A stretch of DNA of 55,613 nt from Neolecta irregularis DAH-3. Its lineage: Eukaryota. The translations under genes were made by a program, and so were the position numbers. How positions within the stretch are numbered: the first letter of the stretch is position 1; each line of letters begins with the position of its first letter. Location of the stretch: positions 1 through 55,613 of the forward strand of contig LXFE01000132.1 of assembly GCA_001929475.1 (NCBI GenBank), read 5' to 3'. Below are positions 1-55,613 of the stretch, piece by piece. The notes beneath the pieces are model-generated. The model was given only the letters and a program-made list of their open reading frames with translations. It was not told where the DNA came from and searched no databases.

Positions 1-1205
1 CCCCGCCGCAGCGCTGCAGCCCTCTATGTGCGCCTGCATGCCCAGCACTGGCGGGCGACTCTCTTGCTGCTCATCGACGAGTTTGATGCCGCCCTTCCTC
101 TTACTGCTGCTACTCCTCTTACTCTTACTACTCCTCTTACTCTTACTGCTGCTGCTGCTACTCCTCTTACTCTTACTGCTGCTACTCCTCTTACTCTTAC
201 TACTGCTACTCCTCTTACTCTTACTACTGCTACTGCTACTGCTACTCCCCTCGGTCTTGTTCCGCCAGACTCGCCGCCCGCCGCTGCCCGCAGACTCGCC
301 GCACTGCTCGATCTCGCCGATGCCCTGTTCCGCAATCCCCCGTCCCGCCCCGTCAAAACACCCCTCGGCTCGCTTCTCTCCGCAATCGCCCGCGTCCTCC
401 AGCCCCCCGCTCGCTTGACCCTCCTCGCCGTCTACAGCCGCTGTCTTGCCCTGCTCGCCCGCCTCGCCGCCGCCCTCAACCACGCGCTCCTCCCGCACCT
501 CGCCTCCATCCTCGCCTCCCTCACCCGCCTCCACTCAACCTGCCCGTACCTCTCTTTTTCCGCTCATCTAATCCCAGCCACATCGCCCCCGATCTCTACT
601 CCTGCCTCGCGGAATTCCTCCCCCGCTACAGCCATGCAGTCTCCTCCTCTCCCCTCGTGCCCTCTCTCGTTCCCCTCGCAATCTCTCACTCAAGCCCCTC
701 GCATCCCTTCTCTTCCCCAGCCCGCGCATTCCTGATCGCCGCGACCACTTGCCTTCATCTCCCTAAAAATCTAAAGGCTCAAATAGAACGCCTCATGATC
801 GTTACTAAAAATATACACGGCCTCCAGAGATGTGTCCTGGCACCCGGTCGAGTCCAGAATCTCATTTTGCCCCATGCGATCAGGCTTTTACACTCCTCCC
901 GTCACTTTACTTTGGTCGATCCTCTTATTCATCCCCGCTTTTCTCCTTTGGTGGATCTGAATCATGAGATCGAGAGTAATGAAATCGCAAACGAGATCAC
1001 TACCTGTACAAACATCGAGAGTCCCCAAATCGCTACGAACACTGACAACCAAATCGCTACGAGTAATATCGAGAATCACGAAATCGAAATAATCAAAACT
1101 AACGTGAAAATACATGAAAATACCACCACAGATGTAAATATGGATACCCACAGCGATGATGATGAAATACCACAAATAGATATAGACGATACTGATGATG
1201 AGTAA
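1..1205 (+). CDS. Partial gene (5' end outside window), probable pre-rRNA processing protein Rix1/PELP1-like
   Basis: ORF 28..735 joins ORF 657..1205 via a GT-AG intron at ~546-577. Leu-rich helical repeat character, 'RPVKTPLG' motif and acidic C-terminus 'DSDDDEIPQIDIDDTDDE' resemble fungal Rix1. Confidence 0.6.
95..250 (+). repeat. Low-complexity coding minisatellite (ctactcctcttactctta / ctg units) encoding (TPLTLTAA)n
   Basis: Directly visible repeated units inside the Rix1-like frame. Confidence 0.9.
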
Positions 1206-1448
1206 AAGGAATGCATATTTGAAATAGAAATTAATCAATAATAGACTAATACAATTTGTATCATTTCAGTTAATCTGAAAATTTGATGAATGGAAGGGGC
1301 CGAATGCTGAAAAGTATCTCCAAATGGGAGTAGGGCAAGTTGGAATTGGGGGTGTGATACAAATTTATCAAGATTCCACTTCTCCGGATTGTTTAGCCAG
1401 AATCCGCGATTCAAAAGAGTTCTAGAATTTCATATCTCTAGCTCATCT

Positions 1449-3636
1449 CTAGTCTAATGATTGCCCTTGAAATTCTCCATATTTTTGGACAACTTGTTCC
1501 CAAGTAACCTTGCCCCCAGTAAGGTCTTGAAGAACCTGGCAGATATCTATTTCACTTGCCCGGATCTGTGTGGTACTGTCGCGTTCCCGCAAGGTTACGC
1601 TAGACACTATTAGCTCTATAGTCTCCCCACGTACGTCTTATCCTTGACAGTTTGGAAGTCTATGGTTATCCCAAAGGGTGTACCGAGCTCGTCGTTTCGC
1701 GCATATCGTCGTCCGATATTTGCGCTTGAATCATCGACTTTATTGGAAATACCAATATTTCGAAGTGTGGCAGCCCAATGTTTGACGATTGGTATGAATT
1801 CGGGGCTTCCAGATAGAGGTACCAGTAGACACTTTATGGGAGCAATAATGGGCGGGAACGATAATACACCTCGCTGAGAGTCCTCTGGACGAGACCAGTA
1901 TGAATGCTCGATGAGTGAATATAATATCCTCCCTATCCCAAAAGACGGTTCGATGACGTTTGGCGTGTATTCGCGTACTATATATGAGAAAAGGATACCT
2001 CGATAATATACCCGACTCCTTCCTTGTAACTTTAATAAAAGTGACAAACTCCGAGTTGAGAGTAAATGTCTGTCCATTGATATCAAACGATACTGATCCA
2101 GTTTGGCTAGCCCTTTCCATCTCTTCTTGTGTCATTGCTAGAAGCCGCTCCTCGACGGCTTTTGCGTCTTTCTTGAATTTTGGTCCAAGAACCTTTTTGT
2201 TTATCTGGCCTTCCCATTCATGGTAGACTCTAGGCTGCTCGAGATTCTCTCGGACAACAAGTTTTCTATTTGTCTTTTTCGAATGAACAGTCAAGTCGTA
2301 AGCAGACCGATCTGCGCAACCGACACATTCAATCCATCCCTGCTTTTGTTAATTGACGAGTGTAAAAGTCGCGTACGTAGGATGTTTGGAGCTCGGCGTC
2401 CCAGCAATCACATGCATAATGAGCCATCTCGTTCTTCATGTGTTGTCTGAAACGAAGTTTGCTGGCTGTGATGCCGATTTTCACTAAAAACTGGTGGATT
2501 CGGACTAGAAAGTATCCAAGCGTGGTATTGTCCACGATCCCCTGCATGTCAAGTGAGATTTGGCGTGGAGACGGACCATTTCCACTGCTTGGCCAATGGT
2601 CAATTCGGTAATATCAGTCTTTCCTGCTTCTTGGGTGTCCTTTGGCAGAAAACACAATTTCACATCTTTGACCTCGTTGAAGCGAGCGTGACTTTTAGTT
2701 TCTGGGTCGACATAGTGTTCGATTTCCGCCATGAGGAATTCGCGCACACGGAGTAATCCACTTCTAGGGCTGATCTCATTCCTGAACGATTTTCCAATCT
2801 GCGCGCTGGCAAAGGGCATGCGATTGTTGTTGAATTCTAAAAGCCGGGAAAAGTTGAGAAACTGTCCCTGGGCAGTCTCTGGTCGAAGGTAGCCCTTGAT
2901 AGCCCCGGTTGGCCCAATAGAGGTATCAAACATGAGATTAAACTCTTGCGGGGCTTCTAGGGGTTTGTCAGTGACGGGGTTGCGTATACTGTATTGCACA
3001 ATCAGCTCTCCCATCTCCTTGCCAGAATAACCGTCAATCTATGATCAGTTGGAATGAATACTAATTCCAACCTTTGCAAGAATTTGCTCGTACTCAGATT
3101 TAACAGCATTGTCGAGTTTGAGGGGCTTGACCTTGGCCTTGCGCTTTTTGGTATCGTCAGGAGATTCGTGGACTGATTCGCCTCGCGCCTCCTTGTCGCC
3201 CTTTAGACGGGCCTCGAGGACTTGCTCAATGAGATGGTCTGCTCTGAATATTTCTCCCGAGGCAGGATCTTTGCACATCCAGTCGGCAAATCGTTCGACG
3301 TGCCCCGAGGTCTTGAGGACTTCGGCCGGTGCTTCAACGAGTCAGCCAAAAAATACAATACGGCATACTGATGATTGTTGTATCAATTTCGAGCATGTCT
3401 TCCTCTAGCACAAAATGTTTTCGCCATTGATCGACGATATTCGCCTGGAGAGCGCACGCAGGCGGGCCGTAGTCGTATAGACCAGCTACGCCGGCATAAA
3501 TTTCAAACCCAGGCGCGACAAAGAATCTGCGTGAAAGCAGCGAGTCGAGCTGTTCTTTGTCAAATACGGGTCGCGCAGGACGAGCAGTCATCTTTTGGTA
3601 GGTGCGAGATCGGGCGAGGTATAGAACCCGTCGCAT
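1449..3636 (-). CDS. GRS1: Glycyl-tRNA synthetase (6 introns); upstream ATG 3636 and second ATG 3591
   Basis: Motifs [71 protein letters not shown]; all six introns GT-AG. Confidence 0.97.
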
Positions 3637-3689
3637 ACCATCAAAATTTCTTCTTCCTCCCAAATTTCATCTTTTTCTTCCAAAACAAA

Positions 3690-4665
3690 ATGGCACCACA
3701 CCCGCCTAGAATCGCAAACAAGATCCGCCGCGAGAATTTCTATGCCCTTCAGAAACGCGCAAAGCAGCAGGATCGCCTCGCGCGCCGTGCTGAGCAGCGC
3801 CGGGTCGAGAAAAACGACCCGGCGGCAAAAGAACGCCGGTTGGCTGCAAATGTTCCTGCCACAATCGAGTCCAAGCGCGAGTACGATGAGACGATGGTCA
3901 AGGTGGATGCCGATATTCTTGCGCTGGAAGATGCAACAGACGAATTCGCATCTTGCCTCAATGGCTCAATCACTCCCAAAATGCTGATAACCACTTCAAA
4001 AGACCCTTCAGCAAAACTCCACCTTTTTTCTGCAGAGCTGGTCGATTGTTTTCCAAACTGCACGTATGTCAAGCGCGGTCACCGCTTTGAACTGGAACAA
4101 ATTGCTGCTTTTGCTTCCAACCGAAGCTATACCGACCTTTTGATCATCAACGAAGACCAAAAGAAACCAAATGGACTGCTGTTGATCCATCTGCCAGCCG
4201 GCCCAACTGCATATTTCCGCCTCTCGAGCGTCCAGCCTGCTGCAGAGATCGCGGGCCACGGCAGAGCAACGTGCCACAAACCAGAACTGATTCTCAACAA
4301 CTTTTCTACCCGACTCGGCCATACAGTCGGCCGCTTTTTCCAGTCTCTCTTTCCTCTTCTGCCCCAGTTTGAAGGCAGACAAGTCGTCACACTGCACAAT
4401 CAGCGCGACTTTATATTCTTTAGGCGTCACAGGTTAGTTCTGCTCGCAATAGGTACTTATTCTAGGTATATATTTAAAGACACGGAAAAAGTAAAGCTCC
4501 AAGAGCTCGGGCCACGGTTTACACTGAAGCTACGGAGATTACAGCGGGGTATTCATGATAGGAAGAACGGCGTCGTGGAATGGGAATTCAAGGTATGCTC
4601 CTTGCTCTACATCCTCTGATTCGTAGCAAAAAATGGAAACATCACGTCGAAAGTTCTTTCTCTAA
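3690..4665 (+). CDS. RPF1: Ribosome production factor 1 (Brix domain), 2 introns
   Basis: LIHLPAGPTAYF, PELILNNFSTRLG, RQVVTLHNQRDFIFFRRHR, LQELGPRFTLKLR; C-terminus QKMETSRRKFFL after the last intron. Confidence 0.95.
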
Positions 4666-4707
4666 TCACCCTTGATGATACTATTATACAAACCTCTTAA
4701 TCAACTA

Positions 4708-5931
4708 TCAGCTTTTCCACAACTGATATAGAATCGCTAGCAAAAGTATAATCAATACAACCACCATTGGTAGATTTGATCTTTTCAACACCTTGTCAAG
4801 ATCATGCACCCGAACAAAGGAATCGACTGAAGTCGTGGCGAGCTGTTTTCCCGAAGGACTGAATGAAATAGCAGTGATTGCAATATTATGAACATCCGGG
4901 ATATTCGATAATGCCTGGAAATTAGATTTGAAACGCAGAAGGAATAAATCACTTTGAATGTACAAACATCCCAGAGTTCAATACTCAGATTACCACATGC
5001 AAGGGCAAGAATTCCAGAATCGGACAAATCCATTCCACTCACAGCCAACAATCTTTTACTCAACTGTATTTTTCTCCCTTGTTCCAACGTACCATTCGAT
5101 ACATCGTATTCAATGAGACATGCAAAATTCTTTTTCCCCACCCGTTCATTCATAGCACAGACTACTTTATCCTTGAAACAGCGAATAGCTCGTAATTTGC
5201 CGCCAACAACAACACATTTATTGGATCCGTTATGCAAAACATGCAGAGCTTTCGATGTACAATAGAAAACCTAGAAATCAGGACGTGTTGCAACTAATTT
5301 GTACTTTTTTACCATCGGCAGAAAAGTCGATATCGTAAATTTCGTCATCCTCTTTTACAGACTTGATCTTTTTAAACGCAGAGTTGAGAATTGTCAATCG
5401 GCCATCCGAGCTACCAAGTGCCAGACTTGACTTGTCCCTGGAATAACGTGCAACGCTCTAGTTCAATAAGTAATAGAAAATAGAATGACTCGTACGATAT
5501 AAGCTTCTCCAGCGTTCGTAGAGTAGATATCTTTTTGTTCTTTGGCTTCTATCACCCATTTTCCTTTTTTCTGAAACTTGTGGAATATCCGTAAACTGAC
5601 ATTGGCAGTCTTTGTCTGGTGGATGGCCGAGATGATCGTATTCTGCGATATATCAGTTCGATCCATTCGATTTCAATACATTTTTTCCTATTGCGATAGC
5701 CATGGGGGCTTCCTCTTCTTTACTGAGATCTATTTCAGATTCCTCGGAGAGTCCATCTGTATCGATTCTAAGTGCAATCTCCGGTTAATATAGACAAATC
5801 ACCCCATGCCATACAATTTTATTAGAAATACCCGATTTATTCACACCGCCTCCTCCTGTGACGAAAAGCTCCGAATCCGACTTGAAAGTGATAGCGAAGG
5901 CAGGAAATCCAGAGAGGTTGCATTCGAGCAT
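4708..5931 (-). CDS. SEC12: Sec12/PREB-like WD40 guanine-nucleotide exchange factor with C-terminal TM segment (5 introns)
   Basis: N-terminal 'FVTGGGGVNKSGISNKI' K-loop, WD repeats 'HNIAITAISFSPSGKQLATTSVD', C-terminal hydrophobic helix. Confidence 0.8.
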
Positions 5932-6018
5932 GTTGCTTGGTGTGGTCTTGATTGACGCTTAGAGTTTAACCTCCAAACATATCATCAAGCAGTATATTGA
6001 AAAACATTACATTTCACC

Positions 6019-7066
6019 ATGAAAGAGGACGATCTATATCGACAAACTTCGCAATTCAGATTATGGTCGTTCACCCCTACCGCCCTTCAAGATCTCCGCA
6101 GACGTACAAACTCTGCGGCTATCGAAAAGATTTCCGATTTAATACGTGAAGACGGGAAAGAAACATCAGGAGTCGATTTTCTCTCTTGGGAAGAAGAATT
6201 AGAGCTTGTCAATTTTTATGTAAAGAAGATGAATGACATTGCAGGTGTATTTAAGCTGCCGTCGTCTATAAAGGTATACTTTGTATACTTTAATCCACTT
6301 ACCTTTGGCCACCGCTACTACCTTTTTGAAAAGATTTTACCTGCATAACTCTGTCATGGATCATCATCCAAAAACCATCATGTTTGACAAACATCATATA
6401 TACGGCTGATACATCAGGCTCACATGTCTATTTCTCTGCACCAAGACCGAAAATTACTACATTCCTCTCGAGAAATTTGTTTCTACGATACCAAAGACGA
6501 CTGTGGACGATATTATTCCCCTCGAGCTACCGGTATCTCAGAGTTTAAAGTTTTGCTTCTCTGTACATCACCCTTATCGCCCCCTGCACGGGTTTTACCT
6601 CGATATGCAAGCAGTTTTACCAAACTATGAAAAAGATCGGTTGGGTAAATTGATTGGTGATGCGCGCAATGAAATTGGAGACTCTCTATACGGAGATTCC
6701 ATGTTTTTATATACCCCCTCACAGATATCACTGGCATGTCTAAGGAGTATCAACAGCTCAATTATCCAATTATATATCCAACAAAAAATCACAGACGATG
6801 CTCTACGCGAGAGATTGCTGAATGAAATTAGTGCAGCGCAAAAGCTTATCAAAGACTTTAAATTTCCGAGCAAGGAACGAGTAGTAGAGATTGATAAAAA
6901 GCGGTATTATTGCCAGAACCCCGAACGGAATCCCAACAGCCAGGTATTCAAGAAACGCAAGCAGCAGGAAGAAAATGGCGAACTAGAAAAAGCCAACAAG
7001 AAAGCGAAAATGGCAGAACAGCGTGAGAAAGAGGCTGAAAGTTTTCTTGGACCATGTGTAAAGTAG
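6019..7066 (+). CDS. CCL1: Cyclin H (TFIIH/CAK cyclin, Ccl1/Mcs2); first intron non-canonical GT-TG
   Basis: MKEDDLYRQTSQFRLWSF, ATATTFLKRFYL, LTCLFLCTKTEN, VHHPYRPLHGF, LYTPSQISLA. Confidence 0.93.
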
Positions 7067-7153
7067 ATAAAGAGTGGTTACTTGTATATATTGTCGTTTT
7101 TGGCGCGTGGGGTTAAAATATATTTCAGTTGCAGGAGGTTATCTTCATCCTCA

Positions 7154-9102
7154 ATGCCTCTCGTATCTCGCCCTAGTTATTACAGACTGACCTAGGATGG
7201 CAATGAAGATGATCTCAAAAAGTACTTTCCTACCGCCTTTGGGAAGCAGACTACTGCTCAGAATCTCGAACGCAAGTTTAACGAAACTAAACGATCGGTC
7301 AACGTTGTAAAAAAGCAGGTTCATACATTGTCAATCTCACAGCGCTGCTAACTATCCAGAATAATAAAAACAAAGTCGACAGTGAAGATTATGAAATAAA
7401 TAGCGAATCCTTGCCGAAACCAGGGTTCTCGTCATCCGAAGATGAGGACGATGATCTCCCAATTACTCACGAACTTGCTCTATTGTCACATACCCGAGCC
7501 GTTAGCACTCTGACCCTCGATCCGTCTGGTTCTCGTTTACTGAGCGGTGGCCATGATTTTTGCATGAAGTTTTGGGATTTTGCTGGAATGTCATCGAGTG
7601 CACGAGCTTTTCGATCCCTCGACCCTATACCAAACCATAGACTGCATCATATCCAGTATTCAGTCTCGGGCGATTCGGTTTTAATAATCGGCGGTAATTC
7701 GCAACCGAAAATTGTCGATAGGGAAGGCACAGAACTTGCCGAATATATCCGCGGTGACATGTATCTCAGGGATTTGCGGAATACTGAGTACGTTTTTAAA
7801 TATCCTCTGCTAATACAATAGTGGTCACGTCGCTGAAACTACTCACGGCGCATGGAACCCTATTGATCGCCAAACATTCATAACGTCGTCGGTGGACAGT
7901 ACAATTCGGTGGTTCCGTACATAAAAATCAGGACTAACTCGACAGAATATGGGACGTTAACCGAAAATCAAAGAATTCTTCAGTAATATTCTTGTCCTCG
8001 AAGCAGAAAGGACAAAAGACTGAAGTGACTACCTGCGCATATTCCCCCGACGGCAATACAATCGCTGCAGCTGGAAAAGATGGAACACTTAATTTGTGGA
8101 ATGCGAATGGGCCTTTCCACAGACCTACTTTCGGCGTTGTTAATGGACACACAGCTGGATCGCATACGAGTAGCGTGCTCTTTAGTCGAGATGGCAGGAT
8201 GCTTGTTAGTCGTGGAGGTGATGATACGGTCAAACGTAAAAATACAAAATTTATTGTACTGACCCGGCAGTATGGGACACGAGAAATTTCACCAAGGCTG
8301 TCCGATCGAAAGAAGGCCTTGACAATGCATTCTCAGAAACTAATATTGTCTATTCTCCTGATCAGCAATACCTTTGTTCTGGTATCAGTGTATCTCCGGA
8401 ATCAGATGGAACAGGCAGCCTCATGGTCCTCGATGCGATGACATTGGAGACTGTTCAACAAGTTCCTATAGAAAAGGCGAGTGTTATCAGCTGTCTATGG
8501 CATGGCAAGTTGAACCAGGTATGTCTCTTTCCCTAAATGTTTGTGACCAAAAGATAATTATTGGATCATCAAACGGTAAAATCACTGTACTGTATTCCCC
8601 AGAACTCTCAACAAACGGAGCAAAACTCGCTCTTTCAAAAACTCGGAAAAAACGGTTCATCGATGATGATGCATCACTTACTACTGATATCGATGGTTCA
8701 ACACTTGTCAACGTTCTTCCCAGCGGTAATCCTGATCCAACAGATTCTACACAGGTCTCTTCCCGACGACTGGCGAACATGAATCGGAAAGATCCCATCA
8801 AAAGCAAAAAACCAGACCTTCCTTTTGGAGGTTTGTGGGGTACTGGCGGTCTTTATGGCAAAAAACGCGAGCCTGAAAAGATCAGTGAAAATCTTGAAAG
8901 CATGAGAGACGAAGATCCCAGAGTGGCTTTGCTCAAATATGACGAACTTTCAAAAAATGATCCAATGTTCACGAGAGGTATATATCAGCGTGAGAGCACG
9001 GCTAATTGCGCAGCGTATCAGAAAACACAACCAGTGCCGGTATTTGGTGAATTTGAGGAAGAAGAGGAACATCAGGATAAGAAGTTGAAGCGCTACCAGT
9101 AG
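7154..9102 (+). CDS. WD repeat protein WDR70/GAD-1 homologue (7 introns)
   Basis: FPTAFGKQ, KFWDFAGM, GDMYLRDLRNT, SRGGDDTVKLWD, DEDPRVALLKY, AYQKTQP. Confidence 0.9.
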
Positions 9103-9219
9103 AATAAACTTTGTACAATATTGGAATGAACTATTGCATTTTCATTCCATGTGTAAAACTTGGGACCAACCTCAACACAACCTTTGCCCACTTCATCGTT
9201 CAAATTTGACCAATCCATC

Positions 9220-9561
9220 ATGAAACCTCTAGTCTCTCTTGGGTATGCCTATTGTTGCTCAATAGTCTCGCTGGTGGGTATCATATTCCTGGTACGTTTA
9301 TAATTAGGCCGAATACTATCGTTTACTCACTAGTTGGTTATGTCGGTTCTCTTTTCTCGAGATAACCACGCCGTAATGGGAAGTACCCACGATCCCAAGA
9401 ATGGAAAAGCAGTCGCCGAAACTTGTCTGGGAGCAGTGGTTGTATATGCGGTATGTTCCTGAAAGTTTCAGCTTTTGATAGTTACCCAGCTATTTCTGAC
9501 CATCTGTTCATGTCAAATTCTTCTCCACAGACGAAACCCCGCATATATCGCGCTGTCTTAG
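9220..9561 (+). CDS. Small two-TM protein, V-ATPase V0 subunit f / RNASEK-like (2 introns), absent from ORF track
   Basis: Spliced product MKPLVSLGYAYCCSIVSLVGIIFL-LVMSVLFSRDNHAVMGSTHDPKNGKAVAETCLGAVVVYA-LFLTICSCQILLHRRNPAYIALS; both introns GT-AG. Confidence 0.8.
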
Positions 9562-9956
9562 GGGTTTTCTATCTTTTCACTTCATTATGGCGCAATGTAT
9601 GTATAGAAGGCATTCCAGCCTTCGCGATTCAACGGTTGAAGATTTTAAGATTTGCTCACTGGTCCAAAGTTCTTTATGATCACATTAATTGGAGATTTGT
9701 GAGATTTACTGATATTCCGCGTATGAAAAGACAGAAATTATTTATATTGTGTAGTTTACACAAATCATCTTTTTCACTCTACAAAAGCTCTTGAATTACC
9801 TTGATCAAATGATACACCAGAGTATTGTAAATGTGATGTTTCTAGAGAGGCTGTATTTCAAAGTAAAGGAATAGATTGCAGATGATTGATTTTGAAGGTC
9901 TACAATGTTCCAGGGATTCGGAGTGACTGTAAAAATCGGTGAGAATATCTTGAATT

Positions 9957-10240
9957 GAAAAATGAGACAGAAAGCCCAATGATTCAGACTTACTGTAAGT
10001 GTCTATCAGGTTGTATTTCCTTAATCTAAGCTTGTAGGCGTGTGAGAGCGCAGCCTTTATATACATTTCTACTAATGTCCCTTATATCTTTTATCCGCCA
10101 CCTACTATGTATCCGGGATATACCCATACCAACATAACACTTACTGGAAAATGAGACAAGCGCATTCAGTCTGACTTACCGGAAAATGAGAGAAGAAGCC
10201 CATTGATTCTGACGTACAGGAAAATGAGACAGAAGAAGAT
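9957..10240 (+). repeat. Degenerate ~35-40 bp repeats (gaaaatgagacagaaagccca..gattc..gacttac), 4 copies
   Basis: Copies at ~9957, ~10147, ~10182 and ~10220. Confidence 0.7.
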
Positions 10241-10397
10241 TCCAACAGTACATCTATCTACCTTGCTTGGTTCAGTGGCAGTGAATCATTAGAGGAAAAC
10301 GAAAACTTTACCCGTGAGATCCAAGACAGTCTGTACATAAAAGAGGGCCGCCTTTCCACTTTTCTTACAATCTAGTGGTTATCTATATCCTCTAAAC

Positions 10398-11669
10398 ATG
10401 TTGTCAACACCGTTTATTCTTTTGCTTGGAATCGTTGCCGCTTCGCCAATGTTAAAGGCTCCGCGTGCTACTGAAGAGAGCCAGAGCACCCAGGTTACTC
10501 AGCTACCCCAATGGACTCAGTCACCGGCGGTTACTCCAACGGCTTATATCGACTATTCCAGTGATGATGAGCACTACGAGAGATATAACATGATCCAAAT
10601 GACTCAGGATCCGGAGGTTACCGCAAAAGAATTTCGCTTTCATTCTGGAAATTCTGATGATTCTGATGATTCTGGAAATTCTGACGATGATCTTGCTCAA
10701 TTCAATAGCCACAAGGCCCGGGCTACAGAGGAATATTCAAAAATAGTCAGAGATTGGATTGCCAACGCTCCCTCATGGCTCAATGACTTCTGGAATGCCA
10801 ATCTAGACGACGATGCCGAGTTTCAAAAGGCCAAGCCTGTAATCGCTACACTTTGGAATACGATTCAGCAGTTTGATTTGCCTTCAAAAAGCTACCACCT
10901 TTTGATGTTCCTCCCTGATGCATACCAAAATCTAGTGCGGCTCGTCGCCAGTTCTCTGCAGGAGGTTGACGTCTGGTTTTCCAACAACGAAGTCCATGAT
11001 CTTTTAACTGAATTCGTCCGTATCGGACGACATTTTAATGACGGAAATTTCAATCTAGCTCTTCTTGATCATTGTTTTGCCCACGCATTGGCTAAATCAA
11101 AAGATCAAAATCAAAATCAATATCAAGATCCAATGAAATTTCGCCTTCATTCTGGAAATTCTGATGATTCTGGAAATTCTGACGATGATCTTGCTAAATT
11201 CACTAATGAAGAGCTCGAAATCGTGGGCAAGGCCATAGAAAATTGGCAAATATCATCGAATTCGAATCTCGCTCAGCCTGAAAAACTCATGTCTGGAATC
11301 ATCAAATTATGGAAGATGATGGCTAGTATTGATATCCTTGCAGAAATTAATTCTGATGGTAAATACTATGATGGGTACTTTGTCCAATACTCTGATGACT
11401 ACTATGGACTCTTGCGCATTTTCATGCGTTGTGGAAAACAAATGGGGCTTGAGATGAGCTACTATCATGCTGAAGAATTTTTCGAAAGATACCACGATGC
11501 AACTAATCAAATGGATCTCATGGATGCCAATCTAGAATACTTTGCGAGCTTCTTCTTCAAAGAATTTGAGGACATTACTCGAGTTCTTCAATTCTTTGGA
11601 AGAGCTGAATCAGATGAATCAAGTACCGAAACTTTGGAAGAGCATGAAACAGATGAATCAAGTATGTAA
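10398..11669 (+). CDS. Intronless secreted acidic protein of unknown function with internal repeats
   Basis: 423-aa ORF, signal peptide MLSTPFILLLGIVAAS, two copies of KxFRxHSGNSDD..SGNSDDDLA; TATA-like tacataaaag at ~10334. Confidence 0.8.
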   Translation: MLSTPFILLLGIVAASPMLKAPRATEESQSTQVTQLPQWTQSPAVTPTAYIDYSSDDEHYERYNMIQMTQDPEVTAKEFRFHSGNSDDSDDSGNSDDDLAQFNSHKARATEEYSKIVRDWIANAPSWLNDFWNANLDDDAEFQKAKPVIATLWNTIQQFDLPSKSYHLLMFLPDAYQNLVRLVASSLQEVDVWFSNNEVHDLLTEFVRIGRHFNDGNFNLALLDHCFAHALAKSKDQNQNQYQDPMKFRLHSGNSDDSGNSDDDLAKFTNEELEIVGKAIENWQISSNSNLAQPEKLMSGIIKLWKMMASIDILAEINSDGKYYDGYFVQYSDDYYGLLRIFMRCGKQMGLEMSYYHAEEFFERYHDATNQMDLMDANLEYFASFFFKEFEDITRVLQFFGRAESDESSTETLEEHETDESSM

Positions 11670-11908
11670 GGCTGTGTGAGATATATCTTGAGTTGAAGCT
11701 GCATGGCGTACAAGTGTCACAACTGGAGACTCGTCTCCATTCTATCAAAAGCTGTGGCGAACTCGATTGTTACACTTGTAGATACCAATACTTTTTCCCC
11801 AAGAGTTCATCATTGGATTGAAATTTACTATTGATTTGACAGAAAGGAGTCCTGTATCCCGAGGAACCAAATGAAATTCCAATTCAGCTTTTCGCCATCG
11901 CCATGCCG

Positions 11909-12994
11909 TTACACGCCGCCTAAATTTCCAAAATTGAACTGACTTGGTTTATTGTTTGCAACAGCAGAACTCCCTTTGCTAGATTGTGGTATCTTAGCTT
12001 GTGGCTGAGGATATCTTACATTCAATCCCCAAATGTTTCCGCTGATGATTAGCAGAAGCAAATCCCGAATGTACTTGAATTTATCATCATTGACCTGCCC
12101 ATTGAGTCTCAACTTCAATTCGAAAAAGAGCTGGTATATTGCAAAACTAGTCATACTGCTAGACGGCGGGATCTGCCAGCGAGGCATTTGCAAATCATCC
12201 CATATGAACTGAACGCCCGTTTTGGAAGATTGAGTGGGCAAAAGGCTTTGGTATATTGTTAATACATCTTTTTTGTTCAGCAACCAATAGAGCCGTCGAC
12301 ATACCCCACATTTTGGGAAAGAACAGGGAACACAGTTCCATAAACTCTGTCTCGAATATTGGCAGAGGCTTTAGAGTCATACTTTTCAAGAGATATGCAA
12401 AATCGTAGAGCCTTGAGAGATGAGAATTAGTAAATACCTAGACATACGCATGATGTGCAACCCAGCGAACCTCATCAAGAAGGATAAGACCAGAGCTTAT
12501 AAGCAGTTCACCAAACTGCTCTACATCAATACCCCACTCTTCGTGCTTTTGAAAATCGACACCAGACTTTATGAGCGTGTCTGCCTGAGTTTGATGGATC
12601 ATATCAATTCTGAGTTTAGCCAATGTTGCACAATAATACATACTCTCTCGAAAATTTAAAGTTGAACTGCCAAGTCGAGCAATCCTGAGGGACGTTTCCA
12701 TCCTGGTCCGAAAAGGTCAAGCCGAGGCGGACGATTCTGAGGATGTCTGCGTTCACCCGCACCGTCTGGTAGTGATACTCGAGGGTGGACTTGAATGCTC
12801 CGATAGGTCGAGCTACGACGCCAGGATGCTCCATGGACTTGTGGTGTCAGGTTTCTCTAGAAAACAGTGCATACAAGGAAGACTACAGGGAACCAGTCTA
12901 TCAGGTTGCGGATAGTTGCGAGCTCAGTTTCAAGATTCTGCGACCAGACCTCGCGAACAACGGGAGATGTTCCAGCAAGTCGCTTTGGGGCCAT
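11909..12994 (-). CDS. CAF1/POP2-family (DEDD) deadenylase homologue with degenerate active site (5 introns)
   Basis: VREVWSQNL, PGVVARPIG, TWQFNFKF, FGELLISSGLILLDEVRW, YDFAYLLK. Confidence 0.88.
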
Positions 12995-13113
12995 TTTAAA
13001 GGGAAAAGTAGTGCTGAGGTATATGGAAATGGAGGTTCGTGACAGGCTATCCAGCGCGCCCGCATCTCCAGCGACTCCTATCTGGCCCCCTTTGACCACG
13101 CTCTCTTTATCCT

Positions 13114-15360
<2,247 letters not shown>

Positions 15361-15490
15361 GGGACGGGGTCTGGGAGTATTCTGAGCTTGCTAGGCATTG
15401 TTATAACATTTATTTGTGTACATGATGGTAATAGAAGAGATTGACTAGAGGTAGCTGGAGCAGATGGGAGCTAGCCGTCGTGGAGGACAG

Positions 15491-17262
15491 CTAGCCGTCG
15501 TGGAGAAGGACCGGCTTGAGGACGTGGGTGTCAAACTCTACGAACCAGCGGGCGCGGTGGTCGTCGTCGGCAGGAAGGGCGGGAGGCAGGCGGAGCGGGG
15601 CGGGCGGGAGATCCGAGTCCGAGTCGGAGGGCGAGTCTGGGTCCGAGGACGGGGCCGGGTGGACGATGCCGCGGGACAGGTCGATGCCGCGGGGGCTGTC
15701 CTCGTCGTCGACGACCTCGACGCCGGTGCGGATGCCGACGATGTCGAGCATGCGGGCGGTGGTGCCGCCAAAGACGATGACGGAGAGGACGACGACGACG
15801 AGGACGGTCGCGCGCAGGGTGCTTGCGTGCGGGCCCTGGATGCCCGCGGACAGCGCCACGCCGACGGCGCCGCGCAGGCCGGCCCAGAAGAGCATGATCT
15901 GGTAGGACTGCGGCAGGCGGTCGCGGCGCGCGAGGCGGTTGAGCAGGCGGGCGAGCGGGAACACGGCGGCATAGCGGGCGGCGACGACGGCGGCCACGGC
16001 CACGACGGTGAACAGCGGGCGGTACACAAAGTCGACCTGCGTGAACAGCGAGATGCCCAGGTAGATGAACACAAAGTTCTCCGACAGCCGCGCGAGCACC
16101 TGCAGCAGGCGGCGCACGGTGTGCTGCGCGCGGCGCGACATGTTGAGGTACGCATAGTGCTTCATCGTGATGCCGCAGAACAGCAGCGACACGATGCCTG
16201 GGTCAGCCAGCGCCTGTCTGTCTGGGGGGGGTACCCGACATGTGGCAGCCGTTGGAGAAAAAGTACGCCGCATACGCCAGCAGCACGACCAGACACGACT
16301 CGAGCTGCGGGTGCCGCCGCAGCTGCGTGTGCTTGAGCAGCAGCGCTGTGCCGATGCCCGCCGCGCAGCCGATCACCAGCGATCCGCAAAAGTTGAGCAC
16401 AAACACGCCCGCGCCCTCGACCGCACTCAGCGCATGCATCTGCGTGCCGTGGTACTGCTGCACCGTCCCGCCGTCAGCCCCAGCCGCCGGCAGCGCTCTA
16501 CGTACTCAAACATCACGATCGACACCGCGTCGTTCAGCAGCGACTCGCCAAAGATGATCGAGTACAGCTGCGGGTCCACCTGCCGCCAGTCAGCCCGCCC
16601 CCGCCCTGCTCGGAGAAGAAGAAGCCGCCTGCCTTGCACTGCGTAAAGATCGACAGCACCGTCACCGGGTCCGTCGCGCTCAAAGTCGCCCCCACGGACA
16701 TCGCGTCCAGGAACGACATCCGCACAGCCTCCAGCCCCGTCAGGCTCCACGCGTACACAATCGCCCCTATCACTATCGCAGAGATAAACGTCCCCAGCAG
16801 CGCAAACGTCAGGATCGTCCCGATGTTGCGGAAGAACAGCGCCTCCCCGTCAGCGGTGCCGTGCTGCACGTACCTGCCGCAGCTCAAACCCAGAATTCAG
16901 AATAATAGGCGGCAGCAGCAAATTGAAAAAGTACGAGTAGTGGAACGACACTTTCTCCTGGATCCGCAGCCCCGGCGACACCCGGATAATCAGCCCCACG
17001 ACCATGCCTGCCGTCAGCTCCCGCCCCCATCGCGCGCCCCGCACCCGCAAAGATAGACACCACGCTTTCGTGCACCGCCCGTATCTTGCGCCGCTGCAGG
17101 TAGTAGCTCGAGAATAGCGCAACAATAAGCAGTGCTACAAGAATGAAGAGCGCCCACGACGAATACAGCTCCTCAGTCACAGGATCAGACGGATCCTCAA
17201 TGTCGATCTCCGTTCCTAATGTGAGAAACGCACTGGGAACAGTCCATACTCTTGAATGGCAT
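15491..17262 (-). CDS. NHX1: Endosomal/prevacuolar Na+(K+)/H+ exchanger, 6 introns including one GC-AG and one GT-GG
   Basis: SSWALFIL, FFNLLLPPIILNSG, SATDPVTVL, IFGESLLNDAVSIV, SGIVSLLFCGI, LFWAGLRGAVGVAL. Confidence 0.93.
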
Positions 17263-17309
17263 GCTGTTGATCGGTGGGGTGCAGACCCTGAATCGTTGTA
17301 GAACGGTTC

Positions 17310-17317
17310 CACGTGAC
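17310..17317. promoter_or_regulatory. CACGTGAC E-box (Cbf1-type bHLH site) in NHX1/NDUFB3 divergent promoter
   Basis: Exact motif in a ~100-bp intergenic region; the same motif occurs at 20461-20468 and 26898-26905. Confidence 0.5.
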
Positions 17318-17364
17318 TTGTCTTGGTCCCATGCATCCGACACGCCGACACCGTGCATCACTAC

Positions 17365-17566
17365 ATGTCTATTCAAAATGACCCCTGGGCAAGACGGTAC
17401 ATCTCCCAGTATCAGTCCTAACCCAAGAAACGCATGGAGAACAAAACATTTATTCTCACCAGCATCGAGATTTAAAAGCGCGCTCCCGGGATTCGGAATC
17501 GCCTCTGGCCTATTTGCTATATACTGTCTCGTTGAATTCGTATCGTCGTATCGCAACCACGAGTGA
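17365..17566 (+). CDS. NADH:ubiquinone oxidoreductase B12 subunit (NDUFB3-like), one 31-nt intron (17397-17427)
   Basis: Spliced MSIQNDPWARRNAWRTKHLFSPASRFKSALPGFGIASGLFAIYCLVE. Confidence 0.88.
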
Positions 17567-17598
17567 ATTAAAGTAGAGCCAAGATAGATGTAGTCTTA

Positions 17599-18681
17599 TT
17601 ATATACTCTGCAACAACGCTTGTCTTTCACTTCGCGACGATATACTGCTCAAGTTGATCGCTCGAATTAATAGATCTGCTCTATACCTCCCATCTTGCTC
17701 GTCGTCACACCCGTCAGCCTTCTTCGCAATAAGATAAACGCCAGCAAACGTCGATAAACATCCTCCAATAAATAATTCCTTTTGATAGACATCGACCCTA
17801 GAAAACTCGTCGTATAGAATCCCGGAACCGACAATCACGCTCAGCGTGAACAGCACAAACTGGGTAGGCACAACAACCTGCTAATCAGCTACATCCCAAT
17901 ACACCTACCGTAGATTCGAACCGCGACAGTGCCCTGTTGAGAAACTTTACCTGAATCACCGCAGTAACAACCATCACCATCATCAAAACATAACTTATCC
18001 GATACGTAAACAGTAGATATGTTTGGCTTGAAAGCAGACAGGATAGCCCTTTGGTGGACAACACAGTAAACTGGCCAAAGATGGCTACAGTCCCCAAATC
18101 GAATAGCATATTCCGGTTCCCAACAAGACCAGACAACACTGCAAGAACCACACCGAAAAACAGCATAATCAAGGCGTATATAACGAACCCAGGAGACCGC
18201 AGTGCGGCAACAAGTTCATCTGGTCCAACCTGTCGTCAACATACGAAAAATGAACACTTGCCATTCGCTCCTCCCCACTGGACAGTACAATGACTACTGC
18301 ACCCAGACACGCAATTCCAACGCCAAACACCTGACGCGCTGAAATCGATTCATCCAATACTACAGGCGCAAATACCACGTTTGCAATCAACCCTGCAATA
18401 CCCAAAGGAGCCACTATCGACGCCTTTGTAAATCCGTATGCAACAAAGTTGCCCTACCGTCAATAACCACCCAACCACAAGAATACAATCTCGCCAATCA
18501 GCATAAGCAGAAATGCAAACCACCACGACATGGAAATATAGTACTGCCGACTAGATGCAAGATGAGACCGCCGCTGCAGCGTCAACGACAACGAGATGAC
18601 GATGTTTGACACAACGGCGATAAATATTCCGAGTAGAGTAAAGACAGATTGGTCCGCGCCCGTATCGGCCACGCGGTTCAT
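17599..18681 (-). CDS. NIPA-family magnesium transporter (3 introns, one GC-AG)
   Basis: WW..LLMLIGEIGNFVAYGF, APLG, FTVLSTKGLS, QVKFLNRALSRFEST.VVPTQFVLFT. Confidence 0.88.
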
Positions 18682-18777
18682 CGTCTTCAATGGCAATTGT
18701 TGGGGTAGCCCATTAGCTTCTCTTTCCCAGTTTCCCAATTTAAAGGCGCCCACGTGGATGAGATCACAGTACCCATA

Positions 18778-18890
18778 TGATTTAGAGATCACCCAGTCTT
18801 AGGATTTAGAGATCACCCAGCTTATGATTTAGAGATCACCCAGCTTATGATTTAGAGATCACCCAGTCTTATGATTTAGACCCATGTCTT
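18778..18890 (+). repeat. Tandem repeat, 23-24 bp unit (tgatttagagatcacccag(t)ctta) x ~4.5
   Basis: Directly visible between the RPT2 stop codon and the NIPA start. Confidence 0.9.
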
Positions 18891-18893
18891 AAA

Positions 18894-20397
18894 CTATAGA
18901 TATAGACCCTCTGGACTTGCTTCTTGCTTAGTCTTCAACACACGGTCTCGCGCCTTCCGAAAGTCATCTGCTGTCACTTTCATCCGTCGTTCCCGCAACG
19001 CCATCATTCCTGCTTCGGTACACATACTCTTAATGTCTGCACCAGAGAGTTCGTCTTTCGAAGCAATGAATTCTTCAGTGTCGACGTCGTCGCTCAACGA
19101 CATCTTGGCTGTGTGTATTGTAAAGATCTTGCGCTTTGTGTGCTCTAATCGTCAGCAATCATCCTTCAGGTCCCCTACGATCTGGATTCTCGAATAGGAT
19201 CTTCCGGTCAATCCGTCCAGGCCGTATAAGAGCTGGGTCAAGGTCGGATATACGATTGGTAGCCATAATGACCTTGACATCCCCTCTTGTATCAAATCCA
19301 TCAAGCTGGTTGAGTAATTCCAAAAGCGTTCTTTGGATTTCCCGCTCAGCACCTGACGACGAATCGTAACGTTTACTACCAATAGCATCAATCTCGTCAA
19401 TGAATACAATGCTAGGTGCATGTTCTTCAGCAACACCTAAAGTCAATTCATAGCTCCCATAAATAGCATACGAAATAATTCTCGAACAAGTTTTGGCCCG
19501 TCACCAAGGTACTTTTGGATCAACTCTGACCCAACAACCCGTAGAAATGTGGCGCTCGTCTGATTTGCAACTGCTTTAGCGAGCAACGTCTTTCCAGTTC
19601 CAGGTGCTCCATAGAGAATGACTCCCTTGGGAGGCCGAATGCCCATCTCTTCGTACAATTCGGGATGCGTCAATGGTAATTCCACAGATTCTTTGATTTC
19701 TTGAATTTGCGCTTCAAGACCTCCGATATCGGCATATGATTCTGTCGGCGCTTTCTCAAGTTTCATGACTGAAACCATTGGATCCACGTCGTCGTTCAAT
19801 ACACCAACCACCGAGATTGACTGGGCAGTCAGTAACTGGAGTAAACGTTACAACCTTGTGATGCAAAAGCACGGAACATCCAGGTTCGAGAAGGTCCTTG
19901 TCGACAAATGACATTATCCCAACATAATACTCGGGTCCATTCGTAGAAGACACAATGGCATGGTCGTCATCGATAATCTCTTCCAAAGTTCCAACTCCCA
20001 TAGGCGAACCACGGAGCTTGTCAACTCTAGATTGTTCCTGCTGTGTCTTCTCGTCCTGAGGCTTCAGCCGTTCTTGATTTTGCACGAATTCTTCCTCCAG
20101 CAACAGATAATCTTTGATTCGCTCCAGTTTGAGTAGCTTGAGTTTACACCGAGTGTTTGGGTACACTGCAGGGAGTTTGTTCGATGCGTCGGGGCCACGA
20201 CGTTTCTTTTTCCCTGCTCTCGGTGGTATAGGTGGTTCAAACTTGTGTTTCTCCTTCTTCAGCGGCGGGTGTTAGCACAAGACGATAGTAGGCGGTACCT
20301 TGTCCTGCTTTTCCTTGCTATCCTTGGAATGACCCTGACCAGACTGTGTATTCCCCTTTGCTAGTCAGTATACCGAGAGAAAGTCGTAGCATGCCAT
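18894..20397 (-). CDS. RPT2: 26S proteasome regulatory AAA-ATPase subunit 4 (5 introns; ATG alone in first exon followed by a GC-AG intron)
   Basis: MGNTQS N-terminus, [55 protein letters not shown]-terminus. Confidence 0.97.
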
Positions 20398-20460
20398 TAG
20401 TGTTTTGTCGAGATCGTGGGTGGATCAAATTCGTAAATACGTCAGCAAATGAAATGATGG

Positions 20461-20468
20461 CACGTGAC
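20461..20468. promoter_or_regulatory. CACGTGAC E-box upstream of RPT2
   Basis: Exact motif ~65 bp upstream of the ATG. Confidence 0.45.
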
Positions 20469-20835
20469 TGTATCCTGCGACAAGGGCTCAAAGTCTTTCT
20501 TTCAGCGATATTGTCCTGTTCCGTGGATATAGTTTATTGCCGAATTGGCGATTCATTCTTTATTTCAATCGCAGACTTTCTACCTGTCTAGAGGGATAAA
20601 AACTTGGCAAGCTCAAGGCTGATTTCGACCGAGTCTATATCCTCTCACTAATATGTGACCTTTATCTATTATGTCTTCTAAACCCAAACCAGCGGAGAAA
20701 AAGGGGTGAAATTTCGACATTCCTCTGCTCCGCCGGAATGTACAGACCGGCCCGTGTTCCGCCAAAGAACTCTGCGCCTTTCACTTTGGAAACCACACTC
20801 TTTCTACTCACCCATTAGTCATTCTTTCAGCAACG

Positions 20836-22906
20836 ATGAAGTTACTCCTTCTCGTCTCGACACTCGCTTTACCTGCTCTTATATTCGGCCGCGGACTCGG
20901 ACACTTTGAAACTATCCAACTCAAGCGCGATCACTTGCCTAGCCGATTGGTCAAAAGGGGAGATACCACCATCCCTCTCTTGCCAAATGCTTTTGCACGC
21001 ACGATCACTATGGAAGTATCTGTTGGTAGCAATTCCAACAGTACAATGGGCACGACCGGGGCTCAGAGCATTCGTGTTATCGTGGATACCGGCTCATCTG
21101 AACTCTGGTTCCCGATATCGAATACCCAAGGCTGTACTGAACATCCCACGTTGTGTGAGCTCTTTGGAACATATCAATCGTCATTATCAGCAACATTTCG
21201 ATTCAAAAATGATTTCTTCCAGATTTCATACCTTGATGGTACCTCCTCAAGTGGGATTTATTTCACCGATCGTTTTTCATTGGGAGGGTTTACGTTGGCC
21301 AATCAAACCATGGGGGAAGCCAATGATACGACCATTCTCCCCGGAATTATAGGCTTCGGTTATCCCCCTCCCGATACCCCAGATAATCAGGCTCGAGGTT
21401 TGGTTTATCCGAGATTTCTCCAGCAACTCGTTTCTCAAGGTTCAATCAACGCTGCAGCGTTCAGTATCAATATTAATAATATCGACGCTAGCCAGGGCAC
21501 ATTGCTCATCGGCGCTATCGATACAACGCAATACGTTGGACCACTTCACGCTGTTCCGATCCAGAAATCAAGTGATGGGACCTTTGACTCCTACAACGTT
21601 TTGCTCAGTGCCTTTGTGATCGCCGATCAGAATGGCAATGAGCAAGTCTTTAATGCTAACAATGCCCTCGGACATATCGATAGTGGCTCGGAGGACGGAG
21701 AGCTTCCGTTAGATGTTTTCACTGCTCTTGTTGCAGTTACCAATGCTGTTCCACACCCGGATTTGGGTCTCTACCTTGTGGACTGTTCGCTTCAAAGTTG
21801 TAAAAATCTAAAAATCCTGATCTCGTTTGGATCCCTCACCAATTTCACGGTTGAGGCTGCCAACATGATCTCGCCTGCATTTGATTCAAGTGGCAATCGT
21901 ATCATGAATCCCGATGGTTCCCAAGCCTGTACCATTCCATTCTCGCAGCCCTCCGACCCAGGTGGCCCATTATTCATCGGTCAGGGATTACTCCGTCCAG
22001 CTTACATCGTTTTTGATCAAAGTAACAATCAAATCGCGTTCTCACAATCAATTATTGCTCAAACCAGTCATGCAAAGCGCCAAAATTCTGGAATCATTGT
22101 TATTCCAAGTGGTGGAGTTTTAACCATTCCTGGAGGGGTTGCTATATATGATCCATCAGCTCAAGACGGTAGCGCTGTCATTCCAACTGTCGCTCCCACG
22201 GCTAGTGTCACGGTTCTGCCTCTGTCCTCAACCGCGTCGGCCGTGACGTCGGCCCAGACGTCGGTCGCTACCTCAACCTCTCGATCTACAGACTCCTCGG
22301 GTCAGATTTTCAATGTGCTGTATTCTAATACCATTATCATAAACGATCCAATTCTTCAACCAGTCGTTGTAACGGGAGCTAATGGACAACTTACTACTAC
22401 GTACTCTTCACTTCCGCAAATCCAGACCATTGGATCTACAGTTGTAAGAACAGAGCCGTGTCATTGTCAAGCAGTCGCAACTCCGGCAAACGGCATTGTT
22501 ATTAACGCTTTGGTATGAAATCTTGTTTTCTAAAGTATTCTGACACCACTAGAACGGTCAAGGCGCACAACCTCAGGCTGCTGCTCAGGCTCAGGCAACC
22601 GCTGGAGCATCTGCAAACTCGAACAACTCGGGACAGGGCTCCTCATCTGCCGCTGCGTCTTCAGGCTCTTCTAATTCCCTTGCCTCAAGTTCAGGAAATG
22701 GTGCGGCTCAAGCGAATGCCGGCACGGGATCTGTTGCCGCTGCTGTGGCTAATTCTAATTCAATTGCTAATGCTAATGTAAACACTAATTCTAATGTCAA
22801 GTCTAACACGACCGCCAGCACCATCTTTAAGGGCGAAGGCAAACGTGCTTCTCTAAGCAATTACGTTGGCCCTGTAGTTTTCGTGTCATTGGGATTGTTG
22901 TTGTAA
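20836..22906 (+). CDS. Secreted, probably GPI-anchored pepsin-like aspartic protease (yapsin-like), 1 intron
   Basis: Signal peptide, KR propeptide sites, VIVDTGSSELW and HIDSGS catalytic motifs, flap SYLDG, S/T/A/N-rich stalk, hydrophobic C-terminus VGPVVFVSLGLLL. Confidence 0.9.
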
Positions 22907-23253
22907 ATATGTTCTTACTGGATATCTTTGTACAGTCGAGCTTATGCCAGTTTATTTCACCTATAGTTGTCCTGCTAAGGTATGTGCCGTAAACTGCCGT
23001 TCTACCCCGATGGATGGATTCTACCATGGTCTAGCCTTTGTGATTGCGGGCCCGGCCGTGTAGAGGCGTTACATTCCAGGGACGACTCCTCGCGTTACTC
23101 GAGGTTTGATCTATAAACACATGCAATACTACGAAACCTCCGAATACCTCACCAACCACCCTCCGATTATGACCACGCTCTCTTAGTCTCTCTCTCAATA
23201 CAACCTGACCTTCTTTGAGAACACTCGCTCTTTCGAACACGCTCCTTTATGCA

Positions 23254-23991
23254 ATGAAAATGCCCAGTCTATACTCAACAAACGCCATATTCCTCGCGAT
23301 CCTCTTTGGACAGATCGCTCTTTGCAACGCTGCCGAACTCGAGAAACGGGCGACACCTACTGCCAGTCTCAACACTTCTGTTTCGACAAATATCGATCCT
23401 GCATTGCTTGCATCCAATTTCCCGTCCACGCCAACAAATTCTAACGGTACGCCAGTCAACAATGTACAGTCTGTTCGATTTACCTCCGTCGGCGACAATG
23501 TCAACATCGTTTACAATCTTACGGTGCTTATCGGTGGCGATGGCACCATAACAACTCTTTCAAAACAACCACTATCTACGTCAACTTGTCCTTGTGCTCC
23601 AGTTGTAGTCCCTACATTAACTCAGTATGTCTATTCAACTGTCACAGGACCGCACCCTTCTGCGACTACCTTGGGACAGGTAGGCCTTCACCTTTATCTC
23701 CTGCTTAAGAAGTAGATCTCCAACTTTGTGCCAGTGACCTATGGGCCTGCAAATTGCTCCAGCACTATGCCCTTACCTTCGCCACCTGCAGGTCTATTGG
23801 TTTCTGCTGGCGGTCTTTTGGCAGATACCATGAACGCTCCGGGTCGACCATTTATAAACTTTTTGAACCAGACAAATCCCATACGTACAGTTACAAGTGT
23901 CACTACTGCTTCAATAAGCACTTCAACGGCAAAAACAGGTATTTCAAACATTCTTTTGGGTGCCATCTTACATGTCAGGTGCAACTACTAG
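23254..23991 (+). CDS. Secreted Ser/Thr-rich protein of unknown function (1 intron)
   Basis: Signal peptide, LEKR Kex2 site, T-rich body; a GT-AG intron joins ORFs 23215 and 23728. Confidence 0.7.
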
Positions 23992-24084
23992 GTTGCATAG
24001 TCCCACAAATTTATTTGCAACGATGATGATTGTGATGACCATGTTTACTCTCTTTGTTTAATATTTGTACGTAGGTAGATTCTG

Positions 24085-25027
<943 letters not shown>

Positions 25028-25295
25028 CGGGCGATGGTGGTGGGTTTTGCGCTGTTGCTGATCCAGACTGGAAACTTCGCCCTGCTATTGCCAATTAGAA
25101 GCCGGGCCTAGTCCGTCCTCTTCCATCTCTTCATGTGTCCTGTCTCCACGCCACATTGCTTCTCTTGCTTTGGTGTTGTGTCCGTCTAAGCGGCACTTAC
25201 CTCCCTGAGCCGCCAGCCACAATTACCCGAATCGACGCATCCGGAGGAGGTGCCTGTCCATATAAGCCGCTCTCGACTTTTTGTCGAAACTAGCC

Positions 25296-25977
25296 ATGAA
25301 CTCTCCTCACCTATCTGTCGAAGACGATGAATCCTTGACGTCTTCGGTCCTGACCTTCTGTCGAGCAGGCATGCCAATTTCGATTGTCGACGTCTCCCCG
25401 ACTTCTCGCAATTCCCCTCTGTTCAGGCTGTGGCCAAAAAAGCATACTGAGGCAGAGCCATCTCTGCGCCTTAAAGAAGACCTTCTCGACGATACCGATT
25501 TCAAGGATATTCCCCAAGTCTGGAACGACTCCAATGTACCTCTTTCTTAGCCAACCAGGTTCTCACCGGGCAGCTCCCAGCTCATCAAAAGGCGCACTTG
25601 AACCAATTTTATCATGAATATTTTGCTAGAGTATGAATACTATCCTGCTGCAATTCACTAACTCCAAGGCCGACGCTCTTCGCTCATATGAAGCGCAAAT
25701 TCGCCAGCTCACCTCGCTTGTAACTCAGCAGCGACAATCAATAAGCGATCTCGAATTTGCACTGTCTAAAACACACTACGAACCCGCCAAAGAGTCTGCA
25801 TCCCTCTTTGAGGTGGATTTAAGTCCTAATCCCTCGCTACAAGGAACAAGCAGAAGCAGAAGTACTGATTCTGGGTTCGATGAGGAAGAACTAATGGAGC
25901 AACTACGTCGGTTGAGAACAGAGAATTCTTCCCTGAGGCAGAGTGTTGAAGAGGTTCTCACATGTATTGGTCCCTAA
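25296..25977 (+). CDS. Uncharacterised protein with coiled-coil segments (2 introns)
   Basis: Three exons joined by GT-AG introns at ~25534 and ~25631; heptad-like YEAQIRQLTSLVTQQRQSISDLE and LMEQLRRLRTENSSLRQSVEEV. Confidence 0.55.
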
Positions 25978-26320
25978 TGGTAACAAGCGGAAAGGAGTTT
26001 GTATTTTCTTCGAGACTGTCCCATCGGCGCACTTTTTTGATATCCCCTACTTTCATTTCGCTTTAGATTTGGTCGTCTTTTGTTTTTTCTGTATTGTGTT
26101 TTGAGCAGATCAGGAGTTGTGTAAATATTAATGTTGGAAGTAGATATTCTATTCATCTTTTCTCTTCATCGAATCTTTAGGTCTGATTTCCAAACAGATT
26201 ATCAAGTGGTTTCAGTATAGCTAACTAGCTGCACTACACGCCTGCAATTTAAATTTCTATTGACTTTCTCAGTTTACCCATGACCCACTTATATTATACA
26301 AGTATTGAAATGACCAAGCT

Positions 26321-26827
26321 TCAAGACCGACCTCGAAGTATCTTTAGCAAATCGCTAGCAACCTTGACCTCCTCATGTTGTGGAGCTAGCGGCTTGGTTC
26401 TGTGGACCGGTAACTGCTCCTTGGCGATTTCCAGACGCTTAGTCGAATACTCTTCCTCGTATTGTTGGAGTATTTGCGATAATTTCGGTCTCTCGTCTTT
26501 ATCTGCAACCCATAATCCCCATACTTTCTCCATTTTGTCACATATGATGTCATAGGTATTGTCAACCTGCACCCTCATGTTCTCCATCCGCAGAGTCCAC
26601 ACATTCGGATCTATTCTGTTCATGATAATAAGAAGTCTTCTTGGCTCTGTGCTTCTTTTAACGATAAATAAAGGACCTTCGACGTTGCATTTTTCCCATC
26701 CATCAATCTCGGAACACGAATATAAAGCCGCGTGCGAAATGAGCAGGGCGATAGCAACAATGTCGTTGTCATACTTTTGCAAAACCATCAAATTCTCTGC
26801 TGCTTTGGCGCCTTCTGAACGCATCAT
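26321..26827 (-). CDS. DCP1: mRNA decapping enzyme subunit 1 (EVH1 domain)
   Basis: NLMVLQKYD, SHAALY, WEKCNVEGPLFIVKR, IIMNR, GLW. Confidence 0.88.
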   Translation of the reverse strand: MMRSEGAKAAENLMVLQKYDNDIVAIALLISHAALYSCSEIDGWEKCNVEGPLFIVKRSTEPRRLLIIMNRIDPNVWTLRMENMRVQVDNTYDIICDKMEKVWGLWVADKDERPKLSQILQQYEEEYSTKRLEIAKEQLPVHRTKPLAPQHEEVKVASDLLKILRGRS

Positions 26828-26897
26828 TGGGACTAATTAAAAGTCTGGTTTTTGTTATGATTTGTAGCGACGAAAGAAATTGTGTCTTGTGATTCAA

Positions 26898-26905
26898 CAC
26901 GTGAC
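26898..26905. promoter_or_regulatory. CACGTGAC E-box in DCP1/SUT1 divergent promoter
   Basis: Exact motif in a short intergenic region. Confidence 0.45.
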
Positions 26906-27053
26906 AATGTTTTAGAACATGATACAACGCGTCTATTAAGACCAACACACCTCTATTAGACCTTGCATATTGCCAGTGATTTTACATCGAAACTGCTGTA
27001 CACCATTTGCCATACTACATGGTGACAGACTTGAGGTTCTAAACACAACAGCC

Positions 27054-28848
27054 ATGAACATAAACTCAAGGAACAATCTATCAAATCAAGATGAATCAAT
27101 TTCATTGCTCAAGTCGTCGAAGGTACATGTCAGAGATGTTCAACACAGGTCTTTTTGGTATTTATTTCTTCTATCGCTAGCTCTTGGAGGGTATGCCTAT
27201 ATTCTGTAGGTCCTCATATTAACCGTCAATTAGTGTTCAGTTTGCATGTATGGTTTAATCTCCGTTATGAAATAAACTCTAATTTATCTCCAAAGGGGCC
27301 ACGGAACTTGCATATGGTGCAGAAATTTCTTGCTATCTTGTCAACTGATATACAAGTATCCCCTTATTTACTATCTCTCGGCCTGCCCAAACCTGTAATG
27401 TCTTTAGTCTGGATTGCTGGACCGCTTAGTGGGATTATTATGCAACCTTTGATTGGCCAGCTGAGTGATAAATCTCGTTTGAAATGGGGCAAACGAAGGC
27501 CTTTTATAATCGGAGGATGTTGTGGAACCGTCCTGGGCCTACTATTGATGGGAAGAACTAAAGATATCGTCGGAATTTTTCGCCACGATGACCGAAACGC
27601 GACAATCATTCTAGCTGTTTTTGGTACGTCAATGAAAATACTGTCATGTTTTAACTATCTAGGTCTTTATTTAATGGATTTCTCCGTCAATGCAAGTAAG
27701 TCAGCCAGTCTGTAAATTAAGCTCCTGATGATCAGTAATGGCGTCGAGTCGAGCACTCATTGTCGATGCTGCACCTCACACGCAGCAGGATATCGCAAAT
27801 TCCATGGTCAGCAGGCTTGTGGGAGTTGGTAATGTACTCGGATACCTTTCGTACAAAACTTTGAAAAATCATATTGTTGATATTAGTGGGTATATCGATC
27901 TTCCTCGACTCTTTCCCCGAATTGGTAAGTCGCAGTTTGAAATATTGTGTCTTCTAAGCTCAATCGTCTTGATTATCTGTGTTACCTTTACCTGTTTTCG
28001 AGTGAAGGAAGTTAATGTAGACGCAAACTCTTCGTATAGCCTTTGAAGAATTATAGAATGCTGATATAAAGGTCAAATATACCCAAAAGAAGTATTGTCG
28101 ATCCAATAAAGCAGATTATATATACAATCTTTCATCTCCCAAGACCTATACGTGACGTATGCGTCACTCAATTCTTCAGTTGGATTGGATGGTGCGAATC
28201 CATGTAAGGGCACCCTTATACTTTAGGTTTCCATTCTTGATTTATTGTACAGCCTGGATTGGCCAGATTTATGTCTTGGAACATGCCTCGCAGAATGGAC
28301 ATGCAAGTGACCCAGACTGGGATAAAGCTACTCGTACCGGTTCATTTGCTCTACTTCTCTATGCACTCGTGGCTCTGTTATCTTCAATTGTATTGCCCAC
28401 ATTCGTAGCACCCGATGGCATCATTGCAATCAAGGGGCTTACCCTTTCTCGATTGTGGACACTCACTATGGGGATTTTTGCCGTGTGCATGTTTTCAACG
28501 TTTTTCATCACAACTGTCTCAGGAGCAACCATAATGGTGTCGTTCTGCGGAATCCCATGGGCACTAACCTTGTGGGCACCATTTGCGTTGATCTCGAAAC
28601 AAGTCGCTTGGAAAAATCTTGATGCCGGTGTCGTTCTCGGAGTGCACAACATCTTCATTTCGATGCCTCAGGTTATTAGTACTTTAATCTCGAGCCTGAT
28701 ATTTCGAATATGTACAAAAGGAGTCAAAGAAGGGGGTGTACACGATGAAAGTTTTGACTGGATCTTGAGAAGCGGAGGTCTTGCGACTTGCGTTGCCATT
28801 ATATTGGCGATACGACTCGACAAAAGTAAGGCGAATGACGAAGTATAG
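27054..28848 (+). CDS. SUT1: Sucrose/alpha-glucoside:H+ symporter (GPH/SLC45/Sut1 family), 8 introns
   Basis: GGVQFAWATELAYVSPYLLSLG, VWIAGPLSGIIMQPLIGQLSD, WGKRRPFI, WIGWFPFLIY, GVVLGVHNIFISMPQ. Confidence 0.9.
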
Positions 28849-28857
28849 ATACATTTT

Positions 28858-28911
28858 TATTTTGGCTTAGAGTGTCTAATCCCATATTTTGGCTTAGAGT
28901 GTCTAATCCCA
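28858..28911 (+). repeat. Direct tandem duplication of ~27 bp (atttt(t)ggcttagagtgtctaatccc) x2
   Basis: Directly visible just after the SUT1 stop codon. Confidence 0.85.
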
Positions 28912-29117
28912 GTGGTGTTGTACTCAACATGGTCTAATAATATACAAATTGGGTAGTTTGGTTTTTCAAATGGTGTTGAATGCTGTCACTAGGCAAGTAT
29001 CGCTCTAACGTTTGGTGACTTGATCTAAAATACCGCTGTTAGGTCTACTTTGATACATAGAACAGATTCTTGTTTCATAGAAAGTTTCGATTCAGTTTAA
29101 TAGTGTCAATTTGGCTT

Positions 29118-29617
29118 TCATTCACCGGAGACAGCGCCATGCTCTACAGTCGAACCAAATCCCATTCTCCAATCCGACTGGTATCCAACAAGAAGGACAA
29201 ATCCAATGAGCAAAAGTGTCATAGTAAATGCACCAAGACATCGTGTACCCCACACATTTTCCTCATGTTCCTTTGTCAATAGTGCGACAGTATGACATGC
29301 ACGAGTCTTTGCGCGGACTTTACGACGATTAAAATACGGGACAACGATACCAGCGATGAATCCGTAAAACCAAATTGGTCCCGGTAGAAGAAACCCCCAG
29401 AAGAATAGCTGTCAACGATCAGCTTGATTAACCGTTGATTTCATACATTACGAGGCAAAATGTATATCCGAGGTTCTTCATCAGGGATCTCTCTGAGTAG
29501 TACGACCGGTTGGGGGGTATATTTCTCGTTTGAAGGCGATTTAGTGCTATAAGCCTTCTCAAAAGGCGGAAGAGGATCGACATAATTCATTGGTATTGCT
29601 GAAAGTTCGAGAGGCAT
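29118..29617 (-). CDS. Small uncharacterised membrane protein (1 intron)
   Basis: Spliced product contains LFFWGFLLPGPIWFYG and EENVWGTRCLGAF followed by a TM segment; GT-AG intron. Confidence 0.65.
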
Positions 29618-29895
29618 GAAAACGCCTGCTAAATTCGCGGCAAACCCAAAACAAGTAGAAAGAAGCCTGTTAAATAAAAGAAAAGGATTTTGAGGCGATA
29701 TAAGCAGAACGAGCCGCTGCCTGAAAGGATGAATTGAAAAGACTGAGTTTAAATTGATAAATAGTAGGCATTTCGCCAATTGGATTGTTGTGTGAAAGAA
29801 AAGAACAATAGGGTTGTGCCACTAAATTGTCCATGTGTGCCATAGCACGAGTGAATTCCGACATTCTCAATATGAGAATTTTATAATATTATCGA

Positions 29896-32353
29896 TTACA
29901 AGACATTTACATTGTCTAAAAAGCGCCTTATGAACAATTTCCGCCTTTCGTCTTGAGAGTTGTCAAGAGTGCCATTATCTGACAGGCGTCGCACGATAAC
30001 ATTTGCAAATTTACAAACTGTACAAATATCAACACATTTGATGAATGTTGAAAAATATACCTAGGCGCTCGGGAAACCCGGCCTCCTGCGTCCTGATGTT
30101 ATGGCACAGTTCCTGTAGGAATCCTATCAAATACAGGAATACGTTTGTGTGAATGGGTGGGAGAGAATCAAGGATCTTGCTGTGTCATTTTAAATTTGTG
30201 CCCCTTTACGTACCTGAGAAGCTCGATACGAACTTTCTGCTGCTTTCAAAGCAACCTCGTATTGATTAAAGGGTATCACTGGCTCCGGAAGCAACTCTAG
30301 AAACAATAACAGCATAGCAGCCATCGAATGGTTTCCCAACTGAACGTTTTCGGGAAAGCCCCCTCGGGCTTTGAGGCATGTCGTAATCGTTTCGTGGTTG
30401 AAATCTTCTCCATTATCTAGACATCTATGAAGGTATGCCGAGATCTCTGGTAAGCCTTTATGAAGGAAAAGATCCTCCTGAAAGATTCAGAGGATCGTAT
30501 GCAATACGATTCATACAGTGCCCAACCCATGTTTGAGCAGGTAGTCGGTCATTCGCCAGATTTCCCTTGGTATACTCCATTGGGAAGATTTGGCTGGTTC
30601 CTCCCGTGCAGAGCCGCATGATAGTCTTATTAACGACATACCAAAACAAGTGGGTTGAAATTCGCCGGCGACCGATATGAATCTATAATTAGTGAAACCA
30701 TGCCATACATTATCATACGAATCTTTACCATCCTTGATATGTAAGACCAAAATATCTTCCAACTTTTCCTCTCCTCTGTTCAGCTTTGCAACGGATGTCT
30801 GGTCCACCATGATCGTGATATTGAGTTTAAGCTTCCCTCGTGGATAAATTCCTCCGAAATGCGGCTGTACAGACAGCCAAGGATTGGAATAACTCCCTCT
30901 CTGATCATTTGATAAGAATTCAAATTCTACCGGTAGTGATCCATGATTTGATAGCACGAGAATCTGAGAGTTGGTAGAATATCAAAAAGGTGTGTTACCA
31001 TTTTTTTCGGCTCGAGAAATTCAACCGAACCAAATTGAAATGAAGTTTGAGATATTTCCAAGGCAGGCCGGTTTTCATTTTCCCATTTATCGAGTTGTCG
31101 TATTGCATCAATTCGTACATGTTCTTCCTTTTCCTTAACAACGAGATCAACCTTGCAGTCAATGATGAGCTACAAAGAGACCAAACTGTAGCATCAAATG
31201 TCGCACTGACCGGTTTATGGTCACTTTGAGTAAACTCCGGGTGACTCTTGTATTCTAGACAAGTGACTCCGTTGCTTCGCCAAAGGATGCGATCCGTCCA
31301 GCTTGGTACTCTGTCTTTTTCACTGATATGAGATTGTATCTCCAGGAAATCCGAGTATACCTTGTATCATACTCGTGAGTGTCCATGTCGAATTTAAAAG
31401 TAGGCTTGAATTTTATCTGACTATTTTGTGAATAAGCCTATTCATGACGTCATACTGTTCAGTACAACCATGAAAGGCTTTCCCTTCTTTTCTTTGAACA
31501 TTCAGCTGATCAAATGGGAGACAAAGTAAATGTTCATTTCGGAGGATGAATTCACGAACATCTTTATTGGGAAGATCGACTCTGTAGTTTAAATCTCCAA
31601 ACCAAAACAGATGATCGTAATCTGTCAATTGACTCAGATTCAGCTTTCGAGATATTTCCGAATAGTCTGAATTTCTTCGTTCGACTTGATTCGGCTGAGC
31701 CGCGAGATGCGAATTGACAAAACAAAAGTTTGTATCGTGTATACTAAATTGTACTTTTACTGCGCCTTTATTACCCAATGTTCCCAAAAGTCCACAGCCA
31801 GCATAAGTAGTCGACATATTTCGTATATGAGGAGCGAGATTATTCCGGGCATAGGCAATAATAAGCATTCCAATCAGTTGTTGCGAGCAGATCTATGCAG
31901 TTATTTCAAGCACGCTGAATCGGCCATACTTTTTCGAAATTTTCACCCAAAGCATTGATGATTGATTCATTCCAAAGACTTTCGCGCGTATCATCTAGGC
32001 GGATATAGGCATCCGTCCCGAGATCCACCTCTTGCAAGCTGTGTTGAAATTAGCGGTATAACAATAGAACCGTACCCCACAACAACCAGATCAAGATTAT
32101 CAGGACTCGCGAGCCAGTAATCGAGAGGCTTAGATGGCAGCGATCCGTTCATATTCCAGCTGGCTATTTTGATGCGGATAGTTTCTCTGTTGATATAATC
32201 GGCTCGTCGTTCTTTGAGCACATTTGCTATAAATCCGGTCTTGAATCCCGGAGAAGCCGGAGACGGCAGCAATGGAGAAACAGGCCCAAGAGAAGAGTAT
32301 GGAAAATTCGAATTCAATGGAGCAAGAAAGGGACGAGCAGATTGGGAATGCAT
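29896..32353 (-). CDS. OCRL/INPP5B-like inositol polyphosphate 5-phosphatase with ASH and RhoGAP-like domains (10 introns)
   Basis: [96 protein letters not shown]. Confidence 0.9.
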
Positions 32354-32436
32354 GATGCTGAAATGCGGAGGGAAAAGCAATTTGTTGCCCCTTGTCTCAA
32401 TCTAATCTGGCTAATCCATTGTAAACACAAACTACT

Positions 32437-33346
32437 TTAAGAAGCAAGGCCATCTGCAGATTGTCCTCCTGCCTGCATCTCGTGCTGCCAGACGGGAATA
32501 CTCGGTATTGCAGCCGTTGTTGGGGATTCAGGAACAGCAGACGATGAATTGCCTATGGGAAGAATCGGGGAAACATTAGTTCCCTGGGATCCTATAGGAC
32601 GGCCTCGATTCACAATGAGAGTCTTGAGACTCTTTAGTTCAGTCTGCAAATCAACAAGTGCTGCTTCTTGGTTGTCTTTGTGCTTCTCAAGAGCCTAAAT
32701 AATCAGAAAATAGCTGGCAGAGGTGAACCTCGGGAACAAGAGCTTTTAATGAATTGATGTCATGCTTGAGATTTCGGAGTTCTGTTTCTGAGCTTTCTGT
32801 GCATTTCCTGAGATTATCCATCACCCGATCCAAGTCTCTCAGAGCTTCGTTTACTGCATTTTTCTGGTCGTCGGCATCTTTCTTGAGCTGCTCGGAGTCT
32901 TCCTGCAACTGCTTCAACAGTGACTGTGCCTCGTCAAACTGCGCGTCAATGGAGTCTTTGTCTGCCTGCAGTGCTTCTGGAGTTGGAGGTGCAATTAAAG
33001 GCATGACATAGCGCTGAGCGTGTTAAAGAAACAAGCCAAGGTTTTGTACCCTGACAAGCACAGTTAAGCCGTAAGCAACACTTCCGCCGACAACGCCCAT
33101 AATAAACCAATCTCGCCAGTCACGGCGCGGAAGTTCTGGTGGATTTTGAGCATTTGGATAATATATAGGCGAAAAAGAGGACGACTGGGAATGCGAGGCA
33201 GCCCTGGAAATGGCCTCGTCTATTTCTTCTTTAGTAAGCCTTTTCGACTCGAGAAATGCGATTCGCTTTTGGAGTGAAGCCAACTGAACTTTGGGATCGT
33301 TGAGAAATGAAACGGCGCTGGTAACTAGATCTTCGCGGATGGTCAT
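32437..33346 (-). CDS. PEX14: Peroxisomal membrane docking protein Pex14 (2 introns)
   Basis: IREDLVTSAVSFLNDPKV, FLESKRLTKEEIDEA, RDWRDWFIM, coiled coil, ELKSLKTL, IPVWQ. Confidence 0.95.
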
Positions 33347-33388
33347 ATGTATGAACTGCTTGGAGTAGCAATTTATCCTATCTCCTCC

Positions 33389-34268
33389 ATGTCAAATCGG
33401 TCAAAATCACCAGAACGTCGTAAATCAGACGACAATGATCATCGAACATCGTATCGTGATGTAAAAGATGGAAGTCGAAGACACAGAAGTCGTTCTCCCG
33501 GCATTCACAAGAACAGAGAAGACCGCCCCCGAAAACACTACCATGACCGTGATCATCGAGATTCAAGCTCTCGGCAAGACTACAAGCTAAAGGATAGACG
33601 GGACGATCGAGGAGGTGATCAAGATAGGCAGGATCAAAGAGATCAAAGATACAAAACAGATCAAAGAGATCACAGAGGTAGAACGGATCAAAGAGATCAA
33701 AGAGATAGAACAGGTCAAGGTGATCGCGGAAAATTTGATCCAAACAGGAAAAGACGATCTCCTTCTCCAAAAAGAAAATCTATCCCTGAGCCGGCCATAC
33801 CTGTTTACACAGGTTCGATGATTGAGGTTATTTGGTGCAAAAAGTACCTCACACTCAATCTGACAGCTTAGCAACGATCGTCTGGGCAAGAAAATCAGGT
33901 ATTTGTAGAGTCCGTTTATATCTGATTACCAGGGTGAAATGTAACGAGGATGATACAGTCGGCGATTTAAAAAAACTGATTGCCGCGCAAACAGGAACAG
34001 ATCATCGAAAGATCGTACTGAAGAAATGGTTTGAATCTTCCTTATAATATTTCCTGACAGCTAGGTATACTTCATACAAGGTACGCGCTGATAATCCTGT
34101 TGAGCAATTCATAATCTATAGGACCATATCAAATTGTCGGATTACGAGATCCACAACGGCATGAGTCTGGAATTGGTACATCGTGTTCATACTACCAAAT
34201 ATCTAACCGCTATAGTATTATGTATTCCCACCTCCACAATCCTCCATTACTGACAATAACAGTCGTAG
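33389..34268 (+). CDS. HUB1: Ubiquitin-like modifier Hub1/UBL5 with in-frame N-terminal RS/RD-rich extension (6 introns; core starts 33818)
   Basis: Spliced core [73 protein letters not shown]; upstream open frame of ~143 codons rich in RS/SP/RD. Confidence 0.9.
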
Positions 34269-34298
34269 TTATTCATCTTGGTATATATTATCATATTA

Positions 34299-35505
34299 TC
34301 ATTTCTCAACCCCTAATACTTTCGACGATGTCAAAATCGTTAAATCGGAATATTTTGAGTCAAAATGGGTTCTTTCATCCATCAAGTCTCTCGGCGTCAG
34401 TCCAGTTGCCTTCATAACAACCACGGCTATCTTCCTGATTATCCATGCTCGAGGGGGATAATCTTTGGGAAGAGATTCCTGCGTGAAATATCTCCATAGG
34501 AATTCTTCTGCAAGCTCTAATGGTCCATCGACTTTACAATCGAAGTCAATCTCTGGCTCCCCTAGGCTCCATTTTGCTCGTGCATCAGCGATGAAACCAA
34601 GTCCATCACTGGGGATATTTTCCGTTGAACAGTCGGAACTATGGTAATACAGAGTATTCTGAATTGTATCCCAACGAATGAACCCTAGGTATCCATTTTT
34701 GAGGAGATTGAAAATTTGCGAGGGTGGAATGTCATTCTTCCACGAGTTCAAGTCGTCCTCTGGTGAAATTGACATAAATGTCGTTGATGAAGAGTTATTC
34801 TTGAGATATTGTTCGATATACGTTGACAGGATAAGAAAATACATGTCCTCATGTGCTGCGCTGGGGGCTTGATATGCTTCCCGTAAGAGACGCCGAAGTC
34901 CGCGGCGAATGAATTTATTCTCAAAAGTATGTATGTTCTCTGGAAAAGCGCTTAGCAGAGTATGATCAAGCGAAAGCATCAACTGCGCTTCCGCTCTTCC
35001 GGACCAGTTTGTTAATTCTGATGAAGCAGCTTCTACCCATCGATCCGAAGACATCAATCCCGCTTCGTTGAGCAATCCCGAGTACAACGATTCATCAAGT
35101 GGCTCAGTTAATCCTTGTAGCTTTATCCGACTTGAGGTCGTCAGTAACATCCAAGTGAGTATTAGAGTACTTGAAAGCCGACCCGTTGTGCCTGTCTGTG
35201 CCTTTCTTGAGAGTAGAATTATAGCAAATGCAATTCCATCCGAAATTCATGTGGCCCCTGGATTCCTGCTGTACATATGTGCTTCTCACATCGTATCTCT
35301 CAATAACCTCAAAAGCTTTACAAGCAAGGCTGTTTAGACATTTAGTCGTGCAGTCATTCACTGCGTCTTTGAACACTAGGATACTTGGGTATGTATACGA
35401 GAAGAAATGGTGATTGGGTCTGTGGATTTTATGATGGATCTTGTCGAAGAAGGCTTCATCTGGAATCGCAAATACCAAACTGATCAATAAAGCGAATTGG
35501 AGCAT
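34299..35505 (-). CDS. Secreted protein of unknown function with Cys-patterned (PAN/apple-like) N-terminal segment (1 intron)
   Basis: Signal peptide MLQFALLISLVFA; CTTKCLNSLACKAF..NCICY; a ~40-nt GT-AG intron joins ORFs 35104..35505 and 34299..35150. Confidence 0.6.
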
Positions 35506-35834
35506 TCTAGAGATTGGACAGATGATAACGGTCTATTAAAAAGAGAGAGAGGGGAAGAAAGATTCCGAGAGGGATGCGCCATTGAGCGTCATCAGATACC
35601 CACGGGAAACACCTGAAAGATTTTGCAAGGAGGCACAGTGGGGATAAATCAGAGATAAGAACCCTCAACTGGTATATGCGAGATAACAAACAAATAGATC
35701 AGGGTTTGGGGGTTAAGATTTGATCAAGTTTCGGGTGACGCGATTTTCACATGCAGAAAAGTGTGGGGGACTCCTGGATATTCCCCACAACCACCATCGG
35801 CGATTGCATGTCAACCCCCAGGTGAGAGGTACTG

Positions 35835-36001
35835 CAGTCGGACCTGGCTATAGGGAACCTCCGTACAAAATATTTCTCCTTATAACGAACCCAGCTTGTT
35901 CCCAAAATTAATTAGTATGGGTATTTTTCTACAGAATGAATCCGCCTTATAACGAATTCAACACCCTTGAACGCCACATTCGTTATAAGCAGGTCTGACT
36001 T
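35835..36001. mobile_element. MITE, Tc1/mariner (pogo/Tigger-like) copy 1
   Basis: Ends cagtcggacctggctata... and ...ttcgttataagcaggtctgact form imperfect TIRs; highly similar to copy 2. Confidence 0.8.
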
Positions 36002-36831
36002 TAGCGGCGGAAGACCATTAGCAATGCGGGAGACCACAAGAAGTAACCTATGTCCAGATGGGGGCATTGGTGGGCCGCACAGCCAATTGCGTTGAAGATG
36101 AAACCAATGCGGAGCAAATTGAGTGCCCATAGGATTATATAAGAACCGCCTAGCCTGATTAGCAGACTAGGCTTTAGCCACATAATAATATACATGGTTA
36201 CTTCTCAAAGCAACCATCGAATACCAAATTATCCAGCCTAAGTCTACTCGAGCCAACAGTCCAGACACGAAGCTCACAAAAAGATTTACTCCTATATAGG
36301 CGCACCGAGTTCTGTACCACGACCCGTCGTTTGTATTTCCATCGGTGCACTCTCTTCCTCTTCTGCTGAAGCTTTACAACGCGCTCTTCTGGCCTTTTTG
36401 ACCAAATCCGATGATTTTGCAAAATTTGCGTCTGTAATTTAGCATGTCCGGCACTGGAATCGGGCCCGCACTTCCCATGACTTCATCTACAGTCACACCA
36501 CTTTCTTTGAGCCTCTGAATGGTCTGAAAGTAAGCAGAGGGGTATTTAAAAGAGGACAGATACATAATCTCTATTGCGTGCAATTTTATTCATCTTTTTT
36601 TTGCTGTTCACCTTTCCGAAGAATACACCCGACGACGCCCTGCGAAGCTGCGGGTTACATAATTTTGCCTTCTTCTTATTCCTGGCTTCTTTCCTGAGAC
36701 AAGATCTTGCACGGTTGGGAGCCATTATAGAGGGCATGTTCGGTTAGGAGGTTTGGAAAAGATTGGTGCAGCCAATTCGTGATTACAACAACGTCCTCGA
36801 CTTATCTCTTGAGAACAAATCATTGCACGTA

Positions 36832-37004
36832 CAGTTGAACCTGCCTATAGGGAACCTCCGTACAACGAATTTCCCATTATAACGAACCCAGTTGGTTTCC
36901 AAAATAATTAGTATGAGTTATTTTTCTATCGTGATATAAAGAATCCGCCTTATAACGAATTTAACACCCTTGAACGCCACATTCGTTATAAGCAGGTTCG
37001 ACTA
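36832..37004. mobile_element. MITE, Tc1/mariner (pogo/Tigger-like) copy 2
   Basis: TA|cagttgaacctgcctata ... tataagcaggttcgacta|TA; TA flanks; internal ttataacgaa sub-repeats. Confidence 0.85.
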
Positions 37005-37405
37005 TAATAAATTGAATAGAAAATTTCTTATCAAATTATCAATGTCTTATTTCTGTACCGGACGATGTTATCTACAAATTAAGGAACCCCATAAAACTTT
37101 ATATTTGCGCAGAATAAAATCTGATTATCACATGTGAATATTCTGACTATGTAGCCAGGTATATTCCAAATGAACCTACTTTCTAAGAGGAATCATTCAC
37201 TAGAGATAGCATAAAACCAACGTTGAAAATCTTTTGTTGCAGATCTTTAAATGGCGAATCTTTTGTGCATGACAGTATACAAGTATCCCAAATACACTTA
37301 GTCCACCGCATCAACCAGCAAAAGCATGAACAAATAAATAATCAATCGAACAGAAACACATACAAACGGGAAACGCCGAATAAAAGAGAGTAAAGCCATC
37401 CCTGT

Positions 37406-38346
37406 TTAATTCAGTAATTTCCTGACGTCGTCTTTCCGTGTGATATACCCCACTGCTCTAGAAGGTAAAGCAACTACCGACCAAGCGATCAACACAGGGA
37501 CGTATACTACATTTCTAATCCACCCAAAGAGCACGATTATAGCTGGGGGTTGTTTATAGGTCGTCGCGCAAAGAGCTGATAATTCATTGACTTTTCTCTC
37601 CAGTAATGTAATTTTTTCATCAAGAACAGCGTTTGTTAAATATTGCTTCTTTTCGTAACGTCGGACTGCTCCTGTAGAGTTAATTTATATCACAATATGA
37701 CGGGACAGAGAACTATTTAATGCGTCCATGTTCGTTTTTTCAGAAGGATCGGATTTAGCTTGATGTTCAGTGATCAATCGCTTTAATTCCGTGATGCGTT
37801 GCTCGATTTCCGAAGGTGGTAATTCATTCAGTGATCTTCTTAAATTGATTGAACGATGCTTAATCATATCCAATAAATGAGTCGCTGGTTTCAATTCAGC
37901 GGCTAACACGAACAAGGTTATATTTAAATTTGAAATGAGACCGTCTCTGGGTCTAGCGAGAGTCTGACGGATCCAATGGAGTAATATTCCGCCGACGAGG
38001 GGACCAAGGAACGATGCGCAGAGGGCGTAAATAGCATCTTGACGGAGTAGTTGCGATGATTCCGAGTTTGTAGGTTGGTGGCGCGTGATATGGTACCACT
38101 CTCGCGGCCCTCGACAAGTTAATAACAGGAAAAAGGACTCAACTTGCAAGCGATGAGATATTTTAGATAGAATCCAGAGAGTATGATCAACATAGTATCT
38201 GTCAGAATATCGCTATGGGTTGTACTTCCAAACACAATGCCGCCCTAATGGTGAATCTCTCGAAATATGATAAGACCTACAATAGCAGGAATCAAAGCGA
38301 AAGCCAGCGGCAGATGATTCATCATAGATGGCGATTCATCATCCAT
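37406..38346 (-). CDS. Conserved uncharacterised fungal membrane protein (3 introns, one GC-AG; start uncertain)
   Basis: PLAFALIPAIGG, WPREWY, FLGPLVGGILLHWIR..L.RP..GLISNLNITLFVLAAELKP, ALNRAVRRYEK. Confidence 0.75.
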
Positions 38347-39009
38347 GGTAACAGCACTGACCCTCAAGTCAAGTCAAAAAGAACCCGGTTATCTGTTAAA
38401 CTCAGTCGAGGAAGGAAGAAAGTGGGTGGGAAAAAGGCAGGGGGTTACGAGACCGACATCATCGTCATAAGAAAGTCATCGAGCGTCCCCGCAAAGTATG
38501 TTTGTCCCGTTTTTTATATTGCAAATATTGAATAACAAAGAATAAGCCAAAAAGATAATATTCTTTTCCTCGGGCTGTTTTTCGTACATGATGATTCGTT
38601 AGAGCCTTGAACATACCACCTTCCTTGACAAATCGCCCGGGTAATACATATATCGATCAAAGGAGATATAGCGCATCAATATTAAACACGAGTATAATTC
38701 GTTATTTATATATGTAAATCAATGATTACACGCCCGTTCCACCAACTCCTTCTCGTCGTCCATCGTGGGTGTCGTCGTAGGGAATCTAGCCCTACAAATC
38801 CACTTGATCAATCAACAGTCGCAATCTGAAGCTGAAAACTGAAACTGAATCCGAATATAGAGAAAAGTTACGATTTGCCATGACACGAATATAAATGCCT
38901 GAAAAACATTCCGCATACGATGATATCCCGCCCACCAGAAAAAAAAGGAAAAAAAAGGAAGAAAGAAGAAAAGGAAGATAGCGATAAAGAATAGCGAGCG
39001 AATGCAAAG

Positions 39010-39418
39010 TCACGAGCCTACATTTATAGCCTCATGATCGAGACTCGACGAATCAGACATTTCTTCATCTGGTATACTCTGATTATTAAACGACTGGCCG
39101 TTTTGAATTTGTCCTCGATTAGCAGTTGGGCTATTTAAAAATTCAGAGAAACTGAGGCCTGTTTTTAAAGGGGTAGGAAGATATGGACTTGATCTTTCTG
39201 GAAATGGAGTTGTTGAGGGTGGATTAGGAGGAGGAGGTGGGTAAGAGTACATTCCTGCGGTGGGTGGGGGACTAGGAAATTCTGCGGACCAATTTGAAGG
39301 AAAAAACATGCAATTATTAGAGGATGATTGTTTTGGGTGGGGTGGTGCGGATAAGGGTTGGACGTACATTTGTTGTTGTTGTTGTTGCTGTTGCTGTTGA
39401 TGTTGATGTTGATGTTGA

Positions 39419-39453
<35 letters not shown>

Positions 39454-40728
39454 GTGTTGCTGCAGCTGCTGTTGATGATGATTATGAGATTGATAATAAA
39501 AATTTTGGGGAATGGAGGAGGATGTGTGGAGTATTGGGATTTGGGGGTGGGATTGCCAGGAGTGATTCAACATGGGCGGTTCTGATTTTCGATGGGCTGA
39601 CGTATTGAAGGGATTTCCAGCGAGATCTTGGACGGGGAACGACGGGGTGACTGAATTGCTTCGAGATGGCGGACGAATTATTGTTCCAGCGGAATGGTGA
39701 TCCGGATATGTTGGAGAAGGAGCGTCTTCATCACCATTGGGTGACATGGATGCAGTACTCGCAACATATACTTTAGTCGACGGATCTAGACTCAGCACAC
39801 TCGAGAAAAAAGATTTACCGATTTCTCCTATACGCAGCCGTTCTTCTTCGCGGGCTACACGGTATATTTCTCGCAGCAGATTGGTCTTGTCTGGGGGAAT
39901 GTAGGCTGCTACTTCTGCGGTGGCGAGTTCGAGTCTATTCACAGGGACTTTTCCGCAGCGGAGCATTCTCAGGAGCAGCGAGATGCGTTCTGGTTTCATG
40001 AGATGGTCTGGTTCCTTGTGCCGGACATGTTCGGGCCACCAGTCTGGTCTCGACTCTTCGCCGCGGTTGTATGGGTAGCGAGTCTGTTTTTTGGGTTCGA
40101 TGATCTTTATCCATGCTTTTGCTACAATTTTGCACACCATCTGCTGGAGCTGGCGGAAGCGGGTTTCAAGAAACGCAGAAACCTGAGGGGTTGAACCGAT
40201 AATCAGGGGTTTGTATTCGGTGAAGCTTGAGGGCGACAAGAGGGCTGTTTCGAGATGAAGGGGCAGGCGGTCTGTGGAGAGCGTGATTTGCGAGGGCATG
40301 CTAAACGATCTATGCAATTCTGGTGGGGCAGGCGGAAGCAGAGCGAGGACTGGCGCATTTGGTGTTGCTTCGCTTTTTTTAACCTGGTCTTCGGGTTCGA
40401 GCTCGTCGTCTATATTATCGCGGTCTGCAGCGGCGTCCTGGAAGAATTTGCGATCAGCATGGCCGTCATGGGCGGCAGTAGCAACCAGGGATTTTGCGTC
40501 GTGCAGCACTTTTGGGCCGAACCAGTCTGTGAGCTTTGCCTGGAAGACGTCGCTGGCATAGGATTCGCTTTCGCCGCGGGAGTTTACCCAGAGAATGGCG
40601 AAATGGGAGCCGTTGATGTACGACGCCTTGCCGAGCGCCTTGAGGATCTGGTCGCGCTTGTTTTTAAAGTGCCGGTGCTGTTTTGAGGGGGAGGAATACG
40701 GTTCGACTCTGACGGGGATGCGAGGCAT
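39010..40728 (-). CDS. DUF2841/Ydr124w-like protein with poly-Q/H tract (probable 33-nt in-frame intron ~39788-39820)
   Basis: FRQLQQMVCKIVAKAWIKIIEPKKQTRYPY..PDWWP..VRHKEPDHLMKPERI. Confidence 0.85.
39370..39485 (-). repeat. CAA/CAG/CAT coding microsatellite (poly-Q/QH)
   Basis: tgt/tgc/tga triplet runs on the + strand. Confidence 0.9.
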
Positions 40729-41055
40729 GCTCTCGAGGATATCGATGTATTATCGATAGAGTATCGAGTGCTGATATCGATGGATATGGAATCAGAAAGA
40801 ATGGCCGGAAGCGGAGAGAATGTGGTGGATCGAAGTTTGTAGCTGCTGGTACGGCTGAGCGTGGACAGGCTTGGAAATGGCGCAGCAGCACTGGACCGTG
40901 CTTTTTATTTGGAGCGGATCCCTGAGCGCATTCCTTTGCCCCTGCGAATGCCCCTGCATTGCGCCACACGTTGGTGGTTATGTGGCGGTGCTAAATACTA
41001 TCGCTTAGATTGACTGAATAAGTTGACAGATTGAGTAGACTGTGCTGATATATAC

Positions 41056-45995
<4,940 letters not shown>

Positions 45996-46134
45996 CTGGA
46001 CGACAAGTATGCTTTTGGTTTTGGCAACTGCAAAACAATAATGGGTGAGTGGTAAATTGGCGATCTCAAATGGTGGAGTAGAAACTATAAGCTAAAAACA
46101 CCCTCTGAGTTCAAACCGGGCACCTTAAATAGCC

Positions 46135-47430
46135 ATGCTTCGCCTTCTTTGCCGCCGATCTTGCATAACTTTAACAAAGTCGTGCGTCTGTATAAAGAGA
46201 CAGTTTAGCATTCTTGGAATCGAAGTAGGCCCTATTATCGGTTATTGCTGATTTGTTTGGACTAGCTGCGATGACACCAGCGTGTGTCTTTTAGATATTC
46301 AGAAAGGGAAACCACCGGAAATCCTCGAGCATGTTGTACATAGATCTTTGGACCTGCACGAGCCGTATGGCGGAATACATCCAAGTGTTGCGATGGTGAG
46401 GAGCTAGATCACATAAACCACTGACAATAATACAGACTTCACATAATACAAATCTGGCGCCAATACTTTACGATATCGTTCATCAATATATAAACAAGGA
46501 CGGGCGAAGAATAGATTTGGTTGCTGTAACCAGAGGGCCGGGTTTACCTGGAAGTCTATCCTCGGGATTGTCAACAGCAAAAGGATTGTCGATTGGTCTC
46601 GATACAAATTTCATTGCCGTACATCATATGGTAGGGAACCATTTGCCATTGCTAATAGTGAGCAAGCTCACGCGCTCACACCTCGTCTATTGTCATCTAC
46701 ACAGTCTCCAGAATTTCCATTTTTATCACTTTTATTATCTGGAGGTCACACGATGCTCGTGCTCTCAAGATCGTTGATAGATCATGAAATTATTGCATCA
46801 ACGGTTGATATCGCCGTAGGAGACTTGCTAGACAAATGTGCTCGTCATCTCGGGGTTACTTGGCAATCGAAAATGCCAGCCGCCGCTATGGAAGCTTGGT
46901 CTTCGGACGCCGAGCTTGGTGATAATCAGGACTGGGACTTTACAATACCTCTTGAAAGAAAACCAACGCATCGTTCAACGTTGGCCTTCAGTTTTTCCGG
47001 CTTAGGAAGTGCGGTTGAGAGACTTATCGTTGCTGAAATGAATGAGACAAGGAGAAAGTCACTTGCTAGAGCAATCCAATTTACCGCCTTTGAACATATC
47101 ATTAGAAAAGTCATTTTATCGCTCGAACAACATGATCTGTCGGTTTCTTCTCTTGTAGTCAGTGGAGGTGTTGCTTCCAATAAGCTACTACGATCCCATT
47201 TTCGTCAAAAGTTGGAAGAAAAAGGATTCCACAATATCGAGCTTGTGTTTCCACCGGTTGAGTTTTGCACGGACAATGCAGCTATGATCGCATGGGCTGG
47301 TTACGAAATGTACCAAGCAGGATATAAAAGCGAGCTTTCCGCGCTTACATTGCCTAAATGGCCGTTAAATGAGATGATGGATGTCAAAGGATGGATTCAT
47401 CAGAGTACATTACCGCCATTATGTAATTAG
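46135..47430 (+). CDS. QRI7: Mitochondrial tRNA N6-adenosine threonylcarbamoyltransferase (Qri7/OSGEPL1); first intron GT-GG
   Basis: LGIETSCDDT, YGGIHP, VTRGPG, VHHMQAHALT, LSGGHT, VVSGGVASN, CTDNAAMIAW. Confidence 0.95.
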
Positions 47431-47590
47431 AATCCTTTTTCCATTTTTCACCCCAAGAACATTATGTAAACCTCTTCCTACAGACATCATTGTCCAAGTG
47501 ATCTGATTTGTATAATTAATGATTAGCGTTGGCGTTGCTGCCACACCAAAAATTAACAGGCTGACTTTACCAAGGTGTGCAAAGTCAGTT

Positions 47591-48464
47591 ATGCGAATTG
47601 CATGTGTTCAATTTGATTCCAAGCTCGGAACTCCACAAATCAACATTAGGAAAGCAAACGATCTCATAGAGCGACATGTTCAATCTAAAGTGGATGTATT
47701 GGTACTTCCTGAAACTGCTTTCACAGGTAATACAACAGATTGTTGGTATGTGCTGATCCAAAGGCTACAACTTTAAATCCATCGAACACATAGACAAACA
47801 TCTTGAACCCACCTTACAAGGAATTACCTCGATTTGGGCAAAAGAAACTGCTGCTAGATTATCCTGTATCGTTATAGCTGGGTATCCAGAAAGGTCTGGG
47901 GAAACTCGCTACAATGCGGTTGTAATAGCAAGACCGGATGGCACCTTGTCCAACTACCGAAAGCATTTTTTATATACGATTGATTTAACATGGGCAACGT
48001 CAGGACCAGGCTTTTCTACATTCAACTTTCCGTTTGGAAAGGCAAGGGTCTCTAAGCTTGATGGTATACTGATTCGCAAGAGTTCTGTTGGTATATGCAT
48101 GGATATGAACAATGGAACGGACTTTTCCACTCCCTTTGAAGCATACGAGCTCGGCACCCACATCACCACGAACGAAATAGATTACTTGTTACTTCCAACG
48201 GCGTGGTTAGCGCCAGAGGACATGCCAGATGACCCAAAAGTACCTAGTATGTCGACTATAAGTTATTGGGCCGAGCGCCTTCGTCCTGTGTGGAACAGAA
48301 GCACAGGAAATGATCTGATTTTTGTGAGTTGTAATAGAATCGGAGAAGAAGATGATTGCAGGTATGCCGGGAGTTCGTGTGTTTTGCGGATAAAACCTGG
48401 GCACATTGAACTTTTGGGCAAGCTGGGATCTGCAGAGGAAGCGGTATTAACAGTAGATGTATAA
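47591..48464 (+). CDS. NTA1: Protein N-terminal amidase (nitrilase superfamily, N-end rule)
   Basis: MRIACVQF, VLPETAFTGYNF, GYPE, NYRKHFLY, GICMDMN, YWAERL, CNRIGEE, YAGSS. Confidence 0.88.
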
Positions 48465-48577
48465 AGAAACACAAGTTCACATAATAAAAAGATATACAAG
48501 ACATATCAATATCACCCGCCATCCTGTTCAAAAAATAAAATCGCGAAAACAAACACTTGTTGACTATCTCGACATAG

Positions 48578-49342
48578 TCATTGGATTTTGGCTCCAGCAG
48601 AACCATTACCGCCATCAACAGGAACATAAGGTTTACCGCTTTCACAGGCGCGTTTCCAGGCATCGGCCTCCCTCCAGGCCCGTTCGCATTCGGTTTTGAG
48701 TTTTTCATTGGCGGCAGTAACTTCCTCGATGGCTTGGTTCGTCATGAGTTTTTCTAGTGTCCATTTCTGAATATATTCTTCTTCGTTCTTCTTTAGCTGT
48801 CGGATATAGTTGACGGCTTGGGCAAGGATCTGAGATTTGTTCTTATCGCAGCCAGGCACAATCTTGGATAGTTCACTGCAAACGCGTCAATTCATAAACC
48901 AAAACGGCACAAACATACCTGATGCCTTCATTGATAGTCTCTCTGCGTCTTCGCTCGACTTCTTTGTGGTTATCTCGCCTCATTTTGTGCCATTCATCTG
49001 AGCCCACAATAGGTTTGTTTTCGTCGCCATCGCAGGGAGGATTGGTCAACGACCGTCTTGCTCTCCCAGGTGTAGAGTCATCATCAGCGGCACGTTTCCT
49101 CTTGCCATTTGCCGCTTGAGCAGACGCAGAAGCCTGATCTTGAGCAGCACTGGAAGTCGAAGCCGAAGTCACGTTTGTTGCGTGAAATCGTGAGGCTTCT
49201 CGATGGTTACCCATCTACATGTCAACCATCAACACCCACAGGACCAGACTTTACGCACCTCAGTCAAAAGACTCAGGACCTGGTCATCTTTGATAAGCGG
49301 CTCGGAAGTGAGAGATGGATCGATGTTCGAGTTGAGCGACAT
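48578..49342 (-). CDS. CBF1: bHLH-LZ transcription factor, Cbf1-like (2 introns)
   Basis: VGSDEWHKMRRDNHKEVERRRRETINEGI, KNKSQILAQAVNYI, WTLEKLMTNQAI. Confidence 0.9.
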
Positions 49343-50599
49343 GGTGTGGGCTGCAGCAAATGCCAGACTCGGATTTCCAACACTCGCCTTACTCCACTCG
49401 TGACGTATTTGACCGGGATATGGTTTATACATCGATATACTCCCAAACTGTTCTATTCTATAACCTTGATTATACCGCACGAATTCTGCGACAGGCACAA
49501 TTTATTTTCGGGAATCCGTCCTGCATTTTTCCCAGTCTTCACTAGAACTTGGTTGAATACACCTGGTTGCAATACATGTGCTCGAACGCCAAAAACAGCA
49601 TGGAAAGTTCAGTTTGCAAAATCTCTAAAGAAATGATTTGATAGTCATTCGAACACTTTACACCCTTGTTGAGTTGCAAAATACAGCAATATCTTTACGC
49701 AGTCGCTTGCTGTTACTCTATTTGAAGTATTTCTATAATCAGACTGTTTGGCTTTTGGAAATATGAGAGCACGCAAAGATATACGAACACTACAGCCTGC
49801 CGAATATCAATTGGCTTTTCTAGTTGTAATTGCATCTTTTCCCCTTGCGTCAGGGTGAAATGCAGTTAGTTATTATCTTTTTCCGATTTTTCATTCCATA
49901 TCCTCTTCATTGTACTACAGTAGTCTGATTGTCGTGGTGTCTGTATCATCAGCTGTCCGAGAAATGTAAGATGACCATAAAACAAGGCTAGATGGAATTA
50001 AGTATGGTCCATTTCCTTTTCGTTCAGAGTTCACAAGCAAATATTCAGCAAAAGCTGAAACTAATTCTAAAATACTGGCAAGAACTCTACCATGGAGTAG
50101 CAGTTGTCAAAAAAATTCGAGAGATGGCGGCGCGAGATAATGGAGATCTGTTTCTGTGGTGCTCCCATCGGATGAATAAAACATTTTGTCCAAGGGTCTA
50201 CCGCTCAAAGACCACGCAATACTCAAACACGACCGGCACCAAAGTGGCTTCAAGCAAATGAACAAAGCTCAGCGATCTAATGATCAAGTGGGTGACTTTT
50301 CAGGTCCCTTGCTTCCTCCTGTATTATCAATTAAACCATACGATTCCACAGGATCATTCCGCGTCGTGTACCTGCGTAAACCTTGGAACAAACAGATGCT
50401 CTCCTTGGAAACTCCTCGTTCGATATCCCTCGGAAATTGATTAAGACCATCCGCTTTTCTTTCGACGAATATTCGAATCCACACACTCATTATAGAGATC
50501 TCTAGATCTTTCTACCCATAGCTCATCTTTCCTTTTTTTTCTCTCTCTCTTGTGTTTCATACCTTTCTCTGCTTACTTAAAGCCCAGTCTCTCTTCAGG

Positions 50600-51870
50600 A
50601 TGAAGTTTTGCATATTCTCGGCTTTGATAGTCGTTCCTCTTGCGCTTGCTTCTGCGCCTGGTTAGGACAAGGAAATTGTTCGTGGTGTGAACATTGACGG
50701 CTAGCTCATTAAGGAATACTGTTCGCTACCGACATGATATGATTTTTGATGCTAATGTTGAAGGGATGCAACGGTCAGTATATCAGCAAGCACCAACATT
50801 AACCAAGCAGAAACATTCGCCGGGGTTAATGTTGGTGTTTTACCTGACGAGTGGACGATATGCGAGAAGCTAAGTCAAACCAAGCGAGCGACGTTTCTCC
50901 AAAATCATTGGTCGACATGGTGGTTCACTGAACAAGATCTCCAGGATCTCGCTAGCACGCGAATCAATTCGTCTACTTCGTTCATCAGGCGCACTAACAA
51001 ATTAGTATTCGAATTCCTATAGGATATTGGGCATATCAACAGTATGGCTTGGATGGGGAAAGCTATAGGCTGGGCTCGATCTGCTAGCATTAAAGTCTAG
51101 ATCGATCTTCATGGTGCTCCTGGTTCACAAAACGCCTTCGACAATAGCGGCCATGCTGGTACTATGGTCTGGCAAACCGGAAGCAATGTTCAGCTCACAA
51201 TCGATGTCCTGGTCACAATTGCCAAGAAATACGGAACACCAGCATATGCCGATGTAGTTGGATGCAATTGAGTTTCTTAATATAAACCAGCTACATGGGG
51301 GTACAAATAACAATGCTGTTACCCGCAGTTTTGAAGGCTGTTGTAACGAACGATGACCTGTTGATTACAATTTACGACAATTTTCTGACTCCAGCTCCTT
51401 GGACAGATTTTCTGGGACCACCAGCCAATGGAAAACCCGGTGTTGATACTCAGATCTATCAAGTCTTTGACGCCTATCCTCAACCTCTCGATATGGATGG
51501 ACACATCTGTAGTCAGGTCAATGAACTTCAGTCTCCCAATAATTAGTCTCCGGTGGAGATTGGTCAGCAGATCGTTCCATTCGCGCTAACACAGACGGTT
51601 CGAATTTTGCTGGAACTTCAGAATTAAGAAATTGTAATGGTCAATGTTAATGTAGCGAATCCGGAGCTCCTTGGTCCCCCGCTCTTGTCAGCCAAATTCT
51701 AATGTTCGTGGAAGCACAATTTGATACATGGGAGAAAGCAAGCTCTGGTTGGTTCTTTGTGGCGTTCAAGACAGAAGACAAACCTGCATAGGACTCCACG
51801 AAAGGCACTCAGAATGACTGGATTCCTCAACCACTTGATTCCCATAAATATTCTGGTCAGTGCAGATTTA
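50600..51870 (+). pseudogene. GH5 exo-beta-1,3-glucanase (Exg1-like) pseudogene
   Basis: Signal peptide, VRGVNI(D)[49 protein letters not shown]; in-frame stops and frameshifts, including at the NEP catalytic motif. Confidence 0.88.
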
Positions 51871-52320
51871 CATTGTCTTCTATGGCTCACGTTTCAAGCT
51901 CGACCACCGGTTCTTTGACACACAACCCTTCGAGTCAACGACACGAATGCTGTCAAGTCGGCACTTGCGCCTGTGTCCCGCCATACGCCGAATAGTCTCT
52001 CGACATCAACTATAGTTCTCTCACCCATCAAACTGGCGAGATCGTGCCACTCAATCTTCCAGTGGCACCCAATCTTCTGTTCGGCCAGTTCACCAAGGAT
52101 GTCATTGTTCAGGGAAGCGGCTCAACAGCAACACCCAGTTTTCCTAACATCACGGCAACTTTGACTGGTATTGTCTTCATCACTGAATGTTCCTATGCCA
52201 AGATAAAAGTAAATGGAAGGACAGACAGACAGACAAGGCCTAAAGGAGTGGAATGGAAGAATAGGCATCTTTCTGAAGTAAATATTGATGAATTTAGTTC
52301 GCCAGTAGTATGAAAGACTA

Positions 52321-52955
52321 TTATGACTTCTTTTTCTCCGGCTCCAGTAGCTGAGTTAAGTGAAAATACACTCGCGGAGCTACCACTGTCCAACAAATGA
52401 CTCCGACCAAGATGATCAATCCGGCTACAGGCAGTAGGCTCTCAGGCATAACTCCGAGTATCAGTTTATCCAGAACTGCAAGAATAAGTGATATAGCGCA
52501 GACCAGGATACTTGCTCAATATGAACTCCATCTCTGGTACATTTGTCATCAAGTCTTCTATATGCGAGTAGTAAGTTGCCTCTGCAAATAAGCGGATGAA
52601 TAATATTTCATTCTCATAGAAAGTACTTAAACGAAAAGCTGTTGGCGACTTTCGAGGACCCAATCAGTCAATTTCTTTCTCTGCCGGGACCACTCACACT
52701 AGCTGCCCAGCAAACCCTTACTTCATACTTCGATCCCTCGACCAGGCCTACCAATCCGTATATCCTTTCGACTCCAAACGAGTCTTCCGAAGTCGAAAAA
52801 GCGGGTACGATAGTTTCTTGGAACCGAGGTTCATTAGGAGATAACCACGTTAATTTAGGAAATTTAAAATCTGACGTTTTCGGAGCCGTAAAGATCGTCT
52901 TTGCGGTATTCGCGTACACCTGTAAACAGAAAGCAAGCAGGGGAAATATCAGCAT
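52321..52955 (-). CDS. Pga1-like ER membrane protein (putative GPI mannosyltransferase II co-activator family), 2 introns
   Basis: Signal peptide then ANTAKTIF, KYEVRVCWAASSPTAF, ILDKLILGVMPESLL plus TM segment, KKKS C-terminus (ER-retrieval-like). Confidence 0.65.
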
Positions 52956-55233
52956 GATTTTCCAGGAAGACGTAGTAGCTGTGCAGCAGCTTATGGATAT
53001 GGGGTTCAAAAAGGATCAAGCTGTTCGAGCTTTAAAGGTATACCAAAGTGAACCAACACGCACTACTGACGATTCTGGAAAGCAAATAATGATGTTTCAA
53101 AGGCCTTTGATTATATTTTTAGTACAGATACAGACTTTCAGGTAATTTTCATTTTTCTAAAGTCTCTAAAGGGTCAATCTGTAGGACATTGATAACATTA
53201 ATACACTACAAGACTGGCCTTCTTCCACAAACGTCGTCGATTTGACTCAAGGCTTGTCCGGTTTATGAAGATAACTGATTGATCAGGCGAGGATGAAGAC
53301 ACTCGCTACGCGCGTCAATTGCAAGAAGAAGAAAATGCTAAAGGACGATCATCTGCATATAACGGCCAACAGATACGGCCACACAGTCATGAGGAAACAA
53401 AAGGCAGAAATACGACTATCTGCTCGGTTTCAAACATGCAAATAGTCCCTTATGGCCCTCGAGAATCCACACCAATCGTCGAGATATACAATGAGCCACC
53501 ACCCCATGAACGCATTCGCCAGCACGGAGCGTATGAGCATTCTAGGAAGCGGTCTTTTAACCCAAGGTCTGTGGTTATTCGCCCAAATTCAAGGTCTCAG
53601 ACAGACCGTAATGTCCTGTCGCCACTTATTCAAATTCTCTATACCATCCCACTATTTCGATCAGTTGTGCTATCCTTAAATCTTGTGTCTGAGCTGGAAG
53701 ACAGAGTGAAACTTCTTTTGGAAGAAGACGAACTTGATCAAGCGGATGATCGTAGTACTTTTCCGCTATGTAGTTCTCGCTTAATATTAGCTCATGCGAC
53801 CCAAGAACTCGTACTTGAATGGGTTCTTGCTGCTCTTCAGTATACCTTTGCGTCACTGGAACTTGGTAATCGTGCCTATGTTTCGGGCGAACCAATCCAA
53901 AAAGCCTTCTCCCTCTTCTCAATGACACAGAATGCTCCTTGTGGCGGAGGCGATTCAAGTATCAACGAACGATATTGATATGCTAATCTGAAAGCTATCA
54001 TAAATTTCTCTTCATTCTGGGACCAGCTTATGCGTACGTCTATAGACAGCAGCTGGTTTTCAGCTTCCCCGAGATACTTTAAGGGTATTTCTGTTGCTCA
54101 AATCGAACTCCTGGACAACATCAAAGGGTACATTTTGGGCATAACTTGCAACACTTAATACTCAATAGCTCATTATTCTCGACCCTAGTAACGCTACCGA
54201 ACAACCCAACATACGCCTACTTTGATATATCTGTTCGGTCGATTTCCGATGCATCAACCACACTTTACGACTACCTCGACAACATCGTTGGGAGCAAAAT
54301 CAGGGAAGGGGTCTATCCAGTTTCTTTTGCGCCCATTCTTATCATTGTTTTTCACAGTGCCGGCATTGGCACTGGAGTGTCATTGCCAGCAGAGATTGAC
54401 CTCGGCCGTTATTCCAAGGAAATGAGCAAGGTGATGGTAGAACGGTTGAAAAAAGCAGACAGTGTCCAGGCTCGTATTCCCGAATGTCAGGCAGATATTG
54501 ACAAACTTTCTTGGTTCAAGGTTTATAGTCTCATCTTCTAAGTTGGCAGCTAACAGCCTCAGACCTATTCAATTGCAGAATTATTAGCTGCTTCTCAAGC
54601 CTTTTTCAAATCTCATCCCCATTGTCACGAAAGTGATGAAAATCCTCTACCAGAAGACGGAGCTCCTATACTCGATCTGACGACAAAAATTGAGAATTTA
54701 CAGCTCCAAGTTTATAACAAGTTAGCGGAACTGAAAGACAAGAAGAAGGGGTTTGAAAGTGAAATTGAAAACTTGACAGATCTATCTACATTGCAGTCTG
54801 AAAAGGAATATAGGCCAAATAAGTATCACTTAAGCGGATTTCTGAAAACCCCTTCGGATGCATATTTTGATAATGACGGAAGATGGTGGCATACTGCTTT
54901 TTCGTCGAATTTCGGGTATACCTCCGAAGCAGTCTCATTCGAAAATTCAGTTAAGCTGGCGAAAGATGATGGAGAGATCATCGCTATCTTTGCTTCCAAT
55001 GTCGCTTGTGAGAAAGAATCTTCAAATATTGCTAGTAGTTTGAGATTGAAGGTTTGTTTCAGAGCAAGAAGTATCAGTCTGATTTCTCTAAGGAACTCAT
55101 CCTGGCTGAGAACGCCAAGTTTGATGAGGAAATTACACAAAATGGTGTTGTCAAGGATCAGAATCAGACTCAGAATGATGAGCATGCTATATCGGGTCCG
55201 ATCGAAGACAATGCAGAACCTGGATCTGTATGA
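52954..55233 (+). CDS. UBA-domain protein with SIM/UIM-like motifs and degenerate USP-like region (Rup1-like), 8 introns, first GT-GG
   Basis: QQLMDMGFKKDQAVRALKKANNDVSKAFDYIF (UBA), VVDLT, ARQLQEEE, LIQILYTIPLFR, YHLSG, GRWW. Confidence 0.7.
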
Positions 55234-55613
55234 AAATGAAATATACCTATAAAACATGAATCGAGTGTCAAAATTTCTAATTGTCTTCAATCCTCGTACA
55301 CTGAGATTCCAATATAAATTCAGTCACTTAAGCTAGGTATGGTATGTCCGCAGGAAGTTCAAGTCACTTAGTCTAGTATAATAAAACCTGGTCTTATTCG
55401 AACTTGAGTGTGAGTACTTGACCGGTCTGGTCTATACTCCGCTGAGCCTTAAGGTCGTATATAGTTGCAAGGGTTGTCAATAATGATAACCGTTGGTATT
55501 TAATATACAGTGTTAAGCCTAGCGCGCTAGCCGCGCTCGGCGCTACTTATATACCCGTTCTCGCGCGCCACCGTCCGGTTAATCGTCTGGCCCCTGTGGA
55601 ACATGATCCACAT

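Follow-up and report, generated by a model that had tools for sequence, protein, structure and literature searches.

Introns of the Analyzed Contig

The window, i.e., the whole stretch of DNA that was analyzed (55,613 nt, contig LXFE01000132.1 of Neolecta irregularis DAH-3), contains genes of cyclin H (Ccl1), a Cla4/PAK kinase, the endosomal Na+/H+ exchanger NHX1, an RPT2-like 26S proteasome ATPase, a YCF1-like protein, the mitochondrial t6A synthesis protein QRI7/TsaD, and a USP-like protein with an N-terminal UBA domain. Forty-five introns have been examined, comprising 35 GT–AG, four GC–AG, and six GT–BG introns, the latter rate (6/45) coming from an enriched sample that includes genes chosen for bearing such introns. 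The six non-AG introns end with TG, CG, GG, TG, GG, and GG, respectively, in cyclin H, Cla4, NHX1, RPT2-like, QRI7, and UBA genes; all of them start with GT, the initial hexamers being GTATAC, GTAATA, GTACGT, GTACCG, GTAGGC, and GTATAC. Our results partly confirm that a minority of short, ordinary introns on this contig end with TG, CG, or GG rather than AG, and the observation appears to be largely real. Continuity of a protein profile or of homologues across the non-AG junction is seen at all six sites. RNA support is available for two of them, as a direct joint in the RPT2-like gene and as contig arithmetic in Cla4, while the non-AG ends in cyclin H, NHX1, QRI7, and UBA are predicted from protein profiles and homologues.

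Five of these introns had been listed in a first-pass annotation of the window, and the RPT2-like intron is an addition to that list. All five were found in the sequence, with GT donors and lengths of 34–41 nt. The accompanying claim that each of them restores a conserved protein holds for cyclin H and QRI7, and for NHX1 as the best model, whereas the boundary given for Cla4 was wrong and the UBA case is ambiguous.

GC–AG introns are well known in all eukaryotes as a common 5′ variant of U2-type introns. They are frequent here (4 of 45) and, similarly to the non-AG introns, have one relaxed terminal dinucleotide while the other signals carry recognition, differing in that the donor and not the acceptor is affected. 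One is in Cla4 (14849–14885, plus strand, 37 nt), with positions 139/141 of the Pkinase profile continuous across it, and three are on the minus strand (16580–16632, 24472–24509, and 45302–45338). A transcript joint is shown for 24472–24509, and the GC–AG introns of the NHX1 and YCF1-like genes are supported by alignments of homologues.

The YCF1-like gene served as a control for chance: in spliced alignments with six homologues all its 14 introns end with AG, and the same aligner, when permitted NG acceptors of any kind, still places no consensus non-AG intron at any of these 14, the result being the same in the canonical mode. Attempts at a homologue-free census of introns in the window were unproductive: codon bias was too weak to be of use as a filter, an open-frame filter yielded almost as many matches in the reversed sequence, bridging of ORF pairs was far too noisy, and the spacing between CTRAY and the first AG after it had no distinct peak across the window.

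Transcript and Genomic Contigs

Contigs from two sequencing runs, X1 and X2, were compared with 20 kb of the window; QRI7 and UBA lie outside this region, and positions 5001–7001, containing cyclin H, have neither an RNA nor a DNA contig. Run X2 is listed as “DNA?”, yet its contigs skip introns and therefore represent transcripts. Run X1 is DNA and is probably the source of the window. The two runs carry different organism codes (X1, A; X2, B).

Eleven single-intron joints of X2 are shown for the region of 18.8–25 kb: nine GT..AG, one GC..AG, and one GT..TG. The GT..TG joint corresponds to the intron of the RPT2-like gene (20260–20298, minus strand, 39 nt, C at –3, CTAAC branch motif 12 nt upstream of the intron end). 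The transcript contig joins 20259 to 20299 at the depth of 437.8, with 83 letters on the shorter side; the sole other register of this joint is GG..CT, and there is no flanking direct repeat. The bin depth of 389.8 out of 437.8 corresponds to exactly 73 nt (34 + 39) uncovered, hence no intron-retaining contig contributes to the depth. In the assembled form of the transcript, TG is taken over an in-frame AG located 3 nt downstream.

In the Cla4/PAK kinase gene, the first-pass annotation correctly proposed a CG end, but placed it at 14751 (14714–14751, 38 nt), 3 nt past the true end, so that the intron is 14714–14748 (plus strand, 35 nt, GT..CG, C at –3, CTGAT branch 9 nt upstream of the end). 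With the 38-nt model position 107 of the Pkinase profile is left empty, and with the 35-nt model positions 106/107 are continuous. The transcript contig (X2 record 9, depth 226) has a piece that stops at 14712, which fits GT..CG, while a 44-nt GT..AG option predicts the piece end at 14711. The bin depths of this contig (218.6, 201.6, 204.0, and 213.5, each equal to 226 multiplied by the covered fraction of 667 nt) correspond to 22, 72, 65, and 37 uncovered nucleotides. The 72 nt in the bin 14339–15005 are the sum of 35 nt and of the 37-nt GC–AG intron. Moreover, 137 nt in total are skipped between 14713 and 15283, and subtraction of the 37-, 32-, and 33-nt introns leaves 35 nt for the intron in question. 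Hence the contig coordinates and depths, as distinct from a listed joint, point to the removal of a 35-nt GT..CG intron rather than of the 44-nt GT–AG one.

The X1 DNA contigs cover the Cla4, NHX1, and RPT2-like introns (records 3, 4, and 7, respectively) at word depths of 333–513, and not a single letter differs from the window. The first-pass annotation had suggested looking for AG at the –2 positions in genomic data, and the agreement of contigs at these three sites rules out an assembler error but, X1 being possibly the source of the window, leaves room for read-level artefacts. A broader explanation by sequence error or polymorphism, with AG as the common or true allele and the window carrying errors or rare broken alleles, could draw on the different organism codes of the RNA and DNA runs, which do differ at a few places, and on the position of cyclin H, QRI7, and UBA outside the contig cover. 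Organism B may in principle have an AG allele, the X2 contigs showing no intron sequence. However, only about ten differing places between X1 and X2 are listed outside a repeat at 9.8–11.3 kb (e.g., 13068, 17695, and 19351), and it is very unlikely that such differences would fall on two –2 positions. Together with the exact match of deep X1 contigs and with the fact that six events at the same intron position, with the exons intact, cannot be random error, this makes the explanation hardly credible.

Introns Supported by Profiles and Homologues

The NHX1 intron (16468–16505, minus strand, 38 nt, GT..GG, C at –3, CTGAC branch 6 nt upstream of the end) is the best model for this segment, as had been proposed, although a poor canonical alternative went unmentioned in the first-pass annotation. 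This in-frame GT–AG alternative (16501–16458, 44 nt) makes the protein two amino acids shorter. Among 1362 in-frame junction models scored against 40 homologues, the non-AG intron ranks first with 333.8, compared to 311.6 for the best canonical model. The segment length resulting from the non-AG model is the same as in 87 of 120 homologues, and that from the canonical one is found in none of the 120; the canonical intron also replaces a threonine present in all 26 printed homologue rows covering the segment. When NG acceptors are allowed, all 20 homologues score 13–38 units higher, and 15 of them select exactly 16505–16468. In a sum of bin depths with an assumed depth of 263.3 for the neighbor contig, neither 38 nor 44 nt fits unless an overlap of contigs is assumed. 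Protein searches for the organism’s own spliced NHX1 yielded nothing above 67% identity, and the deposited protein set seems to have no usable NHX1 model.

For intron 1 of cyclin H (6274–6307, plus strand, 34 nt, T at –3), the proposed TG end agrees with the protein profile, which crosses the junction ungapped at positions 79/80. In the NCBIfam ccl1 profile (TIGR00569), exon 1 corresponds to positions 1–78 plus one leftover residue, exon 2 to 80–103, and exon 3 to 105–304, and the chain of the solved Ccl1 structure aligns up to the end of exon 1. The sole in-frame GT/GC..AG alternatives, four in number, are 70–79 nt long and remove 12–15 residues, none of them being acceptable.

Intron 1 of QRI7 (46225–46260, plus strand, 36 nt, GT..GG, T at –3, CTGAT branch 9 nt upstream of the end) contains an in-frame TGA. 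Exon 1 has an ATG and 30 codons, and its five final codons account for profile positions 1–5; exon 2 begins at TIGR03723 position 6 (TIGR00329 position 5). Both canonical alternatives take away the conserved N-terminal strand, in favor of the GG end assigned initially.

The least certain case is the intron in the N-terminal UBA domain of the USP-like gene (53038–53078, plus strand, 41 nt, GT..GG, T at –3, CTGAC branch 9 nt upstream of the end). It is present where it had been reported, but there is an acceptable canonical rival overlooked at that stage, an in-frame 35-nt GT..AG intron at 53048–53082 on the same strand, yielding a product two residues longer. The upstream exon reaches position 24 of the 37-position UBA profile, and the 13 residues of the next exon in the GT..GG model fit positions 25–37 with no indel (in part counted by hand). 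The two residues added by the rival are left unaligned by the profile, its cost being a two-residue loop insertion.

It may be argued that all six introns are mis-modelled canonical ones, the real GT–AG or GC–AG ends being elsewhere and the small protein differences genuine. Mistakes of this kind do occur: the Cla4 intron 15058–15089, 32 nt in length, was initially taken for a non-AG one but is in fact canonical (GT..AG), and in-frame canonical options exist in UBA (+2 amino acids), NHX1 (–2 amino acids), and Cla4 (44 nt). Still, the RPT2-like joint has no canonical register, the 44-nt Cla4 option contradicts the end of the contig piece and two independent sums of lengths, the NHX1 alternative has a length and a substitution unseen in the homologues compared, and neither cyclin H nor QRI7 has an alternative that keeps the conserved residues. 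We regard mis-modelling as a very unlikely explanation of the set.

Intron Signals and Selection of the 3′ End

A pyrimidine occupies –3 and G occupies –1 in all six non-AG introns, the terminal triplets (Y–B–G) being TTG, CTG, CCG, CGG, and TGG, and four of the six are followed by A at exon position +1. The branch motif is CTGAY or CTAAC in five of them, and the same motifs are found among the 39 AG introns; cyclin H has branch-like CTTAC or TTAAT, 6 or 14 nt upstream of the intron end, respectively. The reading of branch motifs thus coincides with that of the first-pass annotation, which had recorded CTGAY in four of its five introns and a weaker motif in cyclin H. Distances from the branch A to the non-AG site are 6, 9, 9, 9, and 12 nt (6 or 14 nt in cyclin H), compared to 5–13 nt, with the median of 7 nt, in AG introns. 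Hence the earlier statement that the terminal G is kept, only A at –2 varies, and the spacing is like that of canonical introns is borne out, the 6–12 nt range overlapping with 5–13 nt. None of the six has an AG within 12 nt past the branch A, the next one being at A+13 to A+32.

A stwintron with an interrupted acceptor was considered and rejected, as 34–41 nt is the length of one intron here (31–53 nt) and a single donor and a single branch motif are present in each.

Introns of the minor spliceosome (U12-type) are known to tolerate varied termini, and a short spacing from the branch, with the optimum at 11–13 nt, determines their 3′ site, according to a review (Turunen et al., 2012; PMC3584512), where highly conserved sequences at the 5′ splice site and at the branch are given as defining features. 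The non-AG introns resemble them in the short fixed distance from the branch to the 3′ end, lack of a polypyrimidine tract, and tolerated non-AG ends (ibid.). On the other hand, they share all signals with the neighboring GT–AG introns, including the CTGAY/CTAAC branch in five of six. The U12 5′ splice-site consensus is present in none of the six; the first nine nucleotides of the cyclin H intron deviate from it at a single position. No minor spliceosome is known from Ascomycota. A scan of the window with Rfam produced no match, in particular no snRNA, which carries little weight for 55 kb. Altogether, assignment to the U12 type is extremely improbable.

All six start with GT, five carry the common branch motif and cyclin H a weaker one, and AG is missing from the end of each. 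We consider it likely that these introns of a Taphrinomycotina fungus are ordinary ones of the major (U2) type, removed at Y–B–G with the frame conserved. Within the P complex of yeast, base pairing links G(–1) to G(+1) of the 5′ splice site, and A(–2) touches the branch adenosine (bioRxiv 10.1101/212811). The introns here, approximately 31–53 nt long, are probably defined mainly by the CTRAY branch 5–13 nt from the 3′ end, and a tether this short would restrict docking for exon ligation to a site about 6–12 nt downstream. The terminal G of the intron would still pair with its first G, splicing could do without A(–2) touching the branch adenosine if no AG is within reach, and AG would be taken whenever one is in range. 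Clean splicing of at least two such introns in the transcript data suggests that the splicing machinery selects intron ends mainly by position. More tentatively, and with somewhat less than an even chance in our opinion, the major spliceosome here could ligate at any Y–N–G approximately 6–12 nt past the branch, so that several per cent of its introns would have constitutive non-AG acceptors, and nearly one-tenth GC donors, in core genes.

The first-pass annotation had postulated that the 3′ site is selected mainly by branch distance with no requirement for A at –2, a view that our data support in part. Non-AG sites are indeed used, but AG is still retained in 39 of 45 introns and is preferred when within reach, as seen from a 53-nt NHX1 intron, where CAG at +10 is selected over CGG at +7. 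Moreover, in the RPT2-like intron CCG at +6 and +9 is skipped for CTG at +12, and Cla4 takes CCG at +9, hence a plain distance rule fails to predict the exact site.

The prevalence of AG and its preference over the upstream CGG would also be expected if the spliceosome is ordinary and mildly harmful AG-to-BG mutations have been fixed by drift, with inefficient or mixed splicing and surveillance clearing bad products; wild-type budding yeast does use BG sites at a low level (PMC10711555). However, the TG junction of the RPT2-like gene is the sole contig path, its depth excludes an intron-retaining contig, the form using the in-frame AG is not assembled, and the affected genes have core single-copy functions. 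Thus we deem such tolerated defects unlikely, if less so than the other alternatives, and retain ordinary U2-type introns removed at Y–B–G as the preferred reading.

Comparison With Other Systems

For the major spliceosome, a terminal AG is regarded as invariant, which structural studies attribute to two contacts between RNA bases in the active site. A close parallel to our observations is Saccharomyces cerevisiae without Prp18, where BG 3′ splice sites are activated (Roy et al., 2023; PMC10711555). The likeness extends to the class of BG motifs (UGG, CUG, ACG, UUG, and others), to sites close to the branch point, many at less than 10 nt, to the retained last G, which can contact the first intron base, and to exon +1 A, which aids some non-consensus sites in yeast and is frequent here (PMC10711555). 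In contrast, the yeast strain is a mutant, and its sites are alternative, mostly low-use ones competing with annotated YAG (PMC10711555), whereas Neolecta is wild type, the conserved protein results from use of the non-AG site, and the 12 nt after the branch contain no AG.

In human U2-type introns, TG has been identified as an alternative 3′ splice site, verified by transcripts, in 36 genes (Szafranski et al., 2007; PMC2374985). Both sets are U2-type; here TG, CG, or GG gives the conserved frame, in 6 of 45 examined introns of one contig. The human TG sites, reportedly, are alternatives beside a regular AG.

We found no description of non-AG acceptors in N. irregularis in the accessible parts of the literature on Neolecta introns and splicing and on non-canonical splice sites in Taphrinomycotina; the genome paper (PMC5309816) does not use the words “intron,” “splice,” or “splicing” in its main text. 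If a natural organism routinely does without the A, it would provide a system for studying what enforces the fidelity of the 3′ site and how much of the sequence requirement can be taken over by the distance from the branch, and would tell to what extent the behavior of yeast prp18 mutants is the normal state elsewhere.

The deposited gene models on the contig are truncated or bent around introns that are not GT–AG. Hence gene sets of N. irregularis contain systematic errors wherever the prediction software accepts GT–AG alone, and those of its relatives may be wrong in the same way.

Non-AG acceptors among the introns of the contig

The window is a gene-dense and intron-rich fungal contig of 45.2% G+C, and two deposited proteins, named Neolecta irregularis DAH-3, thread exactly onto it. 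For 45 introns of 31–53 nt (median 36), the position could be set from RNA, from homologues, from a profile or from the deposited model; 35 have GT–AG ends, four GC–AG, and six GT–BG, BG being a non-AG acceptor dinucleotide (three GG, two TG, and one CG). As this sample takes in genes picked for having non-AG introns, the true GT–BG rate is lower than 6/45; less biased subsets yield 0/14 (the YCF1-like gene) and 1/11 (RNA joints listed for 18.8–25 kb). For control we used the YCF1-like gene, aligned with splicing to six full-length homologues with either AG-only or NG (any base and G) acceptors. It has 14 consensus introns, 13 GT..AG and one GC..AG, and allowing NG acceptors with these homologues added no non-AG intron, hence the method is not a source of spurious non-AG ends.

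At the DNA level, the recurring non-AG acceptors are genuine. Contigs of the DNA run X1, possibly the source of the window itself, have no other letters in long pieces over the Cla4, NHX1, and RPT2 introns, which excludes an assembler error at these three. The five-intron list of the first-pass annotation (cyclin H, Cla4, NHX1, QRI7, and the UBA gene) mostly stands, with the Cla4 boundary corrected, caution added for the UBA gene, and one more intron, in an RPT2-like gene, included.

Transcript evidence

The second run, X2, comes from a different coded organism (B) than X1 (A) and is labelled "DNA?", but its contigs leave out short stretches bounded by GT..AG in the orientation of the gene, and hence are transcripts. 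At least two non-AG acceptors are used in RNA, that of RPT2 seen as a direct joint, and that of Cla4, by contig arithmetic. Checked on the sequence, the 11 single-intron X2 joints listed for 18.8–25 kb comprise nine GT..AG, one GC..AG (24472–24509), and one GT..TG. The latter is a 39-nt intron of an RPT2-like proteasome ATPase gene (20260–20298, minus strand), absent from the initial list, with a CTAAC branch 12 nt before the end. The sole other register of the joint is GG..CT, no direct repeat hinting at a reverse-transcriptase jump flanks the intron, and an in-frame AG only 3 nt further downstream is unused in the X2 contig. The bin depth of 389.8, compared to the contig depth of 437.8, corresponds to exactly 34+39 nt uncovered, with no intron-retaining contig adding depth at this intron in X2.

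For Cla4, the non-AG (CG) end originally proposed holds, and the boundary moves from 14751 to 14748 (intron 14714–14748, plus strand). With the 38-nt intron, position 107 of the Pkinase profile is empty, while ending it 3 nt earlier, still at CG, makes positions 106|107 continuous. The length was derived from the coordinates and bin depths of X2 record 9 (depth 226), whose pieces stop at 14712 and restart at 15284, with 434 record letters over 571 genome letters, that is, 137 nt skipped. The bin depths are 201.6 = 226 × (667 – 72)/667 and 204.0 = 226 × (667 – 65)/667; two further bins of known uncovered length (22 and 37 nt) were reproduced in the same way. Given the other skipped introns, GC..AG (37 nt, flanked by Pkinase profile positions 139 and 141), the canonical GT..AG third intron (15058–15089, 32 nt), and the last one (33 nt), the disputed intron is 35 nt long. 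For an intron at 14714–14748, the leftmost register puts the piece end at 14712, as observed; with the 44-nt GT..AG alternative, the piece would stop at 14711. Thus the transcript uses CG at +9 (here and below, nt from the branch A), and not AG at +18.

Protein-level evidence

Single exons were scored against family profiles, asking whether the profile continues from exon to exon. In cyclin H, exon 1 covers positions 1–78 of the NCBIfam ccl1 profile with one residue over, exon 2, 80–103, and exon 3, 105–304; a solved Ccl1 chain aligns as far as the end of exon 1. These alignments suggest that the 34-nt GT..TG intron 6274–6307 (plus strand) yields a gap-free protein, as first proposed, while each of four canonical in-frame alternatives would cost 12–15 residues. 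The 36-nt GT..GG intron of QRI7 (46225–46260, plus strand), containing an in-frame stop, is likewise the predicted one: exon 1 provides the start codon and 30 codons, exon 2 enters the TsaD equivalog model at its position 6, and both canonical alternatives lose the conserved start.

For NHX1, 1362 in-frame stop-free junctions were scored against 40 homologues. The best one is the candidate 38-nt GT..GG intron (16505–16468, minus strand; score 333.8), and the best canonical one is 44 nt long (311.6), with GT four and AG ten bases downstream. Among 120 aligned homologues, 87 have a segment as long as the GG model gives, and none has the length given by the canonical model; the Thr replaced in the canonical model is present in all 26 rows spanning the segment, among 28 homologue rows listed. 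A custom spliced aligner run on 20 homologues scored NG acceptors 13–38 units higher than AG only in all twenty, fifteen of them choosing exactly 16505–16468. The GT..GG reading thus appears the best model.

The GT..GG intron of the UBA gene (USP-like; 53038–53078, plus strand) fits the UBA profile: the upstream exon ends at position 24 of 37, and 13 residues from the next exon fill the remaining positions (hand count). It has a canonical in-frame rival, a 35-nt GT..AG intron (53048–53082), whose only effect is two extra loop residues, left unaligned by the profile; the GG acceptor is probably the one used.

Distance from the branch

The six non-AG introns are 34–41 nt long; every one retains the –1 G and has a pyrimidine as its –3 base. 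The distance from the branch A to the site is 6, 9, 9, 9, and 12 nt in five of them and, in cyclin H, either 6 or 14 nt, compared to 5–13 nt (median 7) in AG introns, with one at 19 nt for which the branch call is doubtful. None of the six has an AG at 12 nt or less from the branch, the next AG ending at +13 to +32. An AG in range takes precedence, as in the 53-nt NHX1 intron, which ends at CAG (+10) and bypasses CGG (+7). Moreover, an AG too near the branch is skipped, at +4 in intron 24358–24392 (minus strand; seen in RNA) and at +3 in intron 54521–54562 (plus strand; per the deposited model), in favour of the following AG at +6 or +9. The branch-to-site distance therefore has a lower bound in addition to an upper one. 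The overlapping spacings are consistent with the earlier suggestion that the 3' site is set mainly by branch distance, but do not prove it; AG is preferred in range, and RPT2 bypasses CCG at +6 and +9 and takes CTG at +12, a choice among several G's that distance leaves unexplained.

In the post-catalytic spliceosome of yeast, the first and last G of the intron pair with each other, and the –2 A touches the branch adenosine (bioRxiv 10.1101/212811). Natural branch-to-site distances in budding yeast go down to 10 nt and no lower, and Prp18 is regarded as a ruler, its loss activating branch-proximal and BG sites (PMC10711555). As the normal spacing in Neolecta introns is already 5–10 nt, we propose that a very short tether may leave just a single small stretch accessible to the active site; contact through the G could then be enough, and the lost A contact tolerated.

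Non-AG acceptors have been described in yeast mutants (PMC10711555), as rare TG acceptors in 36 human genes (PMC2374985), and in U12-type introns, in which distance fixes the 3' site (PMC3584512); the Neolecta non-AG introns do not match the U12 consensus. Literature searches yielded no description of such acceptors in Neolecta irregularis or its subphylum, and introns and splicing go unmentioned in the genome paper's main text.

Other features of the contig

GC..AG introns make up 4/45 of those examined, far above the usual share of roughly 1%. They are found in Cla4 (14849–14885, plus strand; profile continuity), NHX1 (16580–16632, minus; homologue alignments), at 24472–24509 (minus; X2 transcript joint), and in the YCF1-like gene (45302–45338, minus; homologue alignments). 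One is spliced in an X2 contig despite a poor donor, GCGATA; donor hexamers generally vary a great deal, which suggests relaxation at the 5' end as well.

The deposited models on the contig break at non-GT–AG introns. The USP-like model (53436–55230, plus strand, 533 aa) takes as its start an internal Met located past the UBA exons and thus lacks them. The YCF1 model (41485–45858, minus strand) has 1311 aa, compared to about 1500–1550 in homologues: the GC–AG intron is read through, followed by a spurious 43-nt GT–AG "intron" within an exon, and the last three exons are absent. Protein searches found no protein more than 67% identical to the last exon of NHX1, which hence seems missing among deposited proteins. 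The NHX1 locus (15491–17200) has 65.6% G+C, against 45.2% in the window and 46–51% in its neighbours, and long open frames on both strands.

The Ubc1-like E2 gene (minus strand) has, at about 24652–24729, a 4-nt micro-exon, GACG, between 35-nt and 41-nt GT..AG introns, exactly fitted by X2 joint 24651>24730 (78 nt skipped, two letters between), and also an 18-nt exon (joint 24838>24928, nine letters between). A repeated or collapsed element is suggested around gene 10341–11669, which is internally repetitive: at 9800–11600, contigs from X1 and X2 alike differ in many places, with small indels and skips of 98–162 nt, and near 9670–10336 the word depth rises to a peak of about 15,000. The contig end (1–1200) is of low complexity, with long CT-rich and triplet repeats and several frames open on both strands.

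Follow-up and report, generated by a model that had tools for sequence, protein, structure and literature searches.

Can the spliceosome of a wild organism remove, from a gene as important as that of cyclin H, an intron that does not end in AG? The 3' AG is the most conserved signal of introns, and cyclin H is essential in yeasts. We analysed a window of 55,613 nucleotides (positions 1 to 55,613 of contig LXFE01000132.1, Neolecta irregularis DAH-3), in which the original prediction had placed a 34-nt cyclin H intron ending in TG. The segment in question, 6274..6307 on the plus strand, begins with GT, ends with TTTG and has no internal AG. Once 6274-6307 and a second intron, 6382-6417, are removed, the ATG at 6019 opens a frame of 325 codons that runs to a stop codon ending at 7066. 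The gene then consists, all on the plus strand, of coding exon 1 (6019..6273, 85 codons, the final one for Lys, with a phase-0 junction), the 34-nt GT...TG intron with its TG 3' splice site at 6306..6307, coding exon 2 for cyclin-box helices (6308..6381), a 36-nt canonical GT-AG intron with a CTGAT branch motif (6382..6417), and coding exon 3 with the stop codon (6418..7066), which carries the Pfam domain Cyclin_C_2. We confirmed that the 34-nt intron is real: it is present in DNA, it is absent from a transcript-derived contig, and its removal restores a conserved reading frame.

Two sequencing runs cover this stretch, and we compared their contigs, called X1 and X2 here, with the window over 5600-8400. 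X1, listed as 'DNA?' and with a depth of 384.6, gives one contig over 5600-7464 in which the intron is present, with 0 other letters and 0 gaps. Since this contig has no differing letter, the TG at 6306-6307 is present in the reads, and the AG that could have been expected at these positions in genomic data did not appear. An assembly error at 6306-6307 is thereby ruled out. X1 may be the window's own source, and hence it excludes an assembly error without representing a second specimen.

The X2 contig (depth 151.6) has a joint from 6272 to 6307 that skips 34 letters and can slide by 2. X2 is also listed as 'DNA?', and its contig skips nine segments of 34-41 nt, namely five GT..AG, two CT..AC (in a minus-strand gene), one GC..AG and 6274-6307 itself. 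We take X2 as RNA-derived because nine introns are skipped in it. The joint has three equivalent placements, GG..TT, GT..TG and TA..GG, and the GT..TG placement (6274-6307) is the one that starts with GT. The X2 record has exactly 75 letters between the listed pieces, which is the length of 6307-6381, and thus there is no insertion at the joint. The cDNA junction 6273/6308 that was proposed from the letters of the window is therefore the one found in the spliced contig, rather than a different one, and the 34-nt length and the TG end both stand. The same contig covers coding exons 1 and 3 and skips the canonical intron 6382-6417. X2 represents a separate haplotype, since about 2430 exonic bases contain two departures from the window, one at 7018 and the other a 3-nt gap at 5981; its own intron letters are not visible, and the genomic TG and the splicing thus come from different haplotypes and not from one specimen. 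Contigs carry no splicing efficiency and drop rare forms. Read-through of the intron meets a stop after 109 residues, and there could be substantial intron retention with this 109-aa product, or use of the AG ending at 6333 with an 89-aa product. In the neighbouring WD40 gene, at 7435-7525, X1 has low-depth variant contigs with depths of 15-88 vs about 400.

Homologous proteins also bear on the junction. We scored 1072 in-frame removals with a profile made from 154 non-Neolecta homologues, and the GT-TG splice ranks joint first with its two sliding equivalents, at 434.9 bits. The models ending in AG rank 857, 881, 937 and 948 of 1072, the best of them having 387.1 bits, 47.8 bits below the GT-TG splice. 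We also enumerated the canonical alternatives with donors at 6100-6339 and acceptors up to 6459, and with every in-frame GT/GC-AG choice among them some of the cyclin box is lost or scrambled. The first AG beyond the intron, ending at 6333, is out of frame for both GT donors, 6274 and 6283, as had been noticed at the outset. Across the junction, 138 of the 154 homologues share the same 14-residue span from Pro to Arg, while 6 are without the anchor residue and 10 are different. The claim that splicing restores the cyclin-box motif is hence borne out, with the spliced frame open and the register of the homologues kept.

The protein itself appears ordinary. A JGI protein of 325 aa, P0002, is identical to the spliced model at 295 of 325 positions (91%) and across the junction; it probably comes from a transcript of a related fungus, and it sits on a 1052-base contig, a size that alone still leaves room for two introns. 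The best matches of this near-identical protein are Ccl1 in the PDB (E 4e-52) and human cyclin H (E 8e-38), and its match to cyclin C (E 5e-12) is weaker than that to Ccl1, so the assignment to cyclin H/Ccl1, already made in the original prediction, is favoured over cyclin C, T and L. In the comparison with Cyclin H / Ccl1 / Mcs2 (PDB 7kue_B and 1kxu_A), yeast Ccl1 aligns gap-free over the junction region after removal of the intron, as shown for P0002, and the oddity of the gene is the end of its intron. A search with the read-through protein yielded no candidate, and one metagenome scan returned a single distant locus, which stops short of the intron. Three homologues, P0074, P0105 and P0128, have inserts exactly at the K|A position of the junction, starting with V-R or A-R and ending in Q in two of them. 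These inserts read like retained GT/GC...CAG introns (the CAG end in two), and we infer from them that the intron position is old and normally a canonical U2 site.

The public gene model misses this structure. A search with exon 3 showed that OLL26931.1, 'Cyclin CCL1 [Neolecta irregularis DAH-3]', is 100% identical to the exon 3 translation, and the whole entry is reproduced exactly by one 172-nt GT-AG intron at 6274-6445. In imposing a GT-AG intron, the annotation left out exon 2, and the protein is short of 34 cyclin-box residues; among the 1072 removals this model ranks last, at 326.4 bits. Comparative use of this much-used genome may therefore count false losses. Upstream of the start codon, X2 also skips a 35-nt GC-AG intron with a TTGAC branch motif (5928..5962, plus strand), which is probably in the 5' UTR of cyclin H. 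This intron overlaps the start codon (5931) of a gene model on the opposite strand, and therefore the 5' ends of both transcripts probably overlap.

How does the intron compare with its neighbours? We used a simple gene finder trained on the window and assembled 72 reference introns, 8 being the others seen in X2 and 64 being predictions with a score above 0 and at most 45 nt, a filter that biases the set toward consensus introns. Plus-strand predictions before 1300 and at 15400-17100, the latter an antisense shadow of the Nhx1 gene, were dropped. In one run non-AG ends were allowed at a penalty, and the gene finder chose 6274-6307 with no homology input; this run also offered further non-canonical introns, of which several proved false when inspected. 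The TG intron with its 34 nt is close to the reference median of 35 nt. The reference donors are very loose, with 49 different hexamers among 72, and the donor score of the TG intron is higher than 24 of the 72, within the local range of U2 donors. Its 5' splice site, GTATACTTT, occurs twice head to tail in a 9-nt tandem duplication at 6274..6291 on the plus strand; the two 9-mers are identical and lie 9 nt apart (6274 and 6283), and only the first is seen used. The duplicated unit exceeds the longest one in the 72 reference introns (7 nt), which hints at past remodelling of the intron. As side observations on the reference set, 8 of the 72 introns start with GC and 13 end with AAG or GAG, and these are mostly predicted.

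The branch site can be placed with the same set. YTRAY with its A at -6 to -12 is found in 59 of the 72 references, one has it only at -19 and 12 have none by pattern, and the reference branch A is intron base 22-33, mostly 26-29. The most likely branch site of the TG intron is CACTTAC at 6296..6302 on the plus strand, with the putative branch A at 6301, 7 nt from the 3' end. This A is the 28th intron base, inside the reference peak. CACTTAC scores above 7 of the 72 references and pairs with U2 at 4 of 6 positions, and it is not YTRAY, having a pyrimidine at -1, as do 2 of the 72 references and three further low-scoring predicted GT-AG introns. The sole YTRAY of the intron, TTAAT in the alternative motif at 6288..6294 (plus strand, A at 6293), lies at -15, outside the local U2 range, and this A is base 20, below the reference range. 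The last 20 nt of the intron are 0.78 pyrimidine, a value reached by 0 of the 72 references. The next AG, the one ending at 6333, is 26 nt beyond the TG and about 32 nt past A6301. We also considered an antisense intron or a small inversion, for 6302-6266 on the minus strand could be taken for a 37-nt GT-AG intron; its donor is strong and is the reverse complement of the sense branch site. This candidate was rejected, as its branch score of -3.93 is lower than those of all 72 references and the observed joint is the 34-nt one of the sense strand.

Our analysis suggests, with a probability of about 0.8, that the spliceosome removes this segment as a true intron of the major (U2) class and that the TG is its only productive 3' splice site. 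The canonical GT-AG class ends in YAG/AG, and the window and the X1 contig have TG there, so the intron falls outside that class. We propose that U1 and U6 would recognise the GT donor at 6274 and that U2 would pair with CACTTAC, with branching at A6301, at a spacing typical for introns of ~35 nt. The second step might then dock the nearest G preceded by a pyrimidine, G6307, because no AG is within reach of the branch A. The 3' cut would be set by distance, the terminal G that contacts the first G of the intron being kept and only A(-2) being given up, and the pyrimidine-rich 3' half probably helps. This would require a spliceosome that does not need AG at the first step and that proofreads position -2 loosely, and such loose proofreading fits two further non-AG candidates in the window. 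We speculate that the major spliceosome of Neolecta may be largely blind to A(-2) and, in introns of ~35 nt, cut at whichever suitable G comes first, about 6-12 nt beyond the branch A. Conserved housekeeping genes (cyclin H, probably also Nhx1 and a PAK kinase) would then rely on TG, CG and GG as obligatory acceptors; we hold the odds on this wider proposal to be even.

The two further candidates are supported by homology. The gene of the Na+/H+ exchanger Nhx1 has a predicted 38-nt GT..GG intron at 16505-16468 on the minus strand, with CTGAC at -7. It ties for first of 1146 models scored with 120 homologues, and the best model ending in AG is 145th and 14 bits lower; the same spacing is seen in 29 of the 33 homologues matched by pattern, 87 of the 120 being unmatched by it. 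A PAK/Cla4-type kinase gene has a predicted 35-nt GT..CG intron at 14714-14748 on the plus strand, with CTGAT at -10. Its removal leaves the protein exactly in line with the PAK chains 2f57_A and 8c12, whereas with the in-frame AG 9 nt downstream three residues would be lost. The contig comparison with reads spanned 5600-8400, and the Nhx1 and PAK introns rest on homology. Near the start of an Rpt2-like proteasome ATPase gene there is a possible GT..CG intron at 20298-20263 on the minus strand, in a poorly conserved region where an AG in frame 6 nt further on would be an equally plausible end.

Two rival accounts concern the origin of the evidence. The TG could be a private mutation of the sequenced specimen, in which splicing would be impaired or lost, and the spliced contig would come from a haplotype bearing AG. 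This is improbable in our view. X2 does have another organism and sample code as well as the 2 differences in about 2430 exonic bases, and the 9-nt tandem duplication suggests a remodelled intron, but a difference at one given base is unlikely at such low divergence, and the coding frame shows no other damage and shares 91% identity with P0002. Moreover, the window has two more non-AG candidates with good branch motifs, and hence the TG requires no special accident. A switch of template by reverse transcriptase across a hairpin, which would produce the joint with no splicing at all, is the least credible of the accounts considered. The donor region and the 3' end of the intron can form a perfect stem of 7 bp, longer than in any of the 72 references, and the MFE structure of 6255-6325 pairs the intron ends. 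Yet the folding z-score is -1.0 with 31 of 200 shuffles equally stable, the end-to-end pairing probability is 0.06 in a second folding window, a value reached by 28 of the 72 introns, and the two sides of the joint have just 2 letters in common. The joint also lies on the single contig that X2 has here, and it restores the exact homologous protein, which is seen in P0002 as well. Splicing guided by the hairpin was ruled out too, the folding not being significant.

The other two accounts accept splicing and change its machinery or its definition. U12 introns have the donor consensus RTATCCTTT with a nearly invariant +5, a branch consensus like TTCCTTAAC at 10-20 nt from the 3' end, and a lax 3' end. 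The intron could accordingly be of the minor (U12) type or derived from it, with GTATACTTT as donor and A6293 as branch A, which would mean that minor splicing survives in an ascomycete; we consider this very unlikely. The donor has one mismatch to the consensus where all 72 reference donors have at least 2, a closeness of about 0.002 by position frequencies that was noticed post hoc, and the sole YTRAY lies at -15, a U12-like geometry. The mismatch, however, falls on +5, so that the donor departs from RTATCCTTT, the branch motif has 3 mismatches and is matched or bettered by 14 of the 72 ordinary introns, and A6293 would be no further than base 20. The 9-nt duplication gave rise to both motifs, predicted canonical GT-AG introns at 2989 and 31360 also open with GTATAC, and the inserts that other fungi have at the same position resemble U2-type introns. 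On the minus strand, at 1998, a perfect U12-like 9-mer was also examined; it was set aside because the glycyl-tRNA synthetase gene has an ordinary 34-nt GT-AG intron there, with the 9-mer inside it. An Rfam scan of the window alone gave 0 families. One GT-TG intron of the U12 type, from mouse, is tabulated by Sheth et al. (PMC1557818, Table 2), and the intron here shares with non-canonical U12-type introns (PMC1557818, PMC10639083) the non-AG end, a U12-like donor and a branch-like motif at 15 nt, but it differs from them by the +5 mismatch, the weak U12 branch match, the 34 nt and a lineage reported to be without minor introns. In the sections available, Larue and Roy (PMC10639083) did not detect convincing minor introns in Ascomycota, nor did Olthof et al. 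(PMC11347168) detect minor snRNAs in the Ascomycota that were sampled, both main texts leaving Neolecta unnamed; the part available of the PMC10639083 supplement, whose species table is elsewhere, names neither Neolecta nor CCNH, and our literature search gave no paper on a U12-type intron in CCNH. A tandem of TG and AG as in human genes appears just as unlikely. In it the AG at 6332-6333 would serve to define the intron at the first step and the second step would pick the TG, perhaps with a share of unproductive use of the AG. With 26 nt between them, this AG and the TG respect the 28-nt limit of the human tandems (PMC2374985), but the local branch-to-AG distances are 6-12 nt and it is over 30 nt from both A6301 and A6293. 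Its use would give a 60-nt intron and a truncated protein of 89 aa, and X2 has no such joint, though contigs drop rare forms.

The preferred reading, a major-class intron with TG as its only productive end, can be compared with known systems. Szafranski et al. 2007 (PMC2374985) verified TG acceptors in 36 human genes, each with an AG as its neighbour; constitutive TG acceptors were, in their account, not found in humans. The human U2-dependent TG sites share with the Neolecta intron the GT donor, the TG acceptor, a pyrimidine at -3 and a purine at +1, and they are thought to be chosen by the major spliceosome at the second step, which we likewise propose for Neolecta. In contrast, the human TG is an alternative beside an AG, whereas in Neolecta a functional product comes from the TG alone; the AG next to it is out of frame and beyond the local branch range, and the intron has 34 nt. 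Sheth et al. 2006 (PMC1557818) also reported a conserved U2-type GT-TG intron in ARS2. In Saccharomyces cerevisiae lacking Prp18, BG acceptors are activated and U tracts help (Roy et al. 2023, PMC10711555); UUG is among the most used BG sites, branch-proximal sites are favoured and contact with the first intron G helps. Both these BG sites and the Neolecta TG keep the terminal G and replace A(-2), but in yeast their use is an error of a mutant in competition with the annotated AG, while the TG is the productive site of a wild-type gene. We use the yeast without Prp18 as a working analogy, not as evidence about Neolecta.

TG acceptors as such are already known, and what is apparently new is a GT-TG intron that looks obligatory. 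The sections available of Frey and Pucker (PMC7072748) make no mention of GT-TG or Neolecta, the words 'intron' and 'splic' are absent from the main text of the genome paper (PMC5309816), and PMC8476143 names Neolecta irregularis once, as a data source. Our search, mostly outside subscription journals and in main texts, found no paper on unusual splice sites of Neolecta. If a conserved gene of the cell cycle and of transcription depends on a TG acceptor, a natural spliceosome can dispense with A(-2), in contrast to the conclusion drawn for human TG acceptors, that they need an alternative AG (PMC2374985). If this holds genome-wide, Neolecta would live in nature with a 3' fidelity as relaxed as budding yeast has only when Prp18 is missing. 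If it is routine, it would provide a natural system for finding what enforces the AG rule, and a comparison of Prp18, Slu7, Prp8 and U2AF with those of fission-yeast-like relatives would test 3' splice-site fidelity directly.

Several other features of the window were observed. In a UBA-domain gene, the gene finder also picked a non-AG end for the intron 53038-53078 (plus strand). A long open frame at 87-1205 on the plus strand has a repetitive start rich in Thr, Pro, Leu and Ala and no Pfam match. Just 3' of the Rpt2-like gene, at 18810-18880, there is a short tandem repeat with three copies of a unit of about 26 nt. The GC content is 56-58% in 14000-18000, which covers the end of the kinase gene and the Nhx1 gene, vs about 42% elsewhere.

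Follow-up and report, generated by a model that had tools for sequence, protein, structure and literature searches.

Results

A canonical Hub1/UBL5 domain split by six short introns

We analysed a 55,613-nt stretch of the Neolecta irregularis DAH-3 genome (hereafter, the window), in which a gene encoding Hub1/UBL5, a ubiquitin-like protein, lies on the forward strand, divergent from a Pex14 gene on the reverse strand. The start codon of Pex14 occupies positions 33344–33346 (Pex14_N match from residue 4, E = 5.5e − 17). Beyond it, on the forward strand, lie an R/D/S/K-rich open frame of 143 codons (33389–33817) and, in the same frame, the region encoding the Hub1 domain, which comprises 73 residues in seven exon segments, is divided by six GT..AG introns of 34–41 nt, and ends at a TAG stop (34266–34268).

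All features of the Hub1 gene are on the forward strand. Exon 1, which is continuous with the upstream extension, contributes MIEVI and two further bases to the domain (33818–33834, assigned by homology to Hub1). The removal of intron 1 (33835–33871, 37 nt, with CTGAC 8 nt from its 3′ end) restores the conserved motif CNDRLGKK. Exon 2 (33872–33898, placed by translation) and intron 2 (33899–33932, 34 nt, CTGAT 7 nt from the 3′ end) are followed by exon 3 (33933–34028), the largest, which holds D21, D22 and a core stretch of the domain according to Pfam and phmmer. Intron 3 (34029–34064, 36 nt, CTGAC 7 nt from the 3′ end) precedes the 16-nt exon 4 (34065–34080, also placed by translation), and intron 4 (34081–34121, 41 nt), which has no CTRAY motif near its 3′ end, precedes exon 5 (34122–34175) with H63. 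Intron 5 (34176–34215, 40 nt, CTAAC 9 nt from the 3′ end) is retained in the public model of this gene, P0001. Exon 6 (34216–34221) comprises two Tyr codons, which encode the di-tyrosine end, and a probable intron 6 (34222–34262, 41 nt, CTGAC 9 nt from the 3′ end) separates it from the last exon (34263–34268), made up of a Ser codon and the stop.

Together, introns 5 and 6, both inferred, yield a protein ending in YYS, identical to the end of Pneumocystis wakefieldiae P0002. Left unspliced, intron 6 would lead into at least 60 further stop-free codons, up to the end of the translated stretch (34420). Under the six-intron model the stop codon closes at 34268, the end coordinate given in the initial annotation. 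The inferred introns are GT..AG in six of six cases and carry CTRAY 7–9 nt from the 3′ end in five of six, and their 5′ splice sites are degenerate after GT (GTGCAA, GTATTT, GTTTGA, GTACGC, GTACAT and GTATTC).

Searched against the PDB with phmmer, the domain matched human UBL5 (6ahd_A0, 73 aa, E = 9.3e − 35) and yeast Hub1 (1m94, E = 1.1e − 21), which bears out the identification as Hub1/UBL5 made initially. Identity was 88% to Pneumocystis Hub1 and 69–88% to other Hub1 proteins, and the score against Pfam PF00240 was 25.4 bits, exactly the cut-off. Residues reported to contact partners or RNA, namely D22 (HIND of Snu66), D21 (MFAP1), N7 and K13 (5′ exon), and also H63 (PMC12830679), are all found at the expected positions of the Neolecta domain. 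The YY end is kept as well, the C-terminus of Hub1/UBL5 being a di-tyrosine plus one residue, as opposed to the di-glycine of conjugated modifiers (PMC8122580, PMC2408969). Judged by its sequence, the domain is a canonical Hub1/UBL5 domain, sharing its 73-residue length, key residues and di-tyrosine with Saccharomyces cerevisiae Hub1 (1m94, 3plu) and human UBL5 (73 aa, present in spliceosome structures, e.g. 6ahd). Whereas those proteins are free-standing at 73 residues, the Neolecta domain sits behind 143 charged in-frame residues, and the public model is extended too.

A charged open frame precedes the Hub1 domain

The ATG at 33389 and the canonical Hub1 ATG at 33818 lie in one frame (position modulo 3 = 2), 143 codons apart. 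This frame is free of stops between 33329 and 33834, where exon 1 ends; the two remaining forward frames contain 4 and 17 stops over 33300–33840. Only 5 of 20,000 mononucleotide shuffles of the extension were free of in-frame stops, so the openness of this frame is beyond chance.

The encoded extension is rich in arginine (32 residues), aspartate (24), serine (15) and lysine (12), followed by proline, glycine and glutamine (9 each), with 27 acidic residues (D+E) among the 143. Its dipeptides include four RS, three SR, four SP, eight RD, seven DR, six DQ and five QR, arranged as RS/SP patches at either end and DQR repeats mid-way. The latter are encoded by a tandem repeat (33632–33725) with periods of 9 and 27 nt, for which Tandem Repeats Finder reported 8.3 and 3.5 copies, respectively, and 0% indels, meaning that each unit is a multiple of three. 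This DQRDQR-type repeat is unique in the window (four matches, all at 33632–33725, versus 0.06 expected). The initial annotation had described about 143 stop-free in-frame codons before Met 33818, containing RS, SP and RD dipeptides and DQR repeats, and our frame, coordinates and counts agree with that description. Its term "SR-rich" goes too far: a charged in-frame extension stands, with seven RS/SR dipeptides per 143 residues and no RRM.

No Pfam family was detected within the extension, and its single-sequence AlphaFold2 model (mean pLDDT 55.6, pTM 0.16) contained one low-confidence helix only. Codon-usage scores, computed with 16 long ORFs of the window as the reference, were 0.149 ± 0.046 for exons of the window in frame, and 0.028 in frame and 0.116 in the +1 frame for the extension; the scores did not tell its frames apart, which is unsurprising in sequence of such low complexity.

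SR proteins combine one or more RRMs with an RS domain that spans 50 residues or more and has an RS content above 40%. With four RS and three SR dipeptides per 143 residues and no RRM detected by Pfam, the Neolecta tail falls outside this definition. It also stays below the threshold for arginine-rich mixed-charge domains, for which a fraction of 0.7 or more of the residues in a 60-residue window must be charged, at a positive-to-negative ratio of 1:0.7–1.3 (Greig et al., 10.1101/771592): its best 60-residue window reaches a charged fraction of 0.60 (20 positive and 16 negative residues), rising to 0.68 when all Ser are scored as negative. The tails of Cryptococcus neoformans, Vanrija and Alternaria, at 0.78–0.85, exceed 0.7. 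What the Neolecta tail has in common with speckle-associated RS and arginine-rich mixed-charge domains is its arginine richness, the interspersed Asp and Ser, the RD/DR and RS/SP dipeptides, and a disordered appearance; in human cells, RD repeats and arginine-rich mixed-charge domains drive incorporation into speckles (10.1101/771592).

A HIND-like pseudo-ligand within the tails was considered as well and dropped, as phmmer of the Neolecta extension against the PDB returned no match at E ≤ 10. The extended Hub1 of C. neoformans gave matches to its Hub1 domain only, plus a weak one to DHX15 (E = 2.8).

Start codon and competing gene models

The sequence evidence favours a Hub1/UBL5 gene that probably encodes a protein of 216 residues, in which a disordered, net-positive, R/D/S/K-rich extension starting at ATG 33389 precedes the canonical 73-residue domain; the extension would be an RS-like tail of a class annotated in many fungi. 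The choice of start codon draws on a comparison with 103 other R/D-rich Hub1 extensions, 84 of which have RS or SR within their first 25 residues and SP within their first 30. With the 33389 start, the Neolecta protein has such an N-terminal RS/SP patch. At the same time, this ATG lies just 42 nt from the Pex14 start codon, so that a start at 33389 needs either head-to-head transcript overlap or very short leaders. The two conserved start codons, those of Pex14 and of canonical Hub1, are 471 nt apart, which is an ordinary size for a shared promoter too.

The public model P0001 (186 aa) places the start elsewhere. It begins at ATG 33468 in another frame and enters the R/D-rich frame through a doubtful 44-nt intron (33549–33592), the one reservation to the intron-free reading of the initial annotation. 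In this model, Hub1 is preceded by 76 residues read in that R/D-rich frame, and the product is an extended Hub1 lacking the first 53 residues of ours. P0001 is the deposited model, and 99.4% of gene models in the Neolecta genome are reported to be backed by RNAseq (PMC5309816). Against it, the 44-nt intron has no CTRAY, as opposed to CTRAY 7–9 nt from the 3′ end in five of the six homology-supported introns; its upstream frame is open for 40 codons only; and its N-terminus lacks the RS/SP patch found in most other extensions. In addition, it keeps intron 5 in the coding sequence and lacks the conserved YY end, and is therefore inaccurate in detail. We consider it quite unlikely that P0001 is correct.

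A different reading would dispense with the extension altogether: only the 73-residue Hub1 would be made, 33347–33817 would serve as a shared Pex14/Hub1 promoter and leader, and the open frame would be a by-product of the purine-rich repeat. The 471-nt spacing would suit this, the repeat is free of stops in two of its three frames, and Pneumocystis and Savitreella, the other Taphrinomycotina named among the 120 of 647 matches listed, have no R/D-rich tail. We nevertheless regard a non-coding origin of the frame as improbable, given how rarely shuffled sequences stay open in frame, the repeat units that are multiples of three without indels, and the resemblance of the encoded peptide, in both composition and layout, to Hub1 extensions of many other fungi; moreover, the long leader would hold five upstream ATGs. 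In a further reading, which we think rather unlikely, both proteins would be made, a long Hub1 from a distal start site and the 73-residue form from a second start site inside the extension, via an ATG-free leader. The 272 nt before the canonical Met (33546–33817) are indeed devoid of ATGs in any frame, compared with 4.3 expected (55 of 5000 shuffles), and all four out-of-frame ATGs fall within 33435–33545. However, this depletion is nominally significant only, and it arises in part because the repeat and a Met-free, T-poor composition force it. The 216-residue protein initiated at 33389 remains our preferred gene model.

Arginine-rich extensions on Hub1 of other fungi

Of 8000 candidates scored in a search with Vanrija P0122, 201 matched at E ≤ 0.001, and the 120 of these 201 matches that were listed named Tremellomycetes, Pezizomycotina and, in addition, Apophysomyces. 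In 17 of 19 sequences examined, the Hub1 domain stood behind an R/D/S-rich extension, the exceptions being Spiromyces P0233 (R 10 in the best window) and the lysine-rich P0277. We fetched 331 proteins with a Hub1 motif, a set biased by the queries chosen, of which 214 had at least 40 residues upstream. Extended Hub1 was defined by a stretch of 40 or more residues that adjoins the Hub1 domain on its N-terminal side and has R ≥ 15% and D+E ≥ 12%; 102 of the 214 passed this filter, as does the Neolecta extension. Clusters of the extended form in the ESM Atlas had 108, 82 and 126 members for Ascomycota and 50 members for Basidiomycota. The initial annotation had guessed that similar extensions might occur in other filamentous ascomycetes, and they are indeed annotated in many Pezizomycotina, on a divergent Hub1-like domain.

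Tremellomycete extended Hub1 proteins (C. neoformans H99 AFR94363.1, 268 aa, as well as those of Vanrija, Kwoniella, Trichosporon and Naganishia, among others) carry a canonical-type C-terminal domain, 72–73% identical to that of Neolecta, which ends in ...LEMY, without the second Tyr and the last residue. Their tails resemble that of Neolecta in the RS/SP patch at the N-terminus, the RD repeats and a linker rich in Pro and Lys. The Tremellomycete tails are, however, longer (about 170–245 residues), and charge is more concentrated in those of C. neoformans and Vanrija, whose best windows have charged fractions of 0.78–0.85 versus 0.60 in Neolecta. Conserved blocks (ELSFYKK and GEVPRRFGGTREQG) found in three of four Tremellomycete tails examined are absent from Neolecta.

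In Pezizomycotina, proteins annotated as "ubiquitin-like modifier HUB1" (190–270 aa; Aspergillus, Neurospora tetrasperma, Colletotrichum, Trichoderma, Alternaria and Venturia, among others) carry RD repeats and a K/P linker behind an RSRSRSP patch at the N-terminus, a layout like that of Neolecta. Their Hub1-like domain keeps N7 and D22, as the Neolecta domain does, but is divergent otherwise: it is 36–54% identical to that of Neolecta, lacks Trp-Tyr at 47–48, and ends in ...DLEVDTGD rather than in YY.

Beyond composition and layout, the tails offered little to align. Compared by hhalign with a Pezizomycotina profile, the Neolecta extension scored a probability of 0.5% over 8 columns, a value that none of 60 shuffled controls reached. 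It was not alignable to the Tremellomycete profile (probability 0.2%, with 19 of 60 shuffled controls as high), and the Pezizomycotina and Tremellomycete extension profiles had only a weak N-terminal block in common (probability 27%). When the extension was used as a protein query, the window's own protein was the only match among 24 candidates, and a metagenome scan for relatives of the extension gave 291 pattern matches, none of which was confirmed by tblastn. As there is no alignable homology beyond composition, common descent of the tail is unproven. As far as annotated proteins go, the Neolecta gene is a member of a class of extended Hub1 present in many fungi, and not a device specific to Neolecta. 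The parts of the Hub1 literature covered by our searches (on an N-terminal extension, on splicing in Cryptococcus, and on filamentous fungi) contained no description of an extended Hub1.

Discussion

The Hub1 domain of Neolecta would be expected to act as it does in yeast and human, binding Snu66 (through its HIND), MFAP1/Spp381 and Prp5 non-covalently and contacting the 5′ exon. On this reading, the extension would serve as an RS-like tail of arginine-rich mixed-charge type and may concentrate Hub1 in the nucleus or in speckles, near RS-domain proteins and RNA. Phosphorylation at its RS and SP sites could tune the tail, and a stretch of 10 residues within it is a putative nuclear localisation signal. 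In yeast, Hub1 still works when appended to the C-terminus of Snu66, Prp38 or Prp8 (PMC12830679), so attachment at the N-terminus is compatible with Hub1 function. In these fusions, as in Neolecta, the N-terminus of Hub1 is joined to another polypeptide; the yeast partners, however, are folded spliceosomal proteins in artificial constructs (PMC12830679), whereas the Neolecta partner is a disordered charged tail.

The initial annotation had gone further and proposed the tail as a candidate cause of the relaxed splice sites of Neolecta, acting in trans by tethering Hub1 constitutively to the spliceosome. Yeast Hub1 does favour weak or alternative 5′ splice sites (PMC12830679, PMC7615767), and the 5′ splice sites of the Neolecta Hub1 gene itself are degenerate beyond the GT, yet we judge this causal link to be highly improbable. 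All introns of the same gene are GT..AG. Annotated extensions rich in R, D and S are found on the Hub1 of Cryptococcus, Kwoniella, Trichosporon and Vanrija, as well as on the divergent Hub1-like domain of Aspergillus, Neurospora, Colletotrichum and Trichoderma, and Tremellomycetes and Pezizomycotina are generally regarded as using almost only GT-AG introns. This spread of the extension in part refutes the proposed link on the terms of the initial annotation itself, which named as refuting a fusion widespread in fungi with strictly canonical introns. The fungal groups bearing the extension also differ widely in intron density, reported values being 0.47 introns per kb for Pezizomycotina and 3.28 for Agaricomycotina (PMC8476143). 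In addition, the yeast experiments described in PMC12830679 found no shift in 5′ splice-site choice or isoform ratio when Hub1 was constitutively tethered to Snu66 or Prp38. Since tails are widespread on annotated fungal Hub1, the tail is no special cause of unusual splicing in Neolecta, and it should not be invoked to account for the unusual splice sites of this organism.

On a broader scale, one may imagine, with considerable doubt, that a Hub1 with an arginine-rich RS/RD tail dates far back in fungi, that Neolecta, Tremellomycetes, Pezizomycotina and some early-diverging fungi retained it, and that it disappeared from budding yeasts, fission yeast and animals. Such a tail would then provide a second, HIND-independent and phosphorylation-tunable route into spliceosomes or speckles, and an internal start site might release the 73-residue form.

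For the window itself, the analysis provides a corrected gene model, with a start at 33389, six introns and a YYS end. Studies of Hub1/UBL5 usually consider a free protein of 73 residues, with HIND motifs as the means of its recruitment. According to database models, many fungi, Neolecta included under the better gene model, encode Hub1 behind a long charged tail, and the extended form is annotated in tractable species such as C. neoformans, Aspergillus and Neurospora. If the tail is made, these fungi would represent a natural experiment on the delivery of Hub1 to the spliceosome.

In-frame extension of a conserved Hub1 domain

In this Neolecta irregularis DAH-3 window, the canonical Hub1 methionine at 33818 lies in a forward-strand frame listed as open from 33347 to 33871 among the ORFs of the window, and an upstream ATG at 33389 shares this frame. 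There is no stop in the Hub1 frame across 33329–33834, the two other forward frames contain 4 and 17 stops over 33300–33840, and an in-frame stop was absent from just 5 of 20,000 mononucleotide shuffles of 33389–33817. The in-frame fusion claimed in the initial annotation is thus confirmed, and the joining of Hub1 to the extension is very probably real. The 143 codons (33389–33817) encode 32 Arg, 24 Asp, 15 Ser and 12 Lys residues, with a net charge of +17 and with the dipeptides RS (4), SR (3), SP (4), RD (8), DR (7), DQ (6) and QR (5). A tandem repeat with a unit of 9 or 27 nt and no indels (33632–33725), found at this single site in the window, encodes the DQR part.

Downstream of 33818, the Hub1 domain becomes readable only when five short introns (37, 34, 36, 41 and 40 nt, all GT..AG) are taken out; a probable sixth intron of 41 nt yields a YYS end followed by TAG at 34266–34268, which matches exactly the end coordinate of 34268 given in the initial annotation. 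These six introns of 34–41 nt fall within 33835–34262, and the exons include one of 16 nt and one of 6 nt. The motif CTRAY lies 7–9 nt from the 3' end in five of the six, and the 5' sites are degenerate after GT (GTGCAA, GTATTT, GTTTGA, GTACGC, GTACAT, GTATTC). Similarity of the domain to human UBL5 reaches E = 9e-35 and to yeast Hub1 E = 1e-21; the 73-residue model is 88% identical to Hub1 of Pneumocystis wakefieldiae. Residues N7, K13, D21, D22 and H63 and the di-tyrosine end, whose functional roles are described in PMC12830679, are all kept.

Choice of start codon and gene model

When the extension was used as query, the sole protein found among 24 candidates was P0001, the deposited N. irregularis model 'Ubiquitin-like protein 5' (186 aa); neither this search nor a metagenome scan yielded a close relative of the Neolecta tail. 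P0001 (33468–34230) begins at 33468 in a frame other than that of 33389, splices out a 44-nt intron (33549–33592) devoid of a CTRAY branch-site motif, and keeps intron 5 (40 nt) in the coding sequence, so that 14 unrelated residues (VHRV...) replace the YY end. The deposited model probably needs correction. Since both gene models join an R/D-rich stretch to Hub1, the fusion does not depend on which of them is correct. Comparison with other R/D-rich extensions favours the start at 33389 named in the initial annotation: RS or SR in the first 25 residues, together with SP in the first 30, occurs in 84 of 103 of them, and this feature is present with the 33389 start and absent with that of P0001. 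Another in-frame ATG, at 33347, overlaps the start codon of the neighbouring Pex14 gene and would add 14 hydrophobic residues.

Locus packing and the possibility of a shared promoter

The divergent Pex14 gene (Pex14_N domain, E = 5.5e-17) has its start codon at 33344–33346 on the minus strand, 42 nt from the ATG at 33389, while the next ORF 3' of Hub1 (34299–35150, minus strand, 283 aa, no Pfam family) has its stop 30 nt past that of Hub1. Packing is so tight that the untranslated regions around Hub1 must overlap; the N. irregularis genome is reported to be compact, at 14.5 Mb with 5,546 predicted genes (PMC5309816). Elsewhere in the window, GC content is 0.56–0.58 at 13500–18000, compared with about 0.42–0.47 in the remainder, and long ORFs overlap on both strands at 15455–16372 inside this GC-rich region.

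Translation of the extension would require either head-to-head overlap between the Hub1 and Pex14 transcripts or very short leaders, and this is the main argument for viewing 33347–33817 as a mere promoter shared by the two genes. We consider this view improbable, given the rarity of open shuffles (5 of 20,000), the repeat units in multiples of three and an extension architecture that closely matches that in other fungi. Alongside a translated extension, a short Hub1 isoform from an internal start site may exist too, which is weakly suggested by the distribution of ATGs: the 272 nt before the canonical Met (33546–33817) hold no ATG in any frame (4.3 expected; 55 of 5,000 shuffles), and the four out-of-frame ATGs of the extension all fall within 33435–33545. 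The ATG-free stretch could, however, merely reflect the repeat and base composition.

Extended Hub1 proteins in other organisms

Profile-free searching of 1.84 billion representatives, with P0001 as query, returned 1,464 matches at E ≤ 0.001; among the best 150, several have alignments that reach into the extension. In one of these several, the 280-aa protein P0122 of Vanrija pseudolonga, Hub1 is preceded by an RS patch followed by RD repeats; as a query it matched 201 proteins at E ≤ 0.001 among 8,000 scored candidates. The best 120 of the 201 include Tremellomycetes (Vanrija, Apiotrichum, Kwoniella, Cryptococcus, Trichosporon, Cutaneotrichosporon, Naematelia, Papiliotrema, Naganishia), the mucoralean Apophysomyces and Pezizomycotina (Aspergillus, Colletotrichum, Neurospora, Trichoderma, Chaetomium, Venturia, Alternaria and others), whose annotated extensions bear out the earlier suggestion of similar forms in other filamentous ascomycetes. 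The C. neoformans form (268 aa) corresponds to H99 record AFR94363.1. Seventeen of 19 sequences inspected share a layout of N-terminal RS/SP patch, RD repeats, Pro/Lys-rich linker and Hub1 domain, the exceptions being the arginine-poor P0233 of Spiromyces and the lysine-rich P0277, which has no N-terminal RS/SP patch. P0277, from the EukProt transcriptome of Pseudomicrothorax dubius, is a complete 185-aa ORF with a K/S/E-rich, RS-containing tail before the Hub1 domain; extended Hub1 may also occur outside fungi, or this record may be contamination.

In a set of 331 fetched Hub1-motif proteins, biased by the choice of queries, 214 carry at least 40 residues upstream of the Hub1 motif, and 102 of these 214 have R ≥ 15% and D+E ≥ 12%. 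ESM Atlas clusters of the extended form comprise 108, 82 and 126 members from Ascomycota and 50 from Basidiomycota. Extensions of an unrelated kind, hydrophobic or junk, occur on many other 'long' UBL5 records of animals, plants and metagenome ORFs, which seem to be annotation artefacts. The R/D-rich tail was absent in the other named Taphrinomycotina, Pneumocystis wakefieldiae (193 aa) and Savitreella (116 aa), among the best 120 of 647 matches in the 102–326 aa band. The extension is not special to Neolecta, and its class is widespread in fungal annotations; we found no description of this class in the literature searched, within the parts of the papers examined.

In many Pezizomycotina, proteins named HUB1 (P0279–P0352) differ in that the Hub1-like domain behind the RS/RD tail is divergent (MI[IVL]V.VNDRLGTK ... 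DLEVDTGD): it is 36–54% identical to that of Neolecta, lacks Trp-Tyr at 47–48 and ends in DLEVDTGD instead of YY. Tremellomycete tails (P0244, P0122, P0251, P0259) contain conserved non-repeat blocks (ELSFYKK; GEVP[RK]RFGG[TS]REQGVRNTMGNV; GSFKR..DPLDR) that Neolecta lacks. Beyond composition, the Neolecta tail could not be aligned to the others with hhalign (probability 0.5% for the Pezizomycotina profile and 0.2% for the Tremellomycete profile, whose score was equalled in 19 of 60 shuffled controls); Pezizomycotina and Tremellomycete tails have only a weak N-terminal block in common (probability 27%). What the tails share is therefore architecture and composition, and their common descent is unproven.

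Relation to splicing and properties of the tail

The same architecture is spread across Tremellomycetes, Pezizomycotina and Apophysomyces, which leaves unsupported the initial proposal of the tailed Hub1 as a candidate trans factor for putative relaxed splice sites. That proposal was held to fail if the fusion turned out to be common among fungi whose introns are strictly canonical; the wide spread is what we found, and to our knowledge the Pezizomycotina and Tremellomycetes with extended Hub1 have almost only GT-AG introns. The Neolecta Hub1 gene itself has GT..AG in all six. Mean intron densities per kb are given as 0.47 for Pezizomycotina and 3.28 for Agaricomycotina, which include Tremellomycetes (PMC8476143). 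Constitutive incorporation of yeast Hub1 into the spliceosome is reported to leave 5' splice-site choice unchanged (PMC12830679). A link between the tail and unusual splicing is not supported.

No Pfam family was detected in the extension, and a PDB sequence search with it gave no match at E ≤ 10. AlphaFold2 in single-sequence mode, which is weak evidence, returned a mean pLDDT of 55.6, a pTM of 0.16 and one low-confidence helix over the repeats. Together with the empty Pfam and PDB searches, this fits a disordered extension. The initial label 'SR-like' is loose: with just 7 RS/SR dipeptides and no RRM, the extension is not an RS domain as strictly defined. In its best 60-residue window the charged fraction is 0.60, rising to 0.68 if each Ser is taken as negative; the mixed-charge domain threshold for such a window is 0.7 (Greig et al., 10.1101/771592), which the tails of C. 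neoformans, Vanrija and Alternaria, unlike that of Neolecta, exceed.

In yeast, Hub1 is described as functional when joined to the C-terminal end of Snu66, Prp38 or Prp8 (PMC12830679), so that attachment at its N-terminus is compatible with Hub1 function. In human cells, arginine/aspartate repeats and arginine-rich mixed-charge domains are reported to drive speckle incorporation (10.1101/771592). The tail may concentrate Hub1 in the nucleus or in speckles, close to RNA and to RS-rich partners, and could itself be tuned through phosphorylation of its RS and SP sites.

Follow-up and report, generated by a model that had tools for sequence, protein, structure and literature searches.

A probable GT-GG intron required for full-length QRI7 in Neolecta irregularis, and a degenerate Prp18 loop in the same genome

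The window analysed here is a stretch of 55,613 nucleotides of the Neolecta irregularis DAH-3 genome (the whole of contig LXFE01000132.1), in which a QRI7 gene is encoded on the plus strand. Its product carries the N-terminal IETSCD motif and the TsaD domain that place it in the QRI7/TsaD family (PF00814), and the protein itself is ordinary: like the QRI7/OSGEPL1/TsaD proteins it is a mitochondrial t6A synthase with the motif GIETSCDDT. Two sequencing runs from the same study were compared with the window, X1, which behaves as DNA, and X2, which yields spliced contigs. The gene is laid out as follows.

46135..46224, plus strand: QRI7 exon 1, a weakly conserved N-terminal leader, then the strand FSILGIE
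46225..46260, plus strand: QRI7 intron 1, 36 nt, GT-GG, phase 0, between E30 and T31
46261..46395, plus strand: QRI7 exon 2, TSCDDT ... EPYGGIHP
46396..46435, plus strand: QRI7 intron 2, GT-AG, 40 nt, placed by depth-bin arithmetic and frame
46436..46630, plus strand: QRI7 exon 3
46631..46662, plus strand: QRI7 intron 3, GT-AG (GAG), 32 nt; an X2 piece starts at 46662
46663..47430, plus strand: QRI7 exon 4, to the stop

Removal of the three introns leaves an open reading frame of 395 aa with no internal stop, the N-terminal leader of which is likely to serve mitochondrial targeting. Exon 4 is 100% identical to a Neolecta irregularis database protein. Exon 2 is identical at 22-25 of 45 positions to each of nine chosen relatives, a conservation similar to that of exon 4, and gives weak matches to TsaD structures that start at residue 8 of the structures (E 0.02-0.07). 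The pattern IETS[C/A]D[D/E][T/S] is unbroken in 35 of 120 database matches, variant or partial in 15, and the region is absent from the other 70; no transcript-derived QRI7 protein was found among the best 120 matches listed. There is one QRI7 locus only in the genome (14.2-Mb assembly), and a metagenome search for a close relative gave 70 pattern matches, none of them confirmed. The public model of the gene (P0001, 291 aa) begins after intron 2, so that exon 1 is absent, and is also wrong at intron 3, where it lacks QAHALT...GGHT. Intron 3 itself bypasses a TAG located too near its branch point.

Elsewhere in the window, two similar copies of a short element lie about 1 kb apart (35840-36010 and 36840-37005) and by eye seem to have inverted ends, resembling a MITE. 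An exo-glucanase-like gene (50600-51870) has several in-frame stops and, also by eye, is probably a pseudogene; X2 covers this region unspliced (50493-51746).

In order to judge the signals of intron 1, we built a gene model on 740 kb, comprising the window and about 5% of the genome. All 15 joints shown by RNA were found again by the model, which had been seeded with 14 of them; it predicted 1465 introns, 1436 of them ending in AG and most of them 32-43 nt long. In the well-scored AG introns the AG lies 6-11 nt past the branch A in 1340 of 1390 cases, with a modal distance of 8 (408/1390); this distribution is partly self-trained, and a prior-free estimate from 678 introns also peaks at 6-11 but has a longer tail. 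The elements of intron 1 are listed below, with percentiles taken against the 1390 modelled AG introns.

46225..46230, plus strand: donor GTAGGC, 36th percentile of modelled donors; GTAGG starts 30 of 1436 modelled introns
46246..46252, plus strand: branch motif TGCTGAT with branch A at 46251, 97th percentile; contains the in-frame TGA
46258..46259, plus strand: competing TG acceptor, out of frame, 8 nt from the branch A; a cut there yields GIE-D-stop
46259..46260, plus strand: GG acceptor, 9 nt from the branch A, a distance found in 223 of 1390 AG introns
46264..46265, plus strand: nearest AG, within the Thr-Ser codons, out of frame, 14 nt from the branch A

Together with a length that is common in this genome (36 nt in 188 of 1436 modelled introns), the signals of intron 1 exceed chance. 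An earlier note on this DNA had proposed that a 36-nt insert splits GIETSCDDT, that its in-frame TGA makes removal necessary, and that only a GG acceptor restores the motif while the nearby AG gives a frameshift and stop. All of this is confirmed by direct reading: the insert (46225-46260) runs GTAGGC...GCTGATTTGTTTGG, the TGA occupies 46249-46251 within the branch motif, and a cut at the AG yields GIE-L-R-stop. When all in-frame combinations of GT, GC and GA donors at 46150-46249 with G-ending acceptors were scanned, 46225-46260 alone restored GIETSCDDT, and the GG cut is thus the only route to the full-length QRI7 enzyme. The analysis adds the out-of-frame TG and two in-frame GT-AG options, 46203-46265 (63 nt) and 46225-46302 (78 nt), both of which would delete the conserved motif. 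In terms of distance, the GG at 9 nt falls within the range of modelled AG introns and the AG at 14 nt in its tail, since a distance of 14 occurs in 5 of 1390 introns and one of 14 or more in 18.

The donor of intron 1 and its YTRAY branch at the usual distance are those of a U2-type intron, and only the AG acceptor is missing. Introns of the U12 type have the donor consensus RTATCCTT and the branch consensus TCCTTAAC. A U12-type identity was rejected on reading the donor GTAGGC and the branch TGCTGAT. Read-through or editing of the TGA was likewise rejected: 12 residues would be added inside GIETSCDDT, the stop codon itself belongs to the branch motif, and no A>G changes are listed for QRI7.

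The shorter of the two in-frame GT-AG options would make splicing canonical at the price of a protein without FSILGIETS. This 63-nt intron keeps the frame, uses the same branch and ends in a real AG, but it costs the protein its conserved first strand, of which 3-6 of 7 positions are identical in nine relatives and which is so under selection. Moreover, its donor stands at the 5th percentile, its length occurs in none of the 1436 modelled introns, and it would cause records 10 and 11 of X2 to overlap each other by 39 nt, which one would not expect of separate contigs built from 31-letter words. We regard it as very improbable.

Still less probable is that position 46259 is an A in the organism, through assembly error or strain polymorphism. 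The DNA comes from one study only, and a second Neolecta sequence was not found in the metagenome scan. Against this, a check of the position that the earlier note had called for came out in favour of GG: an X1 contig spanning 45634-46351 at a depth of about 440 matches exactly (0 differing letters, 0 gaps), and position 46259 has no variant entry, although X1 is possibly the source run of the assembly and so does not confirm GG independently. Non-AG ends also recur in other conserved genes, as described below.

Evidence that intron 1 is removed comes from a count of joints in X2, for which 15 of 35 joints are listed, all in better-covered genes and intron 1 not among them. One X2 contig (record 11) crosses the site of intron 1 and fits the window across the gene without loose ends. 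Its depth bins indicate six introns downstream of intron 1. Record 12 accounts for nine introns of a UBA gene, two in the next gene and one or two more in 86-87 skipped bases. With 6 joints in record 11 and 13 in record 12, the total is 19, and intron 1 is the best candidate for the 20th hidden joint. The joint count therefore favours removal of intron 1, equally for 35, 36 or 41 nt, so that it does not give the acceptor; the size cannot be derived from the depths either, because the contig begins in the same bin. The count depends on one uncertain bin (the 86-87 nt), which if it held a single intron would leave one extra joint unexplained either way, and it assumes no hidden joints in the paralogue contigs near 40166-40523.

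The 5' part of a minus-strand gene at 40166-40523 has close paralogues elsewhere, which show up in X1 and X2 alike as variant contigs whose ends are loose. At 51745-52175 (minus strand) the X2 contig skips its 86-87 bases past the stop of a small gene, consistent with one or two 3'-UTR introns.

Every GG end comes with an NG one base upstream, and the choice between the two can be followed in the UBA gene of the same window.

53038..53078, plus strand: UBA-gene intron; the frame requires GG (41 nt), and the X2 contig takes out 40 nt (TG)

The layout of this intron is that of QRI7 intron 1, with TG at 8, GG at 9 and AG at 13 nt from the branch. The depth of record 12 is pinned to 61.55-61.59 by five other bins, and at this depth only a skip of 83 bases (43 + 40, that is, TG) fits the UBA bin, not 84 (GG) and not 88 (AG). 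This shows that a BG site near the branch can outcompete an AG at 13 nt, and also that the in-frame GG is not always the acceptor used. The earlier note had called QRI7 intron 1 the cleanest single example of non-AG splicing. That description does not hold: the junction is unseen, the TG used in the UBA intron adjoins the GG here as well, and an ARG1 intron (GT-AT) and a DRS1 intron (GT-GG), both described below, are at least equally well anchored by homology.

The UBA intron is also an argument for a recently damaged acceptor, in which an AG became GG and the intron is now either retained or cut mostly at the out-of-frame TG, with GG use minor or nil and QRI7 hypomorphic or being lost. Both TG and GG have a T at -3, so that neither is favoured there, and the TG lies at the modal distance of 8. 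However, QRI7 bears no sign of decay and has no second copy, the DRS1 intron offers the same TTG/TGG choice and requires GG, and Upf1, which is present, should clear frameshifted messages. A damaged acceptor of this kind is accordingly unlikely in our view, and use of GG for the functional QRI7 mRNA remains the reading that we follow.

Further introns with non-AG ends were identified in the window and in the remainder of the modelled sequence.

L060:891-928 (G000:C2803:60891-60928), minus strand: intron of a DRS1-like DEAD helicase, ends TGG, needed for the GG motif
L104:9952-9989 (G000:C3919:29952-29989), minus strand: ARG1 intron, GT-AT, ends TAT
14714..14748, plus strand: PAK-kinase intron, GT-CG (CCG), a model pick; the joint falls between Pkinase positions 105 and 108 with no gap
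L107 near 8927-8972: RSN1 GG-ending intron, TGG, anchored by Pfam numbering
L015:714-747: HOP2-like GG-ending candidate, resting on the model, a consensus or inspection by eye
L098 near 1463-1494: CDK-like GG-ending candidate, resting on the model, a consensus or inspection by eye
window 6274-6307: candidate cyclin H intron that lacks an AG close by and has an in-frame TTG 6 nt from a weak branch, resting on the model, a consensus or inspection by eye

At the DRS1 junction 12 residues match Has1 148-159 without a gap, and the TAT end of the ARG1 intron is required by a gap-free match in which 5 residues correspond to human ASS1 146-150. For several AT-ending calls, as well as for cyclin H and HOP2, Pfam matched neither side of the joint; for the CDK-like candidate it matched the upstream side only. 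Five further AT-ending introns, all HAT, are picks of the model only. In a Rpt2-like gene (window 20257-20298, minus strand), intron 2 could end at a CG 9 nt or at an in-frame AG 15 nt from the branch.

When every non-AG end was given the same prior, the model made 29-36 non-AG calls, many of which are artefacts, and G-ending sites were only 8 of 36 picks, so that there is no overall enrichment in this unbiased tally. In seven strong non-AG cases a G was present at 6 of 14 in-frame positions and at 6 of 28 out-of-frame positions. Because the model missed QRI7 intron 1, its non-AG count is a minimum that also contains false calls. Upstream of an AG in use there is no depletion of BG sites (72/430 versus 335/1845, p 0.53), which indicates that BG is no strong competitor and that an AG wins when it is in range.

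Neither GT-GG introns nor BG acceptors are new, and intron 1 is, pending its junction, a member of a rare class already described. A curated annotation of Ganoderma lingzhi lists 38 GT-GG introns (0.041%), together with 22 GT-TG, 19 GT-CG and 18 GT-AT (PMC11590231); QRI7 intron 1 is of the same dinucleotide class, and the available text of that study offers no mechanism. Alternative TG 3' splice sites are known in human U2 introns (Szafranski et al. 2007, PMC2374985), which share with the Neolecta cases a non-AG, G-ended U2-type acceptor and differ from QRI7, where the end is GG and the AG unusable. In Neolecta GG ends number about 5-6 in some 1465 modelled introns (approximately 0.4%), a window-biased figure with three cases anchored by a tool. 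This rate looks several-fold above that of Ganoderma, from small numbers and a window chosen for such introns.

A closer parallel is found in yeast. In the yeast P complex the G at -1 of the 3' splice site pairs with the donor G+1 and the A at -2 with the branch A, and the conserved loop of Prp18 buttresses positions -3 and -4 (10.1101/212811). Loss of Prp18 activates BG ends (AUG, ACG, UGG, UUG) and HAU ends (CAU, UAU) as well as sites closer than 10 nt to the branch (Roy et al. 2023, PMC10711555), and deletion of the loop raises the use of AUG and CAU test sites (PMC10711555). Ends of both classes, BG and HAU, are called for by homology in Neolecta (DRS1, RSN1, PAK, ARG1), without an overall enrichment in the unbiased tally. 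UGG is among the most-used BG sites in yeast lacking Prp18 or its loop; nearness to the branch, an upstream U-rich run and an A at exon +1 are shared with the sites of prp18 yeast, and the HAU ends (UAU, CAU) match the TAT of ARG1 (PMC10711555). There are two differences: the yeast sites are minor alternatives seen in mutants with NMD off (PMC10711555), whereas in Neolecta, a wild genome, the QRI7 protein cannot be made without the GG; and Neolecta has a Prp18, though an altered one.

Neolecta Prp18 is encoded at a single locus by an intact reading frame of 320 aa (P0121; G000:C702, L005:1000-2320, minus strand). Its loop reads SIGHAANPIGIAIAG, compared with SIGNVAWPIGVTSV in yeast, and the loop tryptophan found in 146 of 146 homologues is N in Neolecta. 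Position counts were made on the 86 homologues that extend through helix 5, with 60 partial rows dropped. Among positions conserved in at least 90%, 5 of 11 in the loop differ in Neolecta (W, V, V, H, R), compared with 0 of 11 for the flanking helices (Fisher p 0.035). In yeast numbering the changes include W193N, H203K and R205K, the last two numbered by extension. There is no loop departure in 66 of the 86 homologues, and three have at least three departures, one of these being a misaligned row. Because the Neolecta exon itself served as query for the homologue search, the set is not biased against Neolecta-like loops. Judged from its sequence, the loop appears defective, and Prp18 absent or defective in its loop is what characterises a prp18-type state. 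Two downstream 'AH' positions (80% and 75% conserved) are likewise changed. Word-based searches with Neolecta Prp18 returned only itself. We found no literature linking Neolecta with Prp18, subscription papers being mostly outside the search, and passing mentions only of Neolecta introns, splice sites or spliceosome; the degenerate loop is the part that we have not found recorded previously.

Other components of the second step and of 3' splice site recognition were considered as causes and rejected. U2AF35 (L012) has both zinc fingers intact, according to the residue roles that we assume for them. Slu7, Fyv6 and Upf1 are each present by Pfam match, and Prp8 Q1594, U5 loop 1 and U6 ACAGAGA all look normal. 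Extra partial Prp8 matches on L123 and G000:C2568, beside the main one on C2538, could be fragments, pseudogenes or sequence from another organism. The U6 snRNA gene (L125:318-369, minus strand) has its own GT-AG intron directly after ACAGAGAAGATT, an arrangement similar to that of S. pombe U6.

We propose that intron 1 is an ordinary short U2-type intron with a G for A at -2, which would probably have arisen by an AG to GG transition. The spliceosome would define the intron by its donor and branch and dock the 3' end 6-11 nt past the branch A, and where no AG lies within this range a G-ended site would be taken. At a GG end the last G could still pair with the donor G+1, and the contact of A-2 with the branch A would be the only one lost. 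The GG cut would give a functional mRNA, and some transcripts, probably, would keep the intron or lose it at the TG one base before, and so be unproductive. The non-AG end would be tolerated through weakened second-step proofreading of position -2, most likely by way of the degenerate Prp18 loop. Leaving aside the step through Prp18, this explanation is probably correct. That GG is used for the functional QRI7 mRNA is likely on the grounds of frame and conservation, and we lean towards GG as the majority product of intron 1 splicing.

The role of Prp18 is a separate matter. The GG intron could be real and owe its end to a short branch-to-end distance and drift, with a Prp18 loop that has become dispensable and has decayed as a bystander; this competes with the Prp18 mechanism only, not with GG use. 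Slu7 is dispensable at short branch-to-end distances (PMC10158995; 10.1101/212811), and for Cyanidioschyzon, which lacks Prp18, noncanonical sites are not reported in the available parts of the source (PMC10158995). The classes observed in Neolecta, including GAG ends in 47 of 1390 modelled AG introns beside BG and HAU, nevertheless fit the prp18 profile, and the GG rate, with the bias already noted, points the same way. A bystander loop is a serious possibility, if somewhat short of an even chance. Decay of the loop as the cause of non-AG use is a tentative proposal, which follows from the correlation between the two. More tentatively again, Neolecta may be a natural prp18-loop mutant, in which second-step fidelity would be relaxed genome-wide, obligatory BG and HAU acceptors, that of QRI7 among them, would have reached fixation in conserved genes several times more often than usual, and the 3' end would be chosen mainly by branch distance if no AG is in range.

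By itself, intron 1 is a modest exception of a known sort, and one practical consequence is that public Neolecta gene models, such as that of QRI7, are truncated or wrong at such introns. Few features of spliceosomal introns are as fixed as the AG rule, and the part played in it by the Prp18 loop is known, as far as the literature shows, from laboratory mutants. If the proposal is true, a wild genome with a decayed loop and obligatory non-AG introns would permit a direct test by loop swap, and it would show a splice-site consensus drifting after a proofreading part has weakened.

What the first reader, a model, noticed from the sequence alone, without database searches (positions are those of the whole stretch)
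53038..53078. UBA-domain gene intron with a GG acceptor despite an AG 4 nt downstream
AAG|gtatac...tactgacgattctgg|AAA GCA AAT AAT GAT GTT TCA AAG GCC TTT GAT TAT completes a UBA helix 2-3 pattern (ALKKANNDVSKAFDYI). The AG at 53081-53082 gives the wrong frame. If correct, a GG at the preferred branch distance outcompetes a nearby AG, which supports distance-based 3' site selection.
Basis: partly seen in the sequence, partly recalled or inferred. Interest (0 to 1): 0.7.

Follow-up and report, generated by a model that had tools for sequence, protein, structure and literature searches.

The report
Fungal mini-intron spliced at TG
In a Neolecta fungus gene for a ubiquitin-binding protein, the one assembled transcript removes the first tiny intron at a TG, one base before the proposed GG and five before an unused AG, which leaves the message out of frame and most likely marks a recently damaged splice site.

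Summary
The window is Neolecta irregularis DAH-3.

A spliced RNA-derived contig of the same organism (run X2) removes 40 bases, not 41 or 45. The only placement with a GT donor is 53038-53077, which is GT..TG. So a non-AG acceptor is used and the nearby AG is bypassed, but it is the TG one base upstream of the proposed GG.

The observed mRNA keeps one extra G and stops after 31 codons. The 41-base removal would give a 642-aa protein colinear with P0002.

My best reading (0.5) is a recently damaged acceptor (AG>GG, or an added G after a TG end), with splicing falling on the adjacent TG at the usual branch distance. The main rival (0.25) is that TG and GG are both used and contigs show only the commoner form.

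TG is not a general acceptor here: it is not depleted between branch site and AG in 73 candidate introns, whereas AG is.

This scan had already noted TG-ending introns on other DNA of this genome. Raw junction read counts would decide.

The parts
52954..53037 (+). Exon 1 coding part: ATG to AAG, 28 codons, UBA helices 1-2
   Evidence: Pfam UBA E 5.9e-07. 13 of 15 aligned residues are identical to P0002. The RNA contig covers it with 0 differences.
53038..53077 (+). Intron 1 as removed in the RNA contig: 40 bases, GT..TG (the only placement with a GT donor)
   Evidence: joint 1 (skips 40, 2 ambiguous letters); sequence.
53064..53070 (+). Branch-site motif TACTGAC, branch A at 53069
   Evidence: Distances from the branch A are 8 to the TG end, 9 to the GG end and 13 to the AG end.
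53077..53078 (+). A cut after 53078 is the only one with the 53038 donor that gives the ...ALK|KANNDV... join of relative P0002.
   Evidence: Not seen as a junction.
53081..53082 (+). Bypassed AG (a 45-base removal would give a 67-aa ORF)
53078..53141 (+). Exon 2 as in the RNA contig (64 bases). The conserved frame starts at 53079 (KANNDVSKAFDYIFSTDTDFQ, UBA helix 3).
   Evidence: 19 of 21 residues are identical to P0002.
53142..53184 (+). Intron 2, 43 bases, GT..AG
   Evidence: joint 2 (cut +2).
53185..53251 (+). Exon 3
   Evidence: 16 of 23 identical to P0002.
53252..53286 (+). Intron 3, 35 bases, GC..AG
   Evidence: joint 3 (skips 35, 4 ambiguous letters; the placement at +2 is GC..AG); the join matches ...LTQ-x-EDEDTR... 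of P0002.
53287..55233 (+). Exons 4-10 with introns 4-9 (53531-53566, 53755-53790, 53959-53994, 54128-54168, 54521-54562, 55052-55092; all GT..AG, 36-42 bases); stop codon at 55231-55233
   Evidence: joints 4-9.
53048..53082 (+). Untaken canonical alternative: a 35-base GT..AG removal that would also keep the frame (loop ...ALK-VYQT-NNDV...)
   Evidence: enumeration. Not seen, and it does not match P0002.

Best explanation
This is the first intron of a Neolecta irregularis gene for a UBA domain, followed by an acidic UIM-like stretch and a large USP25/28-like body.

In the only assembled transcript, intron 1 is removed as a 40-base GT..TG unit (53038-53077).

That join leaves one extra G. The observed mRNA therefore ends after 31 codons, whereas the conserved protein needs the cut one base later.

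The most likely history is that the acceptor of this intron was recently damaged in this isolate. Either an A>G change at 53077 turned ...CTAG| into ...CTGG|, or one G was added after an older ...CTG| end. The second catalytic step then takes the nearest G-ending site at the normal branch distance (U tolerated at -2) instead of the more distant AG. The result is a mainly non-productive message, or a protein started further downstream without UBA.

Shown: the junction, the frames and the relative's protein. Inferred: the donor assignment, the mutational history and the reason TG wins.
For: -: one X2 contig (depth 61.6) carries 9 joints; 7 are GT..AG and 1 is GC..AG. Joint 1 skips 40 bases and has no AG-ending placement. 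The DNA run X1 shows 0 joints.
- ORF lengths are 31 aa (40-base removal), 642 aa (41-base) and 67 aa (45-base).
- P0002 is colinear with all the other joins and reads ALK|KANNDV. Its first 28 residues fill UBA profile positions 10-37.
- the TG lies 8 bases after the branch A, inside the 6-10 range of the gene's other introns. The AG lies at 13.
- 65 of 73 candidate introns have a distance of 11 or less.
- The TG has C at -3 and G at +1 and an AG 5 bases downstream. This is the context reported for human TG sites (PMC2374985, abstract and section 12).
- PMC5309816 (passages) states that DNA and RNA of fruiting bodies were sequenced.
- Earlier scan notes report TG-ending introns in other genes of this genome (not checked here).
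Against: - Exons 1-2 are as conserved against P0002 as the rest (32 of 36 aligned residues against about 80% overall), and exons 1-4 stay open in the conserved frame. Any damage must therefore be very recent, or a productive minor isoform exists.
- The RNA evidence is one assembled contig. Contigs drop minor variants, so a GG-joined or other in-frame form cannot be excluded.
- TG is not generally used in this genome. In 73 candidate GT-AG introns, TG occurs in the zone between branch site and AG at the control rate (17 of 263 positions against 108 of 1797), while AG is depleted (1 against 75). Why this TG wins is not explained by position alone.
- No DNA of a relative could be obtained, so the ancestral acceptor is unknown.
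Confidence: 0.5

Rival explanations
1. Wobble between two adjacent non-AG acceptors: the spliceosome cuts after either TG (53077) or GG (53078). The GG-joined minority mRNA makes the full UBA protein, and the TG-joined form is a by-product.
For: The conserved frame needs exactly the GG cut. The N-terminal exons show no decay. Contigs show only the commoner path (text). GT-GG junctions exist at low frequency in another fungus (38 of about 92,000 in Ganoderma lingzhi; PMC11590231, Table 1 passage).
Against: No GG-joined contig was seen. The assembled, hence commoner, form is the out-of-frame one. An earlier-notes search for GG acceptors in this scan found nothing.
Confidence: 0.25
2. A canonical minor isoform is the productive one. 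The donor GT at 53048 pairs with the AG at 53082 (35 bases, a typical size here), giving a UBA loop two residues longer. The TG join is noise.
For:: this GT..AG removal keeps the frame. A 35-base length is typical of the gene's introns.
Against: It is not seen in the contig. It replaces the KA of the conserved KKANNDV, which is intact in the DNA and present in P0002. The branch-to-AG distance of 13 is in the tail.
Confidence: 0.07
3. Off-by-one artefact or mixed alleles: the contig or its laying is wrong by one base, or the fruiting body carried two alleles (one with an intact acceptor) and both assemblies picked the same one.
For: Evidence rests on a single contig. The material was field-collected (PMC5309816 passages). 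Contigs hide variants (text).
Against: The tool's coordinates, the 2 ambiguous letters, the side length of 63 and the 130 record letters between flanking pieces all agree on 40. A junction 31-mer with the extra G cannot arise from mixing spliced 41-type reads with unspliced reads.
Confidence: 0.08
4. The 40-base join is the normal message, and the ribosome shifts +1 at the AAA-TAA that ends the 31-codon frame. This would give a UBA of the same length with three changed loop residues.
For: The zero-frame stop directly follows an AAA. The +1 frame is open only from the junction onward, so a shift there would give a same-length product (reasoning from the sequence). The resemblance of the AAA-stop pattern to Euplotes +1 sites is recalled, not tested.
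Against: No tool result supports it. Such shifting is not known as a general fungal mechanism (recalled). The relative's protein is encoded in frame.
Confidence: 0.03
5. The AG at 53081-82 is the real acceptor and exon 1 is non-coding.
For: AG is the near-universal acceptor. The public model NEOLI_000749 starts downstream at MQIVPYGP.
Against: The RNA contig does not use it. Exon 1 is a conserved UBA half.
Confidence: 0.03

Closest known systems
TG 3' splice sites in TG-AG tandems of human U2-type introns (Szafranski et al. 2007, PMC2374985; abstract and section 12 read)
   Same: GT donor, an intron ending in TG, an AG close by (here 5 bases; the human limit is 28), pyrimidine at -3 and purine at +1.
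   Different: In human the TG is always one of two used sites and never the sole one. Here only the TG form is seen in contigs, the intron is 40 bases with the branch A 8 bases away, and the TG join breaks the frame.
Cryptic 3' splice-site activation after mutation of the acceptor AG (human disease genetics; recalled, no call)
   Same: On my best reading, a damaged acceptor is replaced by a neighbouring site, giving a frameshifted mRNA.
   Different: In PMC2374985 section 12, human AG>TG mutants activated neighbouring AGs, not TG. Here a TG is taken in preference to a nearby AG.
Tandem (NAGNAG-type) acceptors giving small shifts of the cut (recalled)
   Same: Closely spaced alternative 3' cuts behind one branch site.
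   Different: The sites here are TG, GG and AG at 1- and 4-base spacing, none in frame with another, and only one is seen.
Short fungal introns with a 3' site close to the branch point and first-AG choice beyond a minimal distance (S. pombe, S. cerevisiae; recalled)
   Same: Mini-introns of 35-43 bases. The 3' site lies 6-10 bases after the branch A. AG or TG at 3-4 bases is skipped. AG is excluded from the zone in between.
   Different: The chosen site in intron 1 is not an AG.
Rare GT-GG and GT-TG junctions in fungal long-read annotations (Ganoderma lingzhi, PMC11590231, Table 1 passage; S. pombe meiosis, bioRxiv 10.1101/045922, one passage)
   Same: Non-AG ends occur at roughly 0.02-0.04% of junctions, or as presumed aberrant forms.
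   Different: Those are genome-wide tallies. Here a single intron's main assembled form is non-AG.

Membership tests
U2-type GT-TG intron (TG 3' splice site, TG-AG tandem) | Transcript evidence for a junction whose removed part ends in TG | tested here: met
   joint 1. Of the three equivalent placements, only 53038-53077 has a GT start, and it ends in TG.
U2-type GT-TG intron (TG 3' splice site, TG-AG tandem) | Ordinary U2-type donor and branch site | tested here: met
   The donor GTATAC resembles the gene's other donors. The CTGAC branch motif lies 8 bases from the cut.
U2-type GT-TG intron (TG 3' splice site, TG-AG tandem) | An AG acceptor within 28 bases of the TG | tested here: met
   AG at 53081-82, 5 bases downstream. 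Criterion taken from PMC2374985 section 12.
U2-type GT-TG intron (TG 3' splice site, TG-AG tandem) | TG used as an alternative alongside the AG form | tested here: inconclusive
   Only the TG form is in the contigs. Contigs cannot show minor forms.
   One search shows 40 bases removed. A minor 41-base form is not excluded.
UBA domain (Pfam PF00627) | Continuous match to the 37-position profile | tested here: inconclusive
   Exon 1 covers positions 5-23 (E 5.9e-07). Relative P0002 covers 10-37 continuously (E 6.6e-07). In this window continuity needs the 41-base removal, which the RNA contig does not show.
UBA-UIM-USP25/28-like 'ubiquitin interaction motif protein' of Ascomycota | Sequence or feature similarity of the body of the protein | tested here: inconclusive
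   Atlas feature hits score 0.92 to clusters auto-named USP28 fragment, UBA domain-containing protein and ubiquitin interaction motif protein (a lead only). There is no Pfam hit on the body. Only two sequence relatives were found.
Programmed +1 ribosomal frameshift | Shift site conserved in relatives and a shifted protein product | not testable with these tools
   The relative's protein is in frame. No proteomic data are available.

The most novel reading that the evidence does not exclude
In Neolecta's 35-45-base introns, the second splicing step needs little more than a G at the right distance (about 6-10 bases) behind the branch A. At this intron both ...CTG| and ...CTGG| would then be cut, and the full UBA protein would be made from a GG-ending intron while an AG five bases away is ignored. 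That would be a natural case of position outranking the AG rule.
Probability: 0.2. Interest if true: 0.7.

Novelty: new member of a known kind. Interest (0 to 1): 0.4.

Why it matters
This is transcript-level evidence that a fungal spliceosome cut a mini-intron at a non-AG site while an AG lay five bases downstream. In human, TG sites are only ever alternatives to an AG.

Because the cut is one base off the conserved frame, the locus behaves like a natural mutation experiment on 3' site choice. It suggests that position behind the branch point and tolerance of U at -2 can outweigh AG identity. If raw reads also show the GG join, the case becomes much stronger.

In practice, the public gene model (NEOLI_000749) misses exons 1-3 (the UBA and the acidic motif) and keeps a 36-base intron as coding sequence. 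AG-only gene callers therefore mis-annotate this genome.

Tried and rejected
- Whole genome: none is held for this window. Spliceosome factors and genome-wide intron statistics could therefore not be examined.
- Rfam and tRNA scans of the window found nothing.
- RNA runs: no holder is listed as RNA. X2 is labelled 'DNA?' but its contig is spliced, so I treat it as RNA-derived. Only contigs were available, not raw reads, so isoform ratios cannot be given.
- DNA of the relative: a scan of metagenome contigs with P0002 matched 79 pattern stretches, but none encoded a relative. The second scan was not used, because two of the patterns already tried (NFSSFWDQ and most of PNMQIVPY) are also encoded in this window.
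- More relatives: three word-index searches and one full HMMER search found only P0001, P0002 and one weak hit, P0003 (E 6.3e-05).
- A general rule that the first AG or TG at least 5 bases after the branch A is used fits the 9 introns of this gene. I rejected it as a general rule because TG is not depleted in that zone in 73 candidate introns. Several plausible introns have a TG at 6-8 bases upstream of the frame-keeping AG. That candidate set is ORF-based, contains false positives, and recovered only 3 of 7 known GT-AG introns of this gene.
- Counting ORF-required candidate introns for all 16 end dinucleotides gave AG 68 clusters, TG 25, GG 17 and other ends 12-25. The background is too high to say whether TG ends are enriched.
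- Other frame-keeping removals: 53048-53082 (GT..AG, 35 bases) and 53038-53102 (GT..AG, 65 bases, which deletes KANNDVSK). Neither is seen and neither matches P0002.
- Literature: 'Neolecta'+'intron' (33 papers, 15 listed), 'Neolecta irregularis'+'genome' (33 papers, 12 listed) and 'GT-TG'+'intron'+'fung' (7 papers). None of the listed titles or abstract starts deals with non-AG splicing in Neolecta. The main text of PMC5309816 has no occurrence of intron, splic or RNA-seq. Its Supplementary Methods were not opened and may describe the RNA data.

Full report
**What the window is.** A homology search with the large exon at 53286-53960 returns NEOLI_000749 of Neolecta irregularis DAH-3 on a 55,613-base contig (P0001, 533 aa). 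It also returns one unnamed relative, P0002 (631 aa, source jgi, on a 2,599-base contig). No whole genome is held for the window. Rfam and tRNA scans of the window are empty.

**The observation.**
- An ATG at 52954 opens 28 codons that end with AAG at 53035-37.
- GT follows at 53038.
- TACTGAC lies at 53064-70, with the branch A at 53069.
- The stretch ends ...TTCTGG at 53078.
- An AG lies at 53081-82.

Exon 1 alone matches Pfam UBA (E 5.9e-07, profile positions 5-23 of 37). P0002 begins MDMGFKRDQAIRALKKANNDVSKAFDYIF. Its residues 1-28 fill UBA profile positions 10-37 (E 6.6e-07) and hit the UBA domains of USP13 and USP5 among solved structures. The conserved protein therefore joins ALK directly to KANNDV, which in this DNA requires removing exactly 53038-53078 (41 bases, GT..GG).

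**What the RNA shows.** Two runs hold the locus. I laid both on 52700-55400.
- X1 is the likely DNA source. It covers the stretch without any joint.
- X2 gives one contig (record 9, 4,318 letters, depth 61.6) that matches the exons with 0 differences and carries 9 joints. It is therefore RNA-derived.
- The genome paper says that DNA and RNA of fruiting bodies were sequenced (PMC5309816, passages).

The joints fall as follows.
- Seven of the nine are GT..AG (43, 36, 36, 36, 41, 42 and 41 bases).
- Joint 3 (35 bases, 4 ambiguous letters) is GC..AG when placed at 53252-53286.
- Joint 1 runs from 53036 to 53077. It skips 40 bases with 2 ambiguous letters, so the removed part is 53037-76 (GG..CT), 53038-77 (GT..TG) or 53039-78 (TA..GG).

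The arithmetic of the record supports 40 rather than 41. There are 130 record letters between the pieces ending at 53036 and starting at 53285, and these equal the 63 + 67 letters of the two short exon pieces. A junction word with the extra G cannot be produced by mixing unspliced reads with 41-type reads. With the only plausible donor, the intron is 53038-53077: GT..TG, cut after CTG.

**Consequences for the frame.** All three variants below use the other eight RNA-supported introns.

| Removal | ORF |
|---|---|
| 40 bases (observed) | 31 codons (...ALKESK, then stop) |
| 45 bases (AG) | 67 aa |

The 642-aa product is colinear with P0002 at every other junction. Identity by exon is 13/15, 19/21, 16/23, 68/79, 53/62, 47/56, 37/44, 95/117, 122/163 and 30/44. 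The N-terminal exons are thus as conserved as the rest, yet the assembled mRNA is one base out of frame with them.

I enumerated all frame-keeping removals around the site. With the 53038 donor, only the GG cut reproduces the relative's join. Two canonical GT..AG options also keep the frame: 53048-53082 (35 bases, loop two residues longer) and 53038-53102 (65 bases, deletes eight residues). Neither is seen in the contig and neither matches P0002.

**How the 3' site might be chosen.** Eight of the gene's nine introns have a YTRAY motif. In these, the used 3' end lies 8, 8, 6, 6, 8, 10, 9 and 10 bases after the branch A. AG or TG at 3-4 bases is skipped, and no G at all lies between 5 bases and the used end. 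In intron 1 the TG is at 8, the GG at 9 and the AG at 13.

To test a general rule that the first AG or TG wins, I collected ORF-required GT..AG candidate introns across the window. There were 147 candidates in 84 clusters, of which 73 have a single acceptor.
- Their branch-to-AG distances are 11 or less in 65 of 73, and 13-14 in 6 of 73.
- AG is strongly depleted between branch site and acceptor: 1 in 263 positions, against 75 in 1,797 control positions.
- TG is not depleted: 17 in 263, against 108 in 1,797.
- Several plausible introns carry a TG 6-8 bases after the branch A yet need the downstream AG.

This set is imperfect. It recovered 3 of 7 known GT-AG introns of this gene, and ends other than AG give 12-25 clusters of background against 68 for AG. 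Even so, the contrast between AG and TG argues that TG is not a generally competent acceptor here. Distance makes the AG at 13 less favoured, but it does not by itself explain why this TG is used.

**Best explanation (0.5).** The acceptor of intron 1 was recently damaged in this isolate. One base change is enough: A>G at 53077 turning ...CTAG| into ...CTGG|, or one G added behind an older ...CTG| end. The second step then takes the adjacent CTG| at almost the original distance rather than jumping to the AAG| five bases on. This fits four things.
- The conserved join in P0002.
- The intact but out-of-frame N-terminal exons.
- The context of functional TG sites in human introns: pyrimidine at -3, purine at +1 and an AG within 28 bases (PMC2374985, abstract and section 12).
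- Earlier notes of this scan that report TG-ending introns in TERT, EGT1, RSM23 and P450 genes of the same genome. These are leads that I did not check.

It differs from the human picture in two ways. There, AG>TG mutants activate neighbouring AGs, and TG is never the only form.

**Rivals.**
- TG and GG are both cut, and the GG form is a productive minority (0.25).
- The canonical 35-base intron 53048-53082 is a productive minority (0.07).
- An off-by-one artefact, or two alleles in the field-collected fruiting body (0.08).
- A +1 ribosomal shift at the AAA-TAA that closes the 31-codon frame, which would give a UBA of the same length (0.03).
- AG use with a non-coding exon 1 (0.03, contradicted).

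Contigs cannot show minor isoforms, so the first three stay open until raw reads are counted.

**The gene.** An N-terminal UBA is followed by an acidic EDEDTRYARQLQEEE stretch that looks UIM-like by eye, with no Pfam hit. The body of about 500 residues has no Pfam family. Its language-model features are closest to Ascomycota clusters auto-named USP28 fragment, UBA domain-containing protein and ubiquitin interaction motif protein (score 0.92; a lead only). Sequence searches find only P0001 and P0002, plus one weak hit.

**Known or new.** GT-TG and GT-GG junctions are tallied at about 0.02-0.04% in Ganoderma lingzhi (PMC11590231, passages). They appear as presumed aberrant forms in S. pombe (bioRxiv 10.1101/045922, one passage). 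My searches listed no paper on non-AG splicing in Neolecta; I saw listings and abstract starts only. This locus is a further, RNA-supported member of the TG-acceptor kind. Its twist is that the TG cut is unproductive and sits next to the frame-keeping GG.

**Verdict.** Interest is 0.4.

Noticed in passing
window 53252-53286: Intron 3 of the same gene is a 35-base GC..AG intron supported by the RNA contig. It is one of the nine introns in this gene.
   Followed up: partly
window 52954-53566 (public model P0001 / NEOLI_000749): The public protein starts at MQIVPYGP and so lacks exons 1-3 and the start of exon 4 (UBA and the acidic motif). It also reads the 36-base intron 4 (53531-53566) as coding, whereas the RNA contig removes it and P0002 lacks those residues.
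   Followed up: yes
window 52953-52956 and minus strand 52955 downwards to about 52320: A minus-strand ORF begins with a signal-peptide-like MLIFPLLAFCLQVYA. Its ATG (52955-52953) overlaps the plus-strand ATG (52954-56) in a CATG palindrome. This would place two divergent genes start to start with overlapping 5' ends. The RNA contig runs unbroken through the region and 2,031 letters further upstream. Pfam gives only a weak fn3 hit (E 0.02).
   Followed up: partly
window 55355-55400: Depth in the DNA run jumps from 445 to about 3,700, and many contigs with loose ends start here. A repeated element seems to begin near the 3' end of the gene.
   Followed up: no
window 14000-18000: A G+C-rich stretch (0.56-0.58 against about 0.42-0.47 elsewhere) has long overlapping open frames on both strands (for example 15455-16336 + and 15491-16372 -). 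It lies downstream of a PAK-type kinase gene (PBD and kinase domains at 13541-14848).
   Followed up: no
window, whole: Gene content by Pfam on long ORFs: class II tRNA synthetase, Brix, cyclin, WD40, PAK kinase, proteasomal ATPase, aspartyl protease, DCP1, MFS transporter, inositol 5-phosphatase, an ABC transporter with TMD0, Kae1/TsaD and a CN hydrolase.
   Followed up: no
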